Virus record (IMG/VR): IMGVR_UViG_3300025401_000022
Coordinates: 16,309-80,308 of that record
Origin: a virus
DNA: 64,000 bases
Reading direction: 5' to 3' (one strand)
Shown: in pieces, positions 1 through 64,000 of the stretch
Layout: each line of letters begins with the position of its first letter
Position numbering within the stretch: position 1 is the stretch's first letter
Notes under the pieces: generated by a model
What the model was told of the DNA's origin: nothing
Seen by the model: only the letters and a program-made list of their open reading frames with translations
Database searches by the model: none
Translations under genes and position numbers: made by a program

Positions 1-110
1 TCTGCATAATCCTTGATTGCTTTTTTGAATATAGCGTCCCAGTTATTCTCAAACTGCTCCTTTGGTACGCCTAGTGGGCGACGTGCATCGCCTTTGCCTC
101 CGTCTCTCAT
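1..110 (-). CDS. Small hypothetical protein, partial (runs off left edge)
   Basis: ATG at 110 with AGGAG upstream; reads MRDGGKGDARRPLGVPKEQFENNWDAIF. Confidence 0.5.
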   Translation of the reverse strand, partial: MRDGGKGDARRPLGVPKEQFENNWDAIFKKAIKDYA

Positions 111-111
111 A

Positions 112-441
112 CTATCTCCTAAACTGTGGTACTGGTTTACGTCTGCCAAATGTTTTGCGAACCTTTAACGCCCATATACTACCGTGTACTTTGTTGCGCC
201 AGCCTTGATGGGCACGGCGGATCTTTTGCATCTTAAAGCGAGCTTTAATACGCTTTGGCTTATTATAGTAGTCTTGAATAAGCCGCCGCTTTCCAGCGTC
301 ACCAAAGATGACGCCGAACAAGCTACGCTTAATGATGCGTGGAAATCTAAACTTCTTCATCTTGTGGTTTGCCATTAAGCGCAAACTGTGCGTACTGCCA
401 CGCTGTATCGCGGACCTCTGAGGGGCTTGCCCCTCTGGCAA
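112..441 (-). CDS. Basic hypothetical protein (true start probably ~375)
   Basis: ORF track; K/R-rich; co-oriented with the primase operon. Confidence 0.45.
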   Translation of the reverse strand: MPEGQAPQRSAIQRGSTHSLRLMANHKMKKFRFPRIIKRSLFGVIFGDAGKRRLIQDYYNKPKRIKARFKMQKIRRAHQGWRNKVHGSIWALKVRKTFGRRKPVPQFRR

Positions 442-495
442 TGAGGCCCATGGTGGCCGCGCAGGCCAGTGTGAATAGTTGCTCTTCTTGTGTCA

Positions 496-2805
496 TTAAA
501 ATATCTCTCCGTTGTCTAGTCTTTCAATACTGTCAATGTACCTCTGAGCCTTTGAGTTCAGTCGTACGCCCTTATAAATGTGCTGCCGCTGGCCACCGAT
601 GCGCGTGGAGTCCGATTCAACGTGGTGCTCCTGAATCGCCGCCAAGAATCTGCGCTTGAATGACAGCTCGTTGCCCGGCGTGATGCTCTTGTGCAGAGCC
701 CAGCGCTTGTAGCACGCGAAGATGTCGTCCTTGTTCACGGTGTACTCGGGGCCAATCTCGAGCACGTCGTCGATGAACGAGCCGATCGGATTACCAAGTT
801 CGCTCATCAGATCCAAGTACTCTCTGCCCGACTTAGGCTGGATAAAGTTGCCACCGCGTGCCAATCGTCTACGTTGCCCCTCGATCACCCAGTTAAAGAT
901 GCCCGAGAGCTCTGACCTGAGCTTAGATGATAGCGAGGTGTCTTCGTTGTTGTAGAACGACTTGCTCATCTTTAGCACCAGCATGCGCCCAGTGAGCGCG
1001 TTGGAGTTCTCAGTCAGCTGGAGTACCTCGTTGCTGTACACGATTATTCGTGTGGGTAGGTATCCGTTCCATGACTCCTTGTTCTTTCTATTAACTGTAA
1101 CAGTGTCGCCGCCAACAATTCTAAGGAGTTGGCTAACAACAGCACTACGGTTACGCTCAGGGGCACGGGCGTCTGTGAAAGAAGCGAGTAGCTTACCCAG
1201 CCAAGGTTGCAGACCAAAAGTATCACACAATTCCTCCAGTTGTGGTGCCACTGTATTGTGTTGGCCTAGTAGGTCAACGAGCACCTTGTTAATAGTTCCC
1301 TTGCCGCTACGCCTAGGACCGATCACGTTCAAAAACTTCTGCTCTGAGGTGTCCCCTGAGAGTATGTAGCCAAAGTACTCCTGCAGTAGGTCCTTGCTCT
1401 CTTGGTCCTCGCCCCACACGTCGTCCAAGAACTTCATCCACTGTGGGCAGTCCTTAGTGGGGTCGTACTCGAACGGCAGTGAGTTGTACGTGAAGAATCC
1501 CAGTGAGTGCGCAAACAGTACCAGCTGGTCCATCTGAAACAGTCCGTTGACCATGCTGATTAACTTCTCAGCTGGCGGGTTGGACTGCGCGTAACCGTCT
1601 AACCAAACTGGTGGCTTGGTGTTCGGGTCGTTGGCCAAGTGCACGATGGACTTGATCGCGTCAATCGCGGCGTTCACCACTGCAGGGTTGGCGTTGAACG
1701 GCACCAGCGCGCCCTTCTTGTCTAGCTTCTGACACTTGTCCAAGAACTTATACAGCTGGGAGCGCACCGTTGCCTCCTCGATGTTGGTGTAGTGCGTGCC
1801 GGTGTACACGAAGAACTCTTCGGCGTAGTGCACCAGCTTATAGCCATCTTCCACCGTGTACATCGATGACAAAAACTTCCTTGCGTGGTCTAGCGGGTTG
1901 GAGATCTCGAGCACGATCTCTCCGTTGGCCAGAGCCACCTGCAGCTTTTTTTGGTTCACCTTAAATATCAGGGAGCGCAACGTGATGCCCTGACCCTTAA
2001 AGCTGTTCCACTTCGTCGTGCATGAGTTGATGCCCGTCACGGTGTACTTGTTGGACTGCGCACTCCAGCGCTCCCACGCCTCTAGTGCCTCGACGTCCTT
2101 GTTAAACTGGTGGTGCAAAGCCATACCCACGTTCTTCCAGTCATCGTAGCCACAGTCAGGGTCCAGCTCTGAGAGTAGCTCCGTTTCAACGCGGAGCAAA
2201 TCCCAGCCCTCGACTGGCGGCGTGTAGTTTGCAAAGTCGTCATCTGACTGGCGCATTGCCCGTGGTGGTACGTGCGCAGTGAGGTCCTGAGGCTCGTTGG
2301 GCACGTCGCCTGCAATCTTGTGCCCCGTCATGGTGAAGTAACGGCTCTTAGGATACACCTCCAGCCCGATGGTGTGGTCAACGTGGGCCGAGTGCAGGTC
2401 TGCGCGGGTGAATATCTTGATGCCAGTACCGCTTGGTGACACCTCAACGTAGCCCTTCACGTTGTCCATGATGGACTGTGCTAGGTCGTTTAGATCACCG
2501 CTCTCAGGATCACGGCAATCGTCAATGTCAATGCCAATGAGGTTATCATCCCCAGTAAAAACGAATCCAATACCGTCAAAATTACCATTCTCGTATGCCT
2601 TCTGTGCCGTGAAAAAATCTGTCCAAGTTGCTGGGTTGGTTGATGAGGCAAACTTGCCAGTGCTCTGTACTGGGAGCTTGCTCCACTTTTGCGACTCACC
2701 GTCGCCGACTAGCGTGTACTTCCACAGGCAAAACCGTGGTATGCGCTTCAAGTCGCTCGGTATCGCATTAAAATCTACCTCTAATGCTGGCGGTTTTTGT
2801 AACAT
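496..2805 (-). CDS. Primase-polymerase (AEP) + PriCT-2 + D5-like SF3 helicase
   Basis: N-terminal GIDIDDC / EVSPSGTGIKIF / LEVYPKSRYFTMTG prim-pol motifs; YDDWKNVGMALH...WERWS PriCT-2; Walker A GPRRSGKGT. Confidence 0.92.
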   Translation of the reverse strand: MLQKPPALEVDFNAIPSDLKRIPRFCLWKYTLVGDGESQKWSKLPVQSTGKFASSTNPATWTDFFTAQKAYENGNFDGIGFVFTGDDNLIGIDIDDCRDPESGDLNDLAQSIMDNVKGYVEVSPSGTGIKIFTRADLHSAHVDHTIGLEVYPKSRYFTMTGHKIAGDVPNEPQDLTAHVPPRAMRQSDDDFANYTPPVEGWDLLRVETELLSELDPDCGYDDWKNVGMALHHQFNKDVEALEAWERWSAQSNKYTVTGINSCTTKWNSFKGQGITLRSLIFKVNQKKLQVALANGEIVLEISNPLDHARKFLSSMYTVEDGYKLVHYAEEFFVYTGTHYTNIEEATVRSQLYKFLDKCQKLDKKGALVPFNANPAVVNAAIDAIKSIVHLANDPNTKPPVWLDGYAQSNPPAEKLISMVNGLFQMDQLVLFAHSLGFFTYNSLPFEYDPTKDCPQWMKFLDDVWGEDQESKDLLQEYFGYILSGDTSEQKFLNVIGPRRSGKGTINKVLVDLLGQHNTVAPQLEELCDTFGLQPWLGKLLASFTDARAPERNRSAVVSQLLRIVGGDTVTVNRKNKESWNGYLPTRIIVYSNEVLQLTENSNALTGRMLVLKMSKSFYNNEDTSLSSKLRSELSGIFNWVIEGQRRRLARGGNFIQPKSGREYLDLMSELGNPIGSFIDDVLEIGPEYTVNKDDIFACYKRWALHKSITPGNELSFKRRFLAAIQEHHVESDSTRIGGQRQHIYKGVRLNSKAQRYIDSIERLDNGEIF

Positions 2806-2828
2806 GACTCTCCTCTTTTCTTGCCCTT

Positions 2829-2838
2829 ACTAATACGC
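2829..2838 (-). promoter_or_regulatory. Phage promoter motif GCGTATTAGT (no GGGCG) upstream of primase
   Basis: Exact motif on - strand, preceded by ATTT. Confidence 0.75.
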
Positions 2839-2855
2839 AAATCGGCTGACCTGCG

Positions 2856-2870
2856 TTTCACATTATGAAA
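2856..2870. promoter_or_regulatory. Palindromic operator/activator-like site TTTCACATTATGAAA
   Basis: Related 15-mers at 9343, 9788, 51426, 54213. Confidence 0.55.
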
Positions 2871-2914
2871 TATTGAAAAATGCTGCACTGCATCCTGGAT
2901 TTGGATCCACCATA

Positions 2915-2937
2915 CAAATGAGAATGATTCTTATTTG
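2915..2937. promoter_or_regulatory. Fur-box-like palindrome CAAATGAGAATGATTCTTATTTG
   Basis: 11-1-11 inverted repeat with 10/11 match; resembles the Fur consensus. Confidence 0.45.
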
Positions 2938-2945
2938 GTCTATAC

Positions 2946-3112
2946 AAATCAATAACTTACGAGCTCGGATCCACAGTATCCATAGTATCCACCCTTTATT
3001 CAGGTTATTTTTTATTTTAAAAAAATAAAAAATAAATATCTGGAGTAAAAGTGAAAACTACTGTGGATACTGTGGATCGTACTCAAAATATCTATTGGAA
3101 TCAAGCACTTAC
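2946..3112. repeat. Origin-like element A: inverted ATCCACAGT iterons around an AT-rich palindrome, flanked by IHF-consensus sites
   Basis: ATCCACAGT/ATCCATAGT/ATCCAC at 2969-2992; 14-bp AT palindrome 3005-3035; ACTGTGGAT x2 at 3060-3077; AATCAAnnnnTTA at 2947 and 3099; next to the primase gene. Confidence 0.7.
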
Positions 3113-3170
3113 CGTGCCACCCTTTGGCACCTGTATCCTGCCACTATCCTGCCACTTTTTAAAATCGGGC

Positions 3171-3236
3171 CATAGAGGCGTTTAAAATGACTGGGTAAGG
3201 GGGTAGCCTCACATAGCCCTAAAAAACGCCTCTATG
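3171..3236. other. Inverted repeat CATAGAGGCGTTT...AAACGCCTCTATG (possible priming/ssi hairpin)
   Basis: 13-bp perfect arms with a 40-nt spacer. Confidence 0.45.
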
Positions 3237-3239
3237 AGG

Positions 3240-3512
3240 CTATAAACAGACTATGGTGCCGATGCTGGTCTTCGTGCACCTGACAATCGTGCCGTCAGGC
3301 ATCTGCACAACCTGAGCCAGCGCACTGGCGATGTGAAAGCCAAAGTACAGAATAAACGCCACGATGGCAATCCAGCCATACTTATTCCAGCGGTGGTACT
3401 GGCGCTCACGCTCTAAAAAGATAAAGCGCTCGGGTTTGCCGTAGTCTAGCTCAATCCCCCTGCAGTCGCAAACACTGCGCCCTTGGTTACAATTTCCTGA
3501 GCACCCCTTCAT
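3240..3512 (-). CDS. Hypothetical membrane protein with Cys-rich N-terminus
   Basis: CSGNCNQGRSVCDC plus one hydrophobic segment; ATGA coupling with upstream gene. Confidence 0.65.
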   Translation of the reverse strand: MKGCSGNCNQGRSVCDCRGIELDYGKPERFIFLERERQYHRWNKYGWIAIVAFILYFGFHIASALAQVVQMPDGTIVRCTKTSIGTIVCL

Positions 3513-3706
3513 TTGTTCACCTCGTATCCTAAGTTGTCTTTAATAAATTTGTACGCCCACTTTCTAAACGCGATGCGGTTCTCGCTGGTCTGCTCCTCCC
3601 GCTCGTCCCACTTAGCCTCGACCAAGAAGTTACCCTCCAAGTCGTTGAACTCAATCGCGGTAATGTTGCCGTCCTTGTCATAAATATCCGTTGGTATTGC
3701 TTTCAT
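3509..3706 (-). CDS. Hypothetical early protein
   Basis: ORF track; coupled overlaps at both ends. Confidence 0.65.
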   Translation of the reverse strand: MKAIPTDIYDKDGNITAIEFNDLEGNFLVEAKWDEREEQTSENRIAFRKWAYKFIKDNLGYEVNK

Positions 3707-4038
3707 GTTATCTCCTTAATTAGTGGTGACTTATCCTTCCATGAGTCGGTGTCACCGTAGTCACCCCTAATCATGCTCATGCGCTCCTCTTTTCTAAACG
3801 CTGGCTCGATGGCCCACCATGCTAGGCTGGCCTCCTTGTACTCGACCCACGCGTCATTTTCTAAAAACATGGGATGGTTGAGCCCAGCCACGTCCACGGT
3901 GCACACCACGTCACTGGTGGGTTGCCACCCCTTGGCGTTCTTCCTGCGGTACTGCCCCAGCGAGACGTTGTCTCGGGCGCGGATAAAGCGTACGTATGCG
4001 CGGGTCTGTTCGTCTGTTAATTTAATCATCGTGTTCAT
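3703..4038 (-). CDS. Hypothetical early protein
   Basis: ORF track; operon context. Confidence 0.65.
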   Translation of the reverse strand: MNTMIKLTDEQTRAYVRFIRARDNVSLGQYRRKNAKGWQPTSDVVCTVDVAGLNHPMFLENDAWVEYKEASLAWWAIEPAFRKEERMSMIRGDYGDTDSWKDKSPLIKEIT

Positions 4039-4585
4039 CTTCCATCTTGTCTAATTGTAGGGCGTCTAATGACGTTGGTTCTTGCAACATATAAAACTTT
4101 AACTGGTTTACGCGCTTGGTTGTTTTCCCAAGCACCTTGGCCAGCTCCTGAACCGTTGGCGTTCGGCCTAGGGTCTGAGTCAGTGCACGCTCGGTGTACG
4201 TCATCTTGCGTATCTCTTCGCGCACCTTAATCGGTATGCGAACTAGGTTCTCCTCGTCGTCCTGCCCACGCTCTACCCCACGCAGGATAAACCGCTTGGC
4301 AAAGGTCGCGAACTTGGCGCCGTTCTTTGGCACCCACTGACGTGCCGCCTTGATGAGCGCCTCGTTGCCCATGCCAATCAAGTCCTCCTGAGGCGTGCGT
4401 GAGTGGTTCCACGCGGTCAGCTTGCGCACCGTGTACACCACAAAGCGCAGGTTGTGCGTCACTAGCCTGTCCAGTGCCTGCTCGTCACCTTGCTGAATGC
4501 GACGTGACAGCTCGTACTCCTCTGCCGAGTCCAGCACTGGTATGCCGTACAGTGACTGCAGGTAGTCAGTTAAAAAGTCGTTCAT
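4022..4585 (-). CDS. Sigma70-family factor, regions 1.2-2-3 only (no region 4)
   Basis: LTDYLQSL..IPVLDSAEEYELSRRIQQGD..ALDRLVTHNLRFVV (1.2/2.1); EDLIGMGNEALIKAA (2.2); GAKFATFAKRFI (2.3); LVRIP; LGRTPTVQELAKVLG (3); ends QEPTSLD plus acidic tail; start 4585 is coupled to the upstream stop. Confidence 0.85.
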   Translation of the reverse strand: MNDFLTDYLQSLYGIPVLDSAEEYELSRRIQQGDEQALDRLVTHNLRFVVYTVRKLTAWNHSRTPQEDLIGMGNEALIKAARQWVPKNGAKFATFAKRFILRGVERGQDDEENLVRIPIKVREEIRKMTYTERALTQTLGRTPTVQELAKVLGKTTKRVNQLKFYMLQEPTSLDALQLDKMEDEHDD

Positions 4586-4839
4586 TATGAGTCCATCCAT
4601 ATAAGAGTTGTTGCCACGGCCGCGGCTATTAGCAATGGCCACAGCTGTGGAAAGAAAAAACACAACACAATAAATCCAGCCAGTGCCACCATGCCCCTAT
4701 AACCTATCTTGGCAAACAACACTGGAAAGCCCTTGTAAGCCACGTAAAGCAGTTGTGCCGCGGCTATTAGTAACGATACTCCGACGATAAATTGCACCTT
4801 GTGTCCTTTCGATGGTTTATGCCCGTGATGTCCGCTCAA
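4585..4839 (-). CDS. Small membrane protein
   Basis: Mostly hydrophobic; coupled overlaps. Confidence 0.6.
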   Translation of the reverse strand: MSGHHGHKPSKGHKVQFIVGVSLLIAAAQLLYVAYKGFPVLFAKIGYRGMVALAGFIVLCFFFPQLWPLLIAAAVATTLIWMDS

Positions 4840-5015
4840 AATGGTGCCTCCTGCAGTATGGCTACTGCGACTTGGTACGGGTTTGCTTTAGGCTCGCGCG
4901 GTAGTGTCACCAAGCTCATACCATTGGTTAGGTAGGGGGTAGCCTCCAGCTTTGATACAAACTTCCTGCAGGCCCCTCCAAACTCATCCATGAGGACGTA
5001 ACGATATTGGCTCAT
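4836..5015 (-). CDS. Hypothetical early protein
   Basis: Start MSQYRY overlaps the upstream stop. Confidence 0.6.
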   Translation of the reverse strand: MSQYRYVLMDEFGGACRKFVSKLEATPYLTNGMSLVTLPREPKANPYQVAVAILQEAPF

Positions 5016-5212
5016 GGTATGAATGCCTCGCGCTTGAGCTGGTTGCCCAGCTTGTCCTGCAAGTACATCACCACGTCCCACTCGCCGTCGTCGCGGCCGC
5101 GTGAGCGCTCCGCGTTGGTCAGCTTGTCAGCGTACCAGTAAAGCGCACGCTTGATAGCTAGGAACTCCTCCGCGTCGAGGTTTAACTCAAAGCGGTTAGT
5201 GTTGATCTTCAT
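5012..5212 (-). CDS. Hypothetical early protein
   Basis: ORF track; coupled overlaps. Confidence 0.6.
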   Translation of the reverse strand: MKINTNRFELNLDAEEFLAIKRALYWYADKLTNAERSRGRDDGEWDVVMYLQDKLGNQLKREAFIP

Positions 5213-5478
5213 GCTGACACCTTGCGCACGACGACTGCGTCCACTGCCTTAATTGCTGTGACCTTAGCCACAGTAGTCACGTCGCAAAACTCGCGAACTA
5301 ATTTAGGGTCAATGCTGGCTCGGTCGTAGTGTTGCACCTCGGCAATGAAGTCCATTCCTTGGTACTTACCTACACCGCGAGCAATGAGCTCAGCCTTGAG
5401 CTTACGAGCTGTAGATTCGAGCTCAGCGATCTGCTGGTTAATGATTCCTAAGTCGTCGATCATGTTATCTGTAATCAA
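5209..5478 (-). CDS. Hypothetical early protein
   Basis: ORF track; AGGAG RBS. Confidence 0.65.
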   Translation of the reverse strand: MITDNMIDDLGIINQQIAELESTARKLKAELIARGVGKYQGMDFIAEVQHYDRASIDPKLVREFCDVTTVAKVTAIKAVDAVVVRKVSA

Positions 5479-5507
5479 TTTAATTCTCCTTTGTGTGTTT
5501 TCTAAAA

Positions 5508-5753
5508 TTATACCACGACTGATTCGTGCATTGTTTTGTTGATCTCGCGTATCAGGCTTGCGTCCTCAAACCACATAACGCGTGCGTACGTCCTGCGTGT
5601 TGGCTTGCGCGGTGTGCTTTCAGGCGCGTCGCCTGTGTGCACGAACAACGCGAAGGCGTAGCACGCCAGCTTGTCAGTCGCGCACTTGGTTGCGTGCACG
5701 CACCCGTCGCACGGCATTGGCTCATTTAAAAACTTTCTCATTTTAAAGTTCAT
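5508..5753 (-). CDS. Hypothetical Cys-rich early protein
   Basis: PCDGC..C..C; AGGAG RBS. Confidence 0.6.
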   Translation of the reverse strand: MNFKMRKFLNEPMPCDGCVHATKCATDKLACYAFALFVHTGDAPESTPRKPTRRTYARVMWFEDASLIREINKTMHESVVV

Positions 5754-5757
5754 AGTA

Positions 5758-5952
5758 TTACTCCTGATTATCAAGTTGTTCTAGGTCTTCCTGCCACCAT
5801 GCCATCACGGTGCATATATCGCTCCACTCTGCGTCGTACTGGGGATCTTGACCCTCAGGTATGCAGTCCTCGCGATACGCCTCTAGGGCACGCCAAATCG
5901 CGCCAAATTGGCTGTCTCTGTCATTACTGGTTACTGGTTTAAATGTCGCCAT
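5758..5952 (-). CDS. Hypothetical early protein
   Basis: ORF track; AGGAG RBS. Confidence 0.6.
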   Translation of the reverse strand: MATFKPVTSNDRDSQFGAIWRALEAYREDCIPEGQDPQYDAEWSDICTVMAWWQEDLEQLDNQE

Positions 5953-6139
5953 CTTGATCTCCTGTGTCCCAATTGCTTACTGCCACAAATACCTGCTGGA
6001 TGTCGCACTTTGGAAACTTCTCACGCGCGATACTTACAGCCTCATGCGCGTCCTGCGCCCAAAATTGATGCCAGTCATAGTGGCGTGGCTCTTCGTGTGT
6101 TGCCAGTTCAATTGCAAATACTTTAGTCTCGTAGCTCAT
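5939..6139 (-). CDS. Hypothetical early protein
   Basis: Start MSYETK after GAGGAG RBS. Confidence 0.6.
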   Translation of the reverse strand: MSYETKVFAIELATHEEPRHYDWHQFWAQDAHEAVSIAREKFPKCDIQQVFVAVSNWDTGDQDGDI

Positions 6140-6292
6140 GGTGTTACTCCTCATCAAATTCAAAGTTAATAGTTTGCTTGCAGTGCAGGCACTGCTCCAC
6201 ATATATGATGCCGTTGTCACTGACCGCCTCAGTCTGAGCCCCATCGTATGGGCAGGTGAACGGAGCGTCAGCGTCCGCGATAAACACGTCAA

Positions 6293-6571
6293 TCATTTTG
6301 GTCCTTTCTTGCTTTCTCTGAGCACGCGTAGATCTTCGCGATACTGCTCCTTGTTCTCTTCGTACTGGCGACGTGTCATCTCTACGCCACGCTCACCACT
6401 GATTGTAGTCGGATCGGGTCGGCACACTAAAATCATGTCGTCAGGTGACTCGACTGGTACCTCGTACACTGGCTCCCATGGCACGTCAGGTGCGCTGGGT
6501 TGTTTGGACCAAGTCCGTGACACGTAGCGTGCCTCGTCACGTGCCCTACAAATTGCGTTAAGTGATCTCAT
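6293..6571 (-). CDS. Hypothetical early protein
   Basis: ORF track; GGAGG RBS. Confidence 0.5.
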   Translation of the reverse strand: MRSLNAICRARDEARYVSRTWSKQPSAPDVPWEPVYEVPVESPDDMILVCRPDPTTISGERGVEMTRRQYEENKEQYREDLRVLRESKKGPK

Positions 6572-6572
6572 G

Positions 6573-6824
6573 TTAAGCCTCCCATACAGTTAGCTGGGCA
6601 GGGTTCTGCCATTCAGCGAATAAATTATACTTGCGCAGTGTCTCAGTAATCACTGGTGACACGCCGAACTCCCAGTCAGGGATCATGTGCCCGTCATAGT
6701 AGTCACAGAAGTCGTGACCGTCCTCAGCACTAATCCAAAAATTAGGCTGGTCGTCGTGGTACTCACGTACCGCTACGCCTTGTTTTTTGAGCGCGTTGAA
6801 CGCGTTGCGAAAAGCTCTTTTCAT
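6573..6824 (-). CDS. Hypothetical early protein
   Basis: ORF track; GGAGG RBS. Confidence 0.65.
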   Translation of the reverse strand: MKRAFRNAFNALKKQGVAVREYHDDQPNFWISAEDGHDFCDYYDGHMIPDWEFGVSPVITETLRKYNLFAEWQNPAQLTVWEA

Positions 6825-7048
6825 ACTGCCTCCTGTTTCAGAAATAAATTATATAAACCATCTTTGACCTGAGCCAAAGTGTTGCGTACTACATTGGCTG
6901 AGCTCGAGAGCTCGACAGCCAACTCACTATCACCACGCGCATTGGCGCAGTCTGCGAGCTCAGTGAGCTCTTTAATATGCGCTCTGAGCGCATTTTCCAT
7001 CAACAACGCTTGGCGTTGTGTCAGGAATATATCAAAACCTTTTACCAT
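6821..7048 (-). CDS. Hypothetical early protein
   Basis: ORF track; GGAGG RBS. Confidence 0.6.
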   Translation of the reverse strand: MVKGFDIFLTQRQALLMENALRAHIKELTELADCANARGDSELAVELSSSANVVRNTLAQVKDGLYNLFLKQEAV

Positions 7049-7056
7049 ACATCCTC

Positions 7057-7359
7057 CTATTTGATATGAATAAATTTAAAGTGGTCTTTAATAAACTTAT
7101 TAGTATGCGCAATAGCCTGCTTGCGGATCTCGTTGAGCTCCTTGGCGATGTTGTCACCGCTCAGCTCCTTGATCCAGCCACGACCGTACCACTGCTCGTG
7201 GTTAGGGTGGTAGTCCAGCTCGATGCAGTTCTCACCCCACGTGATGCAGAACGACTTGCCACCCTGCTTTAGGTACTCAGCAAGCGTGCGCATGATGACT
7301 GCACGTGATGGCTTGCGCTTGTTGAACTCGATGTCAATTACTGGGAATAGTTGGCTCAT
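7057..7359 (-). CDS. Hypothetical early protein
   Basis: ORF track; GGAG RBS. Confidence 0.65.
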   Translation of the reverse strand: MSQLFPVIDIEFNKRKPSRAVIMRTLAEYLKQGGKSFCITWGENCIELDYHPNHEQWYGRGWIKELSGDNIAKELNEIRKQAIAHTNKFIKDHFKFIHIK

Positions 7360-7404
7360 AAAATCTCCGTTGTGTTGATGTGTCTATTATACTGGGTCAC
7401 TGGC

Positions 7405-7800
7405 TCACTGAGTGAGCTCGTATGGTTTATCCCAGTCGCCTACGTTCAGGTGAAAGTAGTACGCGGTGTCAAAGTAGTCCACCTGCGCGTCCGACTTGTC
7501 ATAGTAGTCCGCGCTCTTAAGCGCGTCAATGATCTCACCGATCACGCGCTGAGGGCGGTGTGTGAAGTGATCTTCGTACCAGTACGGGTTCACTTGGATG
7601 TGGTTGCGTACGTGCAAGTCAAAGTCTTTGCCAGTGGTCTGCTTGAAGTTCTCCATGAAGTCCACTGGGCCACTGCGTAGGGTGCAGGTGATGCTCATGT
7701 GATCCTGCACGCGCAGGCTGTACTTGATGCCCAGTGGTTTGAGCACCTTGTCTAGGTTAGCCTTGATGATCTTCTTCTTGTCTTGGTTCATGTATGCCAT
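7405..7800 (-). CDS. Early protein resembling an LPD29-type domain
   Basis: C-terminal YYDKSDAQVDYFDTAYYFHL; AGGAG RBS; family call is tentative. Confidence 0.55.
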   Translation of the reverse strand: MAYMNQDKKKIIKANLDKVLKPLGIKYSLRVQDHMSITCTLRSGPVDFMENFKQTTGKDFDLHVRNHIQVNPYWYEDHFTHRPQRVIGEIIDALKSADYYDKSDAQVDYFDTAYYFHLNVGDWDKPYELTQ

Positions 7801-7811
7801 GGTGTAGCTCC

Positions 7812-8116
7812 TTATTGGTTATGGTGTAGTTCGTCCATCAGCATGGCCCACTCAATCTCTGCGTCGGTCTGCTCAAGCTCGTCAACGCCGTAGCGTCTCT
7901 CTAGCTCTTCAAGTACTTCGGATAGTGGTAGATCTTTGGTCATGTTAGCTCCTCAAGTTTATGTAGTACATCAGTATAGCCGTCGTTACGTTGCAGGACG
8001 CCGTCCTTGGCGCGTTTAGTAGCTTGGCGTAGGTTGTTGTCAGTGAACTCCCAGTAATGCGTCACAGCCCCGTCTATGGGGTCTGTGTACGTTGCTCTGT
8101 ATCGTTTGTTGGTCAT
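7812..8116 (-). CDS. Two small coupled early ORFs (7812-7943 and 7940-8116)
   Basis: Read by eye; both have AGGAG/GGAGG RBS; below the ORF-track cutoff. Confidence 0.5.
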
Positions 8117-8125
8117 GTTGCCTCC

Positions 8126-8770
8126 TTATGCGGTTTGTAAAGTGCGCCAAGAGCGCGGTGACATCCAAGATTTTAACACCCTGCCAGTACTCTCTTGCGT
8201 GTAGTTGAACCACAAGCGCTGTCCGTCTTGCTGTACTGCTGTCATCACTAACCCCTTGGCGTTGACGCGCTTGTCACCAGCCTGAATGCGCTCGGCTGGT
8301 ACTGGCTTAGCTACTACTGCCAGCTCAGTGCCGTGCACCTTGTCAGCCAGTGCGCTCATCATCTTAGCGAAGTCTTCACCAGCCTTAGCACGGTACGTCA
8401 TCAGGTAAGCCTCATGCTTACGAATGTCTTGTTGGCGATACTCAGGCGCATCGGCAAACAATGCCACTTCTGCTACGCGCTTGCCGTCTACCATCTTCAT
8501 GTAGCCAGTCTTGTACTCGACTGGGTCGTGCATGCCTGCCAGTGTCTCTTCTGCCTTGATGCGCAGGTCGTGGGCTTGTTTTAATACATCAGCGATCATG
8601 CTGTCAGTCTCAGTACGACGCTTTTCAAGCGGTGCGTAGCGGTGACCTTGACATACGCCTTGGAACCAGCCGTTAGCTACTGTGTAGCCGTGAGCTGAGA
8701 TGCCGCCGCGTACTGCCTGCTGACGTCCACAGCACTGGCAGTGACCGCGTGTTTGAGTTGATGTTGCCAT
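8126..8770 (-). CDS. Early protein with N-terminal Zn-ribbon-like motif
   Basis: GHCQCCGR...HGY...GWFQGVC; AAAGGAG RBS directly after the ribozyme. Confidence 0.7.
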   Translation of the reverse strand: MATSTQTRGHCQCCGRQQAVRGGISAHGYTVANGWFQGVCQGHRYAPLEKRRTETDSMIADVLKQAHDLRIKAEETLAGMHDPVEYKTGYMKMVDGKRVAEVALFADAPEYRQQDIRKHEAYLMTYRAKAGEDFAKMMSALADKVHGTELAVVAKPVPAERIQAGDKRVNAKGLVMTAVQQDGQRLWFNYTQESTGRVLKSWMSPRSWRTLQTA

Positions 8771-8793
8771 GGTGATAGCTCCTTTAGTTAATT

Positions 8794-8845
8794 GATCTCA
8801 TCAGTACCAGCCTAACTGGTAGACAGCCGTGAGGCTGTTTCGATC
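8794..8845 (-). ncRNA. Type II hammerhead ribozyme
   Basis: - strand GAUC GAAA CAGCC-UCAC-GGCUG UC UACCAG-UUAGG-CUGGUA CUGAUGA GAUC: complete core, three stems, GUC cleavage triplet. Confidence 0.9.
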
Positions 8846-8995
8846 TTAATATCCAGCATCCCACTGGCATCCGTTGTCAATCCATCGTGCCTCGTCTTTG
8901 GCAGTTTGATAGAGCTCATCTTGCCAGTCGTCATAACCTTGGCAATCTTCTGCGTTATCAAACTCTGTACCGTCTTTGGCGATGTATTTAGTCAT
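8846..8995 (-). CDS. Small acidic protein, first ORF of the early operon
   Basis: MTKYIAKDGTEFDNAEDC...; AGGAG RBS; stop abuts the ribozyme. Confidence 0.55.
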   Translation of the reverse strand: MTKYIAKDGTEFDNAEDCQGYDDWQDELYQTAKDEARWIDNGCQWDAGY

Positions 8996-9017
8996 AGTGA
9001 TTCTCCTATTGATTGGT

Positions 9018-9066
9018 TAGTACTGCCTCGAGAGCACTGCATTGCAATGCGCTCTGAGCACTACTA
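9018..9066 (-). other. Long imperfect hairpin (RNase III-site-like) before the first early RBS
   Basis: tagtactgcctcgagagcactgca / tgcaatgcgctctgagcactacta. Confidence 0.4.
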
Positions 9067-9314
9067 TCTGCCAGCTGTTGGGACACCCTACCCCGCTGGT
9101 ACTTCTTTAGAGCTCCATCCACTGTCTAGGCGGAGCTCACAGGCACCTATGCACCTGATCTGCCACACGTTTTACAAGGCTGGTACTTAGTCACCTTGCA
9201 CTGGTAACGCCAGTGAGTCGATCGCTCGGCTAGTGGGCTCTTCGCTTAGTTACTGCATGACACGCTGAACTGTGGCACCGCTCCTAATCACCTGACTGCC
9301 TTACAACAGACTCC

Positions 9315-9357
9315 ATTATAGTCACAGATATACGCATTTTGATTCCACGATGTGAAA
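9315..9357 (-). promoter_or_regulatory. Putative host-sigma70 early promoter (TATAAT) with palindromic site at about -42
   Basis: TATAAT on - strand at 9320-9315; TTCCACGATGTGAAA at 9343-9357; no clear TTGACA. Confidence 0.5.
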
Positions 9358-9955
9358 TAATTCGGAGTGTGCACTAACATAATTTGGTCACTGGAAAACG
9401 GACAGCTAACCCCCGTGGTTACTGGAATACTAGAGATCTCAGAGAGTTGAGGGGTAAGTATCACCTGATAGCGATCGCGTCTCTATGGCCCGATTAGGGG
9501 CATTGCTGGGGATTCGCTATCGGGCAATATCGCCACCTCACGTCCACCCACCCTCTCAGGCTCTCGCGTGCGCGTACCACTCAGCCACACCACCACACTG
9601 CACCACCGCGCCCACTCCACCACCCCACCAGCCTGCCGTCCCTAGCACACTGCCAGCTCAGCGTCAAGCAATACCCATACTGCCAGTGTGGTTATTAGCT
9701 GGGCCAGCACGCTGGGGCCCGCGTCCACTCTGTCCCCATTACTAGCAGTCAGGGTGGGTGAGTGCCAGCGTGGGGCGCGAGGGGCTGTTCCACATTGTGA
9801 GATGGCGTTCCGCATTGTGGTGGCCCTCCTTTGTGGCGCAGGGTCCCCTTTTTGCCAAGTCGACACCCCGTGAGCAGGTACCCAGGGGGCCGGGCGGAGG
9901 CCCCAGGTCAAAGCTCAAGTTTGTATAATTTTTTATTATTTTTTGTTATATAGAC

Positions 9956-10158
9956 AAAAATGCTGCACTGCATCCTGGATATTTGCCAGGGTACAATTTT
10001 GTATGGTGGCACGATAACCCGTTGATTTTAAAGAACATTATACTTACGATCCACAGTATCCACAGTAGTTTTACTTTTTTTTATTTTTTTTTAAAAAAGA
10101 TAAAAAGATATATAGGGTAATAGTCGTTTAGACCCTGGATACTATGGATACTGTGGAT
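9956..10158. repeat. Origin-like element B (inverted copy of element A)
   Basis: 10045-10072 is the exact reverse complement of 3054-3081; 10136-10158 is the reverse complement of 2969-2991; 9956-9980 is a 25-bp direct repeat of 2876-2900; IHF consensus on - strand near 10015-10027. Confidence 0.7.
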
Positions 10159-10231
10159 AGTGATTACTTTTAGTTATATAGACCGGCCGTTAATATGATT
10201 TTTAGTTATATAGGCCAAAATGCAGCATTGT

Positions 10232-10241
10232 GCGTATTAGT
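10232..10241 (+). promoter_or_regulatory. Phage promoter motif GCGTATTAGT (leaderless ATG 6 nt later)
   Basis: Exact motif; ATG at 10248. Confidence 0.75.
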
Positions 10242-10247
10242 AGGAGT

Positions 10248-10556
10248 ATGAACAAGTACGTTTACCAAATCCAAGGCGCACTGGAAGACAGCAACCAAAA
10301 CCTACTAGGGTTACGAGTGCTGGTGTGTGACCTGCACAATTTTGATTCAGTAGACGTACCAATTGAGGTTTTAGATAAAGAGACAGCTAAGTACTTAGCT
10401 TTTCGTCTAAAACTAACAGACGGCGCCTTGGTTATCCAAAAACTACCCAATGGCGTCATTAACAAAATTAGACTGCTATTAGGCAAATACCTAGATAAGT
10501 GGGTATTGGAAAACTTTCATGGCAATATTGGCAACACAAAAGGTGTTAACCCTTGA
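10248..10556 (+). CDS. Hypothetical protein
   Basis: MNKYVYQIQG...; the track start at 10230 is an artefact of the motif. Confidence 0.65.
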   Translation: MNKYVYQIQGALEDSNQNLLGLRVLVCDLHNFDSVDVPIEVLDKETAKYLAFRLKLTDGALVIQKLPNGVINKIRLLLGKYLDKWVLENFHGNIGNTKGVNP

Positions 10557-11511
10557 CTATTGGAAAATAGCGCAGGACATCAGACCGGGTGACATTGTAT
10601 TTGACAGACTGGGCCGCAAGGTCCGGGTAAAGCTCGTCCACCCCCTGGACAAACGCGCATGTTACCGAGTCACGTTCCTAGATGGAACCTCAGTGGCTGG
10701 GGATAAAGACCTCAAATTGCCAATTGAAACGCCAAAGTACCGCAAAAGGACTTGGGAATACAAAGGCAAATTCCAATTTCGCAGGCCGCTATCCAATCTC
10801 TCCCTTGGAACGCTGTCTGAAATGGAACTGATTAACAAGCACGGTAGGCTTATGTACAGCGTACCGACCGCTGGACCGTTAGAACTGCCCCATAAAGACC
10901 TGCCAGTGCCGCCGTTTGTGTTTGGGTTGTGGTTTTTCTCTAAAAGAAAAGACGGAACCATAAAAATTCCAGAGAAACACTTTGATTTTATTGTGGAAAA
11001 ACTAAAAGACTACGGCTATATACCAACATCTTGGCGTGATCCCATCAAAAAACGCCGGGTGTACAGCACAAAGCCAACTGTCATGTCGCACTTGGCGCCC
11101 AATGTGCCATACAAAATCCCAAACAACTACCTGTTAGCCAGCCCAGAGCAACGTCTTGAGCTGCTTAGTGGGATTATGTATGGAAAACCAAATCAATATA
11201 ACCAAAAGTTAGATAGATTTCAGTTTAGCTCCAAACATTTACCAACAGTCAAACAAATTCAGTACCTTGCTGAGACGCTTGGCTGTAAAACTTTACTTGA
11301 GGGACCCAATCCATTATCAGGATACACGGTCTACATCAAAACAAAATTAAAACTCATGGAACATCAGACCCCAGCGCCAATCAAAGTGCGACAAAACTGG
11401 AGAATGATTACCAAAATTGAAGAAATTACACCACAGGCGTGCGTTCACATCGAATTAGATGGCGACGATAGCACGATGTTGGTAGAAGAAGGATTTATTG
11501 CATGCCTTTAA
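10519..11511 (+). CDS. Free-standing intein-like protein (Hint + degenerate LAGLIDADG), catalytic residues lost
   Basis: AILATQKVLT..WKIAQDIRPGDIVFD (block A); YRVTFLDGTSV (block B, no His); LPVPPFVFGLW; IPNNYLLASPEQRLELLSGI; ITKIEE..ACVHIELD..MLVEEGFIACL (no terminal HN). Confidence 0.75.
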   Translation: MAILATQKVLTLDYWKIAQDIRPGDIVFDRLGRKVRVKLVHPLDKRACYRVTFLDGTSVAGDKDLKLPIETPKYRKRTWEYKGKFQFRRPLSNLSLGTLSEMELINKHGRLMYSVPTAGPLELPHKDLPVPPFVFGLWFFSKRKDGTIKIPEKHFDFIVEKLKDYGYIPTSWRDPIKKRRVYSTKPTVMSHLAPNVPYKIPNNYLLASPEQRLELLSGIMYGKPNQYNQKLDRFQFSSKHLPTVKQIQYLAETLGCKTLLEGPNPLSGYTVYIKTKLKLMEHQTPAPIKVRQNWRMITKIEEITPQACVHIELDGDDSTMLVEEGFIACL

Positions 11512-12947
11512 CACCCGAAGATAAAAAAGAACTGATCAAGTTCGCAGCCGATCGACCACACTGGCCCAAACCAGAGCTTGACGCCGCAATATGGCGCATC
11601 ACTTGGGCTAAACAAGCGTTAGCACACCAACAAGAACCCGAAGATGGAGAGTATGACACGTTCCTTATGCTTGCAGGCCGCGGCTCTGGCAAGACACACA
11701 CTGCTAGCCATTGGATTGGCATTCGTGCTTGGCGCTTCCCCGGCACTCGCTGGCTTGTCACCGCCCCAACCTCTAATGATATTCGTGCAACTTGCTTCGA
11801 AGGAGACTCCGGTCTTCTCAATATCATACCCAAGAGCCTTATACGAGATTACAACAAGTCCCTCTTTGAAATTACCCTCATCAACGGATCAATCATTCAG
11901 GGGATTCCAGCTTCAGAACCAGAACGTTACCGCGGTAAACAATACCACGGAGCTTGGTTCGACGAGCTATGTGCATTCGACTATCTTGACGACGCATACG
12001 ACGGCGTACAGTTCACCTTACGACTTAAAGATCCAAGAATACCCCGTGTCCAGCAGATCATCACCACCACCCCTAAGCCAAGGGAGCTCATTGTCGACCT
12101 CGCCGAAGGTAAAGTCGGTGGCGACGTCTACATGGTCAACGCGTCCTCGTTTGACAACCGGGAAAACCTGTCAGAAACGTTTTTCAAACAGTTAGAGACA
12201 TACGACGGCACCGACATTGGTCGTCAGGAGATCTACGGTGAGATTCTGGACCCAGAGTCCGCCGGTATTATTAAACGTAAGCAGTTCAAGATGTGGCCTG
12301 CTGATAAGCCCACACCAGAGCTGGAGTATGTCCTAGCTTCCTACGACCCCGCTACATCGGAAAAGACACACAACGACCCCACTGCTTGCACAGTATGGGG
12401 AATCTTTGAACAACAAGACGGTGGCACATGCGCAATCCTTCTTGATTCCTGGGACAACCACCTTTCCTACCCAGAACTACGCCGCAAAGTAGTAAATGAT
12501 TTTAAAGAGGTTGTATACGGCGCAGATAATGAGTTTGCTAAGGGCAAAAAGGCAGACCTCATCCTCATGGAAGACAAATCTGCTGGTATCTCACTAATCC
12601 AAGAGCTCAGAGGCGCAGGAGTGCCAGTCCAAGGTTACAACCCCGGCCGCGCGGACAAAGTGCAGCGCCTAAACATCGTAGCACCCCTGGTAGCTAAGGG
12701 AAAAGTGTTCATTCCAGAAGACCCCAAAAAGCCCGGCGAGTTTGCTGACTGGGCAAAGCGTTTTCTGCGCCAAGTCTGTTCGTTCCCTGAAATGGGTGGC
12801 CATGATGACTATGTGGATTCCCTATCACAAGCCCTTCGTATCCTACGAGACGATGGTTGGCTGCAGTTAGACTACCTCCCAGCTAGGGATTATGACTACG
12901 CTGACGATGATGTACGCAAGCGTTTTGCCAATCCCTACGCCCAATAA
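11502..12947 (+). CDS. terL: Terminase large subunit
   Basis: LAGRGSGKT Walker A; AWFDE Walker B; TTTPK; YDPA and HDDYVDSLSQA nuclease motifs. Confidence 0.95.
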   Translation: MPLTPEDKKELIKFAADRPHWPKPELDAAIWRITWAKQALAHQQEPEDGEYDTFLMLAGRGSGKTHTASHWIGIRAWRFPGTRWLVTAPTSNDIRATCFEGDSGLLNIIPKSLIRDYNKSLFEITLINGSIIQGIPASEPERYRGKQYHGAWFDELCAFDYLDDAYDGVQFTLRLKDPRIPRVQQIITTTPKPRELIVDLAEGKVGGDVYMVNASSFDNRENLSETFFKQLETYDGTDIGRQEIYGEILDPESAGIIKRKQFKMWPADKPTPELEYVLASYDPATSEKTHNDPTACTVWGIFEQQDGGTCAILLDSWDNHLSYPELRRKVVNDFKEVVYGADNEFAKGKKADLILMEDKSAGISLIQELRGAGVPVQGYNPGRADKVQRLNIVAPLVAKGKVFIPEDPKKPGEFADWAKRFLRQVCSFPEMGGHDDYVDSLSQALRILRDDGWLQLDYLPARDYDYADDDVRKRFANPYAQ

Positions 12948-12977
12948 GGGCGGATACGTCAAAAACAGCGTATTAGT
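12948..12977 (+). promoter_or_regulatory. Bipartite promoter GGGCG-N15-GCGTATTAGT upstream of portal
   Basis: GGGCG 12948-52; motif 12968-77. Confidence 0.75.
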
Positions 12978-13026
12978 AAATATAAGGGTTGAGTTAGGCC
13001 CACCAAATTCCAAAATGACATAATCT

Positions 13027-15933
13027 ATGGCACAACCACAATTACCTATCCAAGCTGGCGGCAATTTGCCTGGTCTTGATCGTGAAAATGATATTCAAGA
13101 TGCAAAACAGCAAGACGCTGACATGGAAGAGTACGAAGACATACTGGGTTTAGACTCCGACGAAGTAGAACAAGAAATAATTGAACTGGACGATGGTTCG
13201 GTGGTGGTTAACTACGTCGAAAAATCTAGCCCACTAAAAAATCCAGAGTTCTACGCAAACCTTGCAGAAGTGTTTGATGAGCAGACATTAAATTCACTCT
13301 CCATCGAATACCTTGACTACATTGATGTAGACAAGGAGGCACGCAAGCAAAGAGATAAGCAATATGAAGAAGGACTTCGTAGAACGGGCCTTGGTAAGGA
13401 CGCTCCTGGTGGTGCTACTTTCGACGGCGCTTCTAAAGTTGTTCATCCCGTCATGGCCGAGGCTTGTGTTGACTTCGCAGCTTCCGCCGCCAAAGAGCTA
13501 TTACCATCAGACGGCATCGTCAAGTCCAACATTAAAGGAAACGACGACAAAACCAAAGAAGAAGTCGCAGAACGAAAAGTCGAGTTTCTTAACTGGCAAT
13601 TAACCCAACAAGTCCCTGAGTTCCGCGATGAGATGGAGCAGTTGTTTACTCAATTGCCGCTTGGTGGGTCACAGTACCTTAAATGGATGTACGATGAAGA
13701 ACAAGCTCGCCCAACGTGCGAGTGGGTTCCAATTGACAACATCATTTTACCTTACGCCTCAACAAACTTTTACACAGCGCAGCGCGTTACTGAGCAACAA
13801 GACATCACTGGCGATGAATACCTAAAACGTATTGATGCTGGTCTGTATCGTGACTTGGATAATTTAGAGTATACCTCTGACGCTCCGCTTAATGACCAAA
13901 CTAAGAGTAAAGCAGCAAACGATAAGATTGAAGGTATTGATATGCCTTCTAAAAATATCGACGAGTTACGCAGAATTTATGAAATCACTTGCTTTATGCG
14001 ACTGGAAGCTGATCCGGAAACAGAAGGTAAACGTGCACCATACACTTTGACCATTGACGAATCAACAAACAAGGTATTAGCCTTGTACCGCAACTGGGAT
14101 GCAAATGATGAAAAACGTGAAAAACTGGACTGGATTGTTGAGTTCAAGTTCATCCCTTGGCGTGGTGCTTATGCTATTGGTCTCCCCCATCTTATTGGCG
14201 GTCTCTCTGCTGCTCTCACTGGTGCTCTACGTGCTCTGCTTGACGCTGCTCATATCAACAACAGCCAGACGTTACTTAAACTCAAAACTGGAAGAGTGTC
14301 TGGACAATCTGATCGAATTGAACCAACTCAAGTAGTTGAAGTAGAAGCGGGCGCTGGCGTGACTGACATTCGTCAGATTGCTATGCCAATGCCATTTAAC
14401 CCACCTTCAAGTGTATTGTATGATTTGCTTGGTTGGTTAACACAAGCTGCTAAAGGTGTTGTTACTACAGCTGAAGAGAAGATTGCTGACGCTAATAGCC
14501 AGATGCCAGTAGGCACAACCCAAGCTCTGATTGAGCAGGGTGCCAAGGTATTCTCTAGCATTCACGCACGCTTACACCGCAGCCAAGAAAAATCACTGGC
14601 CATCATCTCACGTATCAACCACTGGTACTTGCAAGAGATGGACAACCAGTCCGGTACTGAAATTGAGGTACGTGACTTTGCGTATAACTCAGATGTTCGC
14701 CCAGTATCCGACCCTAACATTTTTTCTGAGACACAACGTCTTGCTCAGAATCAAGCCCTCCTACAGATGGCAGGCACTGCACCTCCAGGAATGTTTGACA
14801 TGCGCGCAGTATACAAACGCGTACTCAAGCAATTAAAAGTTCCTGAGATGGAAGAAGTACTGCCAAACCCACAAGGCGCCAACGAATCCAATCCGGCCTT
14901 AGAGAACGTCTCTATGACGATGGGACGACCCGCTGCCGCCTACCCCGACCAGGATCATATTGCACACCTTAAGATTCACTTAGAGTATGCACAAAATCCT
15001 GCGTACGGTGGTAACCCTATCATTGGCCCAATCTTTGCGCCGCACGCACTTGAACACATCAAGCAACACTTGACACTGCACTACTTGCAATCTATGCGCT
15101 CTTATGTTGCCCAGGCTTCCGGCGGCGAAGATGTACTCAAACTACACCAAGAACAGCCACTGGATCAAGAAGCCCAACAAGCCTTGGCACTTGCTTCCCA
15201 AATGGTTGGCCAAGATGCACAGCAAACTATTGGACCATTCCTACAGCAAATTACTGGTCTGGCTCAGAAAGTATCACAAGCTCAACAACAGCAACAACAA
15301 ACTATGCTTATGTCTGATCCAACTGCTGCGGCAATTGTTAAGACCCAGACAGCTGAGACTCAACGTAAGTTGCAAGAAGCTCAGGCTAAAATGCAGCTTG
15401 ATACTCAGAGCATGCAACAAGATTATCAAATTAAGATTGCAGAGCTACAACAGAAAGTTCAAGAGTTGCAAGCTAAGTACAGCACGCAGACTAATATTGA
15501 TAACCAACGCAACGCCACAGACATTGCAATGGCTAACATCAATAATGCTGCAAAAGAGCGTGTTGCCATGATTTCAGCTGGTACTCAGATGGATCAGCTA
15601 CAAACAAAACTAGAAGCAGATCAAAATCAATCTGCTATGGAAGCTATCCAAGCCTCTGACCAAGATATTCGTCAGCATGGTTTAGCAATCCAGCAACAAG
15701 CATTCGAGCAACAAGCTCAACAAGTTCAACAACAAATTGAGGCACAACAAGCCGCTCAACAGCATCAACAAGGTTTAGCACAGGCCCAACAGCAGCATGC
15801 AATGGAGATGCAGCAACAGGACCAGCAACACCAACAGGGTTTGGCACAAGCCCAGCAGATGCACGAACAGCAAATAGCCCAAATGCAAGAGCAACAAGCT
15901 CAACAACCACAACAACCCACTGAAGGACAATAA
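13027..15933 (+). CDS. Portal protein with long Q-rich coiled-coil C-terminus
   Basis: Follows TerL; FYANLAE, VVHPVMAEACVDF, GAKVFSSIHARLH motifs typical of this portal type. Confidence 0.85.
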   Translation: MAQPQLPIQAGGNLPGLDRENDIQDAKQQDADMEEYEDILGLDSDEVEQEIIELDDGSVVVNYVEKSSPLKNPEFYANLAEVFDEQTLNSLSIEYLDYIDVDKEARKQRDKQYEEGLRRTGLGKDAPGGATFDGASKVVHPVMAEACVDFAASAAKELLPSDGIVKSNIKGNDDKTKEEVAERKVEFLNWQLTQQVPEFRDEMEQLFTQLPLGGSQYLKWMYDEEQARPTCEWVPIDNIILPYASTNFYTAQRVTEQQDITGDEYLKRIDAGLYRDLDNLEYTSDAPLNDQTKSKAANDKIEGIDMPSKNIDELRRIYEITCFMRLEADPETEGKRAPYTLTIDESTNKVLALYRNWDANDEKREKLDWIVEFKFIPWRGAYAIGLPHLIGGLSAALTGALRALLDAAHINNSQTLLKLKTGRVSGQSDRIEPTQVVEVEAGAGVTDIRQIAMPMPFNPPSSVLYDLLGWLTQAAKGVVTTAEEKIADANSQMPVGTTQALIEQGAKVFSSIHARLHRSQEKSLAIISRINHWYLQEMDNQSGTEIEVRDFAYNSDVRPVSDPNIFSETQRLAQNQALLQMAGTAPPGMFDMRAVYKRVLKQLKVPEMEEVLPNPQGANESNPALENVSMTMGRPAAAYPDQDHIAHLKIHLEYAQNPAYGGNPIIGPIFAPHALEHIKQHLTLHYLQSMRSYVAQASGGEDVLKLHQEQPLDQEAQQALALASQMVGQDAQQTIGPFLQQITGLAQKVSQAQQQQQQTMLMSDPTAAAIVKTQTAETQRKLQEAQAKMQLDTQSMQQDYQIKIAELQQKVQELQAKYSTQTNIDNQRNATDIAMANINNAAKERVAMISAGTQMDQLQTKLEADQNQSAMEAIQASDQDIRQHGLAIQQQAFEQQAQQVQQQIEAQQAAQQHQQGLAQAQQQHAMEMQQQDQQHQQGLAQAQQMHEQQIAQMQEQQAQQPQQPTEGQ

Positions 15934-16160
15934 TGGCAACTAAAAAATCAGCTGAAGACCAATTAGGCTTCCGCAAAGCATACAAAATGACTGGCACCCC
16001 TGGCTACGCTGGCGGTCCTGGTGAGACAACTATCGACAAAGGCGCTTCAGGTTCTAAGCGTGCTAACAATGCAGTACTTAACCAAAACAAAATGGCTAAG
16101 TCACCTAAAGTTGGCCCAGGTAAAAACCTTAACGAAATCGAAGGCGGCAACTTTTATTAA
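15933..16160 (+). CDS. Small basic hypothetical protein
   Basis: TAATG coupling with portal. Confidence 0.65.
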   Translation: MATKKSAEDQLGFRKAYKMTGTPGYAGGPGETTIDKGASGSKRANNAVLNQNKMAKSPKVGPGKNLNEIEGGNFY

Positions 16161-16166
16161 TATTTG

Positions 16167-16196
16167 GGGCGGATTTATCCGCCACAGCGTATTAGT
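16167..16196 (+). promoter_or_regulatory. Bipartite promoter GGGCG-N15-GCGTATTAGT (leaderless ATG at 16203)
   Basis: GGGCG 16167-71; motif 16187-96. Confidence 0.75.
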
Positions 16197-16202
16197 AAAA
16201 GT

Positions 16203-16394
16203 ATGAAAGACTTTATTAGTGAAATTATCGGTCGCGTAAGGACTGAGATACAAAATCATGCGGAAACCGTCACCGCCGGCACTAACATCAACTCGTTTGA
16301 TGATTACAAGCAGTACGTAGGCATTATTCAAGGTCTGCAAATGACTTTAGATATTGTCAACGAAATTCTGACGGAGAATGACGACGAATCGTAA
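16203..16394 (+). CDS. Small head-module protein
   Basis: SFDDYKQYVGIIQGL pattern; lies between portal and GroES. Confidence 0.65.
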   Translation: MKDFISEIIGRVRTEIQNHAETVTAGTNINSFDDYKQYVGIIQGLQMTLDIVNEILTENDDES

Positions 16395-16415
16395 GATTCA
16401 GAAAGGGATTGCCGG

Positions 16416-16856
16416 ATGGCGATTGATTTTAGAGAACAAGACGAACCAGATTTACGAACAGAACTTGAGTGTTTCCCTGACGTAGACCCTGGAGTCGAGA
16501 TTTTAGGTGACCGAGTACTTGTGCAGTTACGCAGGGAAAAGGTAACCAGTAAAGGCGGTATAATCCTAGTGGATGAGACCAGACAAACCTTACGTTTTAA
16601 CGAAACAGTAGCTAAAGTACGAGCAATTGGACCCTTAGCATATAAGAGCCCAGAAGATTTAACCCCTTGGATTGAAGGTCCTTGGTGTCAAGTTGGCGAT
16701 TTAGTTCGCACAATCAAGTACGGTGGTGATCGTTTCGTAGTGCAGCCCGACGATGATGGCGCGCCTGTGGTGTTTATTACATTACAAGCCCGTGAAGTGA
16801 TCTCCAAGATCAAATCATTCGAAGCAGCACAGAAAATGAAAGCGTTTGTAGACTAA
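16416..16856 (+). CDS. groES: Co-chaperonin GroES-like protein
   Basis: ILGDRVLV..TSKGGIILVD..VRAIGP..VGDLV..KYGG. Confidence 0.85.
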   Translation: MAIDFREQDEPDLRTELECFPDVDPGVEILGDRVLVQLRREKVTSKGGIILVDETRQTLRFNETVAKVRAIGPLAYKSPEDLTPWIEGPWCQVGDLVRTIKYGGDRFVVQPDDDGAPVVFITLQAREVISKIKSFEAAQKMKAFVD

Positions 16857-16877
16857 TAACTTTGTAGAAAGTAAAGA

Positions 16878-17849
16878 ATGGCAAAGAAAGACGACGACCA
16901 TGTTCCAATGAAGGAACAGGAAGATGGCACACTGGTAGCTAAAATAGATTTACCAGAAGAAATTGAAGACCACGAAGAAGGTGGTCATGTAGAAGCAGAA
17001 GACACCCGCAGTGATGAAGAGCGTGAAGACGACGAAGCAGCCGAAGAAGGCGAAACCGACGAAGAACGTGAAGCAATCCGCGAGGCCCGTAGAGAAGAGC
17101 GTAAACTCAAAAAAGAGTTAAAGAAGCAACGTGAAATCTCTGCTAAGAACAAGATTACAGCACTTGAGCGCCGCAATGCCGAACTGGCAGAGCGTCTAGC
17201 TAAGGTTGAAAGCACTACAGTATCTTATCAATTTGCACAGATTGACAAGGCTATCGAAGACGAAGCCACACGTGTCGAATACGCAAAGATGAAGATGCTA
17301 CAAGCAGCACAATCTGGCGACGCAGCCGCTCAAATTGAGTATTTGGAACAGTTGACAGACGCTAAACAGCGTTTAAAACAAGCCGAACACTATAAGAAAC
17401 AACAAGTAGAGCAAGCTAAAGTACCAAAAGAAAACGTACCTAATCAGATTAATACTGAAGTACAAGCCAACGCAACAAAATGGCTTAAAAAGAACTCTTG
17501 GTATGATCCACAAGCTCGAGACACAGATAGTAGAATTGCAAAGGTAATTGACCAAGAACTAGCAGCCGATGGTTGGGATCCAGCAGATCCCGAGTATTGG
17601 GATGAGCTAGACAGTCGTTTGCAGTCTCGTTTACCCCACAGATACACTTCAAAAGGAGGCTCTGTGAAACGAGCAAACGCATCAACATCCGGCCGTACTG
17701 CCGCTACAAATAGCGCAAAACCCGGAACCATCACATTGAGTCGTGATCGTGTACAAGCGATTAAAGACGCTGGTGCATGGGATGATGTAGAGAAACGAAA
17801 CAAAATGATCCGCGCTTATGCGTCGTATGATCGTCAAAATAAAGGTTAA
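16878..17849 (+). CDS. Putative capsid scaffolding protein
   Basis: Acidic N-terminus, coiled coil, position upstream of MCP. Confidence 0.6.
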   Translation: MAKKDDDHVPMKEQEDGTLVAKIDLPEEIEDHEEGGHVEAEDTRSDEEREDDEAAEEGETDEEREAIREARREERKLKKELKKQREISAKNKITALERRNAELAERLAKVESTTVSYQFAQIDKAIEDEATRVEYAKMKMLQAAQSGDAAAQIEYLEQLTDAKQRLKQAEHYKKQQVEQAKVPKENVPNQINTEVQANATKWLKKNSWYDPQARDTDSRIAKVIDQELAADGWDPADPEYWDELDSRLQSRLPHRYTSKGGSVKRANASTSGRTAATNSAKPGTITLSRDRVQAIKDAGAWDDVEKRNKMIRAYASYDRQNKG

Positions 17850-17854
17850 TTATC

Positions 17855-18409
17855 ATGGCAAACAACAGAATCAAACGTGACTTAGATGATCGCTTAGCCG
17901 ATCGAGTTACCGCAACAAAAGAACGGATCGCTTCTGAGGATCCAAACGAATTAGCAAAAAAGGAGCGTGTAGCTGCGTTCCGCGATAAATGGCAAAACAG
18001 TGCATTACCTGATTTGCCAAACGGGATAATTCCCGGCTTTCATTTGTGCTGGTTATCCACTACAAATAATTATGACAGTATCGACAAACGTATGGCGTTG
18101 GGTTATGAGCCAGTTAAAGCCTCAGAATTAGGAGTAGGCTTTGAAGGACTAGGCAAAATGAGCTCGGGCAAGTTTGAAGGCTGTGTTAGCTGTAATGAAA
18201 TGGTTCTCTTCAAGTTACCAGAAGAAATCTATCAAGAAGTGATGAAAATGTTGCACCTTGAGGATCCCCTTGAGCACCAACGTAATATCACCGCGCAAGT
18301 TCGGAGCACTGCTCAAGAAGGCAAAGGTGGTAGATCAATTCTTGAAGGTGGTATTCTGGAAATGGAAAAGGAAGCCGCAAAAGCAAACAGTAATGTTCGC
18401 TTCCAATAA
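17855..18409 (+). CDS. Head-module hypothetical protein
   Basis: ORF track; GFHLCWL..GYEPV. Confidence 0.7.
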   Translation: MANNRIKRDLDDRLADRVTATKERIASEDPNELAKKERVAAFRDKWQNSALPDLPNGIIPGFHLCWLSTTNNYDSIDKRMALGYEPVKASELGVGFEGLGKMSSGKFEGCVSCNEMVLFKLPEEIYQEVMKMLHLEDPLEHQRNITAQVRSTAQEGKGGRSILEGGILEMEKEAAKANSNVRFQ

Positions 18410-18438
18410 CATTCTTCAAAAATAACAAAGGAAAATAA

Positions 18439-19104
18439 ATGTCCGCAACATTTCAACCCTTTGGTCTGAAGCCTGCATATCACCCAAGTGGTTTAGATCG
18501 TGCAGTACCATTCGCTGGTACTAACACGTATGTCACTGGTGTTTCAGGTTACAGCGCTCCTTACAGCTTGAGCTCTGGCCAGTCTTTCTGGCAATATCAA
18601 CCTGTAGCGATCACTTCTTCTGGCCAATTGACTATCGCCAACCAAACTGCATCTTCTGGTAAAGTTTATGGCGTATTTGACGGTGTAGAGTACACCAACT
18701 CTGACGGTCGTCGTTCAGTAGCTAAGTATGCTTCTAAATTGACACTTGACGCTTCTACAAACATCGTTTTCTGGATCTTCTCAGACCCAGCAATCGTATA
18801 CGAAGCTCAAATCAATGGCTCAGCAACAGCTTCTGCCATCGGTACTGAATACAATTTCGACACAACAACTAACTACACAGTTGCAGATGGCTACGCTATC
18901 GGTAATGGTGGTGCTGGTTTCTCTACTACTGCGTTGCTTGCAACTGCTGTTGGTAGCACAAACCAAGGTCAAGTTCGCGTGGTTGGATTAGGACGTGAAG
19001 TAGCATACCCAGCTGGCAACACCAATGCTTGGGGCGATGCTTACACAATCGTTCAAGTTCAGATCTGCAACAACCAGTTCGCCGCTCCGTCGACGTCCGT
19101 TTAA
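18439..19104 (+). CDS. Putative capsid decoration/minor capsid protein
   Basis: PFGLKP N-terminus, beta-rich, directly upstream of MCP. Confidence 0.6.
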   Translation: MSATFQPFGLKPAYHPSGLDRAVPFAGTNTYVTGVSGYSAPYSLSSGQSFWQYQPVAITSSGQLTIANQTASSGKVYGVFDGVEYTNSDGRRSVAKYASKLTLDASTNIVFWIFSDPAIVYEAQINGSATASAIGTEYNFDTTTNYTVADGYAIGNGGAGFSTTALLATAVGSTNQGQVRVVGLGREVAYPAGNTNAWGDAYTIVQVQICNNQFAAPSTSV

Positions 19105-19125
19105 TTAATACGAAAGGAATAAGCA

Positions 19126-20043
19126 ATGGCAACCCCAATGCGTAGTACCGACTTTCGTGCGGTAGTCGAGCCGATTATCAACGAAGTCTTTGATGGCGTT
19201 TATGAACAACGCGACGACGAGTGGAAAGGATTTGTAGAACAGATCCAAGGTATTCCACGTAACTACCATGAAGAAGTAATGCTTTATGGCATGAACGCAG
19301 CTCCTGCAATGCCTGATGGCACTCCAGTTAGCTACGATCAAGGTGGTACTTTGTACATCACCCGTTTCATCTACCAAATCTATGGCTTGGCATACGCCTT
19401 GACCAAAGTTTTGATGGAAGACGGCGATCACATCCGTATCGGTTCAACTTTCGCTAAGCACTTGGCTCAGTCTATGATTGAAACCAAAGAAACTCTTTGC
19501 GCTAACATCCTTAACTTTGCGTTTACCGCTGGTTATGTTGGTGGCGACGGCGTTACTTTGATCAACACAGCTCACCCAATCGCTAACGGCGGTTCTTACT
19601 CTAACCAATTGTCTACTGCAGCTGCATTGAGCCAAACTTCTGTTGAACAGATGTTGATTCAAATACGTTCTGCTGTTGACAACAACGGTAAGCGTATCCG
19701 CTTGAAAGCAGAGCAGTTAGTTGTTCCTCCAGCACTCGAGTTCCAATCAGAAGTAATTCTGAAGTCAGTTCTCCGTTCTGGTACAGCTGACAACGATTTG
19801 AACCCAATCAAATCAACAGGCATGTTGCCTAAAGGTACACACGTTGTAACACGTTTGTCCTCTAGCAAAGCCTGGTGGATTCAAACTGATGCAGAAAATG
19901 GTCTCATGCTCGTTATGCGTCGTCCAATGGAGAAATCCATGGAAGGCGATTTCGAAACTGATTCTATGCGTTATAAGGCTACTGAGCGTTATGCTACAGG
20001 TTGGCACGATGCGCGTAACATTTTCGGTACAGCCGGTTTGTAA
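19126..20043 (+). CDS. Major capsid protein
   Basis: GGDGVTLINTAHP; LVVPPALE; DFETDSMRYKATERY; strong codon bias; followed by a terminator. Confidence 0.9.
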   Translation: MATPMRSTDFRAVVEPIINEVFDGVYEQRDDEWKGFVEQIQGIPRNYHEEVMLYGMNAAPAMPDGTPVSYDQGGTLYITRFIYQIYGLAYALTKVLMEDGDHIRIGSTFAKHLAQSMIETKETLCANILNFAFTAGYVGGDGVTLINTAHPIANGGSYSNQLSTAAALSQTSVEQMLIQIRSAVDNNGKRIRLKAEQLVVPPALEFQSEVILKSVLRSGTADNDLNPIKSTGMLPKGTHVVTRLSSSKAWWIQTDAENGLMLVMRRPMEKSMEGDFETDSMRYKATERYATGWHDARNIFGTAGL

Positions 20044-20063
20044 TAAACCCCCTCGTAGCACAG

Positions 20064-20090
20064 AAAAGCCACCCACAAGGTGGCTTTTTT
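20064..20090 (+). terminator. Intrinsic terminator after MCP
   Basis: AAAAGCCACC-CACAA-GGTGGCTTTTTT. Confidence 0.85.
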
Positions 20091-20098
20091 GTTTTTTG

Positions 20099-20128
20099 GG
20101 GCGCTTTGCCACAAAATAGCGTATTAGT
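20099..20128 (+). promoter_or_regulatory. Bipartite promoter GGGCG-N15-GCGTATTAGT
   Basis: GGGCG 20099-103; motif 20119-28. Confidence 0.75.
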
Positions 20129-20134
20129 AAGTAT

Positions 20135-20200
20135 AGGAAGAATCATCCCTTTCTGACCGCCGAACTTCCCGGTGAGACGACTTAGAGACAGCTAGGGATA
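20135..20200 (+). ncRNA. Candidate structured 5' leader (pseudoknot)
   Basis: ATCCCT/AGGGAT and ACCG/CGGT stems; 5' GGAAG complementary to loop CTTCC. Confidence 0.4.
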
Positions 20201-20223
20201 CCCACTAAGATAAGGAATTAAAC

Positions 20224-20793
20224 ATGTCAAGTACATTTACTGGCCCAATTCGCATTTTTAAGCGTAACAACCCAACTAACAACGGCGTAATCGCTCCAGA
20301 CAACACTGGCGCAGCTCGCTGCTCACAACAGAGCTTTATTGCTCCAATTACAGCTACCACTTCTGGTGCTGTAGTTCTACCAACTTTCGATATTGGCCAA
20401 ACAACTGCAACTCCATTCGTGTTGCCAGCTGGTGCTATTATTGAGAACATCAAGTTCTACGAAACAACTATCCCTTCAGCTTTGACTGGCGGCGTTATCA
20501 CTGTTAACTTGCTCACTACAAGCCCAACAACTGGCAACGTAACAACTACAGCTATTGGTACAATCACCCCAACAGCAACTAACGGCGGTGTTATTTCTAT
20601 CGCTTTTGCTACAACAGCAGCTGCTACAGCTTTGTTGGCAAACATCGGTACTTTGGATGCAACATTGCAATTTAGCCAAGCTACTATCAGTGCTTTGACT
20701 GGTACTTTGGCTGGCACATTTACTGCTGAATACACAGCTCGCAACGTTGATGGTTCTACAACTGCTTACGGTTCTGGCTACACCAATAATTAA
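20224..20793 (+). CDS. Virion structural protein
   Basis: MSSTFTGP start; T/A/G-rich beta protein after MCP. Confidence 0.7.
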   Translation: MSSTFTGPIRIFKRNNPTNNGVIAPDNTGAARCSQQSFIAPITATTSGAVVLPTFDIGQTTATPFVLPAGAIIENIKFYETTIPSALTGGVITVNLLTTSPTTGNVTTTAIGTITPTATNGGVISIAFATTAAATALLANIGTLDATLQFSQATISALTGTLAGTFTAEYTARNVDGSTTAYGSGYTNN

Positions 20794-20841
20794 TTGCCTA
20801 GGGGGCTAGTCCCCCTACTTTAACATTTAAGGAAATTAATT

Positions 20842-21642
20842 ATGTCAAATTTAGTAACAAACTTACAAAATATTCCAGCGGCAGTTGAATCTGTTACCAA
20901 AGTTGGTCGTACAGAACCATTTGATTTACAAGTTTCTCGCGGTCAAATCATGGGTCACTCCTTGGTCAACATTAATGGCTACAATGCAGCAGTGGCAGGC
21001 ACATCAATTCCATTATGGGAAAATGCAACAGCATATACTTTCCCTAGTACTGCTTTAACTATGACTGTTGCAAGCTCATCTACAAGTGATGTAAGTCCCG
21101 CAAAAGTAACTATTAACGGTCTTGATGCCAACTACAACCAATTAACTGAAGTAGTATCTCTAAACGGCACAACCGGCGTAACCACAGTTAACCAATTTTT
21201 ACGAATTAACAGCATTGTTATGACTGCAGTAGCTTCTGGTCAAACTAGCAATGCAGGCACAATTACCGTAAAAAATGGAAGCACAACTTATGCGCAGATT
21301 AATCCTGGTTTAGGTCGTAGCCAAATGACAGTGTACACTGTCCCGAATGGATACACATTTTACCTTAACCGTATTAATGCTTGGTCTGGTAGTAGCTTGT
21401 CTAGCAACGTATACATTTTTTACAATCTGACTAATACCACAAACGGCATCAATATTTCTACCGCACAAATTAGTTTCACATTGTTTATGGATGTACACCG
21501 TTATGCGCCAAATGTGTTTCAACAAAAAGCCGATTTGACTTTTGCTTTTTCAACAAGCGATAGTTCTTCTCAGCACGTTGCAGCATATATTGAAGGATTT
21601 TTGGTTCAAAACGACGGTCAAGCGTTAGCATCAGCAATCTAA
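20842..21642 (+). CDS. Virion structural protein
   Basis: LQVSRGQI..VTINGLDANYN..LNGTT..FLRIN. Confidence 0.65.
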   Translation: MSNLVTNLQNIPAAVESVTKVGRTEPFDLQVSRGQIMGHSLVNINGYNAAVAGTSIPLWENATAYTFPSTALTMTVASSSTSDVSPAKVTINGLDANYNQLTEVVSLNGTTGVTTVNQFLRINSIVMTAVASGQTSNAGTITVKNGSTTYAQINPGLGRSQMTVYTVPNGYTFYLNRINAWSGSSLSSNVYIFYNLTNTTNGINISTAQISFTLFMDVHRYAPNVFQQKADLTFAFSTSDSSSQHVAAYIEGFLVQNDGQALASAI

Positions 21643-21651
21643 GGCGTTTAA

Positions 21652-22278
21652 ATGCCTGTCTACCTTGACACCCGTGGTAACTCTGTCCTATCTGTAGCGG
21701 TCTGTGACCGCTGCAATAGGAAGTTTGCCTATACAGAGCTTATGCCCGACCCCAACTTTCCGGGGATGCGGGTGTGTAAGGACGACCTAGATAACTTTGA
21801 CCCATGGCGATTACCAGCACTTCAGACCGAAAACATTGCATTACGTTTTCCGCGCCCAGACGTGGATATTGCTACAGGTCCAATTGGTGGCAATCAAATT
21901 ATGACCGAAAATGGTTTCCAAAATGATAACTCTATTTTCATTGAGGGAACTAACGGCACATACGCAAATGGTACTGGCGATTTAAACAAGAACAGCAACG
22001 TTGTTCCTTCGCCTTCAGTACTCAATCCCTATGTCTACACAGTGTCACCAAATACAGGTTCCCGTACAGGCGGAACTTTTGTGGTCATCACTGGAGCTAA
22101 TTTTACAGATGTTAACACCGTACGTTTTGGCGGTGTGGTGGCATCATTCGAGTTAATCAACTCCACACAAATCAATGCGTTTACGCCAGCTTACCCAGTA
22201 ACCGGTTTGGTAGACGTTTCAGTAATATCCCCTTTTGGCACAGGCACCTCGCATGGTGCGTTTACCTATACTACATAA
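21652..22278 (+). CDS. CxxC protein with C-terminal IPT/TIG (Ig-like) domain
   Basis: VCDRC...VC; VSPNTGSRTGGTFVVITGANFT..VRFGG. Confidence 0.75.
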   Translation: MPVYLDTRGNSVLSVAVCDRCNRKFAYTELMPDPNFPGMRVCKDDLDNFDPWRLPALQTENIALRFPRPDVDIATGPIGGNQIMTENGFQNDNSIFIEGTNGTYANGTGDLNKNSNVVPSPSVLNPYVYTVSPNTGSRTGGTFVVITGANFTDVNTVRFGGVVASFELINSTQINAFTPAYPVTGLVDVSVISPFGTGTSHGAFTYTT

Positions 22279-22281
22279 TAC

Positions 22282-25200
22282 ATGGCCGATCAGTCGATAA
22301 CCCAGCTACCCATCGCCACCGCGCTAACCGGTGATGAGCAGGTACCTGTCGTACAACGTGGTGTAACAAAACAGGCGTCTGTTTCACAGATCGCCAACGC
22401 TGCCTCGCCCGGCAAATTAATTACTAATATTATTTACAACCCAACAAACGGTGACCTCGTTATTTATTACAGCGATGGTTCAACTGAGGTTGTTGGTCCG
22501 GTCTCTGGCTCATCTGGTTATAGTGGTTTGTCAGGATACAGTGGTATTTCTGGCTATAGTGGTATTTCTGGCTATAGTGGCATTTCTGGCTATAGCGGTA
22601 AATCTGGCTTTAGTGGTATTTCAGGTTTTAGTGGCTACTCTGGCAGCGGAGTGTCAGGCTATAGCGGAAGCGGTATATCTGGATATAGTGGCTATTCTGG
22701 TATATCTGGATATAGCGGTATCAGCGGATATAGTAGTTTTTCTGGATATAGCGGTGTCAGCGGATATAGTGGGTATTCTGGTATATCTGGTTTGTCCGGA
22801 ATAAGTGGATACAGTGGCACATCTGGTTGGTCCGGAATAAGTGGCTACAGTGGTACATCTGGTTGGTCTGGTACTTCTGGTTATAGCGGGTATAGTGGAT
22901 ATAGCGGCATATCTGGCTGGTCAGGAATTTCTGGTTATAGCGGCTATAGCGGCACATCTGGTTGGTCTGGTTTTAGCGGTTTTAGCGGCTATAGTGGCAT
23001 ATCTGGACAGCAGGGTACCTCAATTAATATTAAAGGTACTGTTGCCACACCAGCAGATTTACCCCCTACAGGTAACCAAGTAAATGACGCATATATTGTT
23101 AGCTCTAATGGTGACTTATATGTTTGGTCTGGAACCTCTTGGAACAACGTAGGAGAGATTGTAGGACCACCAGGAACCTCGGGGTACTCCGGGTATTCTG
23201 GTATTGGAACGTCTGGTTATAGTGGCTATTCTGGCTATTCTGGCGTATCTGGCTGGTCTGGTATTTCAGGCTGGTCTGGATATAGTGGTTATAGTGGTGC
23301 GTCAGGTATATCTGGGTACAGTGGTACATCTGGCTATTCTGGTACCTCTGGCTACTCTGGTACATCTGGTTACTCTGGCTATTCTGGTACGTCTGGATAT
23401 AGCGGTACATCTGGCTATTCTGGCTATTCTGGCGTATCTGGCTGGTCTGGTATTTCAGGCTGGTCTGGATATAGTGGTTATAGTGGTGCGTCAGGTATAT
23501 CTGGGTATAGTAGTTTTTCTGGCTATAGCGGCATATCTGGCTATAGTGGGGCAATTGGCCCTAGTGGTTATTCTGGTGTATCTGGCTACTCTGGTATCTC
23601 CGGTTATTCTGGTGTCTCCGGTTACTCAGGCTACTCTGGTTATTCTGGCATCCAAGCACCTATTGGTGGCACTAACACACAGATTCAGTACAACAATGCT
23701 GGTGTATTAGGCGGTGTTCCATTGCTAACCTACAACGGCACAACACTAGCCATGACTGGCTCAACAATCGACAGCGCCACCATTGGTGGAACTACCCCAG
23801 CCGCTGGTACATTTACTACTTTAGGCTCAACTAGTACAGCTTCATTAGGCACAGCTTCAACTACTTATGTTCAAGTTATTGGTGATGCTTCTTATCCCGG
23901 CATTTACGCTACTGGCGGTACAAATACTCCATTAGTTTTACAACCTTTAGGAACAGGCGCATTACAAGCACAAAAGACTACTTCATCAGCAACAGGCGGT
24001 AACGCTAGGGGTGCTAATGCGGTTGATTGGCAGACTTTAAGAAATATAGCGGCACAAGTAGCAGCACAAACTTCATCTGTAATTGCTGGAGGCCAAAATA
24101 ATGGTGTGAATGGCTCATCGGGAACTGTTTCTGGCGGCTCTGGTAATCAAGTTAGCGGAGCATTTTCAACCATCGCTGGCGGATATTCAAATTCACTATA
24201 TGGACAAACTTCTGTTATTGTTGGTGGACATTTAAATGGCACAACTACTCAAACTGGTTTTTTAAACTTTATTGGTGGTGGTGAATTAAATACAGGTACA
24301 TTGATTGCCGCAGTAACCACTCAAGCTACTTCTACAATTACAAGTGGCTCTACAGCAGTAACATTAAGCGCAACAAATGCCGCAATTAAAGTAGGTCAAT
24401 TAGTAACTGGTACACCAATTCAATCTGGTACTGGTTCTTTACCTTATACTTATGTTGCAGCTATTTCAGGCACATCATTAACATTAAGCCAAAATGCTAC
24501 ATCTTCAACCAACGCTACTTTGTCTTTTTACACTCCTCATGGTGTAGTAGTCGGTGGTGGTAATAACCAAGCAACAGGAGCATATAGCTTTATCGGTGGC
24601 GGTGGTGATGCTGGTACAGCGGCTAATCGAAATGTGGCAAGTGGTGATTATGCTACTGTAGTTGGTGGTAAAGCAAACCAAGCAACAGGTGAGTCAGCGT
24701 TTGTTGGTGGCGGTGGAAGCATTTCTGGAACAGTTTATATTAATACAGCGAGTGGTGCGGCTTCTTCTATTGTTGGAGGATTACAAAATACCGCAAATCA
24801 AATTGGTGCTTTTGTTGGTGGTGGATTTAATAATCTAGCAAATGGCGTATACTCATCCATAATGGGTGGTACTTATGGTTCTGCTAGAAGTATTGTAGGA
24901 AATATGGTTTTCCCAGCTACTCGACAACCTTTCGGAGCTGGCGCATCAGCAGTTGCACAATCTGCTTTACTAGTTCTTGGTCGTCAAACCACAGATGCAA
25001 CAGCCACAGTTCTTTGTTCAGACTCTAATGCCGCATCAGGAACAAACCAAGTAATCCTACCCAACAACTCTGCTTATTACTTTAAAGTCAGAGTTATTGC
25101 TGGTGTAACTGGCGCAGGAAACACAAAGGCTTGGACACTAGAAGGTGCTATTAAGCGTGGTGCTGGTGTAGGTACAACTGCTATAGTCGGTACAGTAACA

Positions 25201-25356
25201 ACGACTGTAGTAGCGGCAGATGTAGGCGCAGCAACTTGGACAGTAACCGCCACAGCAGATACAACTAATGGTGGATTAGCAATAACAGTAACAGGACAGG
25301 CTTCTACAACAATTCGTTGGGTTGCCAAAGCCGAAACCGCAGAGATGACATTCTAA
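22282..25356 (+). CDS. Tail fibre with (Ser-Gly-X)n triplet tracts and beta-roll-like GG repeats
   Basis: ITQLP..LTGDE N-terminus; two long SGY/SGI/SGW/SGT/SGF tracts; later (I/V)GGGxxN repeats. Confidence 0.8.
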   Translation: MADQSITQLPIATALTGDEQVPVVQRGVTKQASVSQIANAASPGKLITNIIYNPTNGDLVIYYSDGSTEVVGPVSGSSGYSGLSGYSGISGYSGISGYSGISGYSGKSGFSGISGFSGYSGSGVSGYSGSGISGYSGYSGISGYSGISGYSSFSGYSGVSGYSGYSGISGLSGISGYSGTSGWSGISGYSGTSGWSGTSGYSGYSGYSGISGWSGISGYSGYSGTSGWSGFSGFSGYSGISGQQGTSINIKGTVATPADLPPTGNQVNDAYIVSSNGDLYVWSGTSWNNVGEIVGPPGTSGYSGYSGIGTSGYSGYSGYSGVSGWSGISGWSGYSGYSGASGISGYSGTSGYSGTSGYSGTSGYSGYSGTSGYSGTSGYSGYSGVSGWSGISGWSGYSGYSGASGISGYSSFSGYSGISGYSGAIGPSGYSGVSGYSGISGYSGVSGYSGYSGYSGIQAPIGGTNTQIQYNNAGVLGGVPLLTYNGTTLAMTGSTIDSATIGGTTPAAGTFTTLGSTSTASLGTASTTYVQVIGDASYPGIYATGGTNTPLVLQPLGTGALQAQKTTSSATGGNARGANAVDWQTLRNIAAQVAAQTSSVIAGGQNNGVNGSSGTVSGGSGNQVSGAFSTIAGGYSNSLYGQTSVIVGGHLNGTTTQTGFLNFIGGGELNTGTLIAAVTTQATSTITSGSTAVTLSATNAAIKVGQLVTGTPIQSGTGSLPYTYVAAISGTSLTLSQNATSSTNATLSFYTPHGVVVGGGNNQATGAYSFIGGGGDAGTAANRNVASGDYATVVGGKANQATGESAFVGGGGSISGTVYINTASGAASSIVGGLQNTANQIGAFVGGGFNNLANGVYSSIMGGTYGSARSIVGNMVFPATRQPFGAGASAVAQSALLVLGRQTTDATATVLCSDSNAASGTNQVILPNNSAYYFKVRVIAGVTGAGNTKAWTLEGAIKRGAGVGTTAIVGTVTTTVVAADVGAATWTVTATADTTNGGLAITVTGQASTTIRWVAKAETAEMTF
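23224..23507 (+). repeat. Internal ~95-bp duplication in the SGX tract (23224-23318 and 23413-23507)
   Basis: Near-identical DNA 189 bp apart. Confidence 0.7.
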
Positions 25357-25368
25357 AAAGGAAAAATC

Positions 25369-25635
25369 ATGGCATTACGTTTATCCGTTTCAACACAATT
25401 TGGCGTACCAGCACCAGAAGCCTACGCCCGCATCACTAACTTCTACGGCACTAAAGACCAATTACAAGTCCAAGTAGCTATTTACTACAACGAAGATGCA
25501 AGACATCAAAATATGAGTACAGTTAAAGAAAATGCTCACTACATTGCTATGGAAGATTTAAAGGGCGATTTAATTCCAGCAATTTATGAAGTATTAAAGA
25601 GTTTTGCTGATTATCAAGGCGCAGTAGACGCTTAA
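25369..25635 (+). CDS. Putative fibre-associated chaperone
   Basis: Small gene directly after the fibre. Confidence 0.55.
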   Translation: MALRLSVSTQFGVPAPEAYARITNFYGTKDQLQVQVAIYYNEDARHQNMSTVKENAHYIAMEDLKGDLIPAIYEVLKSFADYQGAVDA

Positions 25636-25659
25636 TTTAGGACAGTTTTTAACTTTTTT

Positions 25660-25669
25660 GCGTATTAGT
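25660..25669 (+). promoter_or_regulatory. Phage promoter motif upstream of the glycosyltransferases
   Basis: Exact motif preceded by a T run. Confidence 0.7.
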
Positions 25670-25742
25670 GGTAGTAGATTAAGGTTTTTTTTTTGCATAA
25701 GTAGTATTATAATAGAGGTTCGTATGAACCTAATAGGAAACC

Positions 25743-26960
25743 ATGAAATACAGCATAGTAATACCCACATATAACAACTGTGAGAAGTACCTAAAGCCGT
25801 GCATTGACTCAATTATTAAGCACACCGACATGGCCCAAGTAGAGCTGATTATCAGCGCCAACGGGTGTACAGACAACACCAGAGCCTATTTAGACTACTT
25901 AGAGACCGCAGTACCGAACCTGTACGTGGTGTGGAACCAAGAGCCACTGGGGTTTGCCAAGGCTACAAACAAGGGCATCCGTGTGGCTAGGGGCGACAAG
26001 ATTGTCCTGCTAAATAACGACACAGTCGTGCTAGATAGTAGCTGGTTAGAGCGCCTAGATCAGGGCGACATTGGGGCGGTACTGACGCAGCACTCAGACA
26101 TCACCCGCAGCCGTTTTGGCGTGTTCTTCTGCGTGATGATCGACCCGAAGGTGTTTCAGACCATTGGCTTTTTGAACGAAGATTATGCCACTGGGGGCTG
26201 TGAGGACATTGAGTTTTGCCATAAGGCACAGCTGAGTGGCTTTAATGTTGTGGACGTTGGATACAGGGGAGACTTCCCAATCTACCACGCAGCAGAGGGC
26301 ACGATGCACGACCCGCAGCTGGTACAGGACTGGGACAACACGTTCCTACTTAACCAGCTCAAGCTGGCAAAGGAGTACAACCTAGACTGGTACCGCTGGC
26401 GTCTGTCAAACAACTACGAGCGGGCTGTGTTCCTCAAGGACGATCTGGTTTTTCCCCGTGAAAAGCAAAGATACGAATTTGCAGGGAAAAACATACTGCC
26501 AGGCTCTGTGCTCGAGATTGGCTGCTCTACTGGATACGGCTACCAGTTTTTAAACACGCAGGCCTATATGGGGCTGGACTACGACCCCATTATTGTAAAC
26601 GTAGCCAAGGAACAAGAGTGGTCTGATAACGCCACGTTTTACCAAGCCGACATCAACGCCTATGATCTTGGTACGTACACCAACATCATTGCGTTTGAGG
26701 TAGTTGAGCACCTTGACAACGGCTTAGAGGTTGTTGAAAAGCTAAAGCAGCACTGCAAGCGCCTACTAATTACGGTGCCACATAACGAGCCAAAGGGCTT
26801 TTGGGGCGAGCACCACAAGTTGCATGGTTTAACAGAAAAAGATTTTCCTGGATTTACGTTTGCGTACATCAGCCACGACGGAACAATTTCGGACAGAATG
26901 CAGGCAGTAAACGCCGCCAATCCGAGCAACCTGATGATTTGCAGGTGGGACAATGAGTAG
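25743..26960 (+). CDS. GT2 glycosyltransferase fused to a class I SAM methyltransferase
   Basis: YSIVIPTYN, LGFAKATNKG, LLNNDT, GGCEDIEF; C-terminal VLEIGCSTGYG, GLD, FEVVEHL. Confidence 0.9.
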   Translation: MKYSIVIPTYNNCEKYLKPCIDSIIKHTDMAQVELIISANGCTDNTRAYLDYLETAVPNLYVVWNQEPLGFAKATNKGIRVARGDKIVLLNNDTVVLDSSWLERLDQGDIGAVLTQHSDITRSRFGVFFCVMIDPKVFQTIGFLNEDYATGGCEDIEFCHKAQLSGFNVVDVGYRGDFPIYHAAEGTMHDPQLVQDWDNTFLLNQLKLAKEYNLDWYRWRLSNNYERAVFLKDDLVFPREKQRYEFAGKNILPGSVLEIGCSTGYGYQFLNTQAYMGLDYDPIIVNVAKEQEWSDNATFYQADINAYDLGTYTNIIAFEVVEHLDNGLEVVEKLKQHCKRLLITVPHNEPKGFWGEHHKLHGLTEKDFPGFTFAYISHDGTISDRMQAVNAANPSNLMICRWDNE

Positions 26961-27921
26961 TATCCTGTGCTCTGTAGCGACCCGTGGCAGGTACCACACC
27001 ACGCTGCCTCTCGTACTAAACGCCATCATCAACCAGACCAGGCTGCCAGATAAGCTAGTCATCTTCGATGATAATGATAAGCCGCAGGACATGCGGAAAG
27101 AGATGATTTACCAATATTTCTTTGAGATGCTAAAGCACAAAGGTATTGAGTGGGAATGGCGATATGCAACCCGTAGGGGTCAGCATCATATTCATCAAAG
27201 CGCTAACAACGAAGGTTTTGAATGGGTGTGGCGCGTTGATGATGACGCGGTGCCAGAACCTAATGTACTAAAAGAATTGTATAGATTTACTTCCCCCATT
27301 GTTGGAGCAGTTGGCGGTCAAGTGTTAACTCCACCGTATTCGCCAGATACAAATAACATAACTGGCAAAATTGATAACATTGACTCCGAACCAAATGTGC
27401 AATGGGGTAAGTTTAATATAGCAAGAGAAGTTGAACACTTACACTGTACTTTTTTATATCGTGCTGGGGTTGTTGATTATAATCTTGGTCTTTCACGGGT
27501 AGCACATAGGGAAGAAACTTTATTTACCTATGGTCTACATAAAAAAGGCTATATACTTTGGGCAATACCAAACGCAGTAACTTGGCACATGAAGAATCCT
27601 CAAGGTGGGATTCGTAGCGAAACAAAGAAGGAGATGTATGACCATGATGAACAGATTTTTAGAAATATTCTTGGACACCGTGATCGTACCATTGTGGTTC
27701 TCAATTGTGGTCTCGGTGACCATATTGTATTCAGCCGCATACTTCCTTCAATACCTAACGCTGAAGTTTTTAGCTGTTACCCTGAAGTGGTTCCCGGGAA
27801 GTCAATAGCTCAGGCAATACAGTTATTTGGTGACATTGACCATTGGAACGTCTACAAAAAGATGGATCAGTGGAAATGGAAAGATAGTTTAGAAGCTGCG
27901 TATAGAAAGATGTATTTATGA
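26953..27921 (+). CDS. GT2/GT-A glycosyltransferase with C-terminal GT9-like N-fragment
   Basis: WVWRVDDD; HREET; C-terminal GLGDHI. Confidence 0.8.
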   Translation: MSSILCSVATRGRYHTTLPLVLNAIINQTRLPDKLVIFDDNDKPQDMRKEMIYQYFFEMLKHKGIEWEWRYATRRGQHHIHQSANNEGFEWVWRVDDDAVPEPNVLKELYRFTSPIVGAVGGQVLTPPYSPDTNNITGKIDNIDSEPNVQWGKFNIAREVEHLHCTFLYRAGVVDYNLGLSRVAHREETLFTYGLHKKGYILWAIPNAVTWHMKNPQGGIRSETKKEMYDHDEQIFRNILGHRDRTIVVLNCGLGDHIVFSRILPSIPNAEVFSCYPEVVPGKSIAQAIQLFGDIDHWNVYKKMDQWKWKDSLEAAYRKMYL

Positions 27922-28352
27922 TCATCATATCGCCATACGCACAAAAGCTCAGAACCGGAGCTTTAAACCCAAAAAACTATCCGTATTGGAAAGAGCTCAT
28001 TGAGCAAATCAACGAGCCAATAGTTCAGATTGGAGTTGAGGGTGAAGAGCAATTAGTACCAGACTTTAGAAAGAACCTACCAATTGCATCATTGCGTGAA
28101 CTGTTATGGCAGTGCCGCACTTGGATTGGAATTGATAGTTTCTTTCAACATCTTGCATGGGATGAGGGTGTGCCAGGAATAGTGTTATGGGGTCCGTCTG
28201 ATCCACTAATATTTGGGCATCCAGAAAACATTAATCTACTAAAAGACCGATCACATTTAGTAGCAAACCAGTTTATATGGTGGGAAGCCACCGAACATAG
28301 TAATGATCGCTTTGTAAAACCACAAGAAATATTAGAGTATCTAAAGGAATAA
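27918..28352 (+). CDS. GT9-like (heptosyltransferase-type) C-terminal domain protein
   Basis: KNYPYW..IVQIG..WIGIDSFFQHLA..GIVLWGPSDP. Confidence 0.75.
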   Translation: MIIISPYAQKLRTGALNPKNYPYWKELIEQINEPIVQIGVEGEEQLVPDFRKNLPIASLRELLWQCRTWIGIDSFFQHLAWDEGVPGIVLWGPSDPLIFGHPENINLLKDRSHLVANQFIWWEATEHSNDRFVKPQEILEYLKE

Positions 28353-28355
28353 ACC

Positions 28356-29873
28356 ATGGCCCAATCCGGCTACACACCGATTAGTCTTTACTACAGCGCA
28401 ACGTCTGGCGTAGCGCCGACGTCTGGCAATCTTACCAATGGTGAGTTGGCTATTAACATCACCGACGGTAAGTTATACTTTAAAAATACTAGCGGCGCTG
28501 TAACTTTATTGGCTTCTGCCTCTGGTGCTGCAGCTGCGGGTAACCTATCCGGCGGTACATCAGGCCAGATTCCGTACCAAAGTGCGCCGAACACCACTGT
28601 GTTTATGCCTGCACCAGGGACATCCGGTACTTACCTTGGCTACAATGGTAGTGGTTTTTATTGGTCTACAACAACTGGCGCTTCCGGATACAGTGGCTAC
28701 AGTGGCTTTTCCGGCACAAACGGCATAAATGGTACTTCTGGATTTAGTGGTATTTCAGGATATTCTGGCTTTAACGGCTCTGGTGTTTCTGGTTATAGCG
28801 GCTCCGGTATTTCAGGTTTTAGTGGATACTCTGGCATATCTGGCTATAGCGGCTATAGCGGCTCAAACGGTTTATCAGGATTTTCTGGCTTTAGTGGCTA
28901 CAGCGGTTCCGGTATATCTGGCTACAGTGGTTTTAACGGCGCAACAGGTCCAACAGGCAACTCCGGTTACAGCGGCTACTCTGGCTACAGTGGCCAAGAT
29001 GGTATTTCAGGAACAAACGGTCTATCTGGCTACAGTGGTCGTAGTGGTTTTTCTGGCTACAGCGGTTCTGGTATCTCAGGATATAGTGGATACAGCGGTT
29101 TAGGTTTGTCTGGTTATAGTGGTTACTCTGGAGCTACTGCAGCTTCTGGTTATAGTGGCTACAGTGGCACTAATGGCGCGTCTGGTATTTCTGGCTATAG
29201 TGGCGCTAATGGTGCGTCTGGTATTTCTGGCTATAGTGGCACTAACGGTACTTCTGGTATTTCTGGCTATAGTGGATTTAGCGGATATTCCGGTTCTACA
29301 GCATATACCGCAACCAACTTATCCGGTGGTTATGTGAATGCAACAAGCATTACATATTCCACTACTCTTACTGGTGGTACTGGTATTGTTAACTTAGGTT
29401 CTGGTCAGTTTTACAAAGATTCTAGCGGCAACGTATCTATTGGTTCTACATCAACACCTGCAACACTATATGTAAAAGGTGGTAATTCAAACAACCTATC
29501 TATTGACAATGGTGGTCAGCAATATACCACAGTGTCTTTATACAACAACGGCACTGAAAAAGCGCAGATGTATTGGGACCAAACTAATACACTATTTGTA
29601 TTTGGTACTGACGCTGGTGCTCCTGTAGTATTTAAAGCCGCTACCGTTGAACGTATGCGCATTTCTGCAGCTGGTGGTGTATCAATTGGTACAGCAACAG
29701 ATCCGGGCGTTGGTAATTTATTGGTTAACGGCGCATATAAAACAGTTAACTTTTCTATTTTTGAGTCCGGTGGTAAGCTATATTTTGCCTACCAAGGAAA
29801 TAATATAGCTTCATTAGATTCATCAGGTAACTTTACATCATTAGCTTCAGTAATTGGTGGCGGCACACCTTAA
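28356..29873 (+). CDS. Second tail fibre with (Ser-Gly-X)n tract
   Basis: GELAINITDGKLYF N-terminus; SGY/SGF/SGI tract; ERMRI..GGVSIGT. Confidence 0.8.
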   Translation: MAQSGYTPISLYYSATSGVAPTSGNLTNGELAINITDGKLYFKNTSGAVTLLASASGAAAAGNLSGGTSGQIPYQSAPNTTVFMPAPGTSGTYLGYNGSGFYWSTTTGASGYSGYSGFSGTNGINGTSGFSGISGYSGFNGSGVSGYSGSGISGFSGYSGISGYSGYSGSNGLSGFSGFSGYSGSGISGYSGFNGATGPTGNSGYSGYSGYSGQDGISGTNGLSGYSGRSGFSGYSGSGISGYSGYSGLGLSGYSGYSGATAASGYSGYSGTNGASGISGYSGANGASGISGYSGTNGTSGISGYSGFSGYSGSTAYTATNLSGGYVNATSITYSTTLTGGTGIVNLGSGQFYKDSSGNVSIGSTSTPATLYVKGGNSNNLSIDNGGQQYTTVSLYNNGTEKAQMYWDQTNTLFVFGTDAGAPVVFKAATVERMRISAAGGVSIGTATDPGVGNLLVNGAYKTVNFSIFESGGKLYFAYQGNNIASLDSSGNFTSLASVIGGGTP

Positions 29874-29889
29874 TTTTTAGGAAATATTT

Positions 29890-30534
29890 ATGGCAAATAC
29901 AACAATTAACAGTTCTGGAGTAACCTTTCCAGACGGAACAACTCAAAGCACTTCTGGCGCACCTTTTATTAAAGGTCAAGTTTTTACATCCAATGGAACA
30001 TTTACTATTCCTACTGGAGTTACTGCACTTAAAATTACAGTAGTTGGTGGCGGCGGGGGTAGTGGCGGGGGTGCTAGCACTCCAGGAGGAGGTGGAGGGG
30101 GCGGCGGTGCTGCTGTTGCTTATTTAACTGGTTTAACATCAGGTAATACTTTAGCAGTAACTATTGGTGGCGGTGGCTCTGCTGGTGGAAATGGTAATAA
30201 TGGTAGTGGTGGCGGAAGTTCAACTGTTGCTTCAGGAACACAATCTATTACAACATTAACTGGTAGTGGTGGCGGTGGTGGCGGTGGTTCTAATTCTATT
30301 GGGGTTGGCGGTGGTGGCGGAAGTGGAACTAATGGAACAATAAATGTTGGTGGGGGCGGTGGCAGTTGGAGTGGTGGAAATTCTATATTAGGTGGTGGTG
30401 GTGCATGGGGTGTTAATAATGCAAATGGAAATTCAGGCAAGGCTTATGGCGGTGGCGGTGGTGGTGGTGGTGTTTCTGGATGTGGCAGTAGTGGTGCGGC
30501 TGGTGCTGCTGGTGTTGTAGTGTTTGAATGGTAA
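29890..30534 (+). CDS. Glycine-rich fibre-tip/virion protein
   Basis: FTSNGTFTIPTGVT..VVGGGGG; ends GVVVFEW. Confidence 0.75.
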   Translation: MANTTINSSGVTFPDGTTQSTSGAPFIKGQVFTSNGTFTIPTGVTALKITVVGGGGGSGGGASTPGGGGGGGGAAVAYLTGLTSGNTLAVTIGGGGSAGGNGNNGSGGGSSTVASGTQSITTLTGSGGGGGGGSNSIGVGGGGGSGTNGTINVGGGGGSWSGGNSILGGGGAWGVNNANGNSGKAYGGGGGGGGVSGCGSSGAAGAAGVVVFEW

Positions 30535-30546
30535 TAGGAAAATAAA

Positions 30547-30840
30547 ATGACAACTCAAAACTATTTAGTAGTAGAAAACAATGTAGTCACAAACATTGTT
30601 GTATGGGATGGTAATACACAAGATTGGACACCTCCAGCAGATGCGACAATGCTAATTCAAGACACAACCCCAACAATGGTTTGGAAATTATCTGCTGACA
30701 AATCTACTTTTGTTTTAACAGAACAAATAGGTGCTGGTGCTATTGGATTTACTTGGAATGGTAGTGTATTAACAACTAATGAGCCACAACCAGCACCTCC
30801 AAAAGACCAACCAATAGCTAGTGGAACTACAACTGCATAA
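30547..30840 (+). CDS. Putative fibre assembly chaperone
   Basis: VVTNIVVWDG..AIGFTWNG. Confidence 0.6.
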   Translation: MTTQNYLVVENNVVTNIVVWDGNTQDWTPPADATMLIQDTTPTMVWKLSADKSTFVLTEQIGAGAIGFTWNGSVLTTNEPQPAPPKDQPIASGTTTA

Positions 30841-31121
30841 TGGTTACTCATATAGGAACTGCCCATAGCTTTACTTATGATGGGGCACAATTAAATATTT
30901 ACCATGCAAATAAAGGCGAAGGCTTGCCAAAGCATGAACATATTTATAGTCATGCAACTATGTGCAATAGCGGTTCTTGTTTAGTAAGCCTTGAAGGTCG
31001 TAGCTACACAATCAATAAAAATAGCCAACCTTTAAATCTTCCTGCTGGTGAATGGCACGAAATTGAAGCATTAGAAGATGATACAGTATTTGTAAATGTA
31101 TTTGCAGAAGGAAAGTATTAG
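30840..31121 (+). CDS. Cupin-domain protein
   Basis: LPKHEHIYSH...LPAGEWHEIEALEDD. Confidence 0.75.
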   Translation: MVTHIGTAHSFTYDGAQLNIYHANKGEGLPKHEHIYSHATMCNSGSCLVSLEGRSYTINKNSQPLNLPAGEWHEIEALEDDTVFVNVFAEGKY

Positions 31122-31124
31122 GTC

Positions 31125-31358
31125 ATGGATCTCCAAACACTAATTAACACCGTATTGCCACTAATTTGTGTGGCAATTGGATGGTTCTGCAAAGAACTTT
31201 GGAATGCAGTTCAGGAGCTTAAAGATGACGTCTCCAATTTGCGCAATCACCTTTCGGATAACTATGTTCGCAAAGATGATTTTGCAAGTCGCTGGGATGA
31301 AGTTTTAAAAGCGGTTCATCGTATTGAAGACAAGCTAGACATTCTTCGTGATAAATAA
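31125..31358 (+). CDS. Single-TM coiled-coil protein (holin/antiholin-like)
   Basis: N-terminal TM; YVRKDDF..RIEDKLD. Confidence 0.55.
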   Translation: MDLQTLINTVLPLICVAIGWFCKELWNAVQELKDDVSNLRNHLSDNYVRKDDFASRWDEVLKAVHRIEDKLDILRDK

Positions 31359-31582
31359 TGAACGATATTCTAAAACAGCTGTTGACCGGTAAAGATAACA
31401 CAACCTATGATATTGGCCGAGTTACTTGGCTTATTAGTTTAACAGCCGTTATTGGATTGGCTTTTTACGAGGTGATGCACAACACCGTTAGTATTCGTGA
31501 ACTTGCCGAATCCCTTGGAATTGTCTCAGCTGCAGGTGGTGCCAGTGTGGCAATGAAGTCCAAAACAGAACCCGATCAATAA
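31358..31582 (+). CDS. Putative holin
   Basis: 74 aa with two hydrophobic segments, in the lysis cassette. Confidence 0.55.
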   Translation: MNDILKQLLTGKDNTTYDIGRVTWLISLTAVIGLAFYEVMHNTVSIRELAESLGIVSAAGGASVAMKSKTEPDQ

Positions 31583-31992
31583 TGTTTCCATTACCTATAT
31601 TTACTTATGTCAAAATTGGATTATTTGCTACACTTTTATTTTTGGCTGGCTATACTGGCTTTAGCTTGGAAGCTGCGCGATTCGATCGCTACAAGGCGAG
31701 CCAACAAGCCCTCACCCAAACGCTCCAGGAAGAACACCAAGCCGCCGCAGACCAAATAAGGAAAGATAAAGATGCTCAAATTGCTACCATCAATAACAGC
31801 CTCGCTGATGCTCTTGTGCAGCTGCGCAGCCGTCCCAGTCGCGCCCAAGACGCCGCAAATGGACAAGGTGGAACTGGGCTGTCCCTTTCTGCCGAGGATG
31901 CAACTTTTCTTGAGCGGGACGCTGCCAGAGCCGACGTGCTCCGAAGCGCCCTCTCAGCCTGCTACGCCCAATACGACTCACTAAGTAAATAA
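31582..31992 (+). CDS. Rz-like i-spanin
   Basis: N-terminal TM plus coiled coil; AARAD..LSAC. Confidence 0.75.
   Translation: MFPLPIFTYVKIGLFATLLFLAGYTGFSLEAARFDRYKASQQALTQTLQEEHQAAADQIRKDKDAQIATINNSLADALVQLRSRPSRAQDAANGQGGTGLSLSAEDATFLERDAARADVLRSALSACYAQYDSLSK
31772..31984 (+). CDS. Embedded Rz1-like o-spanin lipoprotein
   Basis: Signal peptide ending LLCSC lipobox, Pro-rich, nested in Rz in another frame. Confidence 0.7.
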   Translation: MLKLLPSITASLMLLCSCAAVPVAPKTPQMDKVELGCPFLPRMQLFLSGTLPEPTCSEAPSQPATPNTTH

Positions 31993-32002
31993 CCCCCAAT
32001 TT

Positions 32003-32012
32003 GCGTATTAGT
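32003..32012 (+). promoter_or_regulatory. Phage promoter motif upstream of endolysin, inside an inverted repeat
   Basis: TTTGCGT...ACGCAAA arms at 32000-32027. Confidence 0.6.
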
Positions 32013-32040
32013 GTAAACTGACGCAAAGTAAGGAGCAAAA

Positions 32041-32562
32041 ATGAATAAGAAGCTATTTTTGGTAGTATGGTTGTTCACGTTGGTTTGGGTAGTTCAAAAC
32101 CTACAGATAACTAAAACAATAGAACGAGACATTGTGGCAATTACAGAATCAACATTCCAGTTTATTACCAACTTTGAGGGTAAACGCAATAAAGCGTACC
32201 GTGACTCCAAGGGCTTATGGACTATTGGCGTTGGTCACCTCATAAAAGCCGATGAAGAGTTCCTAAAGACCATTACCCTGACAGACTACGACGTACAAGA
32301 GCTATTTAAACGCGATTTAAAGTGGTGTGAAGAGGCTGTAGACGAGTCGGTAAGGGTACCCCTTAACCAGAACCAATACGACGCCCTGTACAGCCTGTGC
32401 TTTAATATTGGCGAGACTAACTTTAAAAAATCCGAAGTAGTCCAGCATATTAACAAAAATGACTTAAATGGTGCGGCAAATGCCTTTTTAAACTGGGCAA
32501 ACCCACCAGTATTAAAAACCCGTAGGAAAAAGGAACGGGAGTTGTTTTTAAGGGCGATTTAG
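32041..32562 (+). CDS. GH24 lysozyme endolysin with N-terminal hydrophobic (SAR/signal) segment
   Basis: FEG..AYRD..GLWTIGVGH (E-x8-D-x5-T); LNQNQYDAL.S..FNIG. Confidence 0.9.
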   Translation: MNKKLFLVVWLFTLVWVVQNLQITKTIERDIVAITESTFQFITNFEGKRNKAYRDSKGLWTIGVGHLIKADEEFLKTITLTDYDVQELFKRDLKWCEEAVDESVRVPLNQNQYDALYSLCFNIGETNFKKSEVVQHINKNDLNGAANAFLNWANPPVLKTRRKKERELFLRAI

Positions 32563-32581
32563 CCCTTTTTAGCGTATTAGT
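32552..32581 (+). promoter_or_regulatory. Bipartite promoter GGGCG-N15-GCGTATTAGT
   Basis: GGGCG 32552-56; motif 32572-81. Confidence 0.75.
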
Positions 32582-32628
32582 AGATATAAGGGCTGATCAC
32601 CCGTTTAACCAATAACCTCGAGGAAACC

Positions 32629-33426
32629 ATGGACGATTTCAAAAAACTACCTAAGATGCAGCACTTCAAAGAAGGCGGCTCTGTACAACGCGAAGTAAAG
32701 AACTTCACTAAACGTGACCGTAAGTCCGTGGAAATGGCTGACACAGCCCAAGATAAAAAGATTGTTAAAAAAGCTATTGGTATGCACGATAGCCAACAGC
32801 ACGAAGAAAAGACCGACTTGTCTGGCCTCAAAAAAGGTGGCCGCGCTAAAAAAGAAGCTGGTTCAGTTCGTAAGTATAAAACTGGTGGTAGCGTAACCAA
32901 TGTATACGAAGCCAAAAAATCATCTGGTGACATTGACAATATCAAAAAAGTAAAAGACATCAAGCCAGCTAAAGCAGCTGCCCCATCTAAAGCAGCCACA
33001 AAGCCAAACTTCAAAGGCTCTGACGTAGCTAAAACAAACAAGCTCCCAGCTGGTGACAAAGACTCAATTAAAAAAGTACCTCCAACTGGCGACAAAAAAG
33101 CCGCTGCTAAATCTGGCGCTAAAGGTGGCCCTAATAAATACAAGACTGGTGGCGGCGTTAAGAAAATGGCTGTTGGTGGTCCAGCACTACAAGACCTTAT
33201 GCAAGCCAAAGAACTTGTGCGTTTAAGAAATGCCCGTAAATATTTAAGCCCAGACCAACAAGGTCAATTTGCTGCCGGTGAAATGCAACAAACCCCCGCA
33301 ATGACTGGCTTAGGTCAACAAGCTCCAGCACCAGCTCCAATGCCTCCTGTGCAAGCTCCGGGCGGTACAAGCCCAGCGGGAGCCATTCCAGCACAAAAGC
33401 GCGGTGGTAAAGCAGGTAAGTGCTAA
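32629..33426 (+). CDS. Lys-rich low-complexity protein with repeated xxxGG motifs (putative internal virion protein)
   Basis: FKEGG, LKKGG, YKTGG x2, MAVGG, KRGG. Confidence 0.6.
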
Positions 33427-33427
33427 T

Positions 33428-33595
33428 ATGCCGTACAAATCTGAAAACCAGCGAGCCGCAATGTACGCTGCAGCTGCTGGCAAATCAACCCTTGGTATCC
33501 CTAAAAAGGTTGCCAAGGAGTTTATCAAAGCTGGTCCAGCTTCAAACAAACTACCAAACAAAGTAACTAAGCGAGCCGCTGGCCGCGGAAGGTAA
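33428..33595 (+). CDS. Small basic hypothetical protein
   Basis: [22 protein letters not shown]. Confidence 0.6.
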
Positions 33596-33596
33596 C

Positions 33597-34667
33597 ATGG
33601 CTTATAGCAACACCACTGGCCAGACAACAATCAATGTCGACCAGTTAATCTCCTACGCGTTCCGTGATGCAGGTAAAACTGCAGAAGAAATTACGCCTGA
33701 GTACATTCAAGCAGGTAAACAGGCTTTATTTTACAATTTACAAAACCTGTCTAACCTTGGTGTTAATCTTTGGCTTTTGGAAAACCAACTGTATGGCGCT
33801 CTTACACAGCAACAACAGCTAGTACTCCCAAAGACTACTATTGACGTTCGTGAGGCTAACTGGGTTTATATCCAGAACATCCAAGCCTCTTCATACCTCC
33901 CAATTGCTAATCCAACATCTCCAGCTGCGTTTGATTTAAGCCCAACGCTATCCACAGTGGCGGATACCACTGGATACGCAAACTACTTTGGTTCTACCTA
34001 CCAGCAGTCACAGAGCGTATATTACGTTGGTTGGAATGCTTACGCACCAAACACAACACAGACCTATAACCTAGCGTTTGAGTACAGTGATGACGGCATA
34101 AACTGGTTCTTAAAAGAACAGTTCCCAGCCATCACAATGAGTGACTACCAGTGGCAGTACTATAATATCTCCACCACTGAACCACATCTCTACTGGCGCT
34201 TGCGTGAGACTGTAGCATCACACTATTCTGTTCGCCAGATTGTGTTCTCTACCAGTCAGCAAGTTATTCCTTTAGCTCGCTTAAACCGCGACGATTACTG
34301 GAATCTCCCAAACAAACAATTCCCATCTGTTCGCTCTTTGCAATATTGGTACGATCGTACAATTGAACCATCAATGTACCTCTGGCCAGTGCCAAATAAC
34401 CCCTATCAAATGTTCCAATTAGTTGTTGAAAAGCAAATGGAAGATGTGGGCTCTTTGACAAATCAAATTTATGTACCAGATCGTTGGATTACTTCAGTAC
34501 AAGCTAGTTTGTCTCACAAGTTGGCGCTACAACTTCCGGGTGTTGAGTTGACTCGCATTCAGTATCTTGAAGCTCAAGCGGACAAATTGTTCATGCAAGC
34601 CTCTAACGAAGAGCGCGACAAGTCACCAATCTATTTTCAACCTAATATAAGCTACTACACAAGATGA
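33597..34667 (+). CDS. Putative head-tail adaptor / tail tubular protein A-like
   Basis: GVNLW, DYWNLPNK, LWPVP; position. Confidence 0.65.
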   Translation: MAYSNTTGQTTINVDQLISYAFRDAGKTAEEITPEYIQAGKQALFYNLQNLSNLGVNLWLLENQLYGALTQQQQLVLPKTTIDVREANWVYIQNIQASSYLPIANPTSPAAFDLSPTLSTVADTTGYANYFGSTYQQSQSVYYVGWNAYAPNTTQTYNLAFEYSDDGINWFLKEQFPAITMSDYQWQYYNISTTEPHLYWRLRETVASHYSVRQIVFSTSQQVIPLARLNRDDYWNLPNKQFPSVRSLQYWYDRTIEPSMYLWPVPNNPYQMFQLVVEKQMEDVGSLTNQIYVPDRWITSVQASLSHKLALQLPGVELTRIQYLEAQADKLFMQASNEERDKSPIYFQPNISYYTR

Positions 34668-35278
34668 GCGTTATAATGACCTACGACTCGCTGGTGTTAA
34701 ACATCCAGCAATATATGGAGCGGAATGATGCTGACTTTGTGGCGCAGATTCCTAATCTAATAGCATTAGCTGAATCGTCTATTGCAGCTGAGCTTAAAAC
34801 TTTTTTACAACTTATTGTTGTGGAAACTAATCTTACCTCTAACGTGGCAGTTTTAAACAAACCATCGCGTTGGCGTAAAACTGTATCCATGAAAATTAAT
34901 GGTCAACCTGTCTTGTTACGTAGTCAGGATTATATCGCTCAGTATCAATCTGAGTCATCTACAAGCCAGCCGTTGTACTACGCAGATTATGACTATAACA
35001 ACTGGAACTTTGCGCCGGTTCCGGATAAGAGCTATCCAGTAGAAATTATCTACTACGCTGAAATACAACCACTAGACGCGTCTAACCAACAAAACTTGTG
35101 GACATCTATTGCACCACAAGCAATGCTTTATGGCGCGCTGTTGCAAGCTCAAGGGTATTTAAAAGCACTAGACAAATTACCTGTCTGGAAACAATACTAC
35201 ACAGACGCAATTGCTGCATTGAAAAAAGAAGACAATTCACGTCGTGTGGATCGCAATACATCGGTTCAGGAACCATAA
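34664..35278 (+). CDS. Putative tail adaptor protein
   Basis: IALAE..FAPVPD..AMLYGALLQA. Confidence 0.65.
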   Translation: MSVIMTYDSLVLNIQQYMERNDADFVAQIPNLIALAESSIAAELKTFLQLIVVETNLTSNVAVLNKPSRWRKTVSMKINGQPVLLRSQDYIAQYQSESSTSQPLYYADYDYNNWNFAPVPDKSYPVEIIYYAEIQPLDASNQQNLWTSIAPQAMLYGALLQAQGYLKALDKLPVWKQYYTDAIAALKKEDNSRRVDRNTSVQEP

Positions 35279-35281
35279 TAA

Positions 35282-36550
35282 ATGACTACTCCAGTTTATA
35301 CCTCACCCTTTACAGGCACCGTTGTAACTCCAACGGATGTATCTTACTATGCGCTGGCTTTTAATTCAAATACACAGCTTTCTTGGCCCAGTACAGTCAA
35401 TGGTAGCGAAATACCCGCAGCTCGCATCATTGATTGCACTCCTAGCACTGGTGGCTTATCTATTGCTCTTCCTGAAGGTGATCAAGGAACGGTAGGCGCC
35501 GACATTCTGTTTCGTAACCTAGGATCTAGCACCTTTACAGTAACAGATTTTCTCGGTGGTAATTCAGTAACTGTCCCCGCTGGTGTGTCTAAGTATTTTT
35601 ACCTCGCCGATAATACTACTGTTGCAGGTACTTGGCACAATGTGACCTTTGGAACTGGCACATCTTCTGCAGATGCAGCCTCCTTGGCTGGAAATGGTCT
35701 AACAACAGTAAATGGTCAACTAGCCACAACACAAAACATTCTTGATGTTTCAGTTGCACCGACATTAACAGACGCCAGTCGTGCAGCAACATACAACTGG
35801 ACAGCTGGTGTTGGCACAATTAATTTGCCAAGCGTATCCACTCTGTCCCGCGGTTGGTTTATTGCATTTAGAAATAGCGGATCCGGAGCACTAACATTTG
35901 CACCTAGTTCTACCCAGCTAATTAATGGTAAAACTACCATTGTTACAAATCCTGGTGATTCTGGTTATATTTTTTACGATTACAGTTCTGGTGGATTTAT
36001 TACCGTTGGTTGGGTAACACCAAACAATGTGGTGTTTACCTCTGCAACTTATGACGTTGATGCAGTTGTTGGTAATACACTTAACTTAGTTTCCAACGCA
36101 CCAATTATTCAAACTTATATAGCTCAGTCTGGAACCCGCACACAGAATTTAGCTGTGACATTCCCAGCGATTACCCAACTATATATTTTGGTTAATAACA
36201 CTAACCAATCTGGTTATGCAGTTACCTTCCAAAACCAAGGTAGTAGCCAAGCTCCTTTAGCTTTGACAACAGGTAATACTTATACCATATTGAGCGACGG
36301 CGAGTTTTTATACATCCTAAATTCTTCTTCCTCAAGCTCATTTAAAGCTATTAACGGAATCGCTGGCGCACCATCATACTCGTTCCTTAACGACAATGCC
36401 ACTGGTATGTACTTACAGGGAACAAGCATTTTAGGACTGGCAGCAAACGGTACTGAGATTATTGACATCAACGCAACAAACTTGTCTGCCCCAGTAGTAA
36501 CAGTAAATGGAAGGCTATACGCAACAACATTTAGTGGCGGAACATTCTAA
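35282..36550 (+). CDS. Virion structural/tail protein
   Basis: Beta-rich S/T/G protein in the tail module. Confidence 0.65.
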   Translation: MTTPVYTSPFTGTVVTPTDVSYYALAFNSNTQLSWPSTVNGSEIPAARIIDCTPSTGGLSIALPEGDQGTVGADILFRNLGSSTFTVTDFLGGNSVTVPAGVSKYFYLADNTTVAGTWHNVTFGTGTSSADAASLAGNGLTTVNGQLATTQNILDVSVAPTLTDASRAATYNWTAGVGTINLPSVSTLSRGWFIAFRNSGSGALTFAPSSTQLINGKTTIVTNPGDSGYIFYDYSSGGFITVGWVTPNNVVFTSATYDVDAVVGNTLNLVSNAPIIQTYIAQSGTRTQNLAVTFPAITQLYILVNNTNQSGYAVTFQNQGSSQAPLALTTGNTYTILSDGEFLYILNSSSSSSFKAINGIAGAPSYSFLNDNATGMYLQGTSILGLAANGTEIIDINATNLSAPVVTVNGRLYATTFSGGTF

Positions 36551-38710
36551 ATGGCGGCTGATAACCAGCAACAAGATACCTCGCAATACACATCAATCTA
36601 CAGCCTAGCAATTCCGGCTGGGATTAAGCGCGACGGTACCCAATTCCAAAACGATCAATACACCGATGGTGTATGGTGCCGTTTCCAACGTGGCGACCCT
36701 AAGAAAATGGGTGGCTATCGTACACTATTTACCAGCAACGTTGGTATCTATCGCGGCTTGGTATCTCAGCCATACAACGGTGTAAACTATATTTTTGCTG
36801 GCACTTATCAAGAGCTAGATGTATTTACATGCGGTATTAACTACGGCACTGGTGCGGGGCCATTTACAGCAAACATTTTGCCGGGTACTGTACCGTTTAC
36901 ACTTGTTTCTCACACTACAAACACCTTTGTGATTGCTGGTGATGTAAGATCTAGTTTCCCCTCTGGAACAACAGTTATTTTTAACCAAACAACTCCAGTA
37001 AATTACACTACCACCGGTACTCCAACTTATACATCACCAAATACCACAATAACGGTTACTACAACAATAACTGGCAGCCCAACAACTGTTTGGTTGAACA
37101 ACACATCGACTTTTACTGAAGATCCTCAAAATGGTCCATATCGTATTACATGGCAGTTTGACGCTCAGTTTAGCCCACAAGGTGGCAACCTAGCGCTATT
37201 TGCTCATCCGGGCTACAACTTAAACGACATTGATAATGGAGTGCCATCTCAAGTTTTAGTTGGAAACGTTGCACCAACAACCGGAAACACTTGGACCTTT
37301 ACTGGCCTGTCTGATAGCGCCGGTGCTAATCCAACATACCAACCAATCAGTGTTGATGGTGGTGTTTGTGTGCTATATCCATTTATTTTTGTGTATGGCT
37401 CACATGGTTATATTGCTAATAATAACGTTAGTAGTACATATCTACAACAGAACTTTTATGATTGGAATGGCCCATTAGCCAACCAAACTAACGTATCATC
37501 TTCTAAGATTGTTAAGGGCATGCCAATGCGCGGCGGTACCAATTCGCCAGCGGGTTTATTCTGGGCAACTGATAGTTTAATTCGTGTTTCATTTAACTCT
37601 TCGGCTTCTAGCACCGCAACTACTAGCCAATTTTGGAACTACGACATTGTTTCCAGCCAAATCTCAATCATGTCTTCCAATGCTATTGTGGAGATGGATG
37701 GCGTTTACTGGTGGATGGGTGTTGATCGCTTTTATGCCTATAATGGTAGCGTACAAGTGGTGCCTAATGATAAGAACGTAAACTGGCTTTTTGACAACAT
37801 CAATTACACACAACGTCAAAAAGTGTGGGCAACTAAAGTACCACGCTACAATGAGATTTGGTTTTTTTATCCTAGGGGCACGGCTACAGAATGTACCGAT
37901 GCTATTATTTATAATACCAAAGATAAGTTATGGTATGACGCTGGTTCAGCTGTTGGTGCGCAACGCTCTTGTGGTTATACTACAGAGATTTTCCCAACAC
38001 CTATTTGGGCTGATTGGAACTACACCCCGTCATTTAGCCAGCCGTATACTGTCATAACGCACCCAGCTAGTTTGCCTGCACCAACAACAGATCAAATGTA
38101 TTTATCTGGCGATGTTACTTCGGTATTTAGTCCTGGTACTATTATTACTTTTGATAAGACAGCAGATTACAATTCCACGTACCAAGTAAGCTCTTCAGTA
38201 TATACCATCAATGGTACTATTGGTGCGCCGGGGGTTACCTTGGTAACGTTTACCGAACAGTCTCCAATTACTGTGGCGCCCGGCACTTTGGTATACCAGC
38301 AGATTGGTGGTTTTACTATTTGGCAACATGAGTACGGCCAAAATGCTGTAGGGTTAAATGGTGAGACTGCGGTGTATTCTAGTATTACTACCAGCGACAT
38401 TGGTTGGCTAACCGGTAACCCAAGTCAAGATGGTTTGGTGGGGGTAAACCGCCGTATGCACTTGCGCCGTGTTGAGCCAAACTTCTTACAGACTGGCACT
38501 ATGTCTATGACTATTTTAGGTCGTAAATTTGCGTCCAGCCCAATGGAAGAAGACTCTGGACCATACTACTTCACTCAAGATACTGGCAAGATTGACCTTC
38601 GTGTCGAGCACCGCTTAATCCGTTTGAAGTTTGAATCCAATGAGATTAACGGCAATTATGAGATGGGTCGTAATCTGATTACCTGCGAATTTGGTGACGA
38701 GCGTCCATGA
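36551..38710 (+). CDS. Tail tubular protein B / nozzle-like protein
   Basis: WCRFQRG.PKKMGG; YWWMG..FYAYNG; NEIWFFYP. Confidence 0.7.
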   Translation: MAADNQQQDTSQYTSIYSLAIPAGIKRDGTQFQNDQYTDGVWCRFQRGDPKKMGGYRTLFTSNVGIYRGLVSQPYNGVNYIFAGTYQELDVFTCGINYGTGAGPFTANILPGTVPFTLVSHTTNTFVIAGDVRSSFPSGTTVIFNQTTPVNYTTTGTPTYTSPNTTITVTTTITGSPTTVWLNNTSTFTEDPQNGPYRITWQFDAQFSPQGGNLALFAHPGYNLNDIDNGVPSQVLVGNVAPTTGNTWTFTGLSDSAGANPTYQPISVDGGVCVLYPFIFVYGSHGYIANNNVSSTYLQQNFYDWNGPLANQTNVSSSKIVKGMPMRGGTNSPAGLFWATDSLIRVSFNSSASSTATTSQFWNYDIVSSQISIMSSNAIVEMDGVYWWMGVDRFYAYNGSVQVVPNDKNVNWLFDNINYTQRQKVWATKVPRYNEIWFFYPRGTATECTDAIIYNTKDKLWYDAGSAVGAQRSCGYTTEIFPTPIWADWNYTPSFSQPYTVITHPASLPAPTTDQMYLSGDVTSVFSPGTIITFDKTADYNSTYQVSSSVYTINGTIGAPGVTLVTFTEQSPITVAPGTLVYQQIGGFTIWQHEYGQNAVGLNGETAVYSSITTSDIGWLTGNPSQDGLVGVNRRMHLRRVEPNFLQTGTMSMTILGRKFASSPMEEDSGPYYFTQDTGKIDLRVEHRLIRLKFESNEINGNYEMGRNLITCEFGDERP

Positions 38711-38976
38711 CGATTTATGTCAATAAAAACAACCAGCAGTTCTTCCCCTTTGTGCCAGAAATGTCGAGCTGGGAAGACTGGAACGGTAATTTTATTATTT
38801 ACTATGGCCAGCTTAATATACCATACAATCCCGAAGAAAATTGGAAAGACACGGCCAGCGTAATTGCCAGTACGTTTACGTTTTCCGCGTTTCCAGTTCC
38901 GACCCCGGATGACTTTGAAAACTGGCAAGATTGGGCTAAAGAAGTCACGCTAATAATCAACGGTAAGAGCCACTAA
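38707..38976 (+). CDS. Hypothetical tail-module protein
   Basis: Trp-rich; ATGA coupling. Confidence 0.65.
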   Translation: MTIYVNKNNQQFFPFVPEMSSWEDWNGNFIIYYGQLNIPYNPEENWKDTASVIASTFTFSAFPVPTPDDFENWQDWAKEVTLIINGKSH

Positions 38977-38979
38977 TAG

Positions 38980-39009
38980 GGGCGCAAAGCCCCAAAAACG
39001 CGTATTAGT
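38980..39009 (+). promoter_or_regulatory. Bipartite promoter GGGCG-N15-GCGTATTAGT upstream of the ejection-protein operon
   Basis: GGGCG 38980-84; motif 39000-09. Confidence 0.75.
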
Positions 39010-39035
39010 GTATATAGGAACATCTCGGATATAAA

Positions 39036-39416
39036 ATGACACCATCACAGATTATCGCAGCGGATCACAAACGCTTTGGCCATAGCCAAGCGGATACTGC
39101 TCGTTTGATGGAAACCATGCAAGCCATGATTAAAAAAGATGTAGGCCATTTAGTGCAGCATGGAGATTCACTTTTGTTTTTAGCAAACCTTGGCAATAAA
39201 TCAGCCGAGATTAGCTTTTTTACTACAGATACCCCACAAAAAATTAAATCTGCTATGGTGTATTTTATTAAGCAAGTAAAACATGCTGGGTTTAATAAAG
39301 TATACGGCCAAGATGGCGGCCCGATATTAAATAAAACTTTACCTCTATTGCAAAAATTAGGGCTTAATATAGAAAAGTCTGACAAACCAACTTATTACTG
39401 GATGGCAGATTTATGA
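39036..39416 (+). CDS. Hypothetical protein
   Basis: ORF track. Confidence 0.6.
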   Translation: MTPSQIIAADHKRFGHSQADTARLMETMQAMIKKDVGHLVQHGDSLLFLANLGNKSAEISFFTTDTPQKIKSAMVYFIKQVKHAGFNKVYGQDGGPILNKTLPLLQKLGLNIEKSDKPTYYWMADL

Positions 39417-42400
39417 GCGGCGGAAATCCGATAAGTGCTGTAACAGACGCTTTTTCGAGTGCCCTTGGTACTGATGGTAGCCATGGTGGTTTATTGGGTC
39501 TTGGTGCCCAATTAGATAAATCAGTACGACAAGTTGTTCCTGGAGGCTGGGCTACTATTGGTTTAGCTGCTCTAGCTATTGCCGCGCCGTATGCAGCACC
39601 CGAATTATTTGCTGCGGCCCCAACTAGCATTGGTTTTGATGCTGCTGCAACAGGCGCTTCAGCTGGTATGACCGCTGGGGGAGTCGGTGCTTCTGGTGGA
39701 ATTTTAGGTGGTGCTGCCACAACAGCTGCCGGTATTACAGGTACTGAGGCAGCCGCTGGATTAGGTTTAGGCGCTGCTGCAAATGCTGGACTGTCTCCAG
39801 CTGTTGCGTCGATGTTAAGCTCGGCGCAGACTGGTGCGTTAACCGGTGGTGCTATGGGTGGTATTAACAGTGCTATTCGTGGAACTGACCCGTTAACGGG
39901 CATTTTGTCCGGTGCGTTGATGGGTGGATTAACTGGTGCATCTTTAGCAGATGTATCTAGTTTATTAGCCGCTAATGGTGTTCCACAATCCATGATTCAG
40001 CCAATGTCTTCTGCATTAGTTGGTGCTGCAAAATCTGTAGCAGCCGGCGCGGACCCTGTTACTGTATTAGAAAATACCGCGTTAAGTTCTGGGCTGGGCG
40101 CTCTATCTAATTCAGCTAAAGCATTAATCTCACCAGACATTGGTACTACCGCATCTAATATTGCTACCAGTGCCGGTACTGGTGCATTGGGTTCTGCTAT
40201 TAAGGGTGGGGACCCAACAACGGGGGCATTAAGTGGGGCTGTTGGTTCTGGATTAAATTCTTTGATGGCCCCAGTTGCAAATATTTTGTCATCGGCTTCT
40301 TCAACATCACCGTACGACCCAACAGTTGCTCAGACACCTGTAGATCCAGCCAGCACAGTACTCGGGCAGCAGCTATCACAAGAAGCGCAGACTATTGGTA
40401 GTCAGGCTTCTGCGTTAGAACCGACTATTGCACAGCAAAATGCTGCCTTAGCTTCACAAGCTACAGCTACAAACAGCGCTTACGATCAGGCATATAAAGA
40501 TCAAACAGCGTTAAATAACGCAATTAGCAGCGCATACACTCCAGCATATAATAATGTTGTGAGTTTACAAAAAACAGCAAATGATTTATACAGTCAGATT
40601 ACTCCACTACAATCTGCCTACGATACAAATGCTGCTGCTTACAAGGCAGACCCAACAAATACAACGGCGTTGACAGCGGCTAATGACGCAGCAACTCAAT
40701 TAAATAATTTAATACCTCAGTATAATTCAGCATATGATGCGTTTAATACCGCAAATACCTCGTTAACTGATTTATACAACACACAAATTGCCCCGTTACA
40801 GCAGACGTTCCAAGCTAGCAATCAATCATTGCAAACACAACTTGGTAATTATACTGCAGCTCAAACGGCACTACAAAACACAACGCAGCAATTTAGCACT
40901 TATTTATCTAACCTAAACCAGATCGCTAGCGGTAATTTGGTTAGTGGCGTGAACGCCCCGGAGACATCTTTAGGTAACGCAAATGCGGTTTCGCAAATAC
41001 CTGCAGCTCCTGAATCAAATCCAATCACTGATGCTGCTAGCGCGGTACTGAATGCGATTATACCAAGTGCAAATGCTGCTGAGCCCATCCCCGGTGATAA
41101 GGGCTCAGTAACAGTTCAAAATATTGGTGACAATACCACAACCGCAGCCCCAGACAATCCAGTAGTAGATGTATCTGCGCCAGATTCACAAGGTAATGTT
41201 ACAAAAACCTACGCTTCTGGTGATGCTATTACATTGAATGCTAATGGAGATGTTGTTTCATCAACAACTCCAGATGGAGTTACAACGCCAATAACACCTG
41301 CAGATAGTTCCGCACCTGTCGATAATACAACACCAGCAACAAGTACGGGTGTTTCATCTTCAGATGTTGTGGCTAATTTGGCTGCAAATCAACCAGCAAG
41401 TACACCAGTAGACCAACCAGTGACTCCACCGGTACAACAACCGGTAAGTACTCCGGTAGACCAACCAGTGACTCCACCGGTACAACAACCGGTAAGTACT
41501 CCGGTAGACCAACCAGTGACTCCACCGGTACAACAACCGGTAAGTACTCCGGTAGACCAACCAGTGACTCCACCGGTACAACAACCGGTAAGTACTCCGG
41601 TAGACCAACCAGTGACTCCACCGGTACAACAACCGGTAAGTACGGATACTGGTGGCCTTGCAAATACTCCAGTATCCCAGCCAACAACAAGTGGTGGATT
41701 ACCAGTACCTGTTAACCAAGTAACTAATCCTGATAGCAGTGTAACAACTACTTACTCAGATGGTAGCCAATCTACTTCTTCTGGTACAACAGCTATTGGT
41801 GGCTTAACAGCTGGTACAAGTACAGGTACAAGCACTGGAACCACTACAGCTGGTACAGGTACAAGCACTGGAACCACTACAGCTGGTACAGGTACAGGTG
41901 CAGGTACAAGCACTGGAACCACTACAGCTGGTACAGGCAGTACATCAACTGGTACAGGCAGTACATCAACTGGTACAGGCAGTACATCAACTGGTACAGG
42001 CAGTACATCAACTGGATTAGGCAATTTAGGAATGGCTACAACAGGAACAACACAAACTTTAGGAGGCGTGGCTTTGCCAACAGCTAAGACAATTAAGGGC
42101 ACGCAGATCGCCTCACCTTTGGCCCAATCATATAATGTGCCAATCGAAACATATCAGCAGCCGACATACAACCCACAGTCTTTAGCTGAAATTCAAAATG
42201 CCGCTGAAGGCGGATTAATACACATGGCTAGTGGTGGTTCTGCTGATTTTCCAGCAGCTCAGGGCTTAATGCACGGTCGCATGACCAAGCATGCTGATTT
42301 ATTTGGTTTAGATGGCGCTGCACTAGCACAAGCACCACATTTAGCTGCTGGCGGTAATATGGCATTTGAAGACCGCACATTACCAGAGGGGCACAATCCT

Positions 42401-42694
42401 CAGTTCTTTAGCGAAGGTGGATTAAATTCAATCCATCACCGCTATGTAACTGGCCAAGGTGATGGCACTAGCGACTCTATTCCAGCGATGTTAGCAAACG
42501 GTGAGTTTGTTATTCCCGCTGATGTGGTATCATCACTGGGTAACGGCAGCAATGATAGTGGTGCTAAGGTATTAGACGAGTTCCTTAAAACAATCAGAGA
42601 GCATAAGCGTAAAGCTGATGCCAAACACCTACCACCTGACAGCAAGGGCGCGTTGGGTTATTTATTAGAAGCAAAAAGAAAAGCGAGCAAATAA
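39413..42694 (+). CDS. Putative internal virion/ejection protein
   Basis: G/A-rich hydrophobic N-terminus, coiled coil, P/T repeats; C-terminal GDGTSDSIPAMLANGEFVIPADVV. Confidence 0.7.
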   Translation: MSGGNPISAVTDAFSSALGTDGSHGGLLGLGAQLDKSVRQVVPGGWATIGLAALAIAAPYAAPELFAAAPTSIGFDAAATGASAGMTAGGVGASGGILGGAATTAAGITGTEAAAGLGLGAAANAGLSPAVASMLSSAQTGALTGGAMGGINSAIRGTDPLTGILSGALMGGLTGASLADVSSLLAANGVPQSMIQPMSSALVGAAKSVAAGADPVTVLENTALSSGLGALSNSAKALISPDIGTTASNIATSAGTGALGSAIKGGDPTTGALSGAVGSGLNSLMAPVANILSSASSTSPYDPTVAQTPVDPASTVLGQQLSQEAQTIGSQASALEPTIAQQNAALASQATATNSAYDQAYKDQTALNNAISSAYTPAYNNVVSLQKTANDLYSQITPLQSAYDTNAAAYKADPTNTTALTAANDAATQLNNLIPQYNSAYDAFNTANTSLTDLYNTQIAPLQQTFQASNQSLQTQLGNYTAAQTALQNTTQQFSTYLSNLNQIASGNLVSGVNAPETSLGNANAVSQIPAAPESNPITDAASAVLNAIIPSANAAEPIPGDKGSVTVQNIGDNTTTAAPDNPVVDVSAPDSQGNVTKTYASGDAITLNANGDVVSSTTPDGVTTPITPADSSAPVDNTTPATSTGVSSSDVVANLAANQPASTPVDQPVTPPVQQPVSTPVDQPVTPPVQQPVSTPVDQPVTPPVQQPVSTPVDQPVTPPVQQPVSTPVDQPVTPPVQQPVSTDTGGLANTPVSQPTTSGGLPVPVNQVTNPDSSVTTTYSDGSQSTSSGTTAIGGLTAGTSTGTSTGTTTAGTGTSTGTTTAGTGTGAGTSTGTTTAGTGSTSTGTGSTSTGTGSTSTGTGSTSTGLGNLGMATTGTTQTLGGVALPTAKTIKGTQIASPLAQSYNVPIETYQQPTYNPQSLAEIQNAAEGGLIHMASGGSADFPAAQGLMHGRMTKHADLFGLDGAALAQAPHLAAGGNMAFEDRTLPEGHNPQFFSEGGLNSIHHRYVTGQGDGTSDSIPAMLANGEFVIPADVVSSLGNGSNDSGAKVLDEFLKTIREHKRKADAKHLPPDSKGALGYLLEAKRKASK
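41399..41643 (+). repeat. 48-bp coding tandem repeat x5 (STPVDQPVTPPVQQPV)
   Basis: GACCAACCAG recurs at 41411, 41459, 41507, 41555, 41603. Confidence 0.9.
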
Positions 42695-43728
42695 TGGCAA
42701 CAACTGGATCCTCTGGATTAAATAACGCGCTATCAAACACCGCGGTCACCCAGACCACGCTACCGAGTTGGTATGATACCGCGCAACAAAATATCATTAA
42801 CCAAGCTGGCACAGCGCAGCAGGCTGCTCCGCAGTTTCAAAATACTGCTGCTCAGGGTGCAGTTAATACGCTTCAAGGTGCTAATAATCCATTTACCCAA
42901 GCATCTGGCACATTAAATACAATTGCTCAGGGTGCCGCTAACCCTTGGATCGTAGATCAAAGCACTGGTGCTGTAACACCGAATACCAGTACCGCTTTAG
43001 GTGGATTATTTGCTGCTCAAGGCCAGCAACTTAACACCATGCTGCCATCTCTCACTTCTGGCGCAGAAGGTGCAGCAATCGGTTCGGGTAACTTTGGTAG
43101 CTTGCGTGGTCAGACAGCGGTTGACACTGCTAAGACCCAAGCACTCGCTAATTTGCAAGCACAACAGATGCAATCTGCGTTGCAAAACCAACAGACTGGT
43201 GTATCGGCTTCAACCGGTTTGGGCAACGTTGGTGCACAAGGTATTTCTTCTGGTTTAACAACTGGTGCAGCTCAAATGAATGCGCCGTTCCAAGGAGTTA
43301 CAAACTATGCCAACTTGGTCAATGCAGTCAACGCACCTACTACAGCATCACAGCAAACTCAGTTATCACCATTAAACATGTTGGGTTCAATTGGAAGTGC
43401 TGGCACTGGTTTATTAAATAGTTTGTTACCGACTGGGGTATCTGGAACTTCGGGATATAATCCGGGGGTTCTTAACCAACTCCAAAGTTTGTTCCCATCG
43501 CTTTTCGGAAGTAACAGTAGTGGTTCTAGCAATTCTATATACAACCCAAATATTGTGTCGACCGGCGGTAGTGGTACAGTTACAACCAATGACGGACTTT
43601 CAAATATCAATACTGGTGGTACTGGCGGTACATCTACTGTGGTTGATAATACAACCGGGCAAGTATTAAACACAACATCTAACCAAACTTTGCAAGACCA
43701 GCAAGTTGCTCAAGATCTACAACAATAA
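42694..43728 (+). CDS. Putative ejection (DNA transfer) protein
   Basis: Q/A/G-rich; TTLPSWY; GNFGSLR. Confidence 0.65.
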   Translation: MATTGSSGLNNALSNTAVTQTTLPSWYDTAQQNIINQAGTAQQAAPQFQNTAAQGAVNTLQGANNPFTQASGTLNTIAQGAANPWIVDQSTGAVTPNTSTALGGLFAAQGQQLNTMLPSLTSGAEGAAIGSGNFGSLRGQTAVDTAKTQALANLQAQQMQSALQNQQTGVSASTGLGNVGAQGISSGLTTGAAQMNAPFQGVTNYANLVNAVNAPTTASQQTQLSPLNMLGSIGSAGTGLLNSLLPTGVSGTSGYNPGVLNQLQSLFPSLFGSNSSGSSNSIYNPNIVSTGGSGTVTTNDGLSNINTGGTGGTSTVVDNTTGQVLNTTSNQTLQDQQVAQDLQQ

Positions 43729-43737
43729 GGAATAATT

Positions 43738-46008
43738 ATGGCAGGCTTAGACAATATTCCAAAATACGAAGATGGTGGTGAAGTTGTGGTAACCCCAGCA
43801 AGCGTTAAGGGACAACCCACCGTTGCTGGTAAAGTTCCACTTGACCCAACTGAAACAGCTAACATTTTGGCTGGTATGCAACAAATGCTTGACGAGCGCA
43901 CTGGCCCAATGGCTCAGTTTATGAGCGGATTAAAAGATGCCGCAGCTTGGACAGCCGGTGGCGCACAGGGCCCTAGTGAAGCGTTAAACCAACGCGCTAT
44001 TGTAAAAAATGCCGAAGACAAAGACCTCATGGGCATTCGTAGCCAAATGGCTACTTACCGCAGCGCTGCAGCTCAAAACGAAATAGCTAAGCAACATCTT
44101 CAAAATTTGATGGGTGGTTCTGGAACTATCCCTGGCATTGCAGGTACTGCTTCCCAACACGCTAAATTGCTAAACGATCCCAATATACAATTACGTATGT
44201 CAGCATTACCTGAATGGGATTATCAAGGCCGTTTAGATATTCTTGGCGACGCAGCTAAAACTGAATTTGGTAATATTTCTAAGAGCCGTTCTGAAGCTGC
44301 TTCAAACACTCCGCAGGATTATATGATCCCGGGTGTTGGTCCAATGCGCATGACTCCAAATCAATTTAATGATTTACCGCAAGATATTAAACAGAAAATT
44401 GAAATGGAAACCCTTAAGCAGTTTGGTAAGTTGCCTGGTGCCCCTGTAACTGGTACAGCAAATACCCCATCTGCTGCTACGGGAACTCAAACAACAGCCC
44501 CAACTGGTGATGCTGCTGCTGCACGTGTCGCTACTAATGAGTCTGGTGCTAATCCAAACGTCGGTTACCATGACTTGTCTAAGAGCTCTGCTTACGGAAC
44601 TTATGGTATTACTAAAGGTGCTTACCAAGACATTCAAGCGGCTAATCCTAAATTCAAAGATCGTCCAATTACTTCACTTACTCCTGCTGAGCAAACTGAA
44701 GCGTTTAATACGTATCGCCAGTTATCTGGTAATCGCTTGTCACAATTAGGTGTTGAGACTTCACAGCCAAATTTAGACTTGGCGCATTTCTTGGGTGCCG
44801 ATGGCGCTGCAAGATTCCTAAAGAATGGCACCATTAGTGACGCAGCTGCCGCCGCTAACGGCGGTAGAGAAAAAGCAACGGCAATTGCTCAAAGCCTTTT
44901 AGGTGGCAAACCAACTACCGTATCCCCTGCTGCAGGACAACAAACTGCCCCATTGCCTCCTCACCCGTCAACCATTAAGCCTGCTGCTCCAATCGGTGCT
45001 GCTACTCCTACAGTTAATGAGTGGGATGACAACACTAAGATGTTGCCTAAGAATGAATGGGACGACAATACTAGAATGTTACCAGGCCATGCTGCTCCTG
45101 CCGCTGCTCCTGCCGCTGCTCCTGCCGCTGCTCCTGCCGCTGCTCCTGCCGCTGCTCCTTCTCTTTCACCAATCTCTTCTGCAGCTGCAGCTCCGGCTCC
45201 GGCTCCGGTTGCTACAGAGCCTCAGCCAGATCCAGCTAAATATGGTAGTAACTATGAAGCATTTAAAAATGATTTAGCTGCGTGGCAAAAACGTCAAGAA
45301 GAACGTGCTAAAGGTCTTGGAACTGCTTCAACTAAGACAGCTGAGCAAGATACCGATAAGAAAAATGAGTATCGTGATAGCCTTGATACAACTCAAAAAA
45401 CTTTTGACCAGTATGACCGTTTATTGAGTACTTCTAAAGGTAACTCAAATGCGTTTAATTTGGCTGGTGGTTTTGTTGGTTCTGCAGCAGCTAAAGTAAC
45501 ACCGCAGTTAAGCTCAGACCCTTCTGAACACCATGCAATTGCTAGAACTTGGTTCTCCAATAGTCCATTGTATACTCACTTTAAAAATATTGATCAAGGT
45601 GCTGCTGAAGCACAAGCTGCTTGGGCTAAAAACTTAGTGCAAGGTGCTGGTGGTCGATTGACCAACGCTGATTTGCAACTTGGTAAGCCTGCTAAGGGTG
45701 TTGGTGTTGAGACTACCTATGAGTCACACATGGCAAACTTAGCTAAAAACATGCAAGATATTCGCACTGCGTATTATCGCGCAGTTGAGTTCCAAAAATG
45801 GGAAAAACAACATCCTGAAGGGACAGCTGCCCAGTTTGAATTGACACCATACTATCAAACTTATTCTAAAGTGGATGCTGCAAGGGACGTAGCTAAGAAG
45901 TTTTTAGATGTTCCTGAAGTTATTGGTAAGGGTAGTGATAAATACATTCACAAAGATACAAACGGCAAACCTTATGTAATAGTTAACGGAGAGGCTTACC
46001 CACTATAA
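43738..46008 (+). CDS. Ejection protein with lytic transglycosylase-like domain
   Basis: NESGAN..SSAYGTYGIT..LAHFLGADGA. Confidence 0.7.
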   Translation: MAGLDNIPKYEDGGEVVVTPASVKGQPTVAGKVPLDPTETANILAGMQQMLDERTGPMAQFMSGLKDAAAWTAGGAQGPSEALNQRAIVKNAEDKDLMGIRSQMATYRSAAAQNEIAKQHLQNLMGGSGTIPGIAGTASQHAKLLNDPNIQLRMSALPEWDYQGRLDILGDAAKTEFGNISKSRSEAASNTPQDYMIPGVGPMRMTPNQFNDLPQDIKQKIEMETLKQFGKLPGAPVTGTANTPSAATGTQTTAPTGDAAAARVATNESGANPNVGYHDLSKSSAYGTYGITKGAYQDIQAANPKFKDRPITSLTPAEQTEAFNTYRQLSGNRLSQLGVETSQPNLDLAHFLGADGAARFLKNGTISDAAAAANGGREKATAIAQSLLGGKPTTVSPAAGQQTAPLPPHPSTIKPAAPIGAATPTVNEWDDNTKMLPKNEWDDNTRMLPGHAAPAAAPAAAPAAAPAAAPAAAPSLSPISSAAAAPAPAPVATEPQPDPAKYGSNYEAFKNDLAAWQKRQEERAKGLGTASTKTAEQDTDKKNEYRDSLDTTQKTFDQYDRLLSTSKGNSNAFNLAGGFVGSAAAKVTPQLSSDPSEHHAIARTWFSNSPLYTHFKNIDQGAAEAQAAWAKNLVQGAGGRLTNADLQLGKPAKGVGVETTYESHMANLAKNMQDIRTAYYRAVEFQKWEKQHPEGTAAQFELTPYYQTYSKVDAARDVAKKFLDVPEVIGKGSDKYIHKDTNGKPYVIVNGEAYPL
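45091..45158 (+). repeat. 12-bp coding tandem repeat (AAPA)
   Basis: GCTGCTCCTGCC, about 5.5 copies. Confidence 0.85.
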
Positions 46009-48998
46009 TGAGCGACGATAACAGATATACCCCGCTACCTAAAGAACTGCATACCCACGACGCTGGGGTAACTCCCCAGCCAGTAGTTACTGAAGGTAAT
46101 GCTGGAAACTATGCCCCAGTACCGATAAACCAAGTACAAACTGGTGGTGAAGACCCGCAAATAAAACATCCTTCTGCCTATTCTGCTAACGATTACGGTT
46201 TAGTTGGAGCTGGTTTGGGTCTTACTGGCGCAGAAACATTAAATACGGCAAAATTAGCTGGTGAGAAATTGGGCATTGTTCCGCAGAGTTTGCAAAGATA
46301 TGCGGATACTCAGATTGGGCACAAGTTTAATCTCCCTTTGGAAGCATTAAAAAAGGAAGCTGGGGTGCCTTATGATTTGGAAACATACCCACTAATTCAA
46401 CGTGCAATTAAAAAGGTATCGGGTTCGGAAGCGGTTCCAGATGCGTACAAAAAAGTATATACTGTTGGCCCAAATGGTAAGCCTGTGTTTAGCCACATGG
46501 AAATTACTCCGGGCACACCTGAAGTCCCTCCGGTTGACCTTAGCAAATATAAAAGAACCCCAATGCAGATTGCAAAACACTTTGGTGAGTTGCCTGTGCG
46601 CGCGGGTGTAGCTGGTTATGATATTGGCCGTGGTCTTAGCGATCCTACTTCCATTGGTGGTTTGGCTGACATCGGCGCAGGTATTTCTGCCGCTGCAGCT
46701 CCGCTTTTAAAAGGTAAAGCAAAAACTATTGCTAACGTAGCTGGTGCATTGCCTATCGTTGGTGGTCTTATTCCAGGTGCTAGCGCTGCTCCATTAAAGC
46801 CACATGAAGTTGCTGGTACTGCTGTTGACTTAGCCACTGGTTGGATGTCACCTACTGAGTTAGGTAAAGGCACAACGCAACCTGAAAATGAAGCATACTA
46901 TCCCGGTATGACTGGTATTTTACATGGCACAACACTTCCACCCGGCCATGCCGAAGGGGGTGACATAAAAAAGTCTCCGGCCAGTATAGCTGGCACCCTA
47001 CAAGAGGTTGGTACAGTACAGGGACCTAGCCTTGCATCAAAGTGGGCTGAGCACTTAGCCTCACTGCCACAGACCACAGAAGACAATCTGCGTCACCAGC
47101 AAGACGTAATGAACCGCGCCATGCCTATCAGCATGAACAACGGCAAACTTGAGTTTGGTCAGGCTGACCCAGAGGCAATGCGCGAGATGACCGACATGGT
47201 ATCTGGTATTGGTGGTATGACTAAGGTTGTCAAAGATCCGATTATCAACGCGCTGTCAAAAGTAATGGAGCCGATTAAAAAATCTGGCGCACAACTGGCA
47301 CGCGAGGCTGAGTACGTTCACGATGTAAGACCAACACACAATTTCTCAGAAGCACCAAAAATTAGTATCCAGGACTTACAGGGTGGATACTTAGTTGGTG
47401 TCCCTGGAGATAGGTCACTGGCAGGGCACTCATTAGTATCTGTAAACGGTGTGCCGCTTAGTAAAGATACTGGATTGTACGGTGGCCCGCGTTATGGTCA
47501 GCGTAAATCTGACCTTGGTGAAGATACATTTTGGGCATCAAAAAGCGGCGCCGCAACTGCGCTGCAAAACAAAGCAAGAAGAGCTGCGGAATTAGCTGGG
47601 GATAATCCAGTGTTTGGTATGTATACTGCCATGGCACCAGACTCTTCTAACTTTGCGTTACACCACACAGAGGCTTTGGTAAATCAATTAGATGCTTTAA
47701 ATCCAAACAAAGCTAAATTACGTGCATTTGATAATATGATTCGCGATAGCTACCCAGAATTTTTGGGTATGAACCATCCGGAAGTAATGAATCAATTTGC
47801 TGCCAATTCTGAATTAAGAAAGCACGTTGCTGACAGACTAAACAAAACTAAAATTGTTGCTCAGTATGATATGCCAAGTGGTGAAGCTACAATTCATGCG
47901 ATTACTGACCCAAGTTTAAGAAACGTAAAGACTGGTTCTACTGGTTATTCTGTTGGTGAATTAAATCCTTTTGCTTCGCTGACATCGGAAACAGAACATC
48001 CGACCTACGACACAAAAATTCCGGGTAAGTTTAAAGGTCAAATGATTGCGCAATTACCTTGGGAACATTATTTCCCAGACGCAGCTAAACAGATTGCTGC
48101 TGACCCAAAACAAGCACCCTATGCTTGGGGCACCTTCAAAATGGGTGACTACAATCAACCTGTAACTCAAGAGTTAGTGGATAAGATTGCACCGATTGAA
48201 GAAATGGTTAAGTCAGCAGCCAAAGACTTTGGGTATGAAAATGCAGTAAAACAAATGGCTGCTCCAACTACCGCTGCAGCACCAGCGGTTAACCGCATCA
48301 ATATGAATTACAAAGATGTTACTAAGCGCATTCCAGAGTTGCAAGAGTCTGCACAACAAATTATGGCGGGTACTGGTTCGCGTGAGGCACATGAGGCTTT
48401 AGTAAATACACATAAGCCTGTATTACCTTTTGACTTTGTTCCTAAGCCAGCAACTCCGGAAGAGGCAATTGGTGCGCTATCAGCAGATAAAAAAGATCTG
48501 TATGGTGTCCCATCCAAAACACTACAAGCCGGTCACCCCGTTGGTTTACGTTTAGATATTCCAGCGTACTCTAATCACGGAGTATGGGTTCCGACTGTGC
48601 ATGAGCAGGCCTCTGGCTTTGGTGCCGGTAAGGCAATCGGGCATGAGAGTGTTGCTTCTGTTTTAAATCCTCAGTTTGGTATGTCAGATAAAGCAGCACT
48701 CAGTATTGCTTCTGGTAAACCAAAAGGCACTATTGCAACTATTAAAGGTAACTGGAATCCAGTTGACCAAGAGCAAGCTGTTGCAAACGCTCAAGAGTAT
48801 TTAAACCATCCTGACTGGCGTCAAGTTGGTATGGACCCAGAGCGTCATGGTTATTTTTATGATCGTGAAACAATGGAGCCAATCACACATGCCGAAGAGG
48901 CGCTGCAGATTGGCCCATTGGTCCTAGCTAAAAAACCTGTTTACGGCAACAAAGAAGATTTTAAGTTTGCTGATGGTGGTTTAGCTCACTTACGGTAA
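46008..48998 (+). CDS. Large putative internal virion protein
   Basis: Last gene of the virion arm; ends FADGGLAHLR. Confidence 0.65.
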   Translation: MSDDNRYTPLPKELHTHDAGVTPQPVVTEGNAGNYAPVPINQVQTGGEDPQIKHPSAYSANDYGLVGAGLGLTGAETLNTAKLAGEKLGIVPQSLQRYADTQIGHKFNLPLEALKKEAGVPYDLETYPLIQRAIKKVSGSEAVPDAYKKVYTVGPNGKPVFSHMEITPGTPEVPPVDLSKYKRTPMQIAKHFGELPVRAGVAGYDIGRGLSDPTSIGGLADIGAGISAAAAPLLKGKAKTIANVAGALPIVGGLIPGASAAPLKPHEVAGTAVDLATGWMSPTELGKGTTQPENEAYYPGMTGILHGTTLPPGHAEGGDIKKSPASIAGTLQEVGTVQGPSLASKWAEHLASLPQTTEDNLRHQQDVMNRAMPISMNNGKLEFGQADPEAMREMTDMVSGIGGMTKVVKDPIINALSKVMEPIKKSGAQLAREAEYVHDVRPTHNFSEAPKISIQDLQGGYLVGVPGDRSLAGHSLVSVNGVPLSKDTGLYGGPRYGQRKSDLGEDTFWASKSGAATALQNKARRAAELAGDNPVFGMYTAMAPDSSNFALHHTEALVNQLDALNPNKAKLRAFDNMIRDSYPEFLGMNHPEVMNQFAANSELRKHVADRLNKTKIVAQYDMPSGEATIHAITDPSLRNVKTGSTGYSVGELNPFASLTSETEHPTYDTKIPGKFKGQMIAQLPWEHYFPDAAKQIAADPKQAPYAWGTFKMGDYNQPVTQELVDKIAPIEEMVKSAAKDFGYENAVKQMAAPTTAAAPAVNRINMNYKDVTKRIPELQESAQQIMAGTGSREAHEALVNTHKPVLPFDFVPKPATPEEAIGALSADKKDLYGVPSKTLQAGHPVGLRLDIPAYSNHGVWVPTVHEQASGFGAGKAIGHESVASVLNPQFGMSDKAALSIASGKPKGTIATIKGNWNPVDQEQAVANAQEYLNHPDWRQVGMDPERHGYFYDRETMEPITHAEEALQIGPLVLAKKPVYGNKEDFKFADGGLAHLR

Positions 48999-50881
48999 CG
49001 CTTACCGTGCCAACCCTCCGCAGCAAGAGGAAAGTCGGGAGCCCACGTTGGTGGCGTCGTCATAATGCGTATGACGTCAGCCAACGCGGACTCCGCGCTT
49101 TGTTCTTCAACTAGGAGTAGTACCTCATCATGGATGCTGTTGATCACCTCGTAACCGGCTTGCTCAAGGTTAAGCATAGCCACGGCAAGACAGTCCCTAG
49201 CGGTACCTTGCACCGCGGACTGAAAAATAGAACTACCAATCAAAGCGTTCCTGCTCCACTGCCGGGTGTAAGTGTTCTGGCTGTGGACAGTGACGCCCAG
49301 CTTCTGGCTACCCCACGGAGTGGTCAGCAGCTCGAGCTCTGGCCTCTGCCAGCAGATAAGCCTGCCGCTGGGTAACTGCATCCACAATGCGTTCTTGGCA
49401 ACCTTCAGTGCAATCTTACTGCCAGCACGGAACGCAGTACCGGGATTGTTTACTGCATCAATCGAGGCAGCTTCGCACGCTGCCCACAACTCCTTCACTC
49501 GCGCATACGAACTGCGGTAACCATCTACTGCGCTCTTGGCTTGCGCCTCACTCAGTTTGACACCCATTCCTTCAGCATACTTAACCAACCCTTTAGCACC
49601 CTGACCAAACATCGCGCCGAGGACAGCTGATTTTGATACCTGGCGTTGATCCTTCGTGACTTCATCATAAGGGACTCGGTATAGGCTTTCTGAAGCGAAC
49701 ACTTTGTACTCATCTAATCCTTTCCGGAACAATTCGACTTTGTCGTTTTGTCCTGCGAGCCAAACCCCAACTCGGTTTTCAATTGAGCTAAAATCCACGT
49801 CAACGAAGGTCTTGCCGTCAGGAGCTTTGATTGCCGATCGAACCAAACTGGATAGCTCTTGCATGGATCCTTGTGCTTGCTCAAATACCAAAGGTATTGC
49901 CTGTTCAATTTGTTCATCGCCGATTGTGGGGCGCGCAATATTTTGGAGATTGAGCCCACCACGCGATGCCCAGCGGCCAGTACTAGCGCCATGATATACC
50001 AGTGTATTCCTAATACGACCATCTCGTTGTATCTCCATCATCTTAGCGTACTTAGCCACGCTAGTTTGGCTTCCTTCTTGGCGTAATTCTAACGCCCGCT
50101 TAATCACCGGGAATATGTTGCATTGCAGCATTTTTGAAACGGTCTCTGCGGTCAAATCGGGCATTGGGGCATGCGGTATCATCCTGTTAATCCATGCCAG
50201 CAATTTAGCCCTCTCAGACGGCTTACAACCGGTCAAGGTGAGGCATTCGTTGTCGATGGCTGCCTGGGCATCATTGACTGCCTTAACAGCGTTGTGGAGC
50301 TCTTCTGGGTCCACAGGAACGCCTCGAAGGTTAATCCGCTGCGTGAGGGTCCAGACATCCTGTTCCTCGGCTGTAAGAGGCCTTAAAACGCTTCCTATGG
50401 CCATCTCTGTGCGTACGTCTCCCATACAATAGTCATACATCTGTTTCAATAGTACAGGATCCTGGTTAAATGTACCATCTTTTTGAGGTTTGCATAATTT
50501 TTGAATAAGTCGTTTACCAATTGGGTCTTTTTGTTCCGACGTGCCTAAAAATATAGCAGCATCTTCCAGGCTCTGTGGCACGTTATTAGCTGCAGCAATT
50601 GCCATAGTATCTATACAACGCTCTAACCTAACATCTAATCCCAGCACATACTTCATAATGTGCCATTCAAACATAACATTCCAGCCTTGAAACCACGTTT
50701 TGTCCTCAAACATAAACATTGGTAGTGCTGTGTTGGGAGTCCACAATCTAATAGGGCCATTGTCAATGGAGTATGCCATACAAATAACCTCTGTGCTGGG
50801 GTCATTAGCATAAATATCTAAGCCATAAGTTGGTAAGTCCACGTTACTGCGAACCTCAAAGTCCAAATTAACTAACATCAC
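48986..50881 (-). CDS. Family A DNA polymerase with 3'-5' exonuclease
   Basis: LDFE exo I; DFSSIENRV motif A; RQVSKSAVLG motif B; IHDEV motif C. Confidence 0.95.
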   Translation of the reverse strand: MMLVNLDFEVRSNVDLPTYGLDIYANDPSTEVICMAYSIDNGPIRLWTPNTALPMFMFEDKTWFQGWNVMFEWHIMKYVLGLDVRLERCIDTMAIAAANNVPQSLEDAAIFLGTSEQKDPIGKRLIQKLCKPQKDGTFNQDPVLLKQMYDYCMGDVRTEMAIGSVLRPLTAEEQDVWTLTQRINLRGVPVDPEELHNAVKAVNDAQAAIDNECLTLTGCKPSERAKLLAWINRMIPHAPMPDLTAETVSKMLQCNIFPVIKRALELRQEGSQTSVAKYAKMMEIQRDGRIRNTLVYHGASTGRWASRGGLNLQNIARPTIGDEQIEQAIPLVFEQAQGSMQELSSLVRSAIKAPDGKTFVDVDFSSIENRVGVWLAGQNDKVELFRKGLDEYKVFASESLYRVPYDEVTKDQRQVSKSAVLGAMFGQGAKGLVKYAEGMGVKLSEAQAKSAVDGYRSSYARVKELWAACEAASIDAVNNPGTAFRAGSKIALKVAKNALWMQLPSGRLICWQRPELELLTTPWGSQKLGVTVHSQNTYTRQWSRNALIGSSIFQSAVQGTARDCLAVAMLNLEQAGYEVINSIHDEVLLLVEEQSAESALADVIRIMTTPPTWAPDFPLAAEGWHGKRYRK

Positions 50882-51333
50882 ATATTTCCTAAAATTTTAA
50901 AAATAGGTTTCAGAGTTTCAATGCCCCATTCGTTTAAGGCCGCATTAACAGCAGCCAAAACTACTCGAGTATTTTCTGGTGAGTAATCTCTATTGTTGCT
51001 ATCTATTCTATCTAATGAAGGTGCGAATGGGTTTACATGATTTTTTGTTATGGGTTGTAAATCAAAAGGTAATCCAGTTAATTCACACCTACCCAGCAAA
51101 ATTTTAGATTCAATCCATTCTGGTGTGATAGACATAGCGCCGCCAAAACGAATTGCTCGGTGTTTTGCAGCATTATATAGGAATGAACTTCTTGATTTGG
51201 GGTCTAACAGGCGGTTGGCGTCATGTGACTTTTTACAGTCTTTACACCACCATTGAAGGCCGTCTGATGTGCTTTTCCGTTTAGAAAAACAATTCAAAGG
51301 TTTTGAGATTTGGCATTTATTGCAGGTTTTCAC
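50878..51333 (-). CDS. HNH-like endonuclease with N-terminal Zn finger
   Basis: KTCNKC..CKDC; CELTG..SLDRID..YSPENTRVV..VN; GTG start after AGGAG. Confidence 0.75.
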   Translation of the reverse strand: MKTCNKCQISKPLNCFSKRKSTSDGLQWWCKDCKKSHDANRLLDPKSRSSFLYNAAKHRAIRFGGAMSITPEWIESKILLGRCELTGLPFDLQPITKNHVNPFAPSLDRIDSNNRDYSPENTRVVLAAVNAALNEWGIETLKPIFKILGNM

Positions 51334-51387
51334 GCACACTCCTAAGGATAAAGCTGACGTATCAGCGGGAACTTCTATTCTACTCTT

Positions 51388-51397
51388 ACTAATACGC
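51388..51397 (-). promoter_or_regulatory. Phage promoter motif upstream of HNH/DNA polymerase
   Basis: Exact motif, fused to the U-tract of a terminator. Confidence 0.75.
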
Positions 51398-51419
51398 AAA
51401 AAAGGGGGCCGAAGCCCCC
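51398..51419 (-). terminator. Intrinsic terminator
   Basis: GGGGGC-TTCG-GCCCCC-TTTTTT. Confidence 0.8.
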
Positions 51420-51443
51420 AAAACTCACCACCATGTGAAATAA

Positions 51444-51590
51444 TTACTTAAGTCTATCTATTACCTGTTGCTTTTCACTGTTTGATAGACGTGTCCAAGC
51501 TGTAATCTCTTCCTTTGTTCGCTGACAGCCGCGGCAAACGCCGAAGAAGTCAAGCGAACATTTTCCGACACAGGGGCTTGCCACATCCAC
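51444..51590 (-). CDS. DUF1289-like small Cys-rich protein (start uncertain)
   Basis: SPCVGKC....CRGCQRT.EEI..W. Confidence 0.75.
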   Translation of the reverse strand: MDVASPCVGKCSLDFFGVCRGCQRTKEEITAWTRLSNSEKQQVIDRLK

Positions 51591-51635
51591 GCAAGATTCC
51601 AATTGAGAAGATTGAGTGGAGGGCAATCCCATACC

Positions 51636-53510
51636 TTAGATCTCACAGACACCGGCAGCACACGCTAACATTTGAGCGCCCTCTACGTTGTCTGTGTTCT
51701 CTGACAGCAAACTCCAGTCAATGGTTGGCATCTTAGCCTTGAGCTCTTCGTACTCTGCCTCTGTACAAGTCTCGTACGGAGCCTGACGGTATGTGCCACC
51801 GTCATACGGCAGGTAAGACACGCCGCTGATCTCGTCAAAGTGATCCCATGTCCACGCTCCTACTGATGGCCAATCCTTCTCTTCGACCGAGATGGTTACA
51901 GAAGGCTTGTGCTCACACCAGTGGCGCTGGTAGGTCAACCACAGCTGCAAGTGTGCCAGTGGTGTCACTTCGTCTCTGGTGATTCCGTCTGGGGCTTTGA
52001 TTGGGAAGCTAAACACAGTTGTCTGAGTTGGCTTGTAGACACAGTCTTCCGCTGGAACTCCTTGGCTAACCAAGAATTGGCTGAGAGGATCTTTCTTATC
52101 TCCTCGTACTCTGCGGATGTAGTATTTAGCGTGTCGTGGGTGGATTCCCGAAGCTGAGTCAACGAGCTGCGAAACTGTGCCACTTGGTTTAACACATGTA
52201 ATTGCTGCTGATACAGGGATTCCAAGTTTTGTAGCAAACTGTTCATTTGCATCTCTTGCTGCCAGGCGTAGCTCTGCGAGGAGTTCATTTAGTTCTGGTC
52301 CTTCTGTTGTAAGGAGTGGGTTATCGTAGATTCCTGTAAGGGATACTCCCAATAAGCGTTCTTCTTCGGTATTTCTTTGCCACACTTTTCGCAAGTAAGG
52401 AAATTTAGTGAAGGTAGCTTGTATGGTACCGAGTATTGAAGCGAGACGCACTTTTCGCAGCAAAGTTTCTTTGTTGTCGTCATGGCGTACTACACATTCA
52501 CTAAGATTACAGAATTGGTATGGTCGCAGAATGATCTCTGAGCACGGATTTGTTCCGAACTCATAATTTGGATCACGATGCCCGTATTTTTCAACCGTCT
52601 TTTTAGCAGCCTCCCGATTAAAAATGCCTCGTTCACCGGAATGGGAGTTGTAAAGTGACAGCCATTCTTCCATGAACTTTCCGACAGTAGGTGTTTCGTT
52701 ATACACCGCACTGTTGTTCGCAAGAGCGCGGTGTGGTGCTGTGTCCCACCATGGTCCAGCTTTTGCATGACGAATCCTTTCATCATCAAGATCAGATAAC
52801 GAGATCATTGCAGAGCGACGTACGCCACCCACTACAACCACCTCACCAATTTTACACATAAGATCGTGGCACTCTAACGAATGCAGTTTGCGACCCTGCG
52901 CGTGTTTAAACATATTAACAGCAAACTTAAATAAATCTATTAATGGTTCTGGCCCGGAAGCTCTTCCACCAAAAGTTTTGAGTCGTGTTCCGGCAGCTCT
53001 AACGGTTGATACGTCCCACTGGGGAATTTCCCCGGCGTATAAGTGTGCGATGAGAAGACGCAATGACTTGGCCCATCCTTCCTTAGAGTCGTGGACACTA
53101 ATTGTCCCCCCAGATTCAAATAACTTCTCTGGCACTTCAGGCAGTTTATTAATGTATTTACTCTCAACCGAGAAGCCGACACCCGTTCCGCATAACAATA
53201 TAAACATGGCTTCATCAAAAGATTTAACATCATCGACAGGTAAATACGAACAGTTGTAAACACATGTGTTATCACGATCTGCACTCTTTCCTGCCGTCAT
53301 AACAGCGCGCATAGACGGCATTAGTTCAAGGTTATAAATGGCACTACGCAATTCTGTTTTTAATTTAGTGTCTTCACTAATCGCTGGTGTGCGACTAAAA
53401 ATATAATTGACGTAGCGGTCTACTGTTTCATCCCAAGTCTCACGACGACCTTTGTCATCTTGGTAACGGGCATAACGGCTGGCGGCAATGTACTCTTGAT
53501 ACTGATCCAT
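51636..53510 (-). CDS. nrdJ: Class II (adenosylcobalamin-dependent) ribonucleotide reductase
   Basis: TNPCSEI, CNL, TCVKPSGT, C-terminal CAAGVCEI; no small subunit nearby. Confidence 0.9.
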   Translation of the reverse strand: MDQYQEYIAASRYARYQDDKGRRETWDETVDRYVNYIFSRTPAISEDTKLKTELRSAIYNLELMPSMRAVMTAGKSADRDNTCVYNCSYLPVDDVKSFDEAMFILLCGTGVGFSVESKYINKLPEVPEKLFESGGTISVHDSKEGWAKSLRLLIAHLYAGEIPQWDVSTVRAAGTRLKTFGGRASGPEPLIDLFKFAVNMFKHAQGRKLHSLECHDLMCKIGEVVVVGGVRRSAMISLSDLDDERIRHAKAGPWWDTAPHRALANNSAVYNETPTVGKFMEEWLSLYNSHSGERGIFNREAAKKTVEKYGHRDPNYEFGTNPCSEIILRPYQFCNLSECVVRHDDNKETLLRKVRLASILGTIQATFTKFPYLRKVWQRNTEEERLLGVSLTGIYDNPLLTTEGPELNELLAELRLAARDANEQFATKLGIPVSAAITCVKPSGTVSQLVDSASGIHPRHAKYYIRRVRGDKKDPLSQFLVSQGVPAEDCVYKPTQTTVFSFPIKAPDGITRDEVTPLAHLQLWLTYQRHWCEHKPSVTISVEEKDWPSVGAWTWDHFDEISGVSYLPYDGGTYRQAPYETCTEAEYEELKAKMPTIDWSLLSENTDNVEGAQMLACAAGVCEI

Positions 53511-53545
53511 TTATTTTCTCTATTGTTATATGGTTGATAAAGGGC

Positions 53546-53576
53546 AAAAAAGCCCGACGCAGTTTCTACGCCGGGC
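53546..53576 (-). terminator. Intrinsic terminator after SSB
   Basis: GCCCGGCGTAG-AAA-CTGCGTCGGGC-TTTTTT. Confidence 0.75.
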
Positions 53577-53597
53577 CGCCCACTACATGGGTACTAC

Positions 53598-54116
53598 TTA
53601 AATTGCGAAGTCTGCTGCTGCGGATGTTGCGCCGCCTAACTTCTCACCATCCTCCAACTTCTGTACGTTGTTCAAACCACAGGCGATGCCCTTAGAACCT
53701 TGTGCATTGTATGGATAGAAAGTGATTGAGGCACGGCCATAGCAACCACTGTAGAACTCATTCATATCCATGATTGGATTGAGGTCAGCATCTACAACAC
53801 CGGGCTTTTGTGCGCTGTTGGCATTGATAAAGTATGAGCCTGCATATGCTGGGTCATCTTTCTCTTCGTCGCCGTCGCGCAAGCCGCCCTTAAGACCCTT
53901 AGGTACTGCGCCACCAAAGTAAGCAGCTGCACCTGCTTTAGTGTCTTCGTACGCCTTGGTAATCTTGGCGATAGTTTCCTTATCAGACTTAGGAATAATG
54001 ATTGATACTGAATACTTCGGTGTGCCGCCCTCAACTGATGCTTTTGGTTGGAACACGTTAGCGTATGAAAAACGAACTTTACCAGTTACGATTTTTACTT
54101 TAGTGGCTTGGGTCAT
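53598..54116 (-). CDS. ssDNA-binding protein (DUF2815 type)
   Basis: VRFSYANVF..KYSVSIIIPKSD..LRDGD..YSGCYGRASI..GLNNVQKL.DGE.LGG. Confidence 0.85.
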   Translation of the reverse strand: MTQATKVKIVTGKVRFSYANVFQPKASVEGGTPKYSVSIIIPKSDKETIAKITKAYEDTKAGAAAYFGGAVPKGLKGGLRDGDEEKDDPAYAGSYFINANSAQKPGVVDADLNPIMDMNEFYSGCYGRASITFYPYNAQGSKGIACGLNNVQKLEDGEKLGGATSAAADFAI

Positions 54117-54137
54117 ACAATTTCCTTATTAACATTA

Positions 54138-54173
54138 GTACTGGTCTTCAATAGGTGCCAGCACGTCTAACCT
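54138..54173 (-). ncRNA. Candidate H-type pseudoknot in the SSB leader
   Basis: AGGU/ACCU interleaved with GUGCUGG/CCAGUAC. Confidence 0.5.
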
Positions 54174-54185
54174 TTTACTGTTGTT

Positions 54186-54195
54186 ACTAATACGC
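54186..54195 (-). promoter_or_regulatory. Phage promoter motif upstream of SSB
   Basis: Exact motif; palindrome TTTCATCATATGAAA at 54213-27; IHF consensus at 54197. Confidence 0.75.
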
Positions 54196-54231
54196 AAATC
54201 AACTACTTAATATTTCATCATATGAAATAGT

Positions 54232-54489
54232 TTAAGCGTCATACAAAATACCTAACTTGCTCATTGCTTGCTTCATTGCTAAGGCCCTTAAGAAGTCTGT
54301 CCGATACTCCGGCTCTTCCAAGATGTCTGGCTCTATGGCAACAATTTCTAGGATTTCGTCAATGGCGTCTCTAATCTGCTGAACGCCTTCTCTGTATCCA
54401 CTGCCTGGTAGCGCGTTAAAATCAAATACAAACTTCTCTATTAACAGGTCCGGTATATCAAACTCCGAACCATAACACGATACCATCAT
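54232..54489 (-). CDS. Hypothetical protein
   Basis: ORF track; AGGAG RBS. Confidence 0.6.
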   Translation of the reverse strand: MMVSCYGSEFDIPDLLIEKFVFDFNALPGSGYREGVQQIRDAIDEILEIVAIEPDILEEPEYRTDFLRALAMKQAMSKLGILYDA

Positions 54490-54497
54490 ACTGTCTC

Positions 54498-54641
54498 CTA
54501 TTTTACTTGGAGTACCAGTCCCACGTTGCCTACGGCATACCCAAGGAACATAATGCCAGTACCCATGCCGCCTTTAATAAACTGGTCTACAGCTACAACA
54601 AAATAGACCAACCCCATTGCTGCTACTAACCAAGTACTCAT
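54498..54641 (-). CDS. Small membrane protein
   Basis: MSTWLVAAMGLVYFVVAVDQF...; read by eye; ATGA coupling. Confidence 0.55.
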   Translation of the reverse strand: MSTWLVAAMGLVYFVVAVDQFIKGGMGTGIMFLGYAVGNVGLVLQVK

Positions 54642-55765
54642 GCAAAGTCCTCCTTCGCATCTTCTTTGGCCTTGACCAGTTTAGGCGAACCTTCTGGCCT
54701 TTGAACCAAGTCCCCCAGCCAAGTCTTAACCTGCTTGTTTAACTTCTCCAGCTGGGCCAATGACTTGAGCTTTGGCTGCTCCCAAATAACTGCTGGGTCC
54801 ATTCCCTTTTCTACTAATACTGTTGCTGCTAATGCGCTATCTGAAATCTTACGGTGCGTTGTTGTAGTTGACAGCTTGTAGCCCGGAGGCACGATGTTTT
54901 GTTCTACCGCTCGAGATAGTGCGTAATCTTCTACGTCACTAACCCAAGTACGCAACTGCTGCGCCTTGACTAAGACTTCGCTGACTTCTTCTTCGTCGAG
55001 GAGGGGCGGGTCTTTGAACTCTTGCTTGGCGAGCTCGGTGTTGAAGTCTGAGCGGGCGCGGCACTGCGCTTTCGCCCTGCAGAACTGGCACCACTCACCG
55101 GGAAGGAACTCACCGCTGCCGGCCCACGCTTTCTTGGCTTTTGGCTTGACGTAGTAGTTTGCCCAGTCGATAAGTTTGGCAATACTTGTCCCGTCAGTGG
55201 AAATGGAATCGAGGCGGGGTTGGTGGATGGTGTAGCTGACTTCTTTGATCTCCGGGTACTCTTCTTTGAACTTGGCGTAAGCTCCGAGCGCGTAGAGGCG
55301 GAGCTGCGTGTTGTCTGTTGCGGAAACGGCCACCCCCTTTCCGAACTTGAGATCACAGATTCGGATTGAATGCTTTGAAAGTATAACGACGTCTGCAGTA
55401 CCAAATCCATCAGGTACCCAGTCAGAGAAGTCCACACGCTGTTCAAAGAGCGGAGTATCGCCTTCGCCAATTTGACTACGAACATATAGAACGTAATTAT
55501 CGACGTGAGCCTCGAAGTCGTCATTGTAGTAGGGTGTGTTTTTAATGATTTCGTATTCTTTTTCATACTCTTCAATTCCAATTTGTCCATAGTAATGTCG
55601 TAGTTTAATCTCCCCAAGAGAGTGGGCCATGGTCCCTTCCTGCGAAAAATCAAAGGAGCCTGTAGCACGTTTTTGTTCGGGGAGCGTTGCCTCTAGTCTA
55701 GCTGACGGTGTGCAGGATAGCCATCGTTTGGATCCTGACGCAGATAGTATGGCATGTGCGGTCAT
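54638..55765 (-). CDS. Cas4-like PD-(D/E)xK exonuclease (DUF2800 type)
   Basis: HAILSASGSKRWLSC; FGTAD; DLKFG; QLRLYALG; CQFCRAKAQC. Confidence 0.88.
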   Translation of the reverse strand: MTAHAILSASGSKRWLSCTPSARLEATLPEQKRATGSFDFSQEGTMAHSLGEIKLRHYYGQIGIEEYEKEYEIIKNTPYYNDDFEAHVDNYVLYVRSQIGEGDTPLFEQRVDFSDWVPDGFGTADVVILSKHSIRICDLKFGKGVAVSATDNTQLRLYALGAYAKFKEEYPEIKEVSYTIHQPRLDSISTDGTSIAKLIDWANYYVKPKAKKAWAGSGEFLPGEWCQFCRAKAQCRARSDFNTELAKQEFKDPPLLDEEEVSEVLVKAQQLRTWVSDVEDYALSRAVEQNIVPPGYKLSTTTTHRKISDSALAATVLVEKGMDPAVIWEQPKLKSLAQLEKLNKQVKTWLGDLVQRPEGSPKLVKAKEDAKEDFA

Positions 55766-55797
55766 ATTATTCTTTCAATTCGTTTTTAGGTATATTT

Positions 55798-55807
55798 ACT
55801 AATACGC
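55798..55807 (-). promoter_or_regulatory. Phage promoter motif upstream of the exonuclease
   Basis: Exact motif preceded by ATTT. Confidence 0.75.
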
Positions 55808-55820
55808 AAATCGGGCACTT

Positions 55821-56225
55821 TTATTCGGAATATTTTTTAATATATTCTTGGGCGGATTGCATAATCTTGATTGAGTCTCTAAAGCCGCCCAGACCACGGT
55901 TGCAATGATTGCAAAGCAGCCCTCGCACCTTGTTGGTGGTGTGGCAGTGGTCTACGTGGGGGGTTTTTTCCGGCACAAAGGGCAGTTTACAGATTTCACA
56001 GGCGTTGTTCTGCGCGTCTTTCATTTGTTGGAATTGCTCTGGCATCACACCATAGTTTCTGGTACGAGCTTTATCCAATTTTTCAATACGATTTTTTTGG
56101 TAATATTCTTTTAGGCAGGCATTGCAATGGAACCGGTATCCGTCTTTCTTTGTTTTGTCTTTCAAAAATTCAGAATATGGCTTTACAATCTTGCACTTAG
56201 AGCACTTCTTCATTGACACCCTCAC
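55821..56225 (-). CDS. Endonuclease VII-family protein with N-terminal Zn finger
   Basis: CEIC..HVDHCH...VRGLLCNHCNRGLG.FRD. Confidence 0.85.
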   Translation of the reverse strand: MRVSMKKCSKCKIVKPYSEFLKDKTKKDGYRFHCNACLKEYYQKNRIEKLDKARTRNYGVMPEQFQQMKDAQNNACEICKLPFVPEKTPHVDHCHTTNKVRGLLCNHCNRGLGGFRDSIKIMQSAQEYIKKYSE

Positions 56226-56291
56226 TGGTAGTTGGTGGGTAGCCAGTGAGTGAGCACTGGCAGGGCCGCTAAGCCGATTCCCCTTTGAATT

Positions 56292-56687
56292 TTACTTACT
56301 TAATTTTTCGATTAGCTGAGAAACTTCCAAGTCAAAATTTACTGCTATTTCTTGTTTGACATTGGCCTTGATTTCTTGACGGTCTTTGTAGTCGTCAGGA
56401 TATTGGCCACGTAGCGCAATCTCTGCGACGCGGCTGTTAAATGCCTTGTTGTCGATGTTGGCGAGCATCATGTTTTCCCAGTACGCTTGGCCGTATGTGG
56501 TGGCCATGGACATGGTCTCGGCAAAGAACTCATCTTCTTGCTTTAGGCGAGCTGCTACGTCTTTGCTAATACCAATTGCGGCGTACATTGCCTTTTGGGA
56601 CGCACCTACTTTACCCAGTTCTAAGATGGTCTCTGCCATCTCAGGGGTAAACTTCTTTTTGTTTGAGGGTGATTTTTTAGCTACCAC
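56292..56687 (-). CDS. terS: Putative terminase small subunit
   Basis: FTPEMAE..G.S....AAIGIS HTH..F.E...AYWE..FNSR..DYKD pattern of TerS-like proteins. Confidence 0.6.
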   Translation of the reverse strand: MVAKKSPSNKKKFTPEMAETILELGKVGASQKAMYAAIGISKDVAARLKQEDEFFAETMSMATTYGQAYWENMMLANIDNKAFNSRVAEIALRGQYPDDYKDRQEIKANVKQEIAVNFDLEVSQLIEKLSK

Positions 56688-56940
56688 ATTTCCACCTTTT
56701 TAGAGCTGCTGCTTTGCGTGTTGGTTTACCGTTTTCGTCCTTCATAGGACCCTTTACGCCTGACATGCGAGCGCAGAATGAATCTTTACGTGCACCACCT
56801 TCGGGTTGTGGCGCCTTTAAATTGCTGCCAGTAGCTGCGTTATACTTAGCACGACCCTTGGCGGTAAGCCCAGCGCCCTTAGACGCAGGCAGTTTTTCAC
56901 CACGACCAATTGCAAGCGATACATTTTTCTTAGTTGCCAT
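56677..56940 (-). CDS. Small basic phage protein
   Basis: GLTAKGRAKYN..NLKAP..RKDSFCARM..RWKC. Confidence 0.7.
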   Translation of the reverse strand: MATKKNVSLAIGRGEKLPASKGAGLTAKGRAKYNAATGSNLKAPQPEGGARKDSFCARMSGVKGPMKDENGKPTRKAAALKRWKCGS

Positions 56941-57092
56941 TATTTTTTCTTAGCTGTCTTCGCAGCTTCTTTAAATTGTTTTGCTGTAGGCGCACCCTTG
57001 GCGCCCGGCTTGCGCATCTTCTCGCCTGAGCCTGCCTTGATGCGTGCCTCTTTAGCGTGAATGTTTGCGTATAAGCCGGGTTTAGTTGCCAT
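56940..57092 (-). CDS. Small basic phage protein
   Basis: MATKPGLYANIHAK..GSGEKMRKPG.KGAPT; read by eye. Confidence 0.65.
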   Translation of the reverse strand: MATKPGLYANIHAKEARIKAGSGEKMRKPGAKGAPTAKQFKEAAKTAKKK

Positions 57093-57101
57093 AATGCTTT
57101 C

Positions 57102-57359
57102 CTAGAATATTACTGAAACGCCTGATAAGCGCTTAGCTACATTGGTTAGTTCTTTGGTTGTTGCGCCGCTGACAAACTCATTGATCTCGATTGCTTTTTC
57201 AATGACTTCGTGCAGGGTTGGGTATGATGGGGCCAGCTCTTCGGTCTTCTTGGTAGTCTTGTTTAAGAGCTCCCAAGCTGCCATGTTGGCCCTGTATTGT
57301 TCTTCCAAGAAAGTCTTGGCTGTGTTAAATACGGAAAAGCGTAGTTCAAATGGATTCAT
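57102..57359 (-). CDS. Hypothetical protein
   Basis: NPFELR..YPT..VIEKA..FVS; AGGAG RBS. Confidence 0.7.
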   Translation of the reverse strand: MNPFELRFSVFNTAKTFLEEQYRANMAAWELLNKTTKKTEELAPSYPTLHEVIEKAIEINEFVSGATTKELTNVAKRLSGVSVIF

Positions 57360-57456
57360 GTAATTCTCCTGTGTGTGATGTGTGTAAATGCCGTCTTTCC
57401 GGCTGTCAGGCTTCTTTACGCCAAACAGAGGCGTCTCACGACGAGCTCCTATATCT

Positions 57457-57486
57457 ACTAATACGCATTTTTAGGATAAAGCGCCC
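57457..57486 (-). promoter_or_regulatory. Bipartite promoter GGGCG-N15-GCGTATTAGT driving the TerS-containing operon
   Basis: CGCCC 57482-86; motif 57457-66. Confidence 0.75.
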
Positions 57487-58453
57487 TACTCTGGGATGAT
57501 GATCTTGCGTACTGGCTTTTCCTTCTTCTTTTGCTCTTCTTCCATCATCTTTCTAAAAGTCGGCATCATCTCATTGACGATACCTTTAGTCATGGCTTCG
57601 GCCAATAGGCGGTGCTCCATCTCCTGCTCTGCTGTCGTCTTCTTTGTCTTCTCTTCCACTGCTTGGACAATGTTGTTACCAAACTTGCGGTGCTTTAAAA
57701 ACTGGCGAATAAAGTTATCGTTACTCATCTTTTTTAGGTGCCCCCACTTCTAATAACGCTTTAAATTGTGGCTCACCTTGCGCTTGGATCAAAGCGATCA
57801 AGCCAGCGGATGCAACGTAAGGTGCTTGTCCTAAGATGTGGAGGATTGCGTTTACTTGCTTAACGGTAAACTTAAACTCCAAAATTTCATTTTCTAATGG
57901 GTCTTGTTTTTGTACTTCGTCTGTCATTTTTTCTTACCTTTCTTTACTGTTCCGCCTAAATTGGCTAATCCTATTGCTGCTTCTCTTCTTGCTAGTTTTT
58001 CTGGGTCCGTGCAGTACTGGTCTAACTCAAACTTTCGACAATACGTATCCATCAATTTTTCCATACGCATATCGTGCAGTACCTTAATACCGAGTAAAGC
58101 ATTTGCTACTTCGTCTTCAGTCATCGGCGTAATAAAATCACAATGATGCTTAAATAATAAATCAATATCTTCACTGGTCTGCCATGCCACCATGATGGCG
58201 CCTTCTAAATCAATATGGTTGTTCATTTCATCCTCTTCTTTGCTTTTTTAAGTTCTGCTGCAAAATCTACACTAAACCACTTACCTACGGTTTCAATTGC
58301 GGGCAACATTTCTTGGTATGCAGCGATGTCGTCCTCATGCCAAAGTGTTTTATTTTTCAGTGACTGCTTCATGCTAACGTAAGAGTCTGCAAGTGAGTTA
58401 ACTACTACCTGATCTGCAAAGTCGTCATCAATTTCAATCATCATTTTCCGCAC
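57486..58453 (-). CDS. Four small coupled hypothetical ORFs (57486-57728, 57721-57927, 57924-58226, 58223-58453)
   Basis: ORF track; overlapping start/stop codons. Confidence 0.6.
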
Positions 58454-58665
58454 TCCTGTTCGTGGTTAATTCGTTTGGCTATTTCTCTTTCAATGTACCA
58501 GCGAGCCTTACGTAAGTCTTCTACTGCGTCCTTCTTCAAATCGCAGCGCCAAATATATTTCAGTGCGTTGCCAAGGTTAAAGCCCATGTGCTCAGTGATC
58601 TGAATGCACTCGATGCCACTGGGGTGGGCTGTGTAATGTTTAGGCTGGTTGACTGGATCGTTCAT
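58441..58665 (-). CDS. DUF3310 (T7 gp1.7-like nucleotide kinase family) protein
   Basis: DPVNQPKHY..IECI..GFNLGNALKYIWR..EDLRKARWY. Confidence 0.85.
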   Translation of the reverse strand: MNDPVNQPKHYTAHPSGIECIQITEHMGFNLGNALKYIWRCDLKKDAVEDLRKARWYIEREIAKRINHEQECGK

Positions 58666-58834
58666 TTCTCATTCTCCTAAGTTCGTTTTCCACAGCGACA
58701 CACTCTTCCGGGCTCTCACAAACCCAGATTCCCAGTAAATCTTTATATAGGCTAGTGTCAATATCCTCCACACCAGCAATCGTTTCCATAACATATTTGT
58801 CCTTGTACTTGTGCTCCACAATAAAGTAGCTCAT
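58640..58834 (-). CDS. Hypothetical protein
   Basis: ORF track; ATGA coupling. Confidence 0.55.
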   Translation of the reverse strand: MSYFIVEHKYKDKYVMETIAGVEDIDTSLYKDLLGIWVCESPEECVAVENELRRMRNERSSQPA

Positions 58835-59142
58835 AGCTTTAGTTCCTTTTTGATAAACTCCACGCCCTTAAGGAAGTGGTATCGCCAATACTTCTCAGAC
58901 ACGTTTGCCTCGAGGTGTGTTAATCCCTCTAAAAACGCCTCTAATACAAACCGCTCCTTGGCTGGCATCTTGTCTGCGATAAGGCGCTTGATGTCCAGTA
59001 TATCTTCTGCGCTCCACGGTAAGAAGGCCTCTACTAACTCTGTAGAGATGCCGTCGTTATCATCTTGCTCGATAGGGTCCAACTCCTCGTCAGATAGGCG
59101 AGGAGTTGCAGCGTGTACTTTGTGTTTGGTTTTTGTTCTCAT
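58831..59142 (-). CDS. Sigma70 region 3.2/4-like protein (leaderless start)
   Basis: LDPIEQDDND acidic finger; LIADKMPAKERFVLEAFLEGLT..NVSEK.....KGVEFIKKEL resembles region 4 with a shortened HTH; ATG 6 nt after the motif. Confidence 0.55.
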   Translation of the reverse strand: MRTKTKHKVHAATPRLSDEELDPIEQDDNDGISTELVEAFLPWSAEDILDIKRLIADKMPAKERFVLEAFLEGLTHLEANVSEKYWRYHFLKGVEFIKKELKL

Positions 59143-59144
59143 GG

Positions 59145-60485
59145 CTACACTAATACGCAATTTAGGTCATCTAAAAGTGCTTCTTGCAAATTTATTTTTC
59201 CGTCTAGTACTTTTACTACCTGCTCGTCAATACTATTAGACACCGTTAGGTGATGTATGATAACCGGTTTTTCTTGCCCTTGGCGGTAGATCCGAGCATT
59301 CGCCTGGATGTAGTTCTCTGAGCTCCATGGTAGATCGAACCAGACCGTCTGTGCTGTGTTTCCAACGTTGCACTGTAAATTAAGCCCGATGCCGCCGCTT
59401 TGCGGGTGGGCAAGCAGCATACGAATTTCGCCACGACGCCACGCTTCAATGTTGTCATCGTCCAGCACCACCGCCTCTGGGAACTGAAGACGTAACCGGT
59501 TGAGGCTGTGTTTGAAATGATAGAAGACAAGCGTGGGACTTGAAGATTCTTCCATGATCGACTCAAGGTATTCCAGTTTAGAGCGGTGTACTTCGTGCAC
59601 GTCTCCTTCTTCGCTATAGACCGCTCCCGATGTGAACTGGAGCAGCTTGTTCGCCAGTGCCGCTGCTGTTGGAGCTGTGATTTTTTCTTTCTTGATGTCA
59701 ACGACCATGTCTTTTCTAAGTTGGTCATACTTACTCCTTACGTTTTTGTCTAGTTCAATCTTGTGGTATAGCTTGGTACACTCGGGCAGCTGCAGATAAT
59801 CTTCGGCCTTGAGCGAGTAGCAGATGTCCTGAATCTTCTCTTGGATTTGCATGTCGGCCCCCAGCTTAAGTTTCCAGCTGTATACCACGCGGGTGTGCCG
59901 GTTGACTTGGTCTGGCACCATGTACTTGTCCCTAAAGCGGGTGAGGCTAGTCTCTAGGCGTTGGCCTAAGTCCAATATACCCACCTGAGACCAGAGATCG
60001 GACATGCCCTGAGGGGTAGGTGTACCAGTGAGGATAATACGCCGTGAGAAGCCCTTTAAATGCTTCTTGAGTGCCTTAAAGCGCTTGGTGCTGGGATCCT
60101 TAAAGCGGCTGGACTCATCAATCACTAAGTTAGTAAACACTAACTTAGGCTGAACGTCGCAGAGCCAAGCCACGTTCTCTAGGTTAATCAGGTAGATGTC
60201 TGCTTCCGAAGTCAAGCCTGACAATCTCTGCGCCGGTGTCCCCATGATCTTGGCCACTTTGAGGTGTGACAGGTGGTCCCACTTTTTTACCTCGGCGTCC
60301 CACACCGTCTCCGCTACCCTCTTTGGCGCGATGATCAAGGTCTTGCCCTGAAATTGTTCCGCAATGATGGTGAGCGTCGTCGCCGTCTTGCCCAGTCCCG
60401 GTGGCAGAAAAAGTCCCATGTTCGGGACCGTACGGGACAAATTGATAAGATGCTGTTGGTACTGGTGCAGGTCGGAGCGCTTCAC
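59145..60485 (-). CDS. SNF2-family (SF2) helicase
   Basis: PGLGKT; VIDESS; LTGTP; GGIGLNLQ; QANARIYRQGQ. Confidence 0.92.
   Translation of the reverse strand: MKRSDLHQYQQHLINLSRTVPNMGLFLPPGLGKTATTLTIIAEQFQGKTLIIAPKRVAETVWDAEVKKWDHLSHLKVAKIMGTPAQRLSGLTSEADIYLINLENVAWLCDVQPKLVFTNLVIDESSRFKDPSTKRFKALKKHLKGFSRRIILTGTPTPQGMSDLWSQVGILDLGQRLETSLTRFRDKYMVPDQVNRHTRVVYSWKLKLGADMQIQEKIQDICYSLKAEDYLQLPECTKLYHKIELDKNVRSKYDQLRKDMVVDIKKEKITAPTAAALANKLLQFTSGAVYSEEGDVHEVHRSKLEYLESIMEESSSPTLVFYHFKHSLNRLRLQFPEAVVLDDDNIEAWRRGEIRMLLAHPQSGGIGLNLQCNVGNTAQTVWFDLPWSSENYIQANARIYRQGQEKPVIIHHLTVSNSIDEQVVKVLDGKINLQEALLDDLNCVLV
59149..59158 (-). promoter_or_regulatory. Phage promoter motif within the helicase 3' end
   Basis: Exact motif; ATG at 59142. 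Confidence 0.75.
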
Positions 60486-60741
60486 AAATAAAATCCTCTA
60501 TGTCGTCGTATGTTCGTAAAATATGTACCGGAAAGCCTTGCTCCCCAAACTCATCAAAAACCAGTTCTTGTCTCTTGCTCAGCTTGCCCGTCGTCGTCTT
60601 CAGCTCCACGAATAATACTTTGGAGTTCAACAAAACTATGCGATCCGGAACGCCCGATATAGTTGATATGAATTTGAGGCTCATTCCCCCGTTTTGCTTG
60701 ACCATCTTGTTTAGTCTTTGCTCTACTTGTTTTTCTAGCAT
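60184..60741 (-). CDS. VRR-NUC nuclease (domain ~60480-60741; frame runs on into the helicase)
   Basis: EKQVE..GVPDRIV..FVELK..GKLSKRQ. Confidence 0.8.
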   Translation of the reverse strand: MLEKQVEQRLNKMVKQNGGMSLKFISTISGVPDRIVLLNSKVLFVELKTTTGKLSKRQELVFDEFGEQGFPVHILRTYDDIEDFICEALRPAPVPTASYQFVPYGPEHGTFSATGTGQDGDDAHHHCGTISGQDLDHRAKEGSGDGVGRRGKKVGPPVTPQSGQDHGDTGAEIVRLDFGSRHLPD

Positions 60742-61138
60742 GCTTGTCCTTTTCGTGCATACAAATTTTAAATATCTGTCCGGCTAGGTGGCCTGATAAA
60801 TAGGCACGCGTCTCGCCCACAAAGTTATCCTCTTCGCCTACGTGCTCGGCCAAATGATCCACAGCATGACTAACTTCGTGAGTAATCGTATCAACCAGCT
60901 CACTAAGGTTATCATTAACAAGAGATAGATCAAAAACCAAAATAATGATAGCGTCTTTGCCATCACCGATGAGGTGCGTCTCAGCAATCCCGCTGTCCAG
61001 TGCATTAGCTTTGAGAGTAACATCGTGGTCCTTTAAGATTTGTTGGAATACCTTGTCGTCAAAACATAGCTTGATGACGTCCGGAAAGAAGCCGACGTCT
61101 AGCTTATAGTAGTTGTAATTCTTTTTCTTCTTAACCAT
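60554..61138 (-). CDS. HExxH zincin-like protein
   Basis: TITHEVSHAV...ETRAYL. Confidence 0.65.
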   Translation of the reverse strand: MVKKKKNYNYYKLDVGFFPDVIKLCFDDKVFQQILKDHDVTLKANALDSGIAETHLIGDGKDAIIILVFDLSLVNDNLSELVDTITHEVSHAVDHLAEHVGEEDNFVGETRAYLSGHLAGQIFKICMHEKDKHARKTSRAKTKQDGQAKRGNEPQIHINYIGRSGSHSFVELQSIIRGAEDDDGQAEQETRTGF

Positions 61139-62989
61139 TAGTGCCTCGTATTCTTTTTACGTGAGAGCATTTCAATAATCTGCGCCTGTTCATCTTCGGG
61201 CAGTTCGTCCACTGGTGTAGAGTTGTCAAAGATCTCACCGGTCTCCGCCAGTTCAAAGATACCTCGAATTAACTTTTCCATCTCTTCTTCTGTAAGATCG
61301 TCTTCAATGTCATCAAAACAACCTTCCTCGAATGTTACTTTGAACGGCGGCTTTTTCATTTTGGCTCCTTTGCCTTTTTAACTTTAAGGGCCTCACGCAA
61401 TTCGTGTGAATGCAGTTTTTTACCTGGTTTCTTTACCTCACCAGCTTTCTTGGCAATCTTTGCAGCCTCTTTGCGATCTGCAAACTGGCCAGTAGAAAGC
61501 AAGAACCCACGCTTGTCTGCGTTTTTTGGGCGGCCGGCTTTCTTCTCAATCTCTTCGTGTGAGTAAGCAGGTGTGTCTTTTAAGATCTTACCTGACTTTT
61601 CTTTTACCGCTGGTTCAACTACTTTAATCTTTGTTGCCATTTTGGTTCCTTTCTACGTGCCATTTGCACAGGTCTTTGTAATATTTGATGCTTGCTTCAT
61701 ACTCTTTGTAGCGTGTTTCGTAAATCTCTTGTTGTTCTTTTAGGCTTTTGTCCTTTGGCCGCATCACAAGGCCGATCAGAAAGCCGATGAAGAACGCTAG
61801 TCCTATCTCAGTCATCTAATTCCCCTACCATTTGTTTTACAGTATCCCAATCAGTTTTTTGTTCAAGATTGCCCTTATGATCTGCGCACCAAAAGCTATT
61901 AAGAAACTTATTAGTGTCTTTCATACGTTCCCACTCACGCACTCGGTACTTATATAGTTTAGTCCATGGCATGCGATTTGCTTGTAGTTTAACCCACCAC
62001 ACGTACAGTTTGGTTTTCATAGTTTCACCTGATTCTCTTCTGCCCACAGTAATGCCTCGGCCAGCTCTTTGTACCGGCTGGGGTCTATCACCTCACACTT
62101 GCCGTCTGCTGTAAAGCGCAAGAAGCCTTGGCCGTAGATTAGTGCGTTGTGCATGACGTGGTTGTAAAGTTGCACTGCATCTTGTTCGTTCATAGCTCTT
62201 CCTCTTTGGTTTCGTTGCTGTATTTAAAGAGCGGTGTGATCTCCGCAACATAGCACTCAAAGTAACGTGCTTGACCCTTTGCAAACTCTCTCGCCTTGTG
62301 CAGTGTACCAAACTCGGTTGCTTGCCATGTTGTGTGCAGAAAATAGTTAACATCATCAAGCATTTCTTTTGGCTTATTGAAGTACACCACATACTTAGTG
62401 GTTGTGATCTTCTCTTCTTTTTGTTTTGTTTTAAATGGGTTCTTCATATATTTCTCCAATATGTATCGTTGGGGTTAGCCAGCATGCTGGCAATAAGTTT
62501 GTCTACAGTGGGGAACCACTGGATGACTTTGAGCCCGTCTGCTTGGTAGATGGTGAAGCTCATTGTTCTCTAACTTTCAACATTTCATCAGCGTATTGAT
62601 ATGCTAACACCGCTGGCTCTTCGTCAACAGAATAGTCGCAGGCCAATATACCTTGTAGTGCTGCGGCTGCAAAATAGTCACGCAAATCCATTCCGTTGTA
62701 TATGTCATTGTATTTACTTGATGCTGGAAACGCTTTCATTCTATTCTCCTATTCCGTGGGCTCGCTCGATGGCACGGGCGAACTTTAATGCGTCAAACCG
62801 CAATTGAAAGTCTCTGTTGCCTTGGTCATGAAACAACCTCAATATCTCTGATTCTAACAGTGGTCTTGCTGTTGTTTGTTCAATATAAATCCAACCGGAC
62901 TCAACAGAATCATTTGCAAATTTTACTTTAGTTACGCCCAACGCATCACGTTGTGCATCTTGCCGGTCTTGTGTGGTAAAGGTGGTCAT
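61138..62989 (-). CDS. Cluster of small hypothetical ORFs (61138-61359, 61356-61640, 61624-61815, 61808-62020, 62017-62193, 62190-62459, 62560-62739, 62741-62989)
   Basis: ORF track plus manual reading; coupled overlaps; 62560-62739 has GMDLRDYFAAAALQG. Confidence 0.55.
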
Positions 62990-63426
62990 TTCTCTTGTGC
63001 CTTTCTTAGTATTGCTCTAGCAAAATCATGGATTTCGTATAATCTTTTTTCACCAAATGGCGCACTGACTTCTTTGTATACCTGACTTATTTCCTCATCT
63101 GTTAAGTCTAACTTTTTTGTACAATTACACACTTTTTCGTACAAATCGGTGTTTTTTTCAACTTTTTTATTTGCTGGATGGGTGTAGAGTGGAATACTAA
63201 ACCTTCCTATATTCAAAGTGCTTACTTCAAATGACTCATCACTCATCCACGCTACTGGTTTAGTATTTACTTTGTTATTGCCGTCAGATTTACTTTGTTT
63301 TAACGCCTCTATTTCAGCTTGTTGCTGGCGTACAAAGTCTGCATATTGCTGAAATGGTTTGCCTTTTCCATCGCCCTGTATCCAATAAATGTTTTCTAAT
63401 TCATCAGCTATTTGTTTTGCGTTCAT
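62986..63426 (-). CDS. Modular paralog 1 (LTDEEI...FARAILRKAQEK family)
   Basis: Shares modules with the next two ORFs. Confidence 0.7.
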   Translation of the reverse strand: MNAKQIADELENIYWIQGDGKGKPFQQYADFVRQQQAEIEALKQSKSDGNNKVNTKPVAWMSDESFEVSTLNIGRFSIPLYTHPANKKVEKNTDLYEKVCNCTKKLDLTDEEISQVYKEVSAPFGEKRLYEIHDFARAILRKAQEK

Positions 63427-63752
63427 TTCTCATTAGCCTTTCTTAATATTGCTCTAGCAAAATCCATAACATTCAAATCATTAGAAAGCCTTAATCCATG
63501 CTGGGGCTGTATTGTTTCTATTGAATTGGCAATTTTGTATATTTCCTCATCTGTTAGTTCACGCATTTCTAATGCTACGGCTCTTTGATGTTGTTCTTCT
63601 GCAAAATTTTGAATAAATCTATTTGCATTTTTTAAATTTTCTATTTCAGCTTGTTGCTGGCGTAGCATGGTGGCAGCTTCTTTACTTACTGGACATGGGT
63701 ATTCTTTTCCATAACAGTAATCTAATTCATCAGCTAGTTCGTTTGCGTTCAT
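63423..63752 (-). CDS. Modular paralog 2
   Basis: MNANELADEL, RQQQAEIE, LTDEEI, FARAILRKANEK. Confidence 0.7.
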   Translation of the reverse strand: MNANELADELDYCYGKEYPCPVSKEAATMLRQQQAEIENLKNANRFIQNFAEEQHQRAVALEMRELTDEEIYKIANSIETIQPQHGLRLSNDLNVMDFARAILRKANEK

Positions 63753-64000
63753 TTTTCTTGTGCCTTTCTTAGTATTGCTCTAGCAAAACTTAAAACATTT
63801 AATTCATTACATAACCTTACTCCATAAGCTAAATCAATAGGTTCTATTTCAGATGCAATAGCCCATATTTCCCCATCTGTTAGTGTCTTTGCTGGATGGG
63901 TGTAGAGTGGAATACTAAACCTTCCTATATTTAAAGTGCTTACTTCAAATGACTCATCACTCATCCACGCTACTGGTTTAGGACTTGGTAAATCAATTTC
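63749..64000 (-). CDS. Modular paralog 3, partial (start beyond right edge)
   Basis: PVAWMSDESFEV..IPLYTHPA, LTDGEI, FARAILRKAQEK. Confidence 0.65.
   Translation of the reverse strand, partial: EIDLPSPKPVAWMSDESFEVSTLNIGRFSIPLYTHPAKTLTDGEIWAIASEIEPIDLAYGVRLCNELNVLSFARAILRKAQEK

Follow-up and report, generated by a model that had tools for sequence, protein, structure and literature searches.

In a family of uncultured freshwater phages, the phage-encoded sigma factor seems to be divided between two proteins. Within the window analysed here (64,000 nucleotides, bases 16309-80308 of a viral contig of 80,308 bp), the sigma-70-family protein P0001 (4022-4585, minus strand; 187 residues) comprises regions 1.2, 2 and 3.0/3.1 along with the N-terminal half of region 3.2, and P0002 (58831-59142, minus strand; 103 residues) consists of a basic N-terminus, an acidic motif and a sigma region-4-like helical domain (residues 43-103). 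On the basis of sequence comparison and modelling, we consider it rather probable that both together constitute a two-subunit sigma factor, split inside region 3.2, which redirects the host core RNA polymerase. Such a split might serve to time the expression of phage genes. A preliminary description of this DNA had proposed this pairing; both of its open reading frames are indeed present, on the minus strand, and those of its suggested checks that could be run computationally all favour the split-sigma reading.

Two complementary pieces of a probable sigma factor

P0001 exceeds the Pfam cut-offs of Sigma70_r1_2 (31.5 bits), Sigma70_r2 (27.9 bits) and Sigma70_r3 (35.3 bits), with the last match ending at model position 52 of 78, and is matched by PHROG 351 (sigma factor; E 3e-30). 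It is devoid of regions 1.1 and 4 and closes with an acidic tail (EDEHDD). Region 4 is unmatched in Pfam, where the sole signal is a sub-threshold cross-match of the region-3 helix-turn-helix (HTH); the NCBIfam models of RpoS and RpoD are matched over their N-terminal two-thirds only, and in an alignment with RpoD, P0001 ends where the region-3.2 finger has its acidic tip. Pfam, PHROG 351 and the RpoD alignment thus bear out the earlier assignment of this gene to regions 1.2, 2 and 3 without region 4. Judged from sequence, this region-4-less form is the native one: we found 382 metagenomic homologues (171-207 residues among the 120 matches listed), and the distant ones end at the same point. 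The gene overlaps both of its neighbours, its start codon with the stop of the upstream reading frame (TAATG) and its stop codon with the start of the gene that follows.

On its own, P0002 stays below the thresholds of Pfam, NCBIfam and PHROG. Comparison of its family alignment (A2) by hhalign with the C-termini of RpoE, FecI, FliA, RpoS, RpoD, RpoH and a cyanophage sigma yielded a match over 85 colinear columns covering linker and region 4 (probability 79.8%, P 1.4e-5), while the reversed and 20 column-shuffled controls gave P values of at least 0.25. The P0002 family is hence probably homologous to the sigma linker plus region 4. We note that the probability of this homology is about 80%, not above 95%. 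A conserved, 3.2-like acidic motif (PRLSDEELDPIEQDD) precedes the helical domain, which contains the invariant helix (S/T)EKYWRYHF, a putative recognition helix with many Lys, Arg, His, Tyr and Trp residues. Sigma70_r4_2 is weakly matched by 7 of 27 family members, and the nearest named ESM clusters hold stand-alone proteins of ∼110 residues carrying PF08281. The AlphaFold model of P0002 (pLDDT ∼90 over residues 50-100) is best matched in VIA-align by region 4 of SigR (Z-score 7.4, in the range where the tool warns of a common helical arrangement; r.m.s.d. 1.7 over 57 residues), and nearly all of the 30 fold matches with Z-scores of at least 5 are sigma region-4 domains. The acidic segment and the region-4-like C-terminal half with a shortened HTH, both noticed beforehand, are therefore recovered, and the fold and profile comparisons proposed at that time reveal a sigma-4-like fold and profile-level homology to linker and region 4. 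The profile-profile alignment shows the first HTH helix to lack 4 residues; since this helix is modelled as a loop, DNA reading by P0002 is uncertain.

P0001 breaks off exactly where the homology of P0002 begins, inside region 3.2, and the complementarity claimed for the two pieces thus holds in both the RpoD and the hhalign alignments. The preliminary description had also proposed predicting a complex with the β-flap. With E. coli RpoB (831-1057) as a stand-in that may not be the host's, P0002 residues 40-103 scored 0.56, compared with 0.05 for the best of three controls, and the runs agreed in at least 88% of contacts with partner pLDDT of at least 82. This passes the mark, which 58 of 80 solved complexes attain as opposed to 2 of 110 mismatched pairs, but does so weakly: the tool's verdict is weak support, and scores up to 0.60 comprise only 7 of the 80 solved complexes and both mismatched pairs that passed. 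Moreover, the pass may reflect likeness, because sigma-4/flap complexes have already been solved.

P0002 might instead be a free-standing, sigma-4-derived DNA-binding regulator that operates beside a P0001 holoenzyme, as a class II-type activator or a repressor binding GGGCG or another site, rather than a sigma subunit on the β-flap. We regard this as unlikely. Stand-alone proteins of ∼110 residues with Sigma70_r4_2 or GerE domains are common, a PDB search with the P0002 sequence profile found no sigma and, as the only HTH matches, GerE and FixJ (E 0.7-1.2), and among the 462 metagenomic homologues of P0002, all stand-alone and with its length conserved, no fusion with P0001 was found. However, the counterpart of the acidic motif in the alignment is the sigma 3.2 linker and not a regulator's receiver or linker, sigma-4 domains rank above LuxR/GerE domains in the fold search, and the matching break points, the weakly passed flap prediction and the location of GGGCG at the exact sigma-70 -35 position (see below) likewise argue for a sigma subunit.

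Promoters with and without a putative -35 element

The sequence GCGTATTAGT is present in 14 exact co-oriented copies, compared with ∼0.1 expected by simple arithmetic, and in 17 copies when up to one mismatch is allowed (shuffle mean 3.95, maximum 9). Six of the 14 are preceded by GGGCG at exactly N15, which is therefore located 17-18 bp upstream of the -10 hexamer, that is, at canonical sigma-70 spacing. Both motifs of the preliminary description are thus real. We designate the core without GGGCG as class I and GGGCG-N15-GCGTATTAGT as class II. None of the 14 copies lies in the two early regions, and the early operon harbouring the P0001 gene is free of the motif.

On the minus strand, class I cores lie upstream of the genes for the primase-helicase (2829-2838; ortholog class I in G001 and G002), a gp2.5-like SSB (54186-54195; with a DUF2815 RNA motif in the leader) and an exonuclease (55798-55807). 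A further core (51388-51397), located just after a terminator hairpin and preceding the genes for the endonuclease and the DNA polymerase, is of ambiguous class, having GGGCT at the -35 position. The class II promoter at 57448-57486 (GGGCG-N15-GCGTATTAGT-N3-TATAGG; orthologs class II in G001 and G002) is followed by small ORFs, a weak TerS-like ORF and endonuclease VII. On the plus strand, class I cores are found at the start of the packaging/structural block (10232-10241), upstream of a glycosyltransferase cluster (25660-25669) and within the structural block (32003-32012); class II promoters are located upstream of the portal gene (12948-12986; class II also in G001 and G002), at 16167-16205 (GGGCG at the fixed offset, downstream element AGTATG), downstream of a head gene (20099-20137), in the structural block (32552-32590) and upstream of the large tail-end genes (38980-39018). 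GGGCG had been assigned to morphogenesis genes; this stands as a tendency (5 of 8 structural-block promoters versus 1-2 of 6 replication-block promoters), but not as a clean rule. Across three genomes, orthologous genes keep their promoter class; relatives also retain the core and GGGCG at orthologous genes, a co-occurrence that had been suggested as a check.

GGGCG often lies within a hairpin, in some cases a terminator-like one (51397, 32572). This would suit a quite unlikely scenario in which P0002 is a gp33-like co-factor that binds the flap, blocks region 4 of the host sigma-70 and helps P0001 without reading DNA, so that host -35-dependent transcription is shut off and GGGCG is a hairpin/terminator element or is read by something else. 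The shortened HTH, the weakly passing flap prediction and the precedent of T4 gp55/gp33, a region-4-less sigma with a small flap-binding partner, are in line with this. Yet the sequence between GGGCG and the core varies and often lacks hairpin potential, many copies being unable to form a hairpin, and an invariant GGGCG at a fixed offset within varying flanks calls for a sequence-specific reader; the invariant, basic and aromatic putative recognition helix of P0002 fits such a role, and P0002 is not detectably similar in sequence to gp33 of either T4 (hhalign P 0.48) or SPO1 (P 0.14).

The promoter core covaries with the sigma. Genomes with sigma proteins that are 79-91% identical (G000, G001, G003, G004, G014) share GCGTATTAGT, while the core is TTGCATTAGT in G010 (sigma 53% identical) and TTGCATTAAT in G002 (sigma 49% identical, other core proteins 60-97%). 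In G002, the core can be read as an extended -10 element (TGcATTAAT). Where the core differs, GGGCG, its offset and the invariant helix of P0002 are unchanged. Covariation, the extended -10 and the sigma-70 spacing of GGGCG all speak against the idea that the 10-mer plus TATAGG serves an RNA polymerase of the phage that has escaped recognition, with the sigma proteins having other targets. Contiguous core, N3 and TATAGG do resemble promoters of single-subunit polymerases, and four large late proteins (344-1093 residues) are without family assignment; these, however, belong to the tail module, which is itself preceded by such a promoter, and neither a T7-like RNA polymerase nor a match to PF00940 was found. 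We thus consider this idea highly improbable.

Gene arrangement and a possible expression programme

In this clade, the P0002 gene directly follows a SNF2-type helicase gene in a T7-like replication module (Pol A, gp2.5-like SSB, primase-helicase). A class I core without GGGCG in the 3' end of that helicase gene (59149-59158, minus strand) ends 6 nt before the P0002 ATG, in agreement with the claim of a separate -10-only promoter for the region-4 gene, and the P0002 mRNA is predicted to be leaderless. In G001 and G002 this distance is again 6 nt, and the core variant is that of the other promoters of the respective genome; among 79 related loci, a core variant stands beside the ATG in 52 (50 at 6 nt, 2 shifted by one base).

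The separation of 54 kb given for the two genes is correct on the linear contig, but is otherwise an artefact, arising because of contig linearisation and a tail-fibre/lysis block in between. Measured in the opposite direction, the distance would be ∼25 kb if the genome is circular or circularly permuted (IMG/VR classifies the contig as linear), ∼13 kb of which is an opposite-strand tail-fibre/ejection/lysis block. In relatives, the genes are 7.5-11 kb or ∼1 kb apart on the same strand. The co-occurrence proposed earlier extends to all complete relatives and to distant ones: 11 of 14 contigs tested, all with a P0002 relative, carry both genes, including every complete genome and 4 of 4 contigs whose relatives are only 27-33% identical, and the 3 contigs without the sigma are fragments (58-67% complete) ending short of the expected position. 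A search of the remainder of this genome and of 5 relatives yielded no canonical region 4. Location directly after the helicase gene and lack of adjacency here might suggest that the genes are functionally unrelated, P0001 being a lone -10-only sigma and P0002 a replication-module HTH protein that resembles region 4. Co-occurrence across deep divergence, the complementary truncation points and a -35-positioned element in need of a reader render this very unlikely, as does the arrangement in distant relatives, where one early operon holds both genes, the sigma-4-like gene lying ∼1 kb upstream of the other and not beside a helicase gene.

For the preferred two-subunit sigma, we propose the following programme. 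Host holoenzyme would presumably transcribe the early operon with the P0001 gene. Regions 1.2, 2 and 3 of P0001 would then bind the β' clamp helices and read GCGTATTAGT, a core of extended -10 type in which the -10 hexamer lies around ATTAGT, and P0002 would contribute the acidic 3.2-like linker and a region-4-like domain that may sit on the β-flap and read GGGCG at about -36 to -32. We infer the transcription start sites, including that of the putatively leaderless P0002 mRNA. P0001 alone might be enough for class I promoters (primase, SSB, exonuclease and P0002 itself), and P0002 would be needed at, or boost, class II promoters (portal, head, tail and others). In this clade, a feed-forward early, middle and late programme could result. 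The temporal cascade of the preliminary description is supported in part, the P0002 gene having the expected -10-only promoter, but would not be universal: it is inapplicable in the distant relatives, because there the sigma-4-like gene shares the early operon with the sigma.

Comparison with known systems

As in T4 gp55/gp33, a phage sigma without region 4 is accompanied by a separate small protein (∼100-110 residues) on the β-flap, predicted in our case, and the main specificity resides in a -10-type element. However, gp55 is a region-2-like core whereas P0001 retains canonical regions 1.2, 2 and 3; gp33 is not a sigma-4 homologue and reads no DNA whereas P0002 is probably homologous to sigma-4; and T4 late promoters lack a -35 element and require the sliding clamp, while GGGCG occupies the -35 position here. 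The replication module, being T7-like, also sets this phage apart, and no clamp gene happened to be noticed. SPO1 gp34/gp33 corresponds closely in size (197 and 101 residues versus 187 and 103), its small gene precedes that of the sigma, an order shared by the distant relatives of our phage, and SPO1 late promoters carry both -35 and -10 elements. SPO1 gp33, on the other hand, belongs to PF25742, which P0002 does not match, and in gp34, region 2 is accompanied by a weak region-4 signal while region 3 is missing; the match shared with P0001 is confined to a 55-residue region-2 stretch.

A sigma factor consisting of regions 1.2-3 can initiate at TG-extended -10 promoters without a -35 element. 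The class I promoters fit such laboratory truncations of sigma-70 lacking region 4, most clearly with the G002 core TGcATTAAT, although these are engineered fragments of a full-length sigma whereas P0001 is a natural, conserved gene product. Natural two-subunit sigma-70-family factors are SigO-RsoA of Bacillus subtilis and Sig7-Sig8 of Tn916, in which the -10-reading and -35-reading proteins are separate and both must join RNA polymerase (bioRxiv 10.64898/2026.10.01.756105). Those factors, likened here by their description, are ECF-like, with region 2 on the small subunit and region 4 on the other, and are encoded by adjacent genes of a bacterium or a conjugative element. In contrast, the phages considered here are of lytic type with genes 1-25 kb apart, the sigma, group-1/2-like and with regions 1.2 and 3, is divided within region 3.2, and the N-terminal half is proposed to control the region-4 gene.

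A sigma factor lacking region 4 and a separate region-4-like protein

The two genes that the preliminary description had proposed as complementary pieces of one sigma factor are real open reading frames, both on the minus strand: P0001 (window positions 4022-4585, 187 aa), a sigma-70-family protein, and P0002 (58831-59142, 103 aa), a small protein resembling sigma region 4. P0001 scores above the Pfam cut-offs for Sigma70_r1_2 (31.5 bits), Sigma70_r2 (27.9 bits; cut-off 24) and Sigma70_r3 (35.3 bits). It retains the region 2.1/2.2 motif DLIxxGNxxLxKA; in region 2.3/2.4, other residues stand in place of the Trp dyad and the Gln (KFATFAKRFILR). Its reading frame stops at position 52 of the 78 in the Sigma70_r3 model, its end corresponds in an alignment with RpoD to the acidic tip of the region-3.2 finger, and both PHROG 351 and the NCBIfam RpoS/RpoD models match it over their N-terminal two-thirds only. 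Region 4 is indeed missing, as had been read from the sequence: the sole region-4 signal in Pfam is a 14-bit cross-match on the region-3 helix-turn-helix (HTH), and a canonical region 4 was found neither in the rest of this genome nor in five relatives. Public metagenomes contain 382 homologues of P0001, and its endpoint is common to the 120 listed and to distant relatives. The truncated protein is thus the native form: those 120 measure 171-207 aa, and the distant ones end at the same place. P0256 (229 aa), considered as a possible fusion, was dropped, its C-terminal part being unrelated to sigma.

P0002 itself matches no Pfam family even at E <= 10, PHROG and NCBIfam are likewise blank, and a genome-wide scan for PF04545 and PF08281 gave nothing above cut-off. 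Its stand-alone homologues of ~100-110 aa number 462; in 7 of 27 diverse relatives Sigma70_r4_2 (PF08281) gives weak matches (best E 0.0046), and no other Pfam family recurs in more than two of these 27. The AlphaFold model, built with 24 relatives, is confident at residues 45-103 (pLDDT ~90), residues 1-35 being disordered. The structural search, which covered 48,161 chains, bears out the sigma-4 fold that had been proposed: region 4 of Streptomyces SigR ranks first (VIA-align Z 7.4, a fold Z below 8 not being decisive alone; rmsd 1.7, 57 of 65 residues), and nearly all of the 30 matches with Z >= 5 are sigma region-4 domains. Foldseek also places sigma-4 domains first, at non-significant E > 1, a viral structure library agrees with this ranking, and the nearest named ESM clusters, according to the protein language model, are stand-alone PF08281 proteins of ~110 aa.

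Profile-profile comparison points in the same direction. When the alignment of the P0002 family (A2) was compared by hhalign with the C-terminal 105 residues of seven sigma factors (E. coli RpoE, FecI, FliA and RpoS, Salmonella RpoD and RpoH, and one cyanophage sigma), a probability of 79.8% (P 1.4e-5) was obtained over 85 colinear columns, as against P >= 0.25 for one reversed and 20 column-shuffled controls. The match starts at the acidic PRLSDEELDPIEQDD, paired with D.IED of region 3.2, and takes in regions 4.1 and 4.2; the register is unchanged when A2 is compared with RpoE alone (P 0.048); hhalign was blank for single RpoH, RpoD and cyanophage sigma sequences, the comparison being informative only against the seven-sigma alignment. 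The same method traces the shortened HTH that had been remarked on to a deletion of four residues from its first helix; the model shows no helix at residues 72-82, the second HTH helix is invariant, and the promoter element GGGCG is conserved at -35 geometry. Searching the PDB with profiles of A1 and A2 turned up no sigma, the best hits being chance matches at E 0.3-1.5, with GerE and FixJ at E ~1, and among 1.84 billion representative proteins a profile search gave 33 clusters only, none of them fused to a sigma N-terminal half. As fold, weak Pfam matches, language model and profile-profile comparison agree, we take P0002 to be a homologue, though a diverged one, of sigma region 3.2(C)-4, for which homology and fold scores are moderate, and P0001 ends where P0002 starts.

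For residues 40-103 of P0002 together with residues 831-1057 of the E. coli beta-flap, E. coli being a stand-in host, complex prediction gives a score of 0.56, which the tool rates as weak support; the highest of three controls scores 0.05. Only 7 of 80 solved complexes, together with both false passes, score 0.60 or lower, and the mark applied is reached by 58 of the 80 solved complexes and by 2 of 110 mismatched pairs. At least 88% of the contacts are shared between runs, with a partner pLDDT of at least 82, and the score may reflect the likeness of the predicted complex to sigma-4/flap structures that are already solved. The N-terminus of P0002 is basic and the C-terminus of P0001 acidic, opposite charges that are also found in the distant clade, and one might speculate that these two termini pair with each other.

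Promoter classes and covariation of the promoter core with the sigma factor

The 10-mer GCGTATTAGT occurs in 14 exact copies, where our own arithmetic gives an expectation of ~0.1, and in 17 copies if up to one mismatch is allowed (shuffle mean 3.95). All copies are co-oriented with the local genes, and none is present in the stretches of small early ORFs at 2873-9911, in which P0001 lies, and at 59160-63964. In six cases the 10-mer is preceded by GGGCG at a distance of exactly 15 nt and followed, beginning 4 nt downstream, by TATA(A/G)G or a sequence close to it; a seventh copy has GGGCT, located inside a terminator hairpin. Because the spacer between GGGCG and the core varies, often without hairpin potential, GGGCG is considered a sequence element and not merely a stem. 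Placing the final T of the 10-mer at -7 would make ATTAGT the -10 hexamer, with a G at -14 and the A of TATAGG at +1, and would put GGGCG at -36 to -32, as is canonical for sigma-70. The literal pattern GGGCG-N14-20-TANNNT shows no enrichment (one match, ~9 expected) and was abandoned, the real element being GGGCG-N15-GCGTATTAGT, and a generic sigma-70 promoter scan remained at background level. In the following, class I denotes promoters with the core only and class II those which also carry GGGCG.

As an alternative to a two-part sigma factor, the promoters might be read by an unrecognised phage polymerase encoded in this genome. This we consider unlikely: the T7-like RNA polymerase family PF00940 has no match, although control genomes cannot match this family either, and four large late proteins that lack a family assignment gave nothing in PHROG or Pfam.

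A core-only copy falls within the final helicase codons, 6 nt 5' of the P0002 ATG. A core variant stands beside the ATG in 52 of 79 related loci (50 at 6-nt spacing and two one base off), and the C-terminal residues of the helicase vary in step with it. From the position of the core 6 nt before the ATG, a leaderless P0002 mRNA is predicted. The class of a promoter is conserved at orthologous genes in genomes G000, G001 and G002: the core alone is found at the primase, P0002, exonuclease, SSB and first packaging genes, and the core with GGGCG at the portal gene, the post-head gene, two tail-region promoters and the small-ORF/endonuclease VII cluster.

Two further elements were seen in the window. 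Where the early operon and the packaging genes diverge (9912-10229), three copies of GTTATATAG(A/G)C follow T-runs and may represent an early promoter or operator. Scanned against Rfam at gathering thresholds, the entire window returned the DUF2815 RNA motif only (RF03084; 54114-54173, minus strand; 66.1 bits, E 5e-11), which is part of the leader that separates the gp2.5-like SSB gene from a class I promoter at 54195.

Among related genomes, the promoter core varies along with the sigma factor. Where the latter is 79-91% identical to P0001, GCGTATTAGT is kept, with 10-11 exact copies per genome where counted. G002, the sigma of which is 49% identical, has no exact copy and exhibits at orthologous promoters TTGCATTAAT, near an extended -10 (TGcATTAAT), with GGGCG at the same offset and TATAGG unchanged; G010 (sigma 53% identical) has TTGCATTAGT. 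Sigma differs at those positions of regions 2.4/3.0 which in sigma-70 read the -12 to -15 bases, and the recognition helix of P0002 as well as its N-terminal acidic motif are invariant across the compared genomes. In G002, a phage that otherwise closely resembles that of the window, the most diverged core proteins are the sigma factor (49%) and the sigma-4-like protein (57%), compared with identities to the window of 97% for the head protein, 84% for terminase, 83% for ribonucleotide reductase and 80% for helicase, which suggests that transcription specificity switches rapidly within the clade.

Motif discovery in the distant-relative contigs L102-L105 yielded an RBS-like cassette and palindromic repeats only and no clear promoter set, so that the covariation is not extended to them. 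The cassette, AGAAAGGCACAAGAGAAATGA, occurs six times on L105 (17025-18116), immediately where successive small ORFs begin, and resembles a recurring ribosome-binding/start module more than it does a promoter. On L103, clusters of the palindrome GTGAGCGCTCAC and the repeat GCGGGGGT, at 2522-2731 and at 2215-2330 / 10174-10260 on both strands, may be operators or an origin.

Genome setting, gene linkage and a possible cascade

The 80,308-bp IMG/VR contig, of which the window covers bases 16309-80308, is rated complete by CheckV and classed linear. According to PHROG scans, it belongs to a tailed phage with a T7-like replication set on the minus strand (family-A DNA polymerase, ribonucleotide reductase, gp2.5-like SSB, exonuclease, endonuclease VII, an SNF2-type helicase and a primase-helicase); the packaging, head and tail genes are on the plus strand. 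The closest isolates by large terminase are the Caulobacter phages RW and GB2A (41-42% identity). Nucleotide searches with both gene regions against 50,697 phage records gave no match, tblastn with P0002 gave nothing relevant, and metagenomes contain hundreds of variants of this uncultured freshwater phage clade. Two overlapping plus-strand ORFs both match large-terminase PHROGs, the first (10519-11511) weakly and to N-terminal terminase parts, the second (11502-12947) over the nuclease/ATPase body. Further downstream, collagen-like tail-fibre genes (22282-25356 and 28356-29873, plus strand) flank a glycosyltransferase-like gene (25743-26960) with a class I promoter of its own.

The distance of 54 kb initially described for the two genes is correct on the linear contig and would shrink to ~25 kb, measured the other way round, if the genome were circular or circularly permuted, which is an assumption since the contig is classed linear. 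A block on the opposite strand, made up of tail-fibre, ejection and endolysin genes and without the promoter motif, takes up about 13 kb of these ~25 kb. In relatives, the sigma and sigma-4-like genes lie within one unbroken block; five long relatives carry both on the same strand, 7.5-11 kb apart, with sigma upstream. The 13-kb plus-strand block (contig bases 134-13480, upstream of the window), which comprises tail-fibre, head-closure-like, DNA-ejection and endolysin genes, lies between two minus-strand early/replication blocks, is devoid of a correctly oriented promoter 10-mer, and may be a rearrangement or acquisition.

The co-occurrence expected of the two genes is indeed seen, as 11 of 14 contigs carry both, among them all three complete genomes and all four distant contigs. 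Of five further long fragments, two have the sigma gene, and the three without it, which are the three exceptions, are 58-67% complete and end short of the expected sigma position. On the four contigs with P0002-family members of 27-33% identity, a short sigma comprising regions 1.2, 2 and 3 is invariably found, and the sigma-4-like gene is ~1 kb upstream of it in one operon that includes the primase.

One may then envisage the following mechanism. Host holoenzyme would transcribe the early operons, including P0001, which would bind core polymerase via region 2 and read the extended -10-type core. Engineered sigma-70 without region 4 suffices at extended -10 promoters, and P0001 alone might be enough at class I promoters, that of the P0002 gene included. 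The region-4-like domain of P0002 would subsequently dock onto the beta-flap, with its acidic linker threading toward the C-terminal tail of P0001, and would read GGGCG, so that class II promoters, mostly those of morphogenesis genes, are turned on or boosted. The core-only promoter of the P0002 gene is in accordance with the two-step cascade that had been put forward. The division of labor it implied is not equally well reflected, as GGGCG is found at 5 of 8 structural-block promoters and at 1-2 of 6 replication-block promoters, and functions are not cleanly separated. Moreover, a cascade would be clade-specific at best, since the distant clade has both genes in one early operon.

We put forward as a tentative proposal, less likely than not, that a natural sigma-70-family factor is split in the 3.2 finger; that its region-4 half is made from a leaderless mRNA, the -10-only promoter of which is served by the N-terminal half, so that the repertoire widens in time from core-only to core plus GGGCG in a self-assembling cascade of two steps; and that close relatives swap sigma/-10 specificity (GCGTATTAGT, TTGCATTAGT, TTGCATTAAT) and keep the sigma-4/-35 pair. 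If true, the -10 and -35 recognition modules would be independently evolvable units. Confirmation would provide a natural experiment on the purpose of the covalent link through the RNA exit channel, and would bear on the use of extended -10 promoters by holoenzyme devoid of sigma-4 as well as on the separate evolution and timing of -10 and -35 specificities. Synthetic biology would likewise gain two-part sigma/promoter sets that are compact and orthogonal, and there would be a promoter grammar with which to annotate a large uncultured freshwater phage clade.

Relation to known two-subunit sigma factors

Sigma factors of two subunits have been described in T4 (gp55/gp33), SPO1 (gp34/gp33), B. 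subtilis (SigO-RsoA) and Tn916 (Sig7-Sig8) (bioRxiv 10.64898/2026.10.01.756105; PMC12867686). The P0002 family (A2) is without sequence similarity to T4 gp33 (hhalign P 0.48, with a single-sequence template of limited sensitivity), and T4 gp33 is absent among the 50 fold matches listed for P0002, which is no evidence that the folds differ. SPO1 gp33 matches PF25742 (Phage_Gene33) at E 1.9e-38, whereas this family has no match in P0002 (E <= 10) or its relatives (E <= 1), and hhalign gives P 0.14; with SPO1 gp34, P0001 shares a short region-2 match only. A sigma of regions 1.2-3 accompanied by a separate region-4 homologue was not found described in open-access papers and preprints. To our knowledge, split sigmas are known from only a handful of systems, namely T4, SPO1, SigO-RsoA and Tn916. 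What would be new here, and is seen in none of these four, is a group-1-like sigma cut at the 3.2 finger, the second subunit of which is a recognisable, if putative, homologue of region 4.

Follow-up and report, generated by a model that had tools for sequence, protein, structure and literature searches.

Promoter copies and the genes they serve

The window analysed here is a stretch of 64,000 nt within an 80,308 bp contig of an uncultured freshwater phage, and it contains 14 exact copies of GCGTATTAGT, each in the same orientation as the gene 3′ of it. The first bases of these copies are at 10232, 12968, 16187, 20119, 25660, 32003, 32572 and 39000 on the plus strand and at 2838, 51397, 54195, 55807, 57466 and 59158 on the minus strand; with up to one mismatch allowed, 17 copies are observed against an expectation of 3.95 ± 2.06, and the remaining 16.3 kb of the contig has no exact copy. 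At six of the 14 (12968, 16187, 20119, 32572, 39000 and 57466) GGGCG is located exactly 15 nt 5′ of GCGTATTAGT, and the base preceding GCG is, in coordinate order, A, A, A, A, C and T; the eight copies lacking this box all have T before GCG (TT in seven, GT at 10232), as a first-pass annotation of the sequence had described. The probability of GGGCG at a fixed offset is about 5×10−4 (G ~0.22, C ~0.23), which by simple arithmetic gives p <10−15 for six of 14, and the relation between the box and T before GCG among the window copies has a one-sided Fisher p of 6/2002=0.003. The two-architecture pattern is far beyond chance and, as read from its sequence, the phage carries two versions of its own predicted promoter, one with a GGGCG box (class A) and the other extended by TG (class B).

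The class A promoter of the portal gene (12948..12984, plus strand) has GGGCGG at −36 to −31 and the core at −16 to −7, with a predicted +1 at 12984. Next on the same strand are those of the head operon (16167..16203), whose first gene encodes 63 aa and has its ATG at the predicted +1, so that the mRNA would be leaderless, and the post-MCP promoter (20099..20135), which serves a 189 aa gene and the collagen-like fibre operon. A separate terminator lies immediately 5′ of the latter. The head–tail operon promoter (32552..32588, plus strand) has a GGGC that pairs with GCCC and is followed by a T-run, and the ejection promoter (38980..39016, plus strand) serves a 126 aa gene and four large internal or ejection proteins. 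The last of the six, in front of the TerS-like operon (57450..57486, minus strand), has both GGGCG and TG.

Class B promoters, with TG and the core, precede the glycosyltransferase cluster (25659..25676) and the lysozyme gene (32002..32019) on the plus strand, and the HNH–PolA operon (51381..51398) and the DUF2800 exonuclease gene (55791..55808) on the minus strand. Those of the D5 primase-helicase operon (2822..2839, minus strand) and the SSB gene (54179..54196, minus strand) have palindromes upstream, ATTTCATAATGTGAAA and ATTTCATATGATGAAAT respectively, and the SSB 5′ leader contains the DUF2815 RNA motif (RF03084; 54114..54173, minus strand; 66.1 bits, gathering score 41.2, E-value 5×10−11). 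The promoter of a gene for a sigma region 4-like protein (59142..59159, minus strand) has the ATG at its predicted +1, and the mRNA would again be leaderless. The TerL operon promoter (10231..10248, plus strand) is either class B or a hybrid, since it has AGGCC at −36; the ATG of a 102 aa gene coincides with its predicted +1.

The gene labels given earlier are upheld for the portal, the MCP operon, TerL, the GT2 enzymes, lysozyme, PolA, the Enc34-type SSB, the DUF2800 exonuclease and the D5 primase, and the TerS label corresponds to a weak PHROG match only. The proposed division into morphogenesis genes with the box and replication genes without it stands in part: the box is found at virion operons, but TerL, the glycosyltransferase cluster and lysozyme are box-less, the TerL operon promoter being a hybrid.

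Conservation of the two architectures

The two-class pattern is found again in a comparison of 276 unique promoter sequences, pooled from 245 related metagenomic loci together with the window. GGGCG is separated from the core by 15 nt in 75/75 cases, with no other spacing seen among the pooled promoters, and TG is present at −17/−16 in 155 of the 160 unique promoters lacking a GGGC box, although the promoters of the relatives are orthologous and such counts are therefore not independent events. Three of the five box-less promoters without TG resemble chance words and two retain a degenerate box. Both elements occur together in 16 of 116 box promoters (57466 in the window), and the core variant ACGTATTAGT, in which G1 is changed to A and the G of TG is lost, is found only with GGGCGG (18/18). 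Each of the five positions of GGGCG has an information content of 2.0 bits, and most of the spacer has 0.1–0.4 bits.

Promoter class is kept gene by gene among relatives with portal proteins that are 75–96 % identical. The box is present in 22 of 23 unique portal sequences (none with T at −17), in nine of ten post-MCP promoters and in all 27 of the TerS-like operon, where the spacer is variable; 15 of 17 head–tail promoters have GGGCG and two GGGCA, none with T at −17, and two relatives have GGGCA at the same position of the ejection promoter. Conversely, the box is absent and TG present in 25/27 (TG; box 0/27) primase, 18/18 (0/18) SSB, 23/23 (0/23) exonuclease and 37/37 (0/37) region 4-like gene promoters, and lysozyme promoters have no box (0/14) and TG in all 12 exact cores. 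The four PolA-group relatives all have TTGCG, with no word conserved at −36. TG is also found in 3/3 glycosyltransferase promoters, two of which match GGGC at three of four positions, and 14 of 26 TerL operon promoters combine TG with AGGC at −36.

Transcription most likely starts at the A lying 6 nt 3′ of GCGTATTAGT, a prediction that draws on several features of the alignments. This A, at motif position 17, is conserved in nearly all gene groups; three window copies have an ATG there, which is retained in 36/37 relatives for the region 4-like gene, 24/27 for the TerL operon and 24/24 (together with GGGCG) for the head operon, while the intervening 6 nt are variable. The DUF2815 RNA begins 6 nt past the predicted +1 of the SSB promoter.

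The suggestion that an extended −10 element replaces a missing −35 is supported by this comparison, through the distribution of TG, the restriction of ACGTATTAGT to box promoters and the retention of sigma region 3.0 described below. Against it, TG is at −17/−16 where the canonical position is −15/−14, and relatives with the word TTTTGCATTATT retain T(−15)G(−14) in class A and class B alike, so that the compensation rule is specific to the subtype of the window.

A truncated sigma and a stand-alone region 4-like protein

A gene in the motif-free early region (4022..4663, minus strand) encodes a sigma factor that comprises regions 1.2, 2 and 3 but lacks region 4; its true start is probably at about 4600–4585, giving a product of 187–192 aa. 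It matches Pfam Sigma70_r1_2, r2 and r3 (29.7 bits for Sigma70_r2, cut-off 24) and aligns with SigA residues 90–275 (E-value 4×10−26), ending at the start of region 3.2; against phage records, identity is 39 % at most. All of the 120 homologue clusters listed are 171–207 aa long, nearly all 187–198 aa, and none of these 120 has region 4; the sigmas of relatives have the same stop and an acidic C-terminus, and a PF08281 profile search of the whole contig gave no match. As judged from these alignments, the truncation is family-wide. Region 3.0, by which sigmas recognise extended −10 elements, is retained (RIPIKVRE versus RIPVHMVE in SigA), with the Glu kept and His replaced by Lys; sigmas with Lys at this position go with TGCG and those with Asn go with TTTG. 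Region 2.3/2.4 has lost its Trp dyad and its Gln (KFATFAKRFILR). An ECF (group 4) sigma, with regions 2 and 4 only, was considered and rejected, as the phage protein contains regions 1.2 and 3 and matches primary sigmas best. As to a T7-type RNA polymerase, PF00940 has no match in the contig, although control genomes are equally without one, and comparison of the large ORFs with Pfam and PHROGs gave no polymerase match.

The region 4-like protein (58831..59142, minus strand) has 103 aa, of which the N-terminal part is disordered and acidic (PRLSDEELDPIEQDD; conserved form PRLSDEExDPxExDD) and the C-terminal part adopts a sigma region 4 fold in an AlphaFold2 model, with block-mean pLDDT >90 for approximately residues 51 to 100. 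The model aligns with SigR region 4 with a Z-score of 8.1 and rmsd of 1.9 Å (VIA-align). When residues 43–103 are compared with known structures, the first 19 matches are all sigma factors or sigma region 4 domains, as are 26 of the best 27 (Z-scores 8.1 to 5.8); among them are chains whose structures were determined with −35 DNA (2h27 and 6jhe). Sequence-based similarity is much fainter: weak matches to Sigma70_r4_2 are obtained for 10 of 40 family members (best E-value 0.0036), Foldseek E-values for the domain are not significant, a PDB profile search returned no sigma among its matches, and tblastn against 50,697 phage records gave no match. There are 462 homologues, and all those listed are small; conservation within the family is highest in the putative recognition helix, and this holds down to about 30 % identity. 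According to the model, then, a separate polypeptide with a region 4-type helix–turn–helix is present.

The two genes share many contigs, the complete relatives G001–G003 have both, and a 191–197 aa frame with Sigma70_r2 accompanies the distant region 4-like gene on four of five contigs. Sigma subtype covaries with the −10 word: sigmas with RIPIK[VT]RE are paired with TGCGTATTAGT in 36/36 loci and those with R[LV]P[IV]N[IV]ME with TTGCATTATT in 6/6. Across these types GGGC at −36 and the helix EKYWRYH are unchanged; since box and helix never vary together, it is co-conservation and fold, and not covariation, that link the small protein to the box.

Proposed roles of the two proteins

Kumar et al. 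in 1993 reportedly found that E. coli sigma70 remains able to initiate at extended −10 promoters when region 4.2 is missing. We propose, with a probability of roughly 55 %, that the phage has a split sigma, with the large piece sufficient for reading the TG promoters and the small piece supplying recognition of the −35. GCGTATTAGT would be the −16 to −7 part of a phage-specific promoter, read by the host core RNA polymerase with the phage sigma providing regions 1.2 to 3. Class B, in which T(−17)G(−16) and the core would be read with no −35 box, is extended −10-like, and the truncated sigma could thus use it alone to drive the genes for primase, Pol, SSB, exonuclease, lysozyme, the glycosyltransferase cluster, the TerL operon and the 103 aa protein itself. 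In class A the TG is lost, and GGGCG(G) at −36 to −31, 17 bp upstream of TATTAG, would be read instead by the free region 4-like protein on the polymerase; the portal, head, fibre, head–tail, ejection and TerS operons would be switched on only after this protein accumulates. The GGGCG binder, the start site and the timing are the parts of the split-sigma reading that we infer.

More tentatively, and at somewhat less than even odds, this primary-like split sigma may act as a developmental timer, with the TG promoters used first and the free region 4 subunit then opening the virion genes by way of GGGCGG as a new −35 word, the whole being a stepwise-assembled sigma of a widespread uncultured freshwater family. 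The acidic N-terminus PRLSDEExDPxExDD might then replace the missing region 3.2 linker.

Another phage-encoded activator could bind GGGCGG at a site overlapping −35, with the 103 aa protein doing something else, such as occupying the beta flap and shutting off host sigma70; gp33 of T4 binds there and does not itself read DNA. Such an activator could be among the many small early ORFs that have no annotation, and co-conservation alone ties the small protein to the box. Moreover, T4 gp33 and gp55 are reported to form a split sigma acting at promoters in which a −10 can be recognised but no −35 consensus is apparent (PMC12867686). We nevertheless regard this account as unlikely, in view of the match of the 103 aa fold to DNA-binding region 4 domains, two of them on −35 DNA, the strong conservation of the putative recognition helix and the position of the box, 17 bp from TATTAG, where region 4 is expected; a non-exhaustive look at the unannotated ORFs revealed no other candidate.

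It is similarly improbable that one holoenzyme reads both classes throughout infection, box and TG being interchangeable routes to promoter strength with no temporal order. Promoters with both elements, the hybrid in front of the TerL operon and the occurrence of TG in both classes of the TTTTGCATTATT subtype are consistent with such interchangeability, but class is fixed for each gene across divergent relatives, with no drift between the two solutions, and the uniformly box-less promoter of the region 4-like gene fits a feed-forward order.

A third account treats GGGCG as only the arm of an RNA hairpin, a terminator or 3′-end stabiliser of the upstream operon that is near promoters through tight operon packing. 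RNAfold pairs GGGC in most class A upstream regions, and the hairpin at 32572, followed by its T-run, is a weak terminator 3′ of the lysozyme gene. In 23 unique head promoter sequences the 5′ arm GGGCGGA is invariant and the 3′ arm varies in G–U-compatible ways, which suggests that there may be an RNA hairpin with a role of its own. A purely structural stem behaves differently, as illustrated by the minus-strand terminator at the end of the RNR operon (51404..51419; GGGGGCTTCGGCCCCC and TTTTTT), which has both the covarying stem (GGGAGCC/GGCTCCC, GGGGCCC/GGGGCCC and GGGGGC/GCCCCC in relatives, MFE −15.5 to −19.3) and the T-run of an intrinsic terminator. The GGGCT remarked on earlier upstream of the Pol core at 51397 does lie within it at box spacing but, because this terminator covaries, is an incidental terminator arm and not a box. 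The hairpin account of GGGCG, and with it the intrinsic terminator, can be set aside as very improbable: across six gene groups and more than 100 unique sequences the GGGCG arm does not change, its partner is variable, absent (the box is unpaired in 10/27 TerS-like operon folds) or on the other side (GGGCG forms the 5′ arm in front of the head and head–tail operons and the 3′ arm in front of the portal gene, where its partner is within the TerL coding sequence), the 15 nt to the core stay constant even when the register of the partner arm changes, and only one window site out of six is followed by a T-run.

A few systems with split sigmas are known, and in these both pieces are reported to act together. 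If the split-sigma reading is true, one piece would be enough for one promoter class and the second would unlock another, making a simple temporal switch out of sigma domains. The sharp promoter words, fixed (predicted) start and natural −10 variants matched to sigma subtypes offer a system for studying DNA reading by regions 2.4, 3.0 and 4, with possible use as orthogonal parts in synthetic circuits. Promoters and operons are also mapped for a family of freshwater phages that is abundant and uncultured.

Extended −10 (TGn) promoters of the sigma70 family resemble those described here in having the TG extension exactly where a −35 box is absent; the phage sigma keeps region 3.0, and relatives carry the canonical T(−15)G(−14)nATTATT. 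They differ in that the −10 word here is ATTAGT or TATTAG, not TATAAT, with TG at −17/−16, and that the phage sigma has neither the Trp dyad nor the Gln of region 2.3/2.4. Phage-specific single-word promoters are read by phage sigmas such as phiEco32 gp36 and, with the word TATAAATA, in T4 late transcription; here too a strictly conserved short word near −10 precedes what would be the middle and late genes of a lytic phage, for what is predicted to be the host core polymerase, although word and proteins are unrelated. Split sigmas include T4 gp55/gp33, SPO1 gp34/gp33, Bacillus subtilis SigO–RsoA and Tn916 Sig7–Sig8 (bioRxiv 10.64898/2026.10.01.756105; PMC12867686), with both subunits reported as required (bioRxiv 10.64898/2026.10.01.756105). 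As in these, sigma functions would be distributed over two polypeptides of a phage or mobile element and drive its own later genes, but in this phage the large piece resembles a primary sigma and has regions 1.2, 2 and 3 rather than region 2 only, 54 kb separate the two genes, and of the two promoter architectures one should be usable by the large piece alone.

Gene content and promoters of the window

The window covers positions 16,309–80,308 of a viral contig of 80,308 bp. Matches to Pfam and PHROGs identify a D5-type primase-helicase (496–2805, minus strand), TerL (11502–12947), a portal protein (13027–15933), a major capsid protein (19126–20043), two collagen-like fibre proteins, GT2 glycosyltransferases, a lysozyme (32041–32562), a family A DNA polymerase (48986–50881, minus strand), a ribonucleotide reductase, an Enc34-type SSB, a DUF2800 exonuclease, an endonuclease VII and an SNF2 helicase, together with a weakly matching TerS. 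The best cultured matches to TerL are those of Caulobacter phages RW, GB2A, RLK and KcrB (41–42 % identity), and no close cultured relative was found when 50,697 phage records were searched by tblastn with the sigma factor and region 4-like protein discussed below. Outside the window, positions 1–13,480 of the contig (locus L001) hold a second podovirus-type tail and lysis module encoding a tail spike, an Ad3-like adaptor, an Hc3 head closure protein, a DNA-ejection protein, fibres, a spanin and an endolysin; its G+C content is 36–43 % and it contains no copy of the promoter core. Since the Hc3 protein is absent from three complete relatives (65.5–65.9 kb, with terminal repeats), whose length the contig exceeds by about 14.6 kb, the module either is of foreign origin or results from a chimeric assembly.

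The promoter core, the 10-mer GCGTATTAGT, is present in 14 exact copies, all inside the window and every one oriented with the next gene. Six of them (12968, 16187, 20119, 32572, 39000 and 57466) have a GGGCG box exactly 15 nt upstream and serve the portal, head operon, post-MCP, head-tail, ejection and TerS operon genes (class A); in five of the six, GCG is not preceded by T. The remaining eight (class B, at the primase, Pol, SSB, exonuclease, sigma4-like, TerL operon, GT and lysozyme genes) lack GGGCG and have T before GCG, which is TT in seven, and the Pol copy has GGGCT within a textbook terminator. Every detail of this pattern given in the first-pass annotation was correct on recount. By our own arithmetic, the chance of finding six fixed-offset GGGCG words among 14 sites is p < 1e-15.

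At three copies (10232, 16187 and 59158) an ATG occupies motif position 17, and the start codons of these apparently leaderless genes (10248, 16203 and 59142) each coincide exactly with the predicted start site. This ATG is retained in 24/27, 24/24 and 36/37 relatives respectively, while the six bases between it and the core vary; the A at position 17 is conserved in nearly all gene groups. The Rfam DUF2815 RNA motif in the SSB leader (54114–54173, minus strand, 66 bits) begins 6 nt after the predicted +1. On the basis of the retained ATG, the conserved A and the position of the DUF2815 leader we number this A as +1, which would place the core at −16 to −7 and the box at −36 to −31, 17 bp from TATTAG, with the T and G of class B promoters at −17 and −16. 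The same layout is seen in further inserted genes of relatives, for example at L010:7005 and L014:12571.

Conservation of the box and other promoter-like signals

For comparison, 245 related loci from four protein-seeded IMG/VR scans were pooled with the window. Among 216 unique exact-core sequences, 75 have GGGCG, invariably at a distance of 15 nt and nowhere else within 45 nt of the core, and T precedes the core in all 141 without it. When widened to 276 unique sequences, the set contains 116 with GGGC[GA] at −36, in which the −17/−16 dinucleotide is AG in 71, TG in 16 and another in 29; TG is found in 155 of the 160 box-less promoters, and of the five exceptions two retain a degenerate box, the other three resembling words that arose by chance within coding sequence. 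The sole recurrent one-base core variant, ACGTATTAGT (n=18), is accompanied by GGGCGG every time. The earlier proposal that an extended −10 replaces the missing box is supported within the window's subtype (155/160), but in relatives using TTTTGCATTATT as the −10 word TG is kept in both classes, and the either-or rule is therefore limited to the window's subtype.

Across relatives, the class of a promoter goes with the gene that it serves. The box is present at 22/23 portal, 24/24 head operon, 27/27 TerS operon, 15/17 head-tail (with GGGCA in the other two) and 9/10 post-MCP promoters, and at none of the primase (0/27), sigma4-like (0/37), exonuclease (0/23), SSB (0/18), lysozyme (0/14) and PolA (0/4) promoters, these counts being of orthologous and hence non-independent sites. 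Information content is 2.0 bits in the box as against 0.1–0.4 bits at most positions of the box–core spacer, and since the spacer is nearly free, the constancy of the box reflects selection even though the sites are orthologous. The TerL, GT cluster and lysozyme promoters are all box-less, although that of the TerL operon is of hybrid type: 14/26 relatives have AGGC at −36.

The first-pass annotation had raised the alternative that GGGCG is the stem of a hairpin or terminator, and had pointed to GGGCT in a terminator upstream of Pol. The latter part is confirmed: this hairpin covaries among relatives (GGGAGCC/GGCTCCC, GGGGCCC/GGGGCCC and GGGGGC/GCCCCC), a T-run follows, and the word at −36 changes along with the stem; judged by this covariation, the hairpin is a genuine terminator in which GGGCT arises incidentally. 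Class A boxes do not follow this pattern. GGGCG is invariant in more than 100 unique sequences; it provides the 5′ arm at the promoters of the head and head-tail operons and the 3′ arm at that of the portal gene, where its partner lies within the TerL reading frame, and it is unpaired in 10/27 TerS operon promoters. All 23 unique head-promoter sequences share the arm GGGCGGA, whereas the partner arm exists in about ten versions with register shifts that leave the box–core distance unchanged. With the box arm invariant and its partner variable or absent, a hairpin is very unlikely to be the source of GGGCG. The partner-arm changes are often G-U compatible, so that an RNA hairpin at the head promoter probably has a role of its own, but by this comparison it cannot explain the frozen box.

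A T7-like promoter was suggested by a TATAGG-like tail and by 14 nt shared with the T7 class III promoter (AATACGACTCACTA, about 31975–31988, plus strand). A profile search for a T7-type polymerase gene was silent on the contig, but also on control genomes; as this 14-mer falls at the 3′ end of the coding sequence for a 136-aa protein, just ahead of the lysozyme promoter, and is not constant among relatives, the identity is probably a coincidence. Host sigma70 promoters were rejected for the early region, where a consensus scan found fewer sites than in shuffled sequence (5 versus 7.5).

One TATAAT near 9318 (minus strand) adjoins a degenerate core copy. Downstream of the TATAAT and of this copy, TGCGTATATCT, whose site holds an exact GCGTATTAGT in some relatives, is an unusually G+C-rich stretch (about 9400–9900, minus strand) with many GGTGG-like words and no convincing ORF; an Rfam gathering scan found no family within it and no hammerhead at 8794–8845. 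Palindromes of the type ATTTCA(C)AT..ATG(T)GAAAT, conserved in relatives, are found ahead of the promoters for primase (2845–2870), SSB (54200–54225) and Pol (about 51425–51440) and ahead of the presumed early one (about 9340–9360; all minus strand), and are possibly an operator for a further regulator of the class B replication subset.

A sigma factor without region 4 and a region 4-like protein

The contig contains a single match to PF04542, in ORF 4022–4663 (minus strand), which is located in the GC-richer early region that is free of core copies. Its product has Pfam regions 1.2, 2 and 3, aligns with SigA residues 90–275 (E-value, 4e-26) and ends at the acidic start of region 3.2; region 2.3/2.4 reads KFATFAKRFILR (SigA, KFSTYATWWIRQ) and region 3.0 reads RIPIKVRE (SigA, RIPVHMVE). 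Among the matches listed, the 120 homologue clusters are 171–207 aa long, nearly all 187–198, and region 4 is absent from every one; the same kind of acidic tail ends the protein in relatives. CGT at −10 and the 16-nt spacer suggested an ECF factor, a reading rejected because regions 1.2 and 3 are present in this sigma.

Directly after the class B copy at 59158 comes an apparently leaderless gene (58831–59142, minus strand) for a protein of 103 aa with 462 homologues, small among the matches listed, three of which are labelled sigma24-family by JGI. In the AlphaFold2 model of this protein, block-mean pLDDT exceeds 90 between about residues 51 and 100, and in an all-against-all structural search the top 19 hits, and 26 of the top 27, are sigma factors or their region 4. 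SigR region 4 matches with Z 8.1 and an rmsd of 1.9 Å across 57 residues; for sigmaE region 4, in a structure with −35 DNA, Z is 7.2. LuxR-type domains rank lower. Sequence support for this identity is weak, a profile search of solved structures with the family returning no sigma, and the Foldseek E-values are not significant. A full HMMER search gave 33 clusters at 50 % identity, none fused to a sigma and all of at most 129 aa except one fragmentary match (229 aa). An N-terminal PRLSDEExDPxExDD and the helix TEKxWRYH are kept even at about 30 % identity.

A proposed split sigma and known counterparts

Some relatives have other −10 words, namely TTTTGCATTATT (in the complete genome G003), TTTGCATTAGT and TTTG[CT]ATAAGT, which still lie 6 nt before the leaderless ATG, and their virion-gene promoters carry GGGCG(G) at the same distance. 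Sigma factors with RIPIK[VT]RE and ..RG[VI]ER pair with TGCGTATTAGT in 36/36 loci having at least two copies, and those with R[LV]P[IV]N[IV]ME and ARPFIERGVRR pair with TTGCATTATT in 6/6, while the box and the helix of the 103-aa family are unchanged across these subtypes. Were the −10 word read by the large protein and the box by the small one, such a pattern would be expected, although shared descent confounds it. A Sigma70_r2 frame of 191–197 aa is present in four of the five contigs bearing distant region 4-like genes. These distant loci vary too little to reveal covariation between the putative recognition helix and the −35 word, nearly all having EKYWRYH and GGGC, and the only RKYWHYH locus (L260) is too short to provide class A promoters.

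Both promoter classes would be accounted for by a split sigma, in which the region 4-less protein would read the −10 word and the 103-aa protein would read GGGCG. We give this reading a probability of roughly 0.55; it predicts that class B promoters need only the large protein and that class A promoters fire once the 103-aa protein has accumulated. In E. coli, extended −10 promoters can be used without region 4. Known split sigmas include T4 gp55/gp33, SPO1 gp33/gp34, SigO-RsoA and Tn916 Sig7-8 (bioRxiv 10.64898/2026.10.01.756105; PMC12867686). T4 late promoters have no evident −35 consensus (PMC12867686), and in the known split sigmas both pieces are reported as required (bioRxiv 10.64898/2026.10.01.756105).
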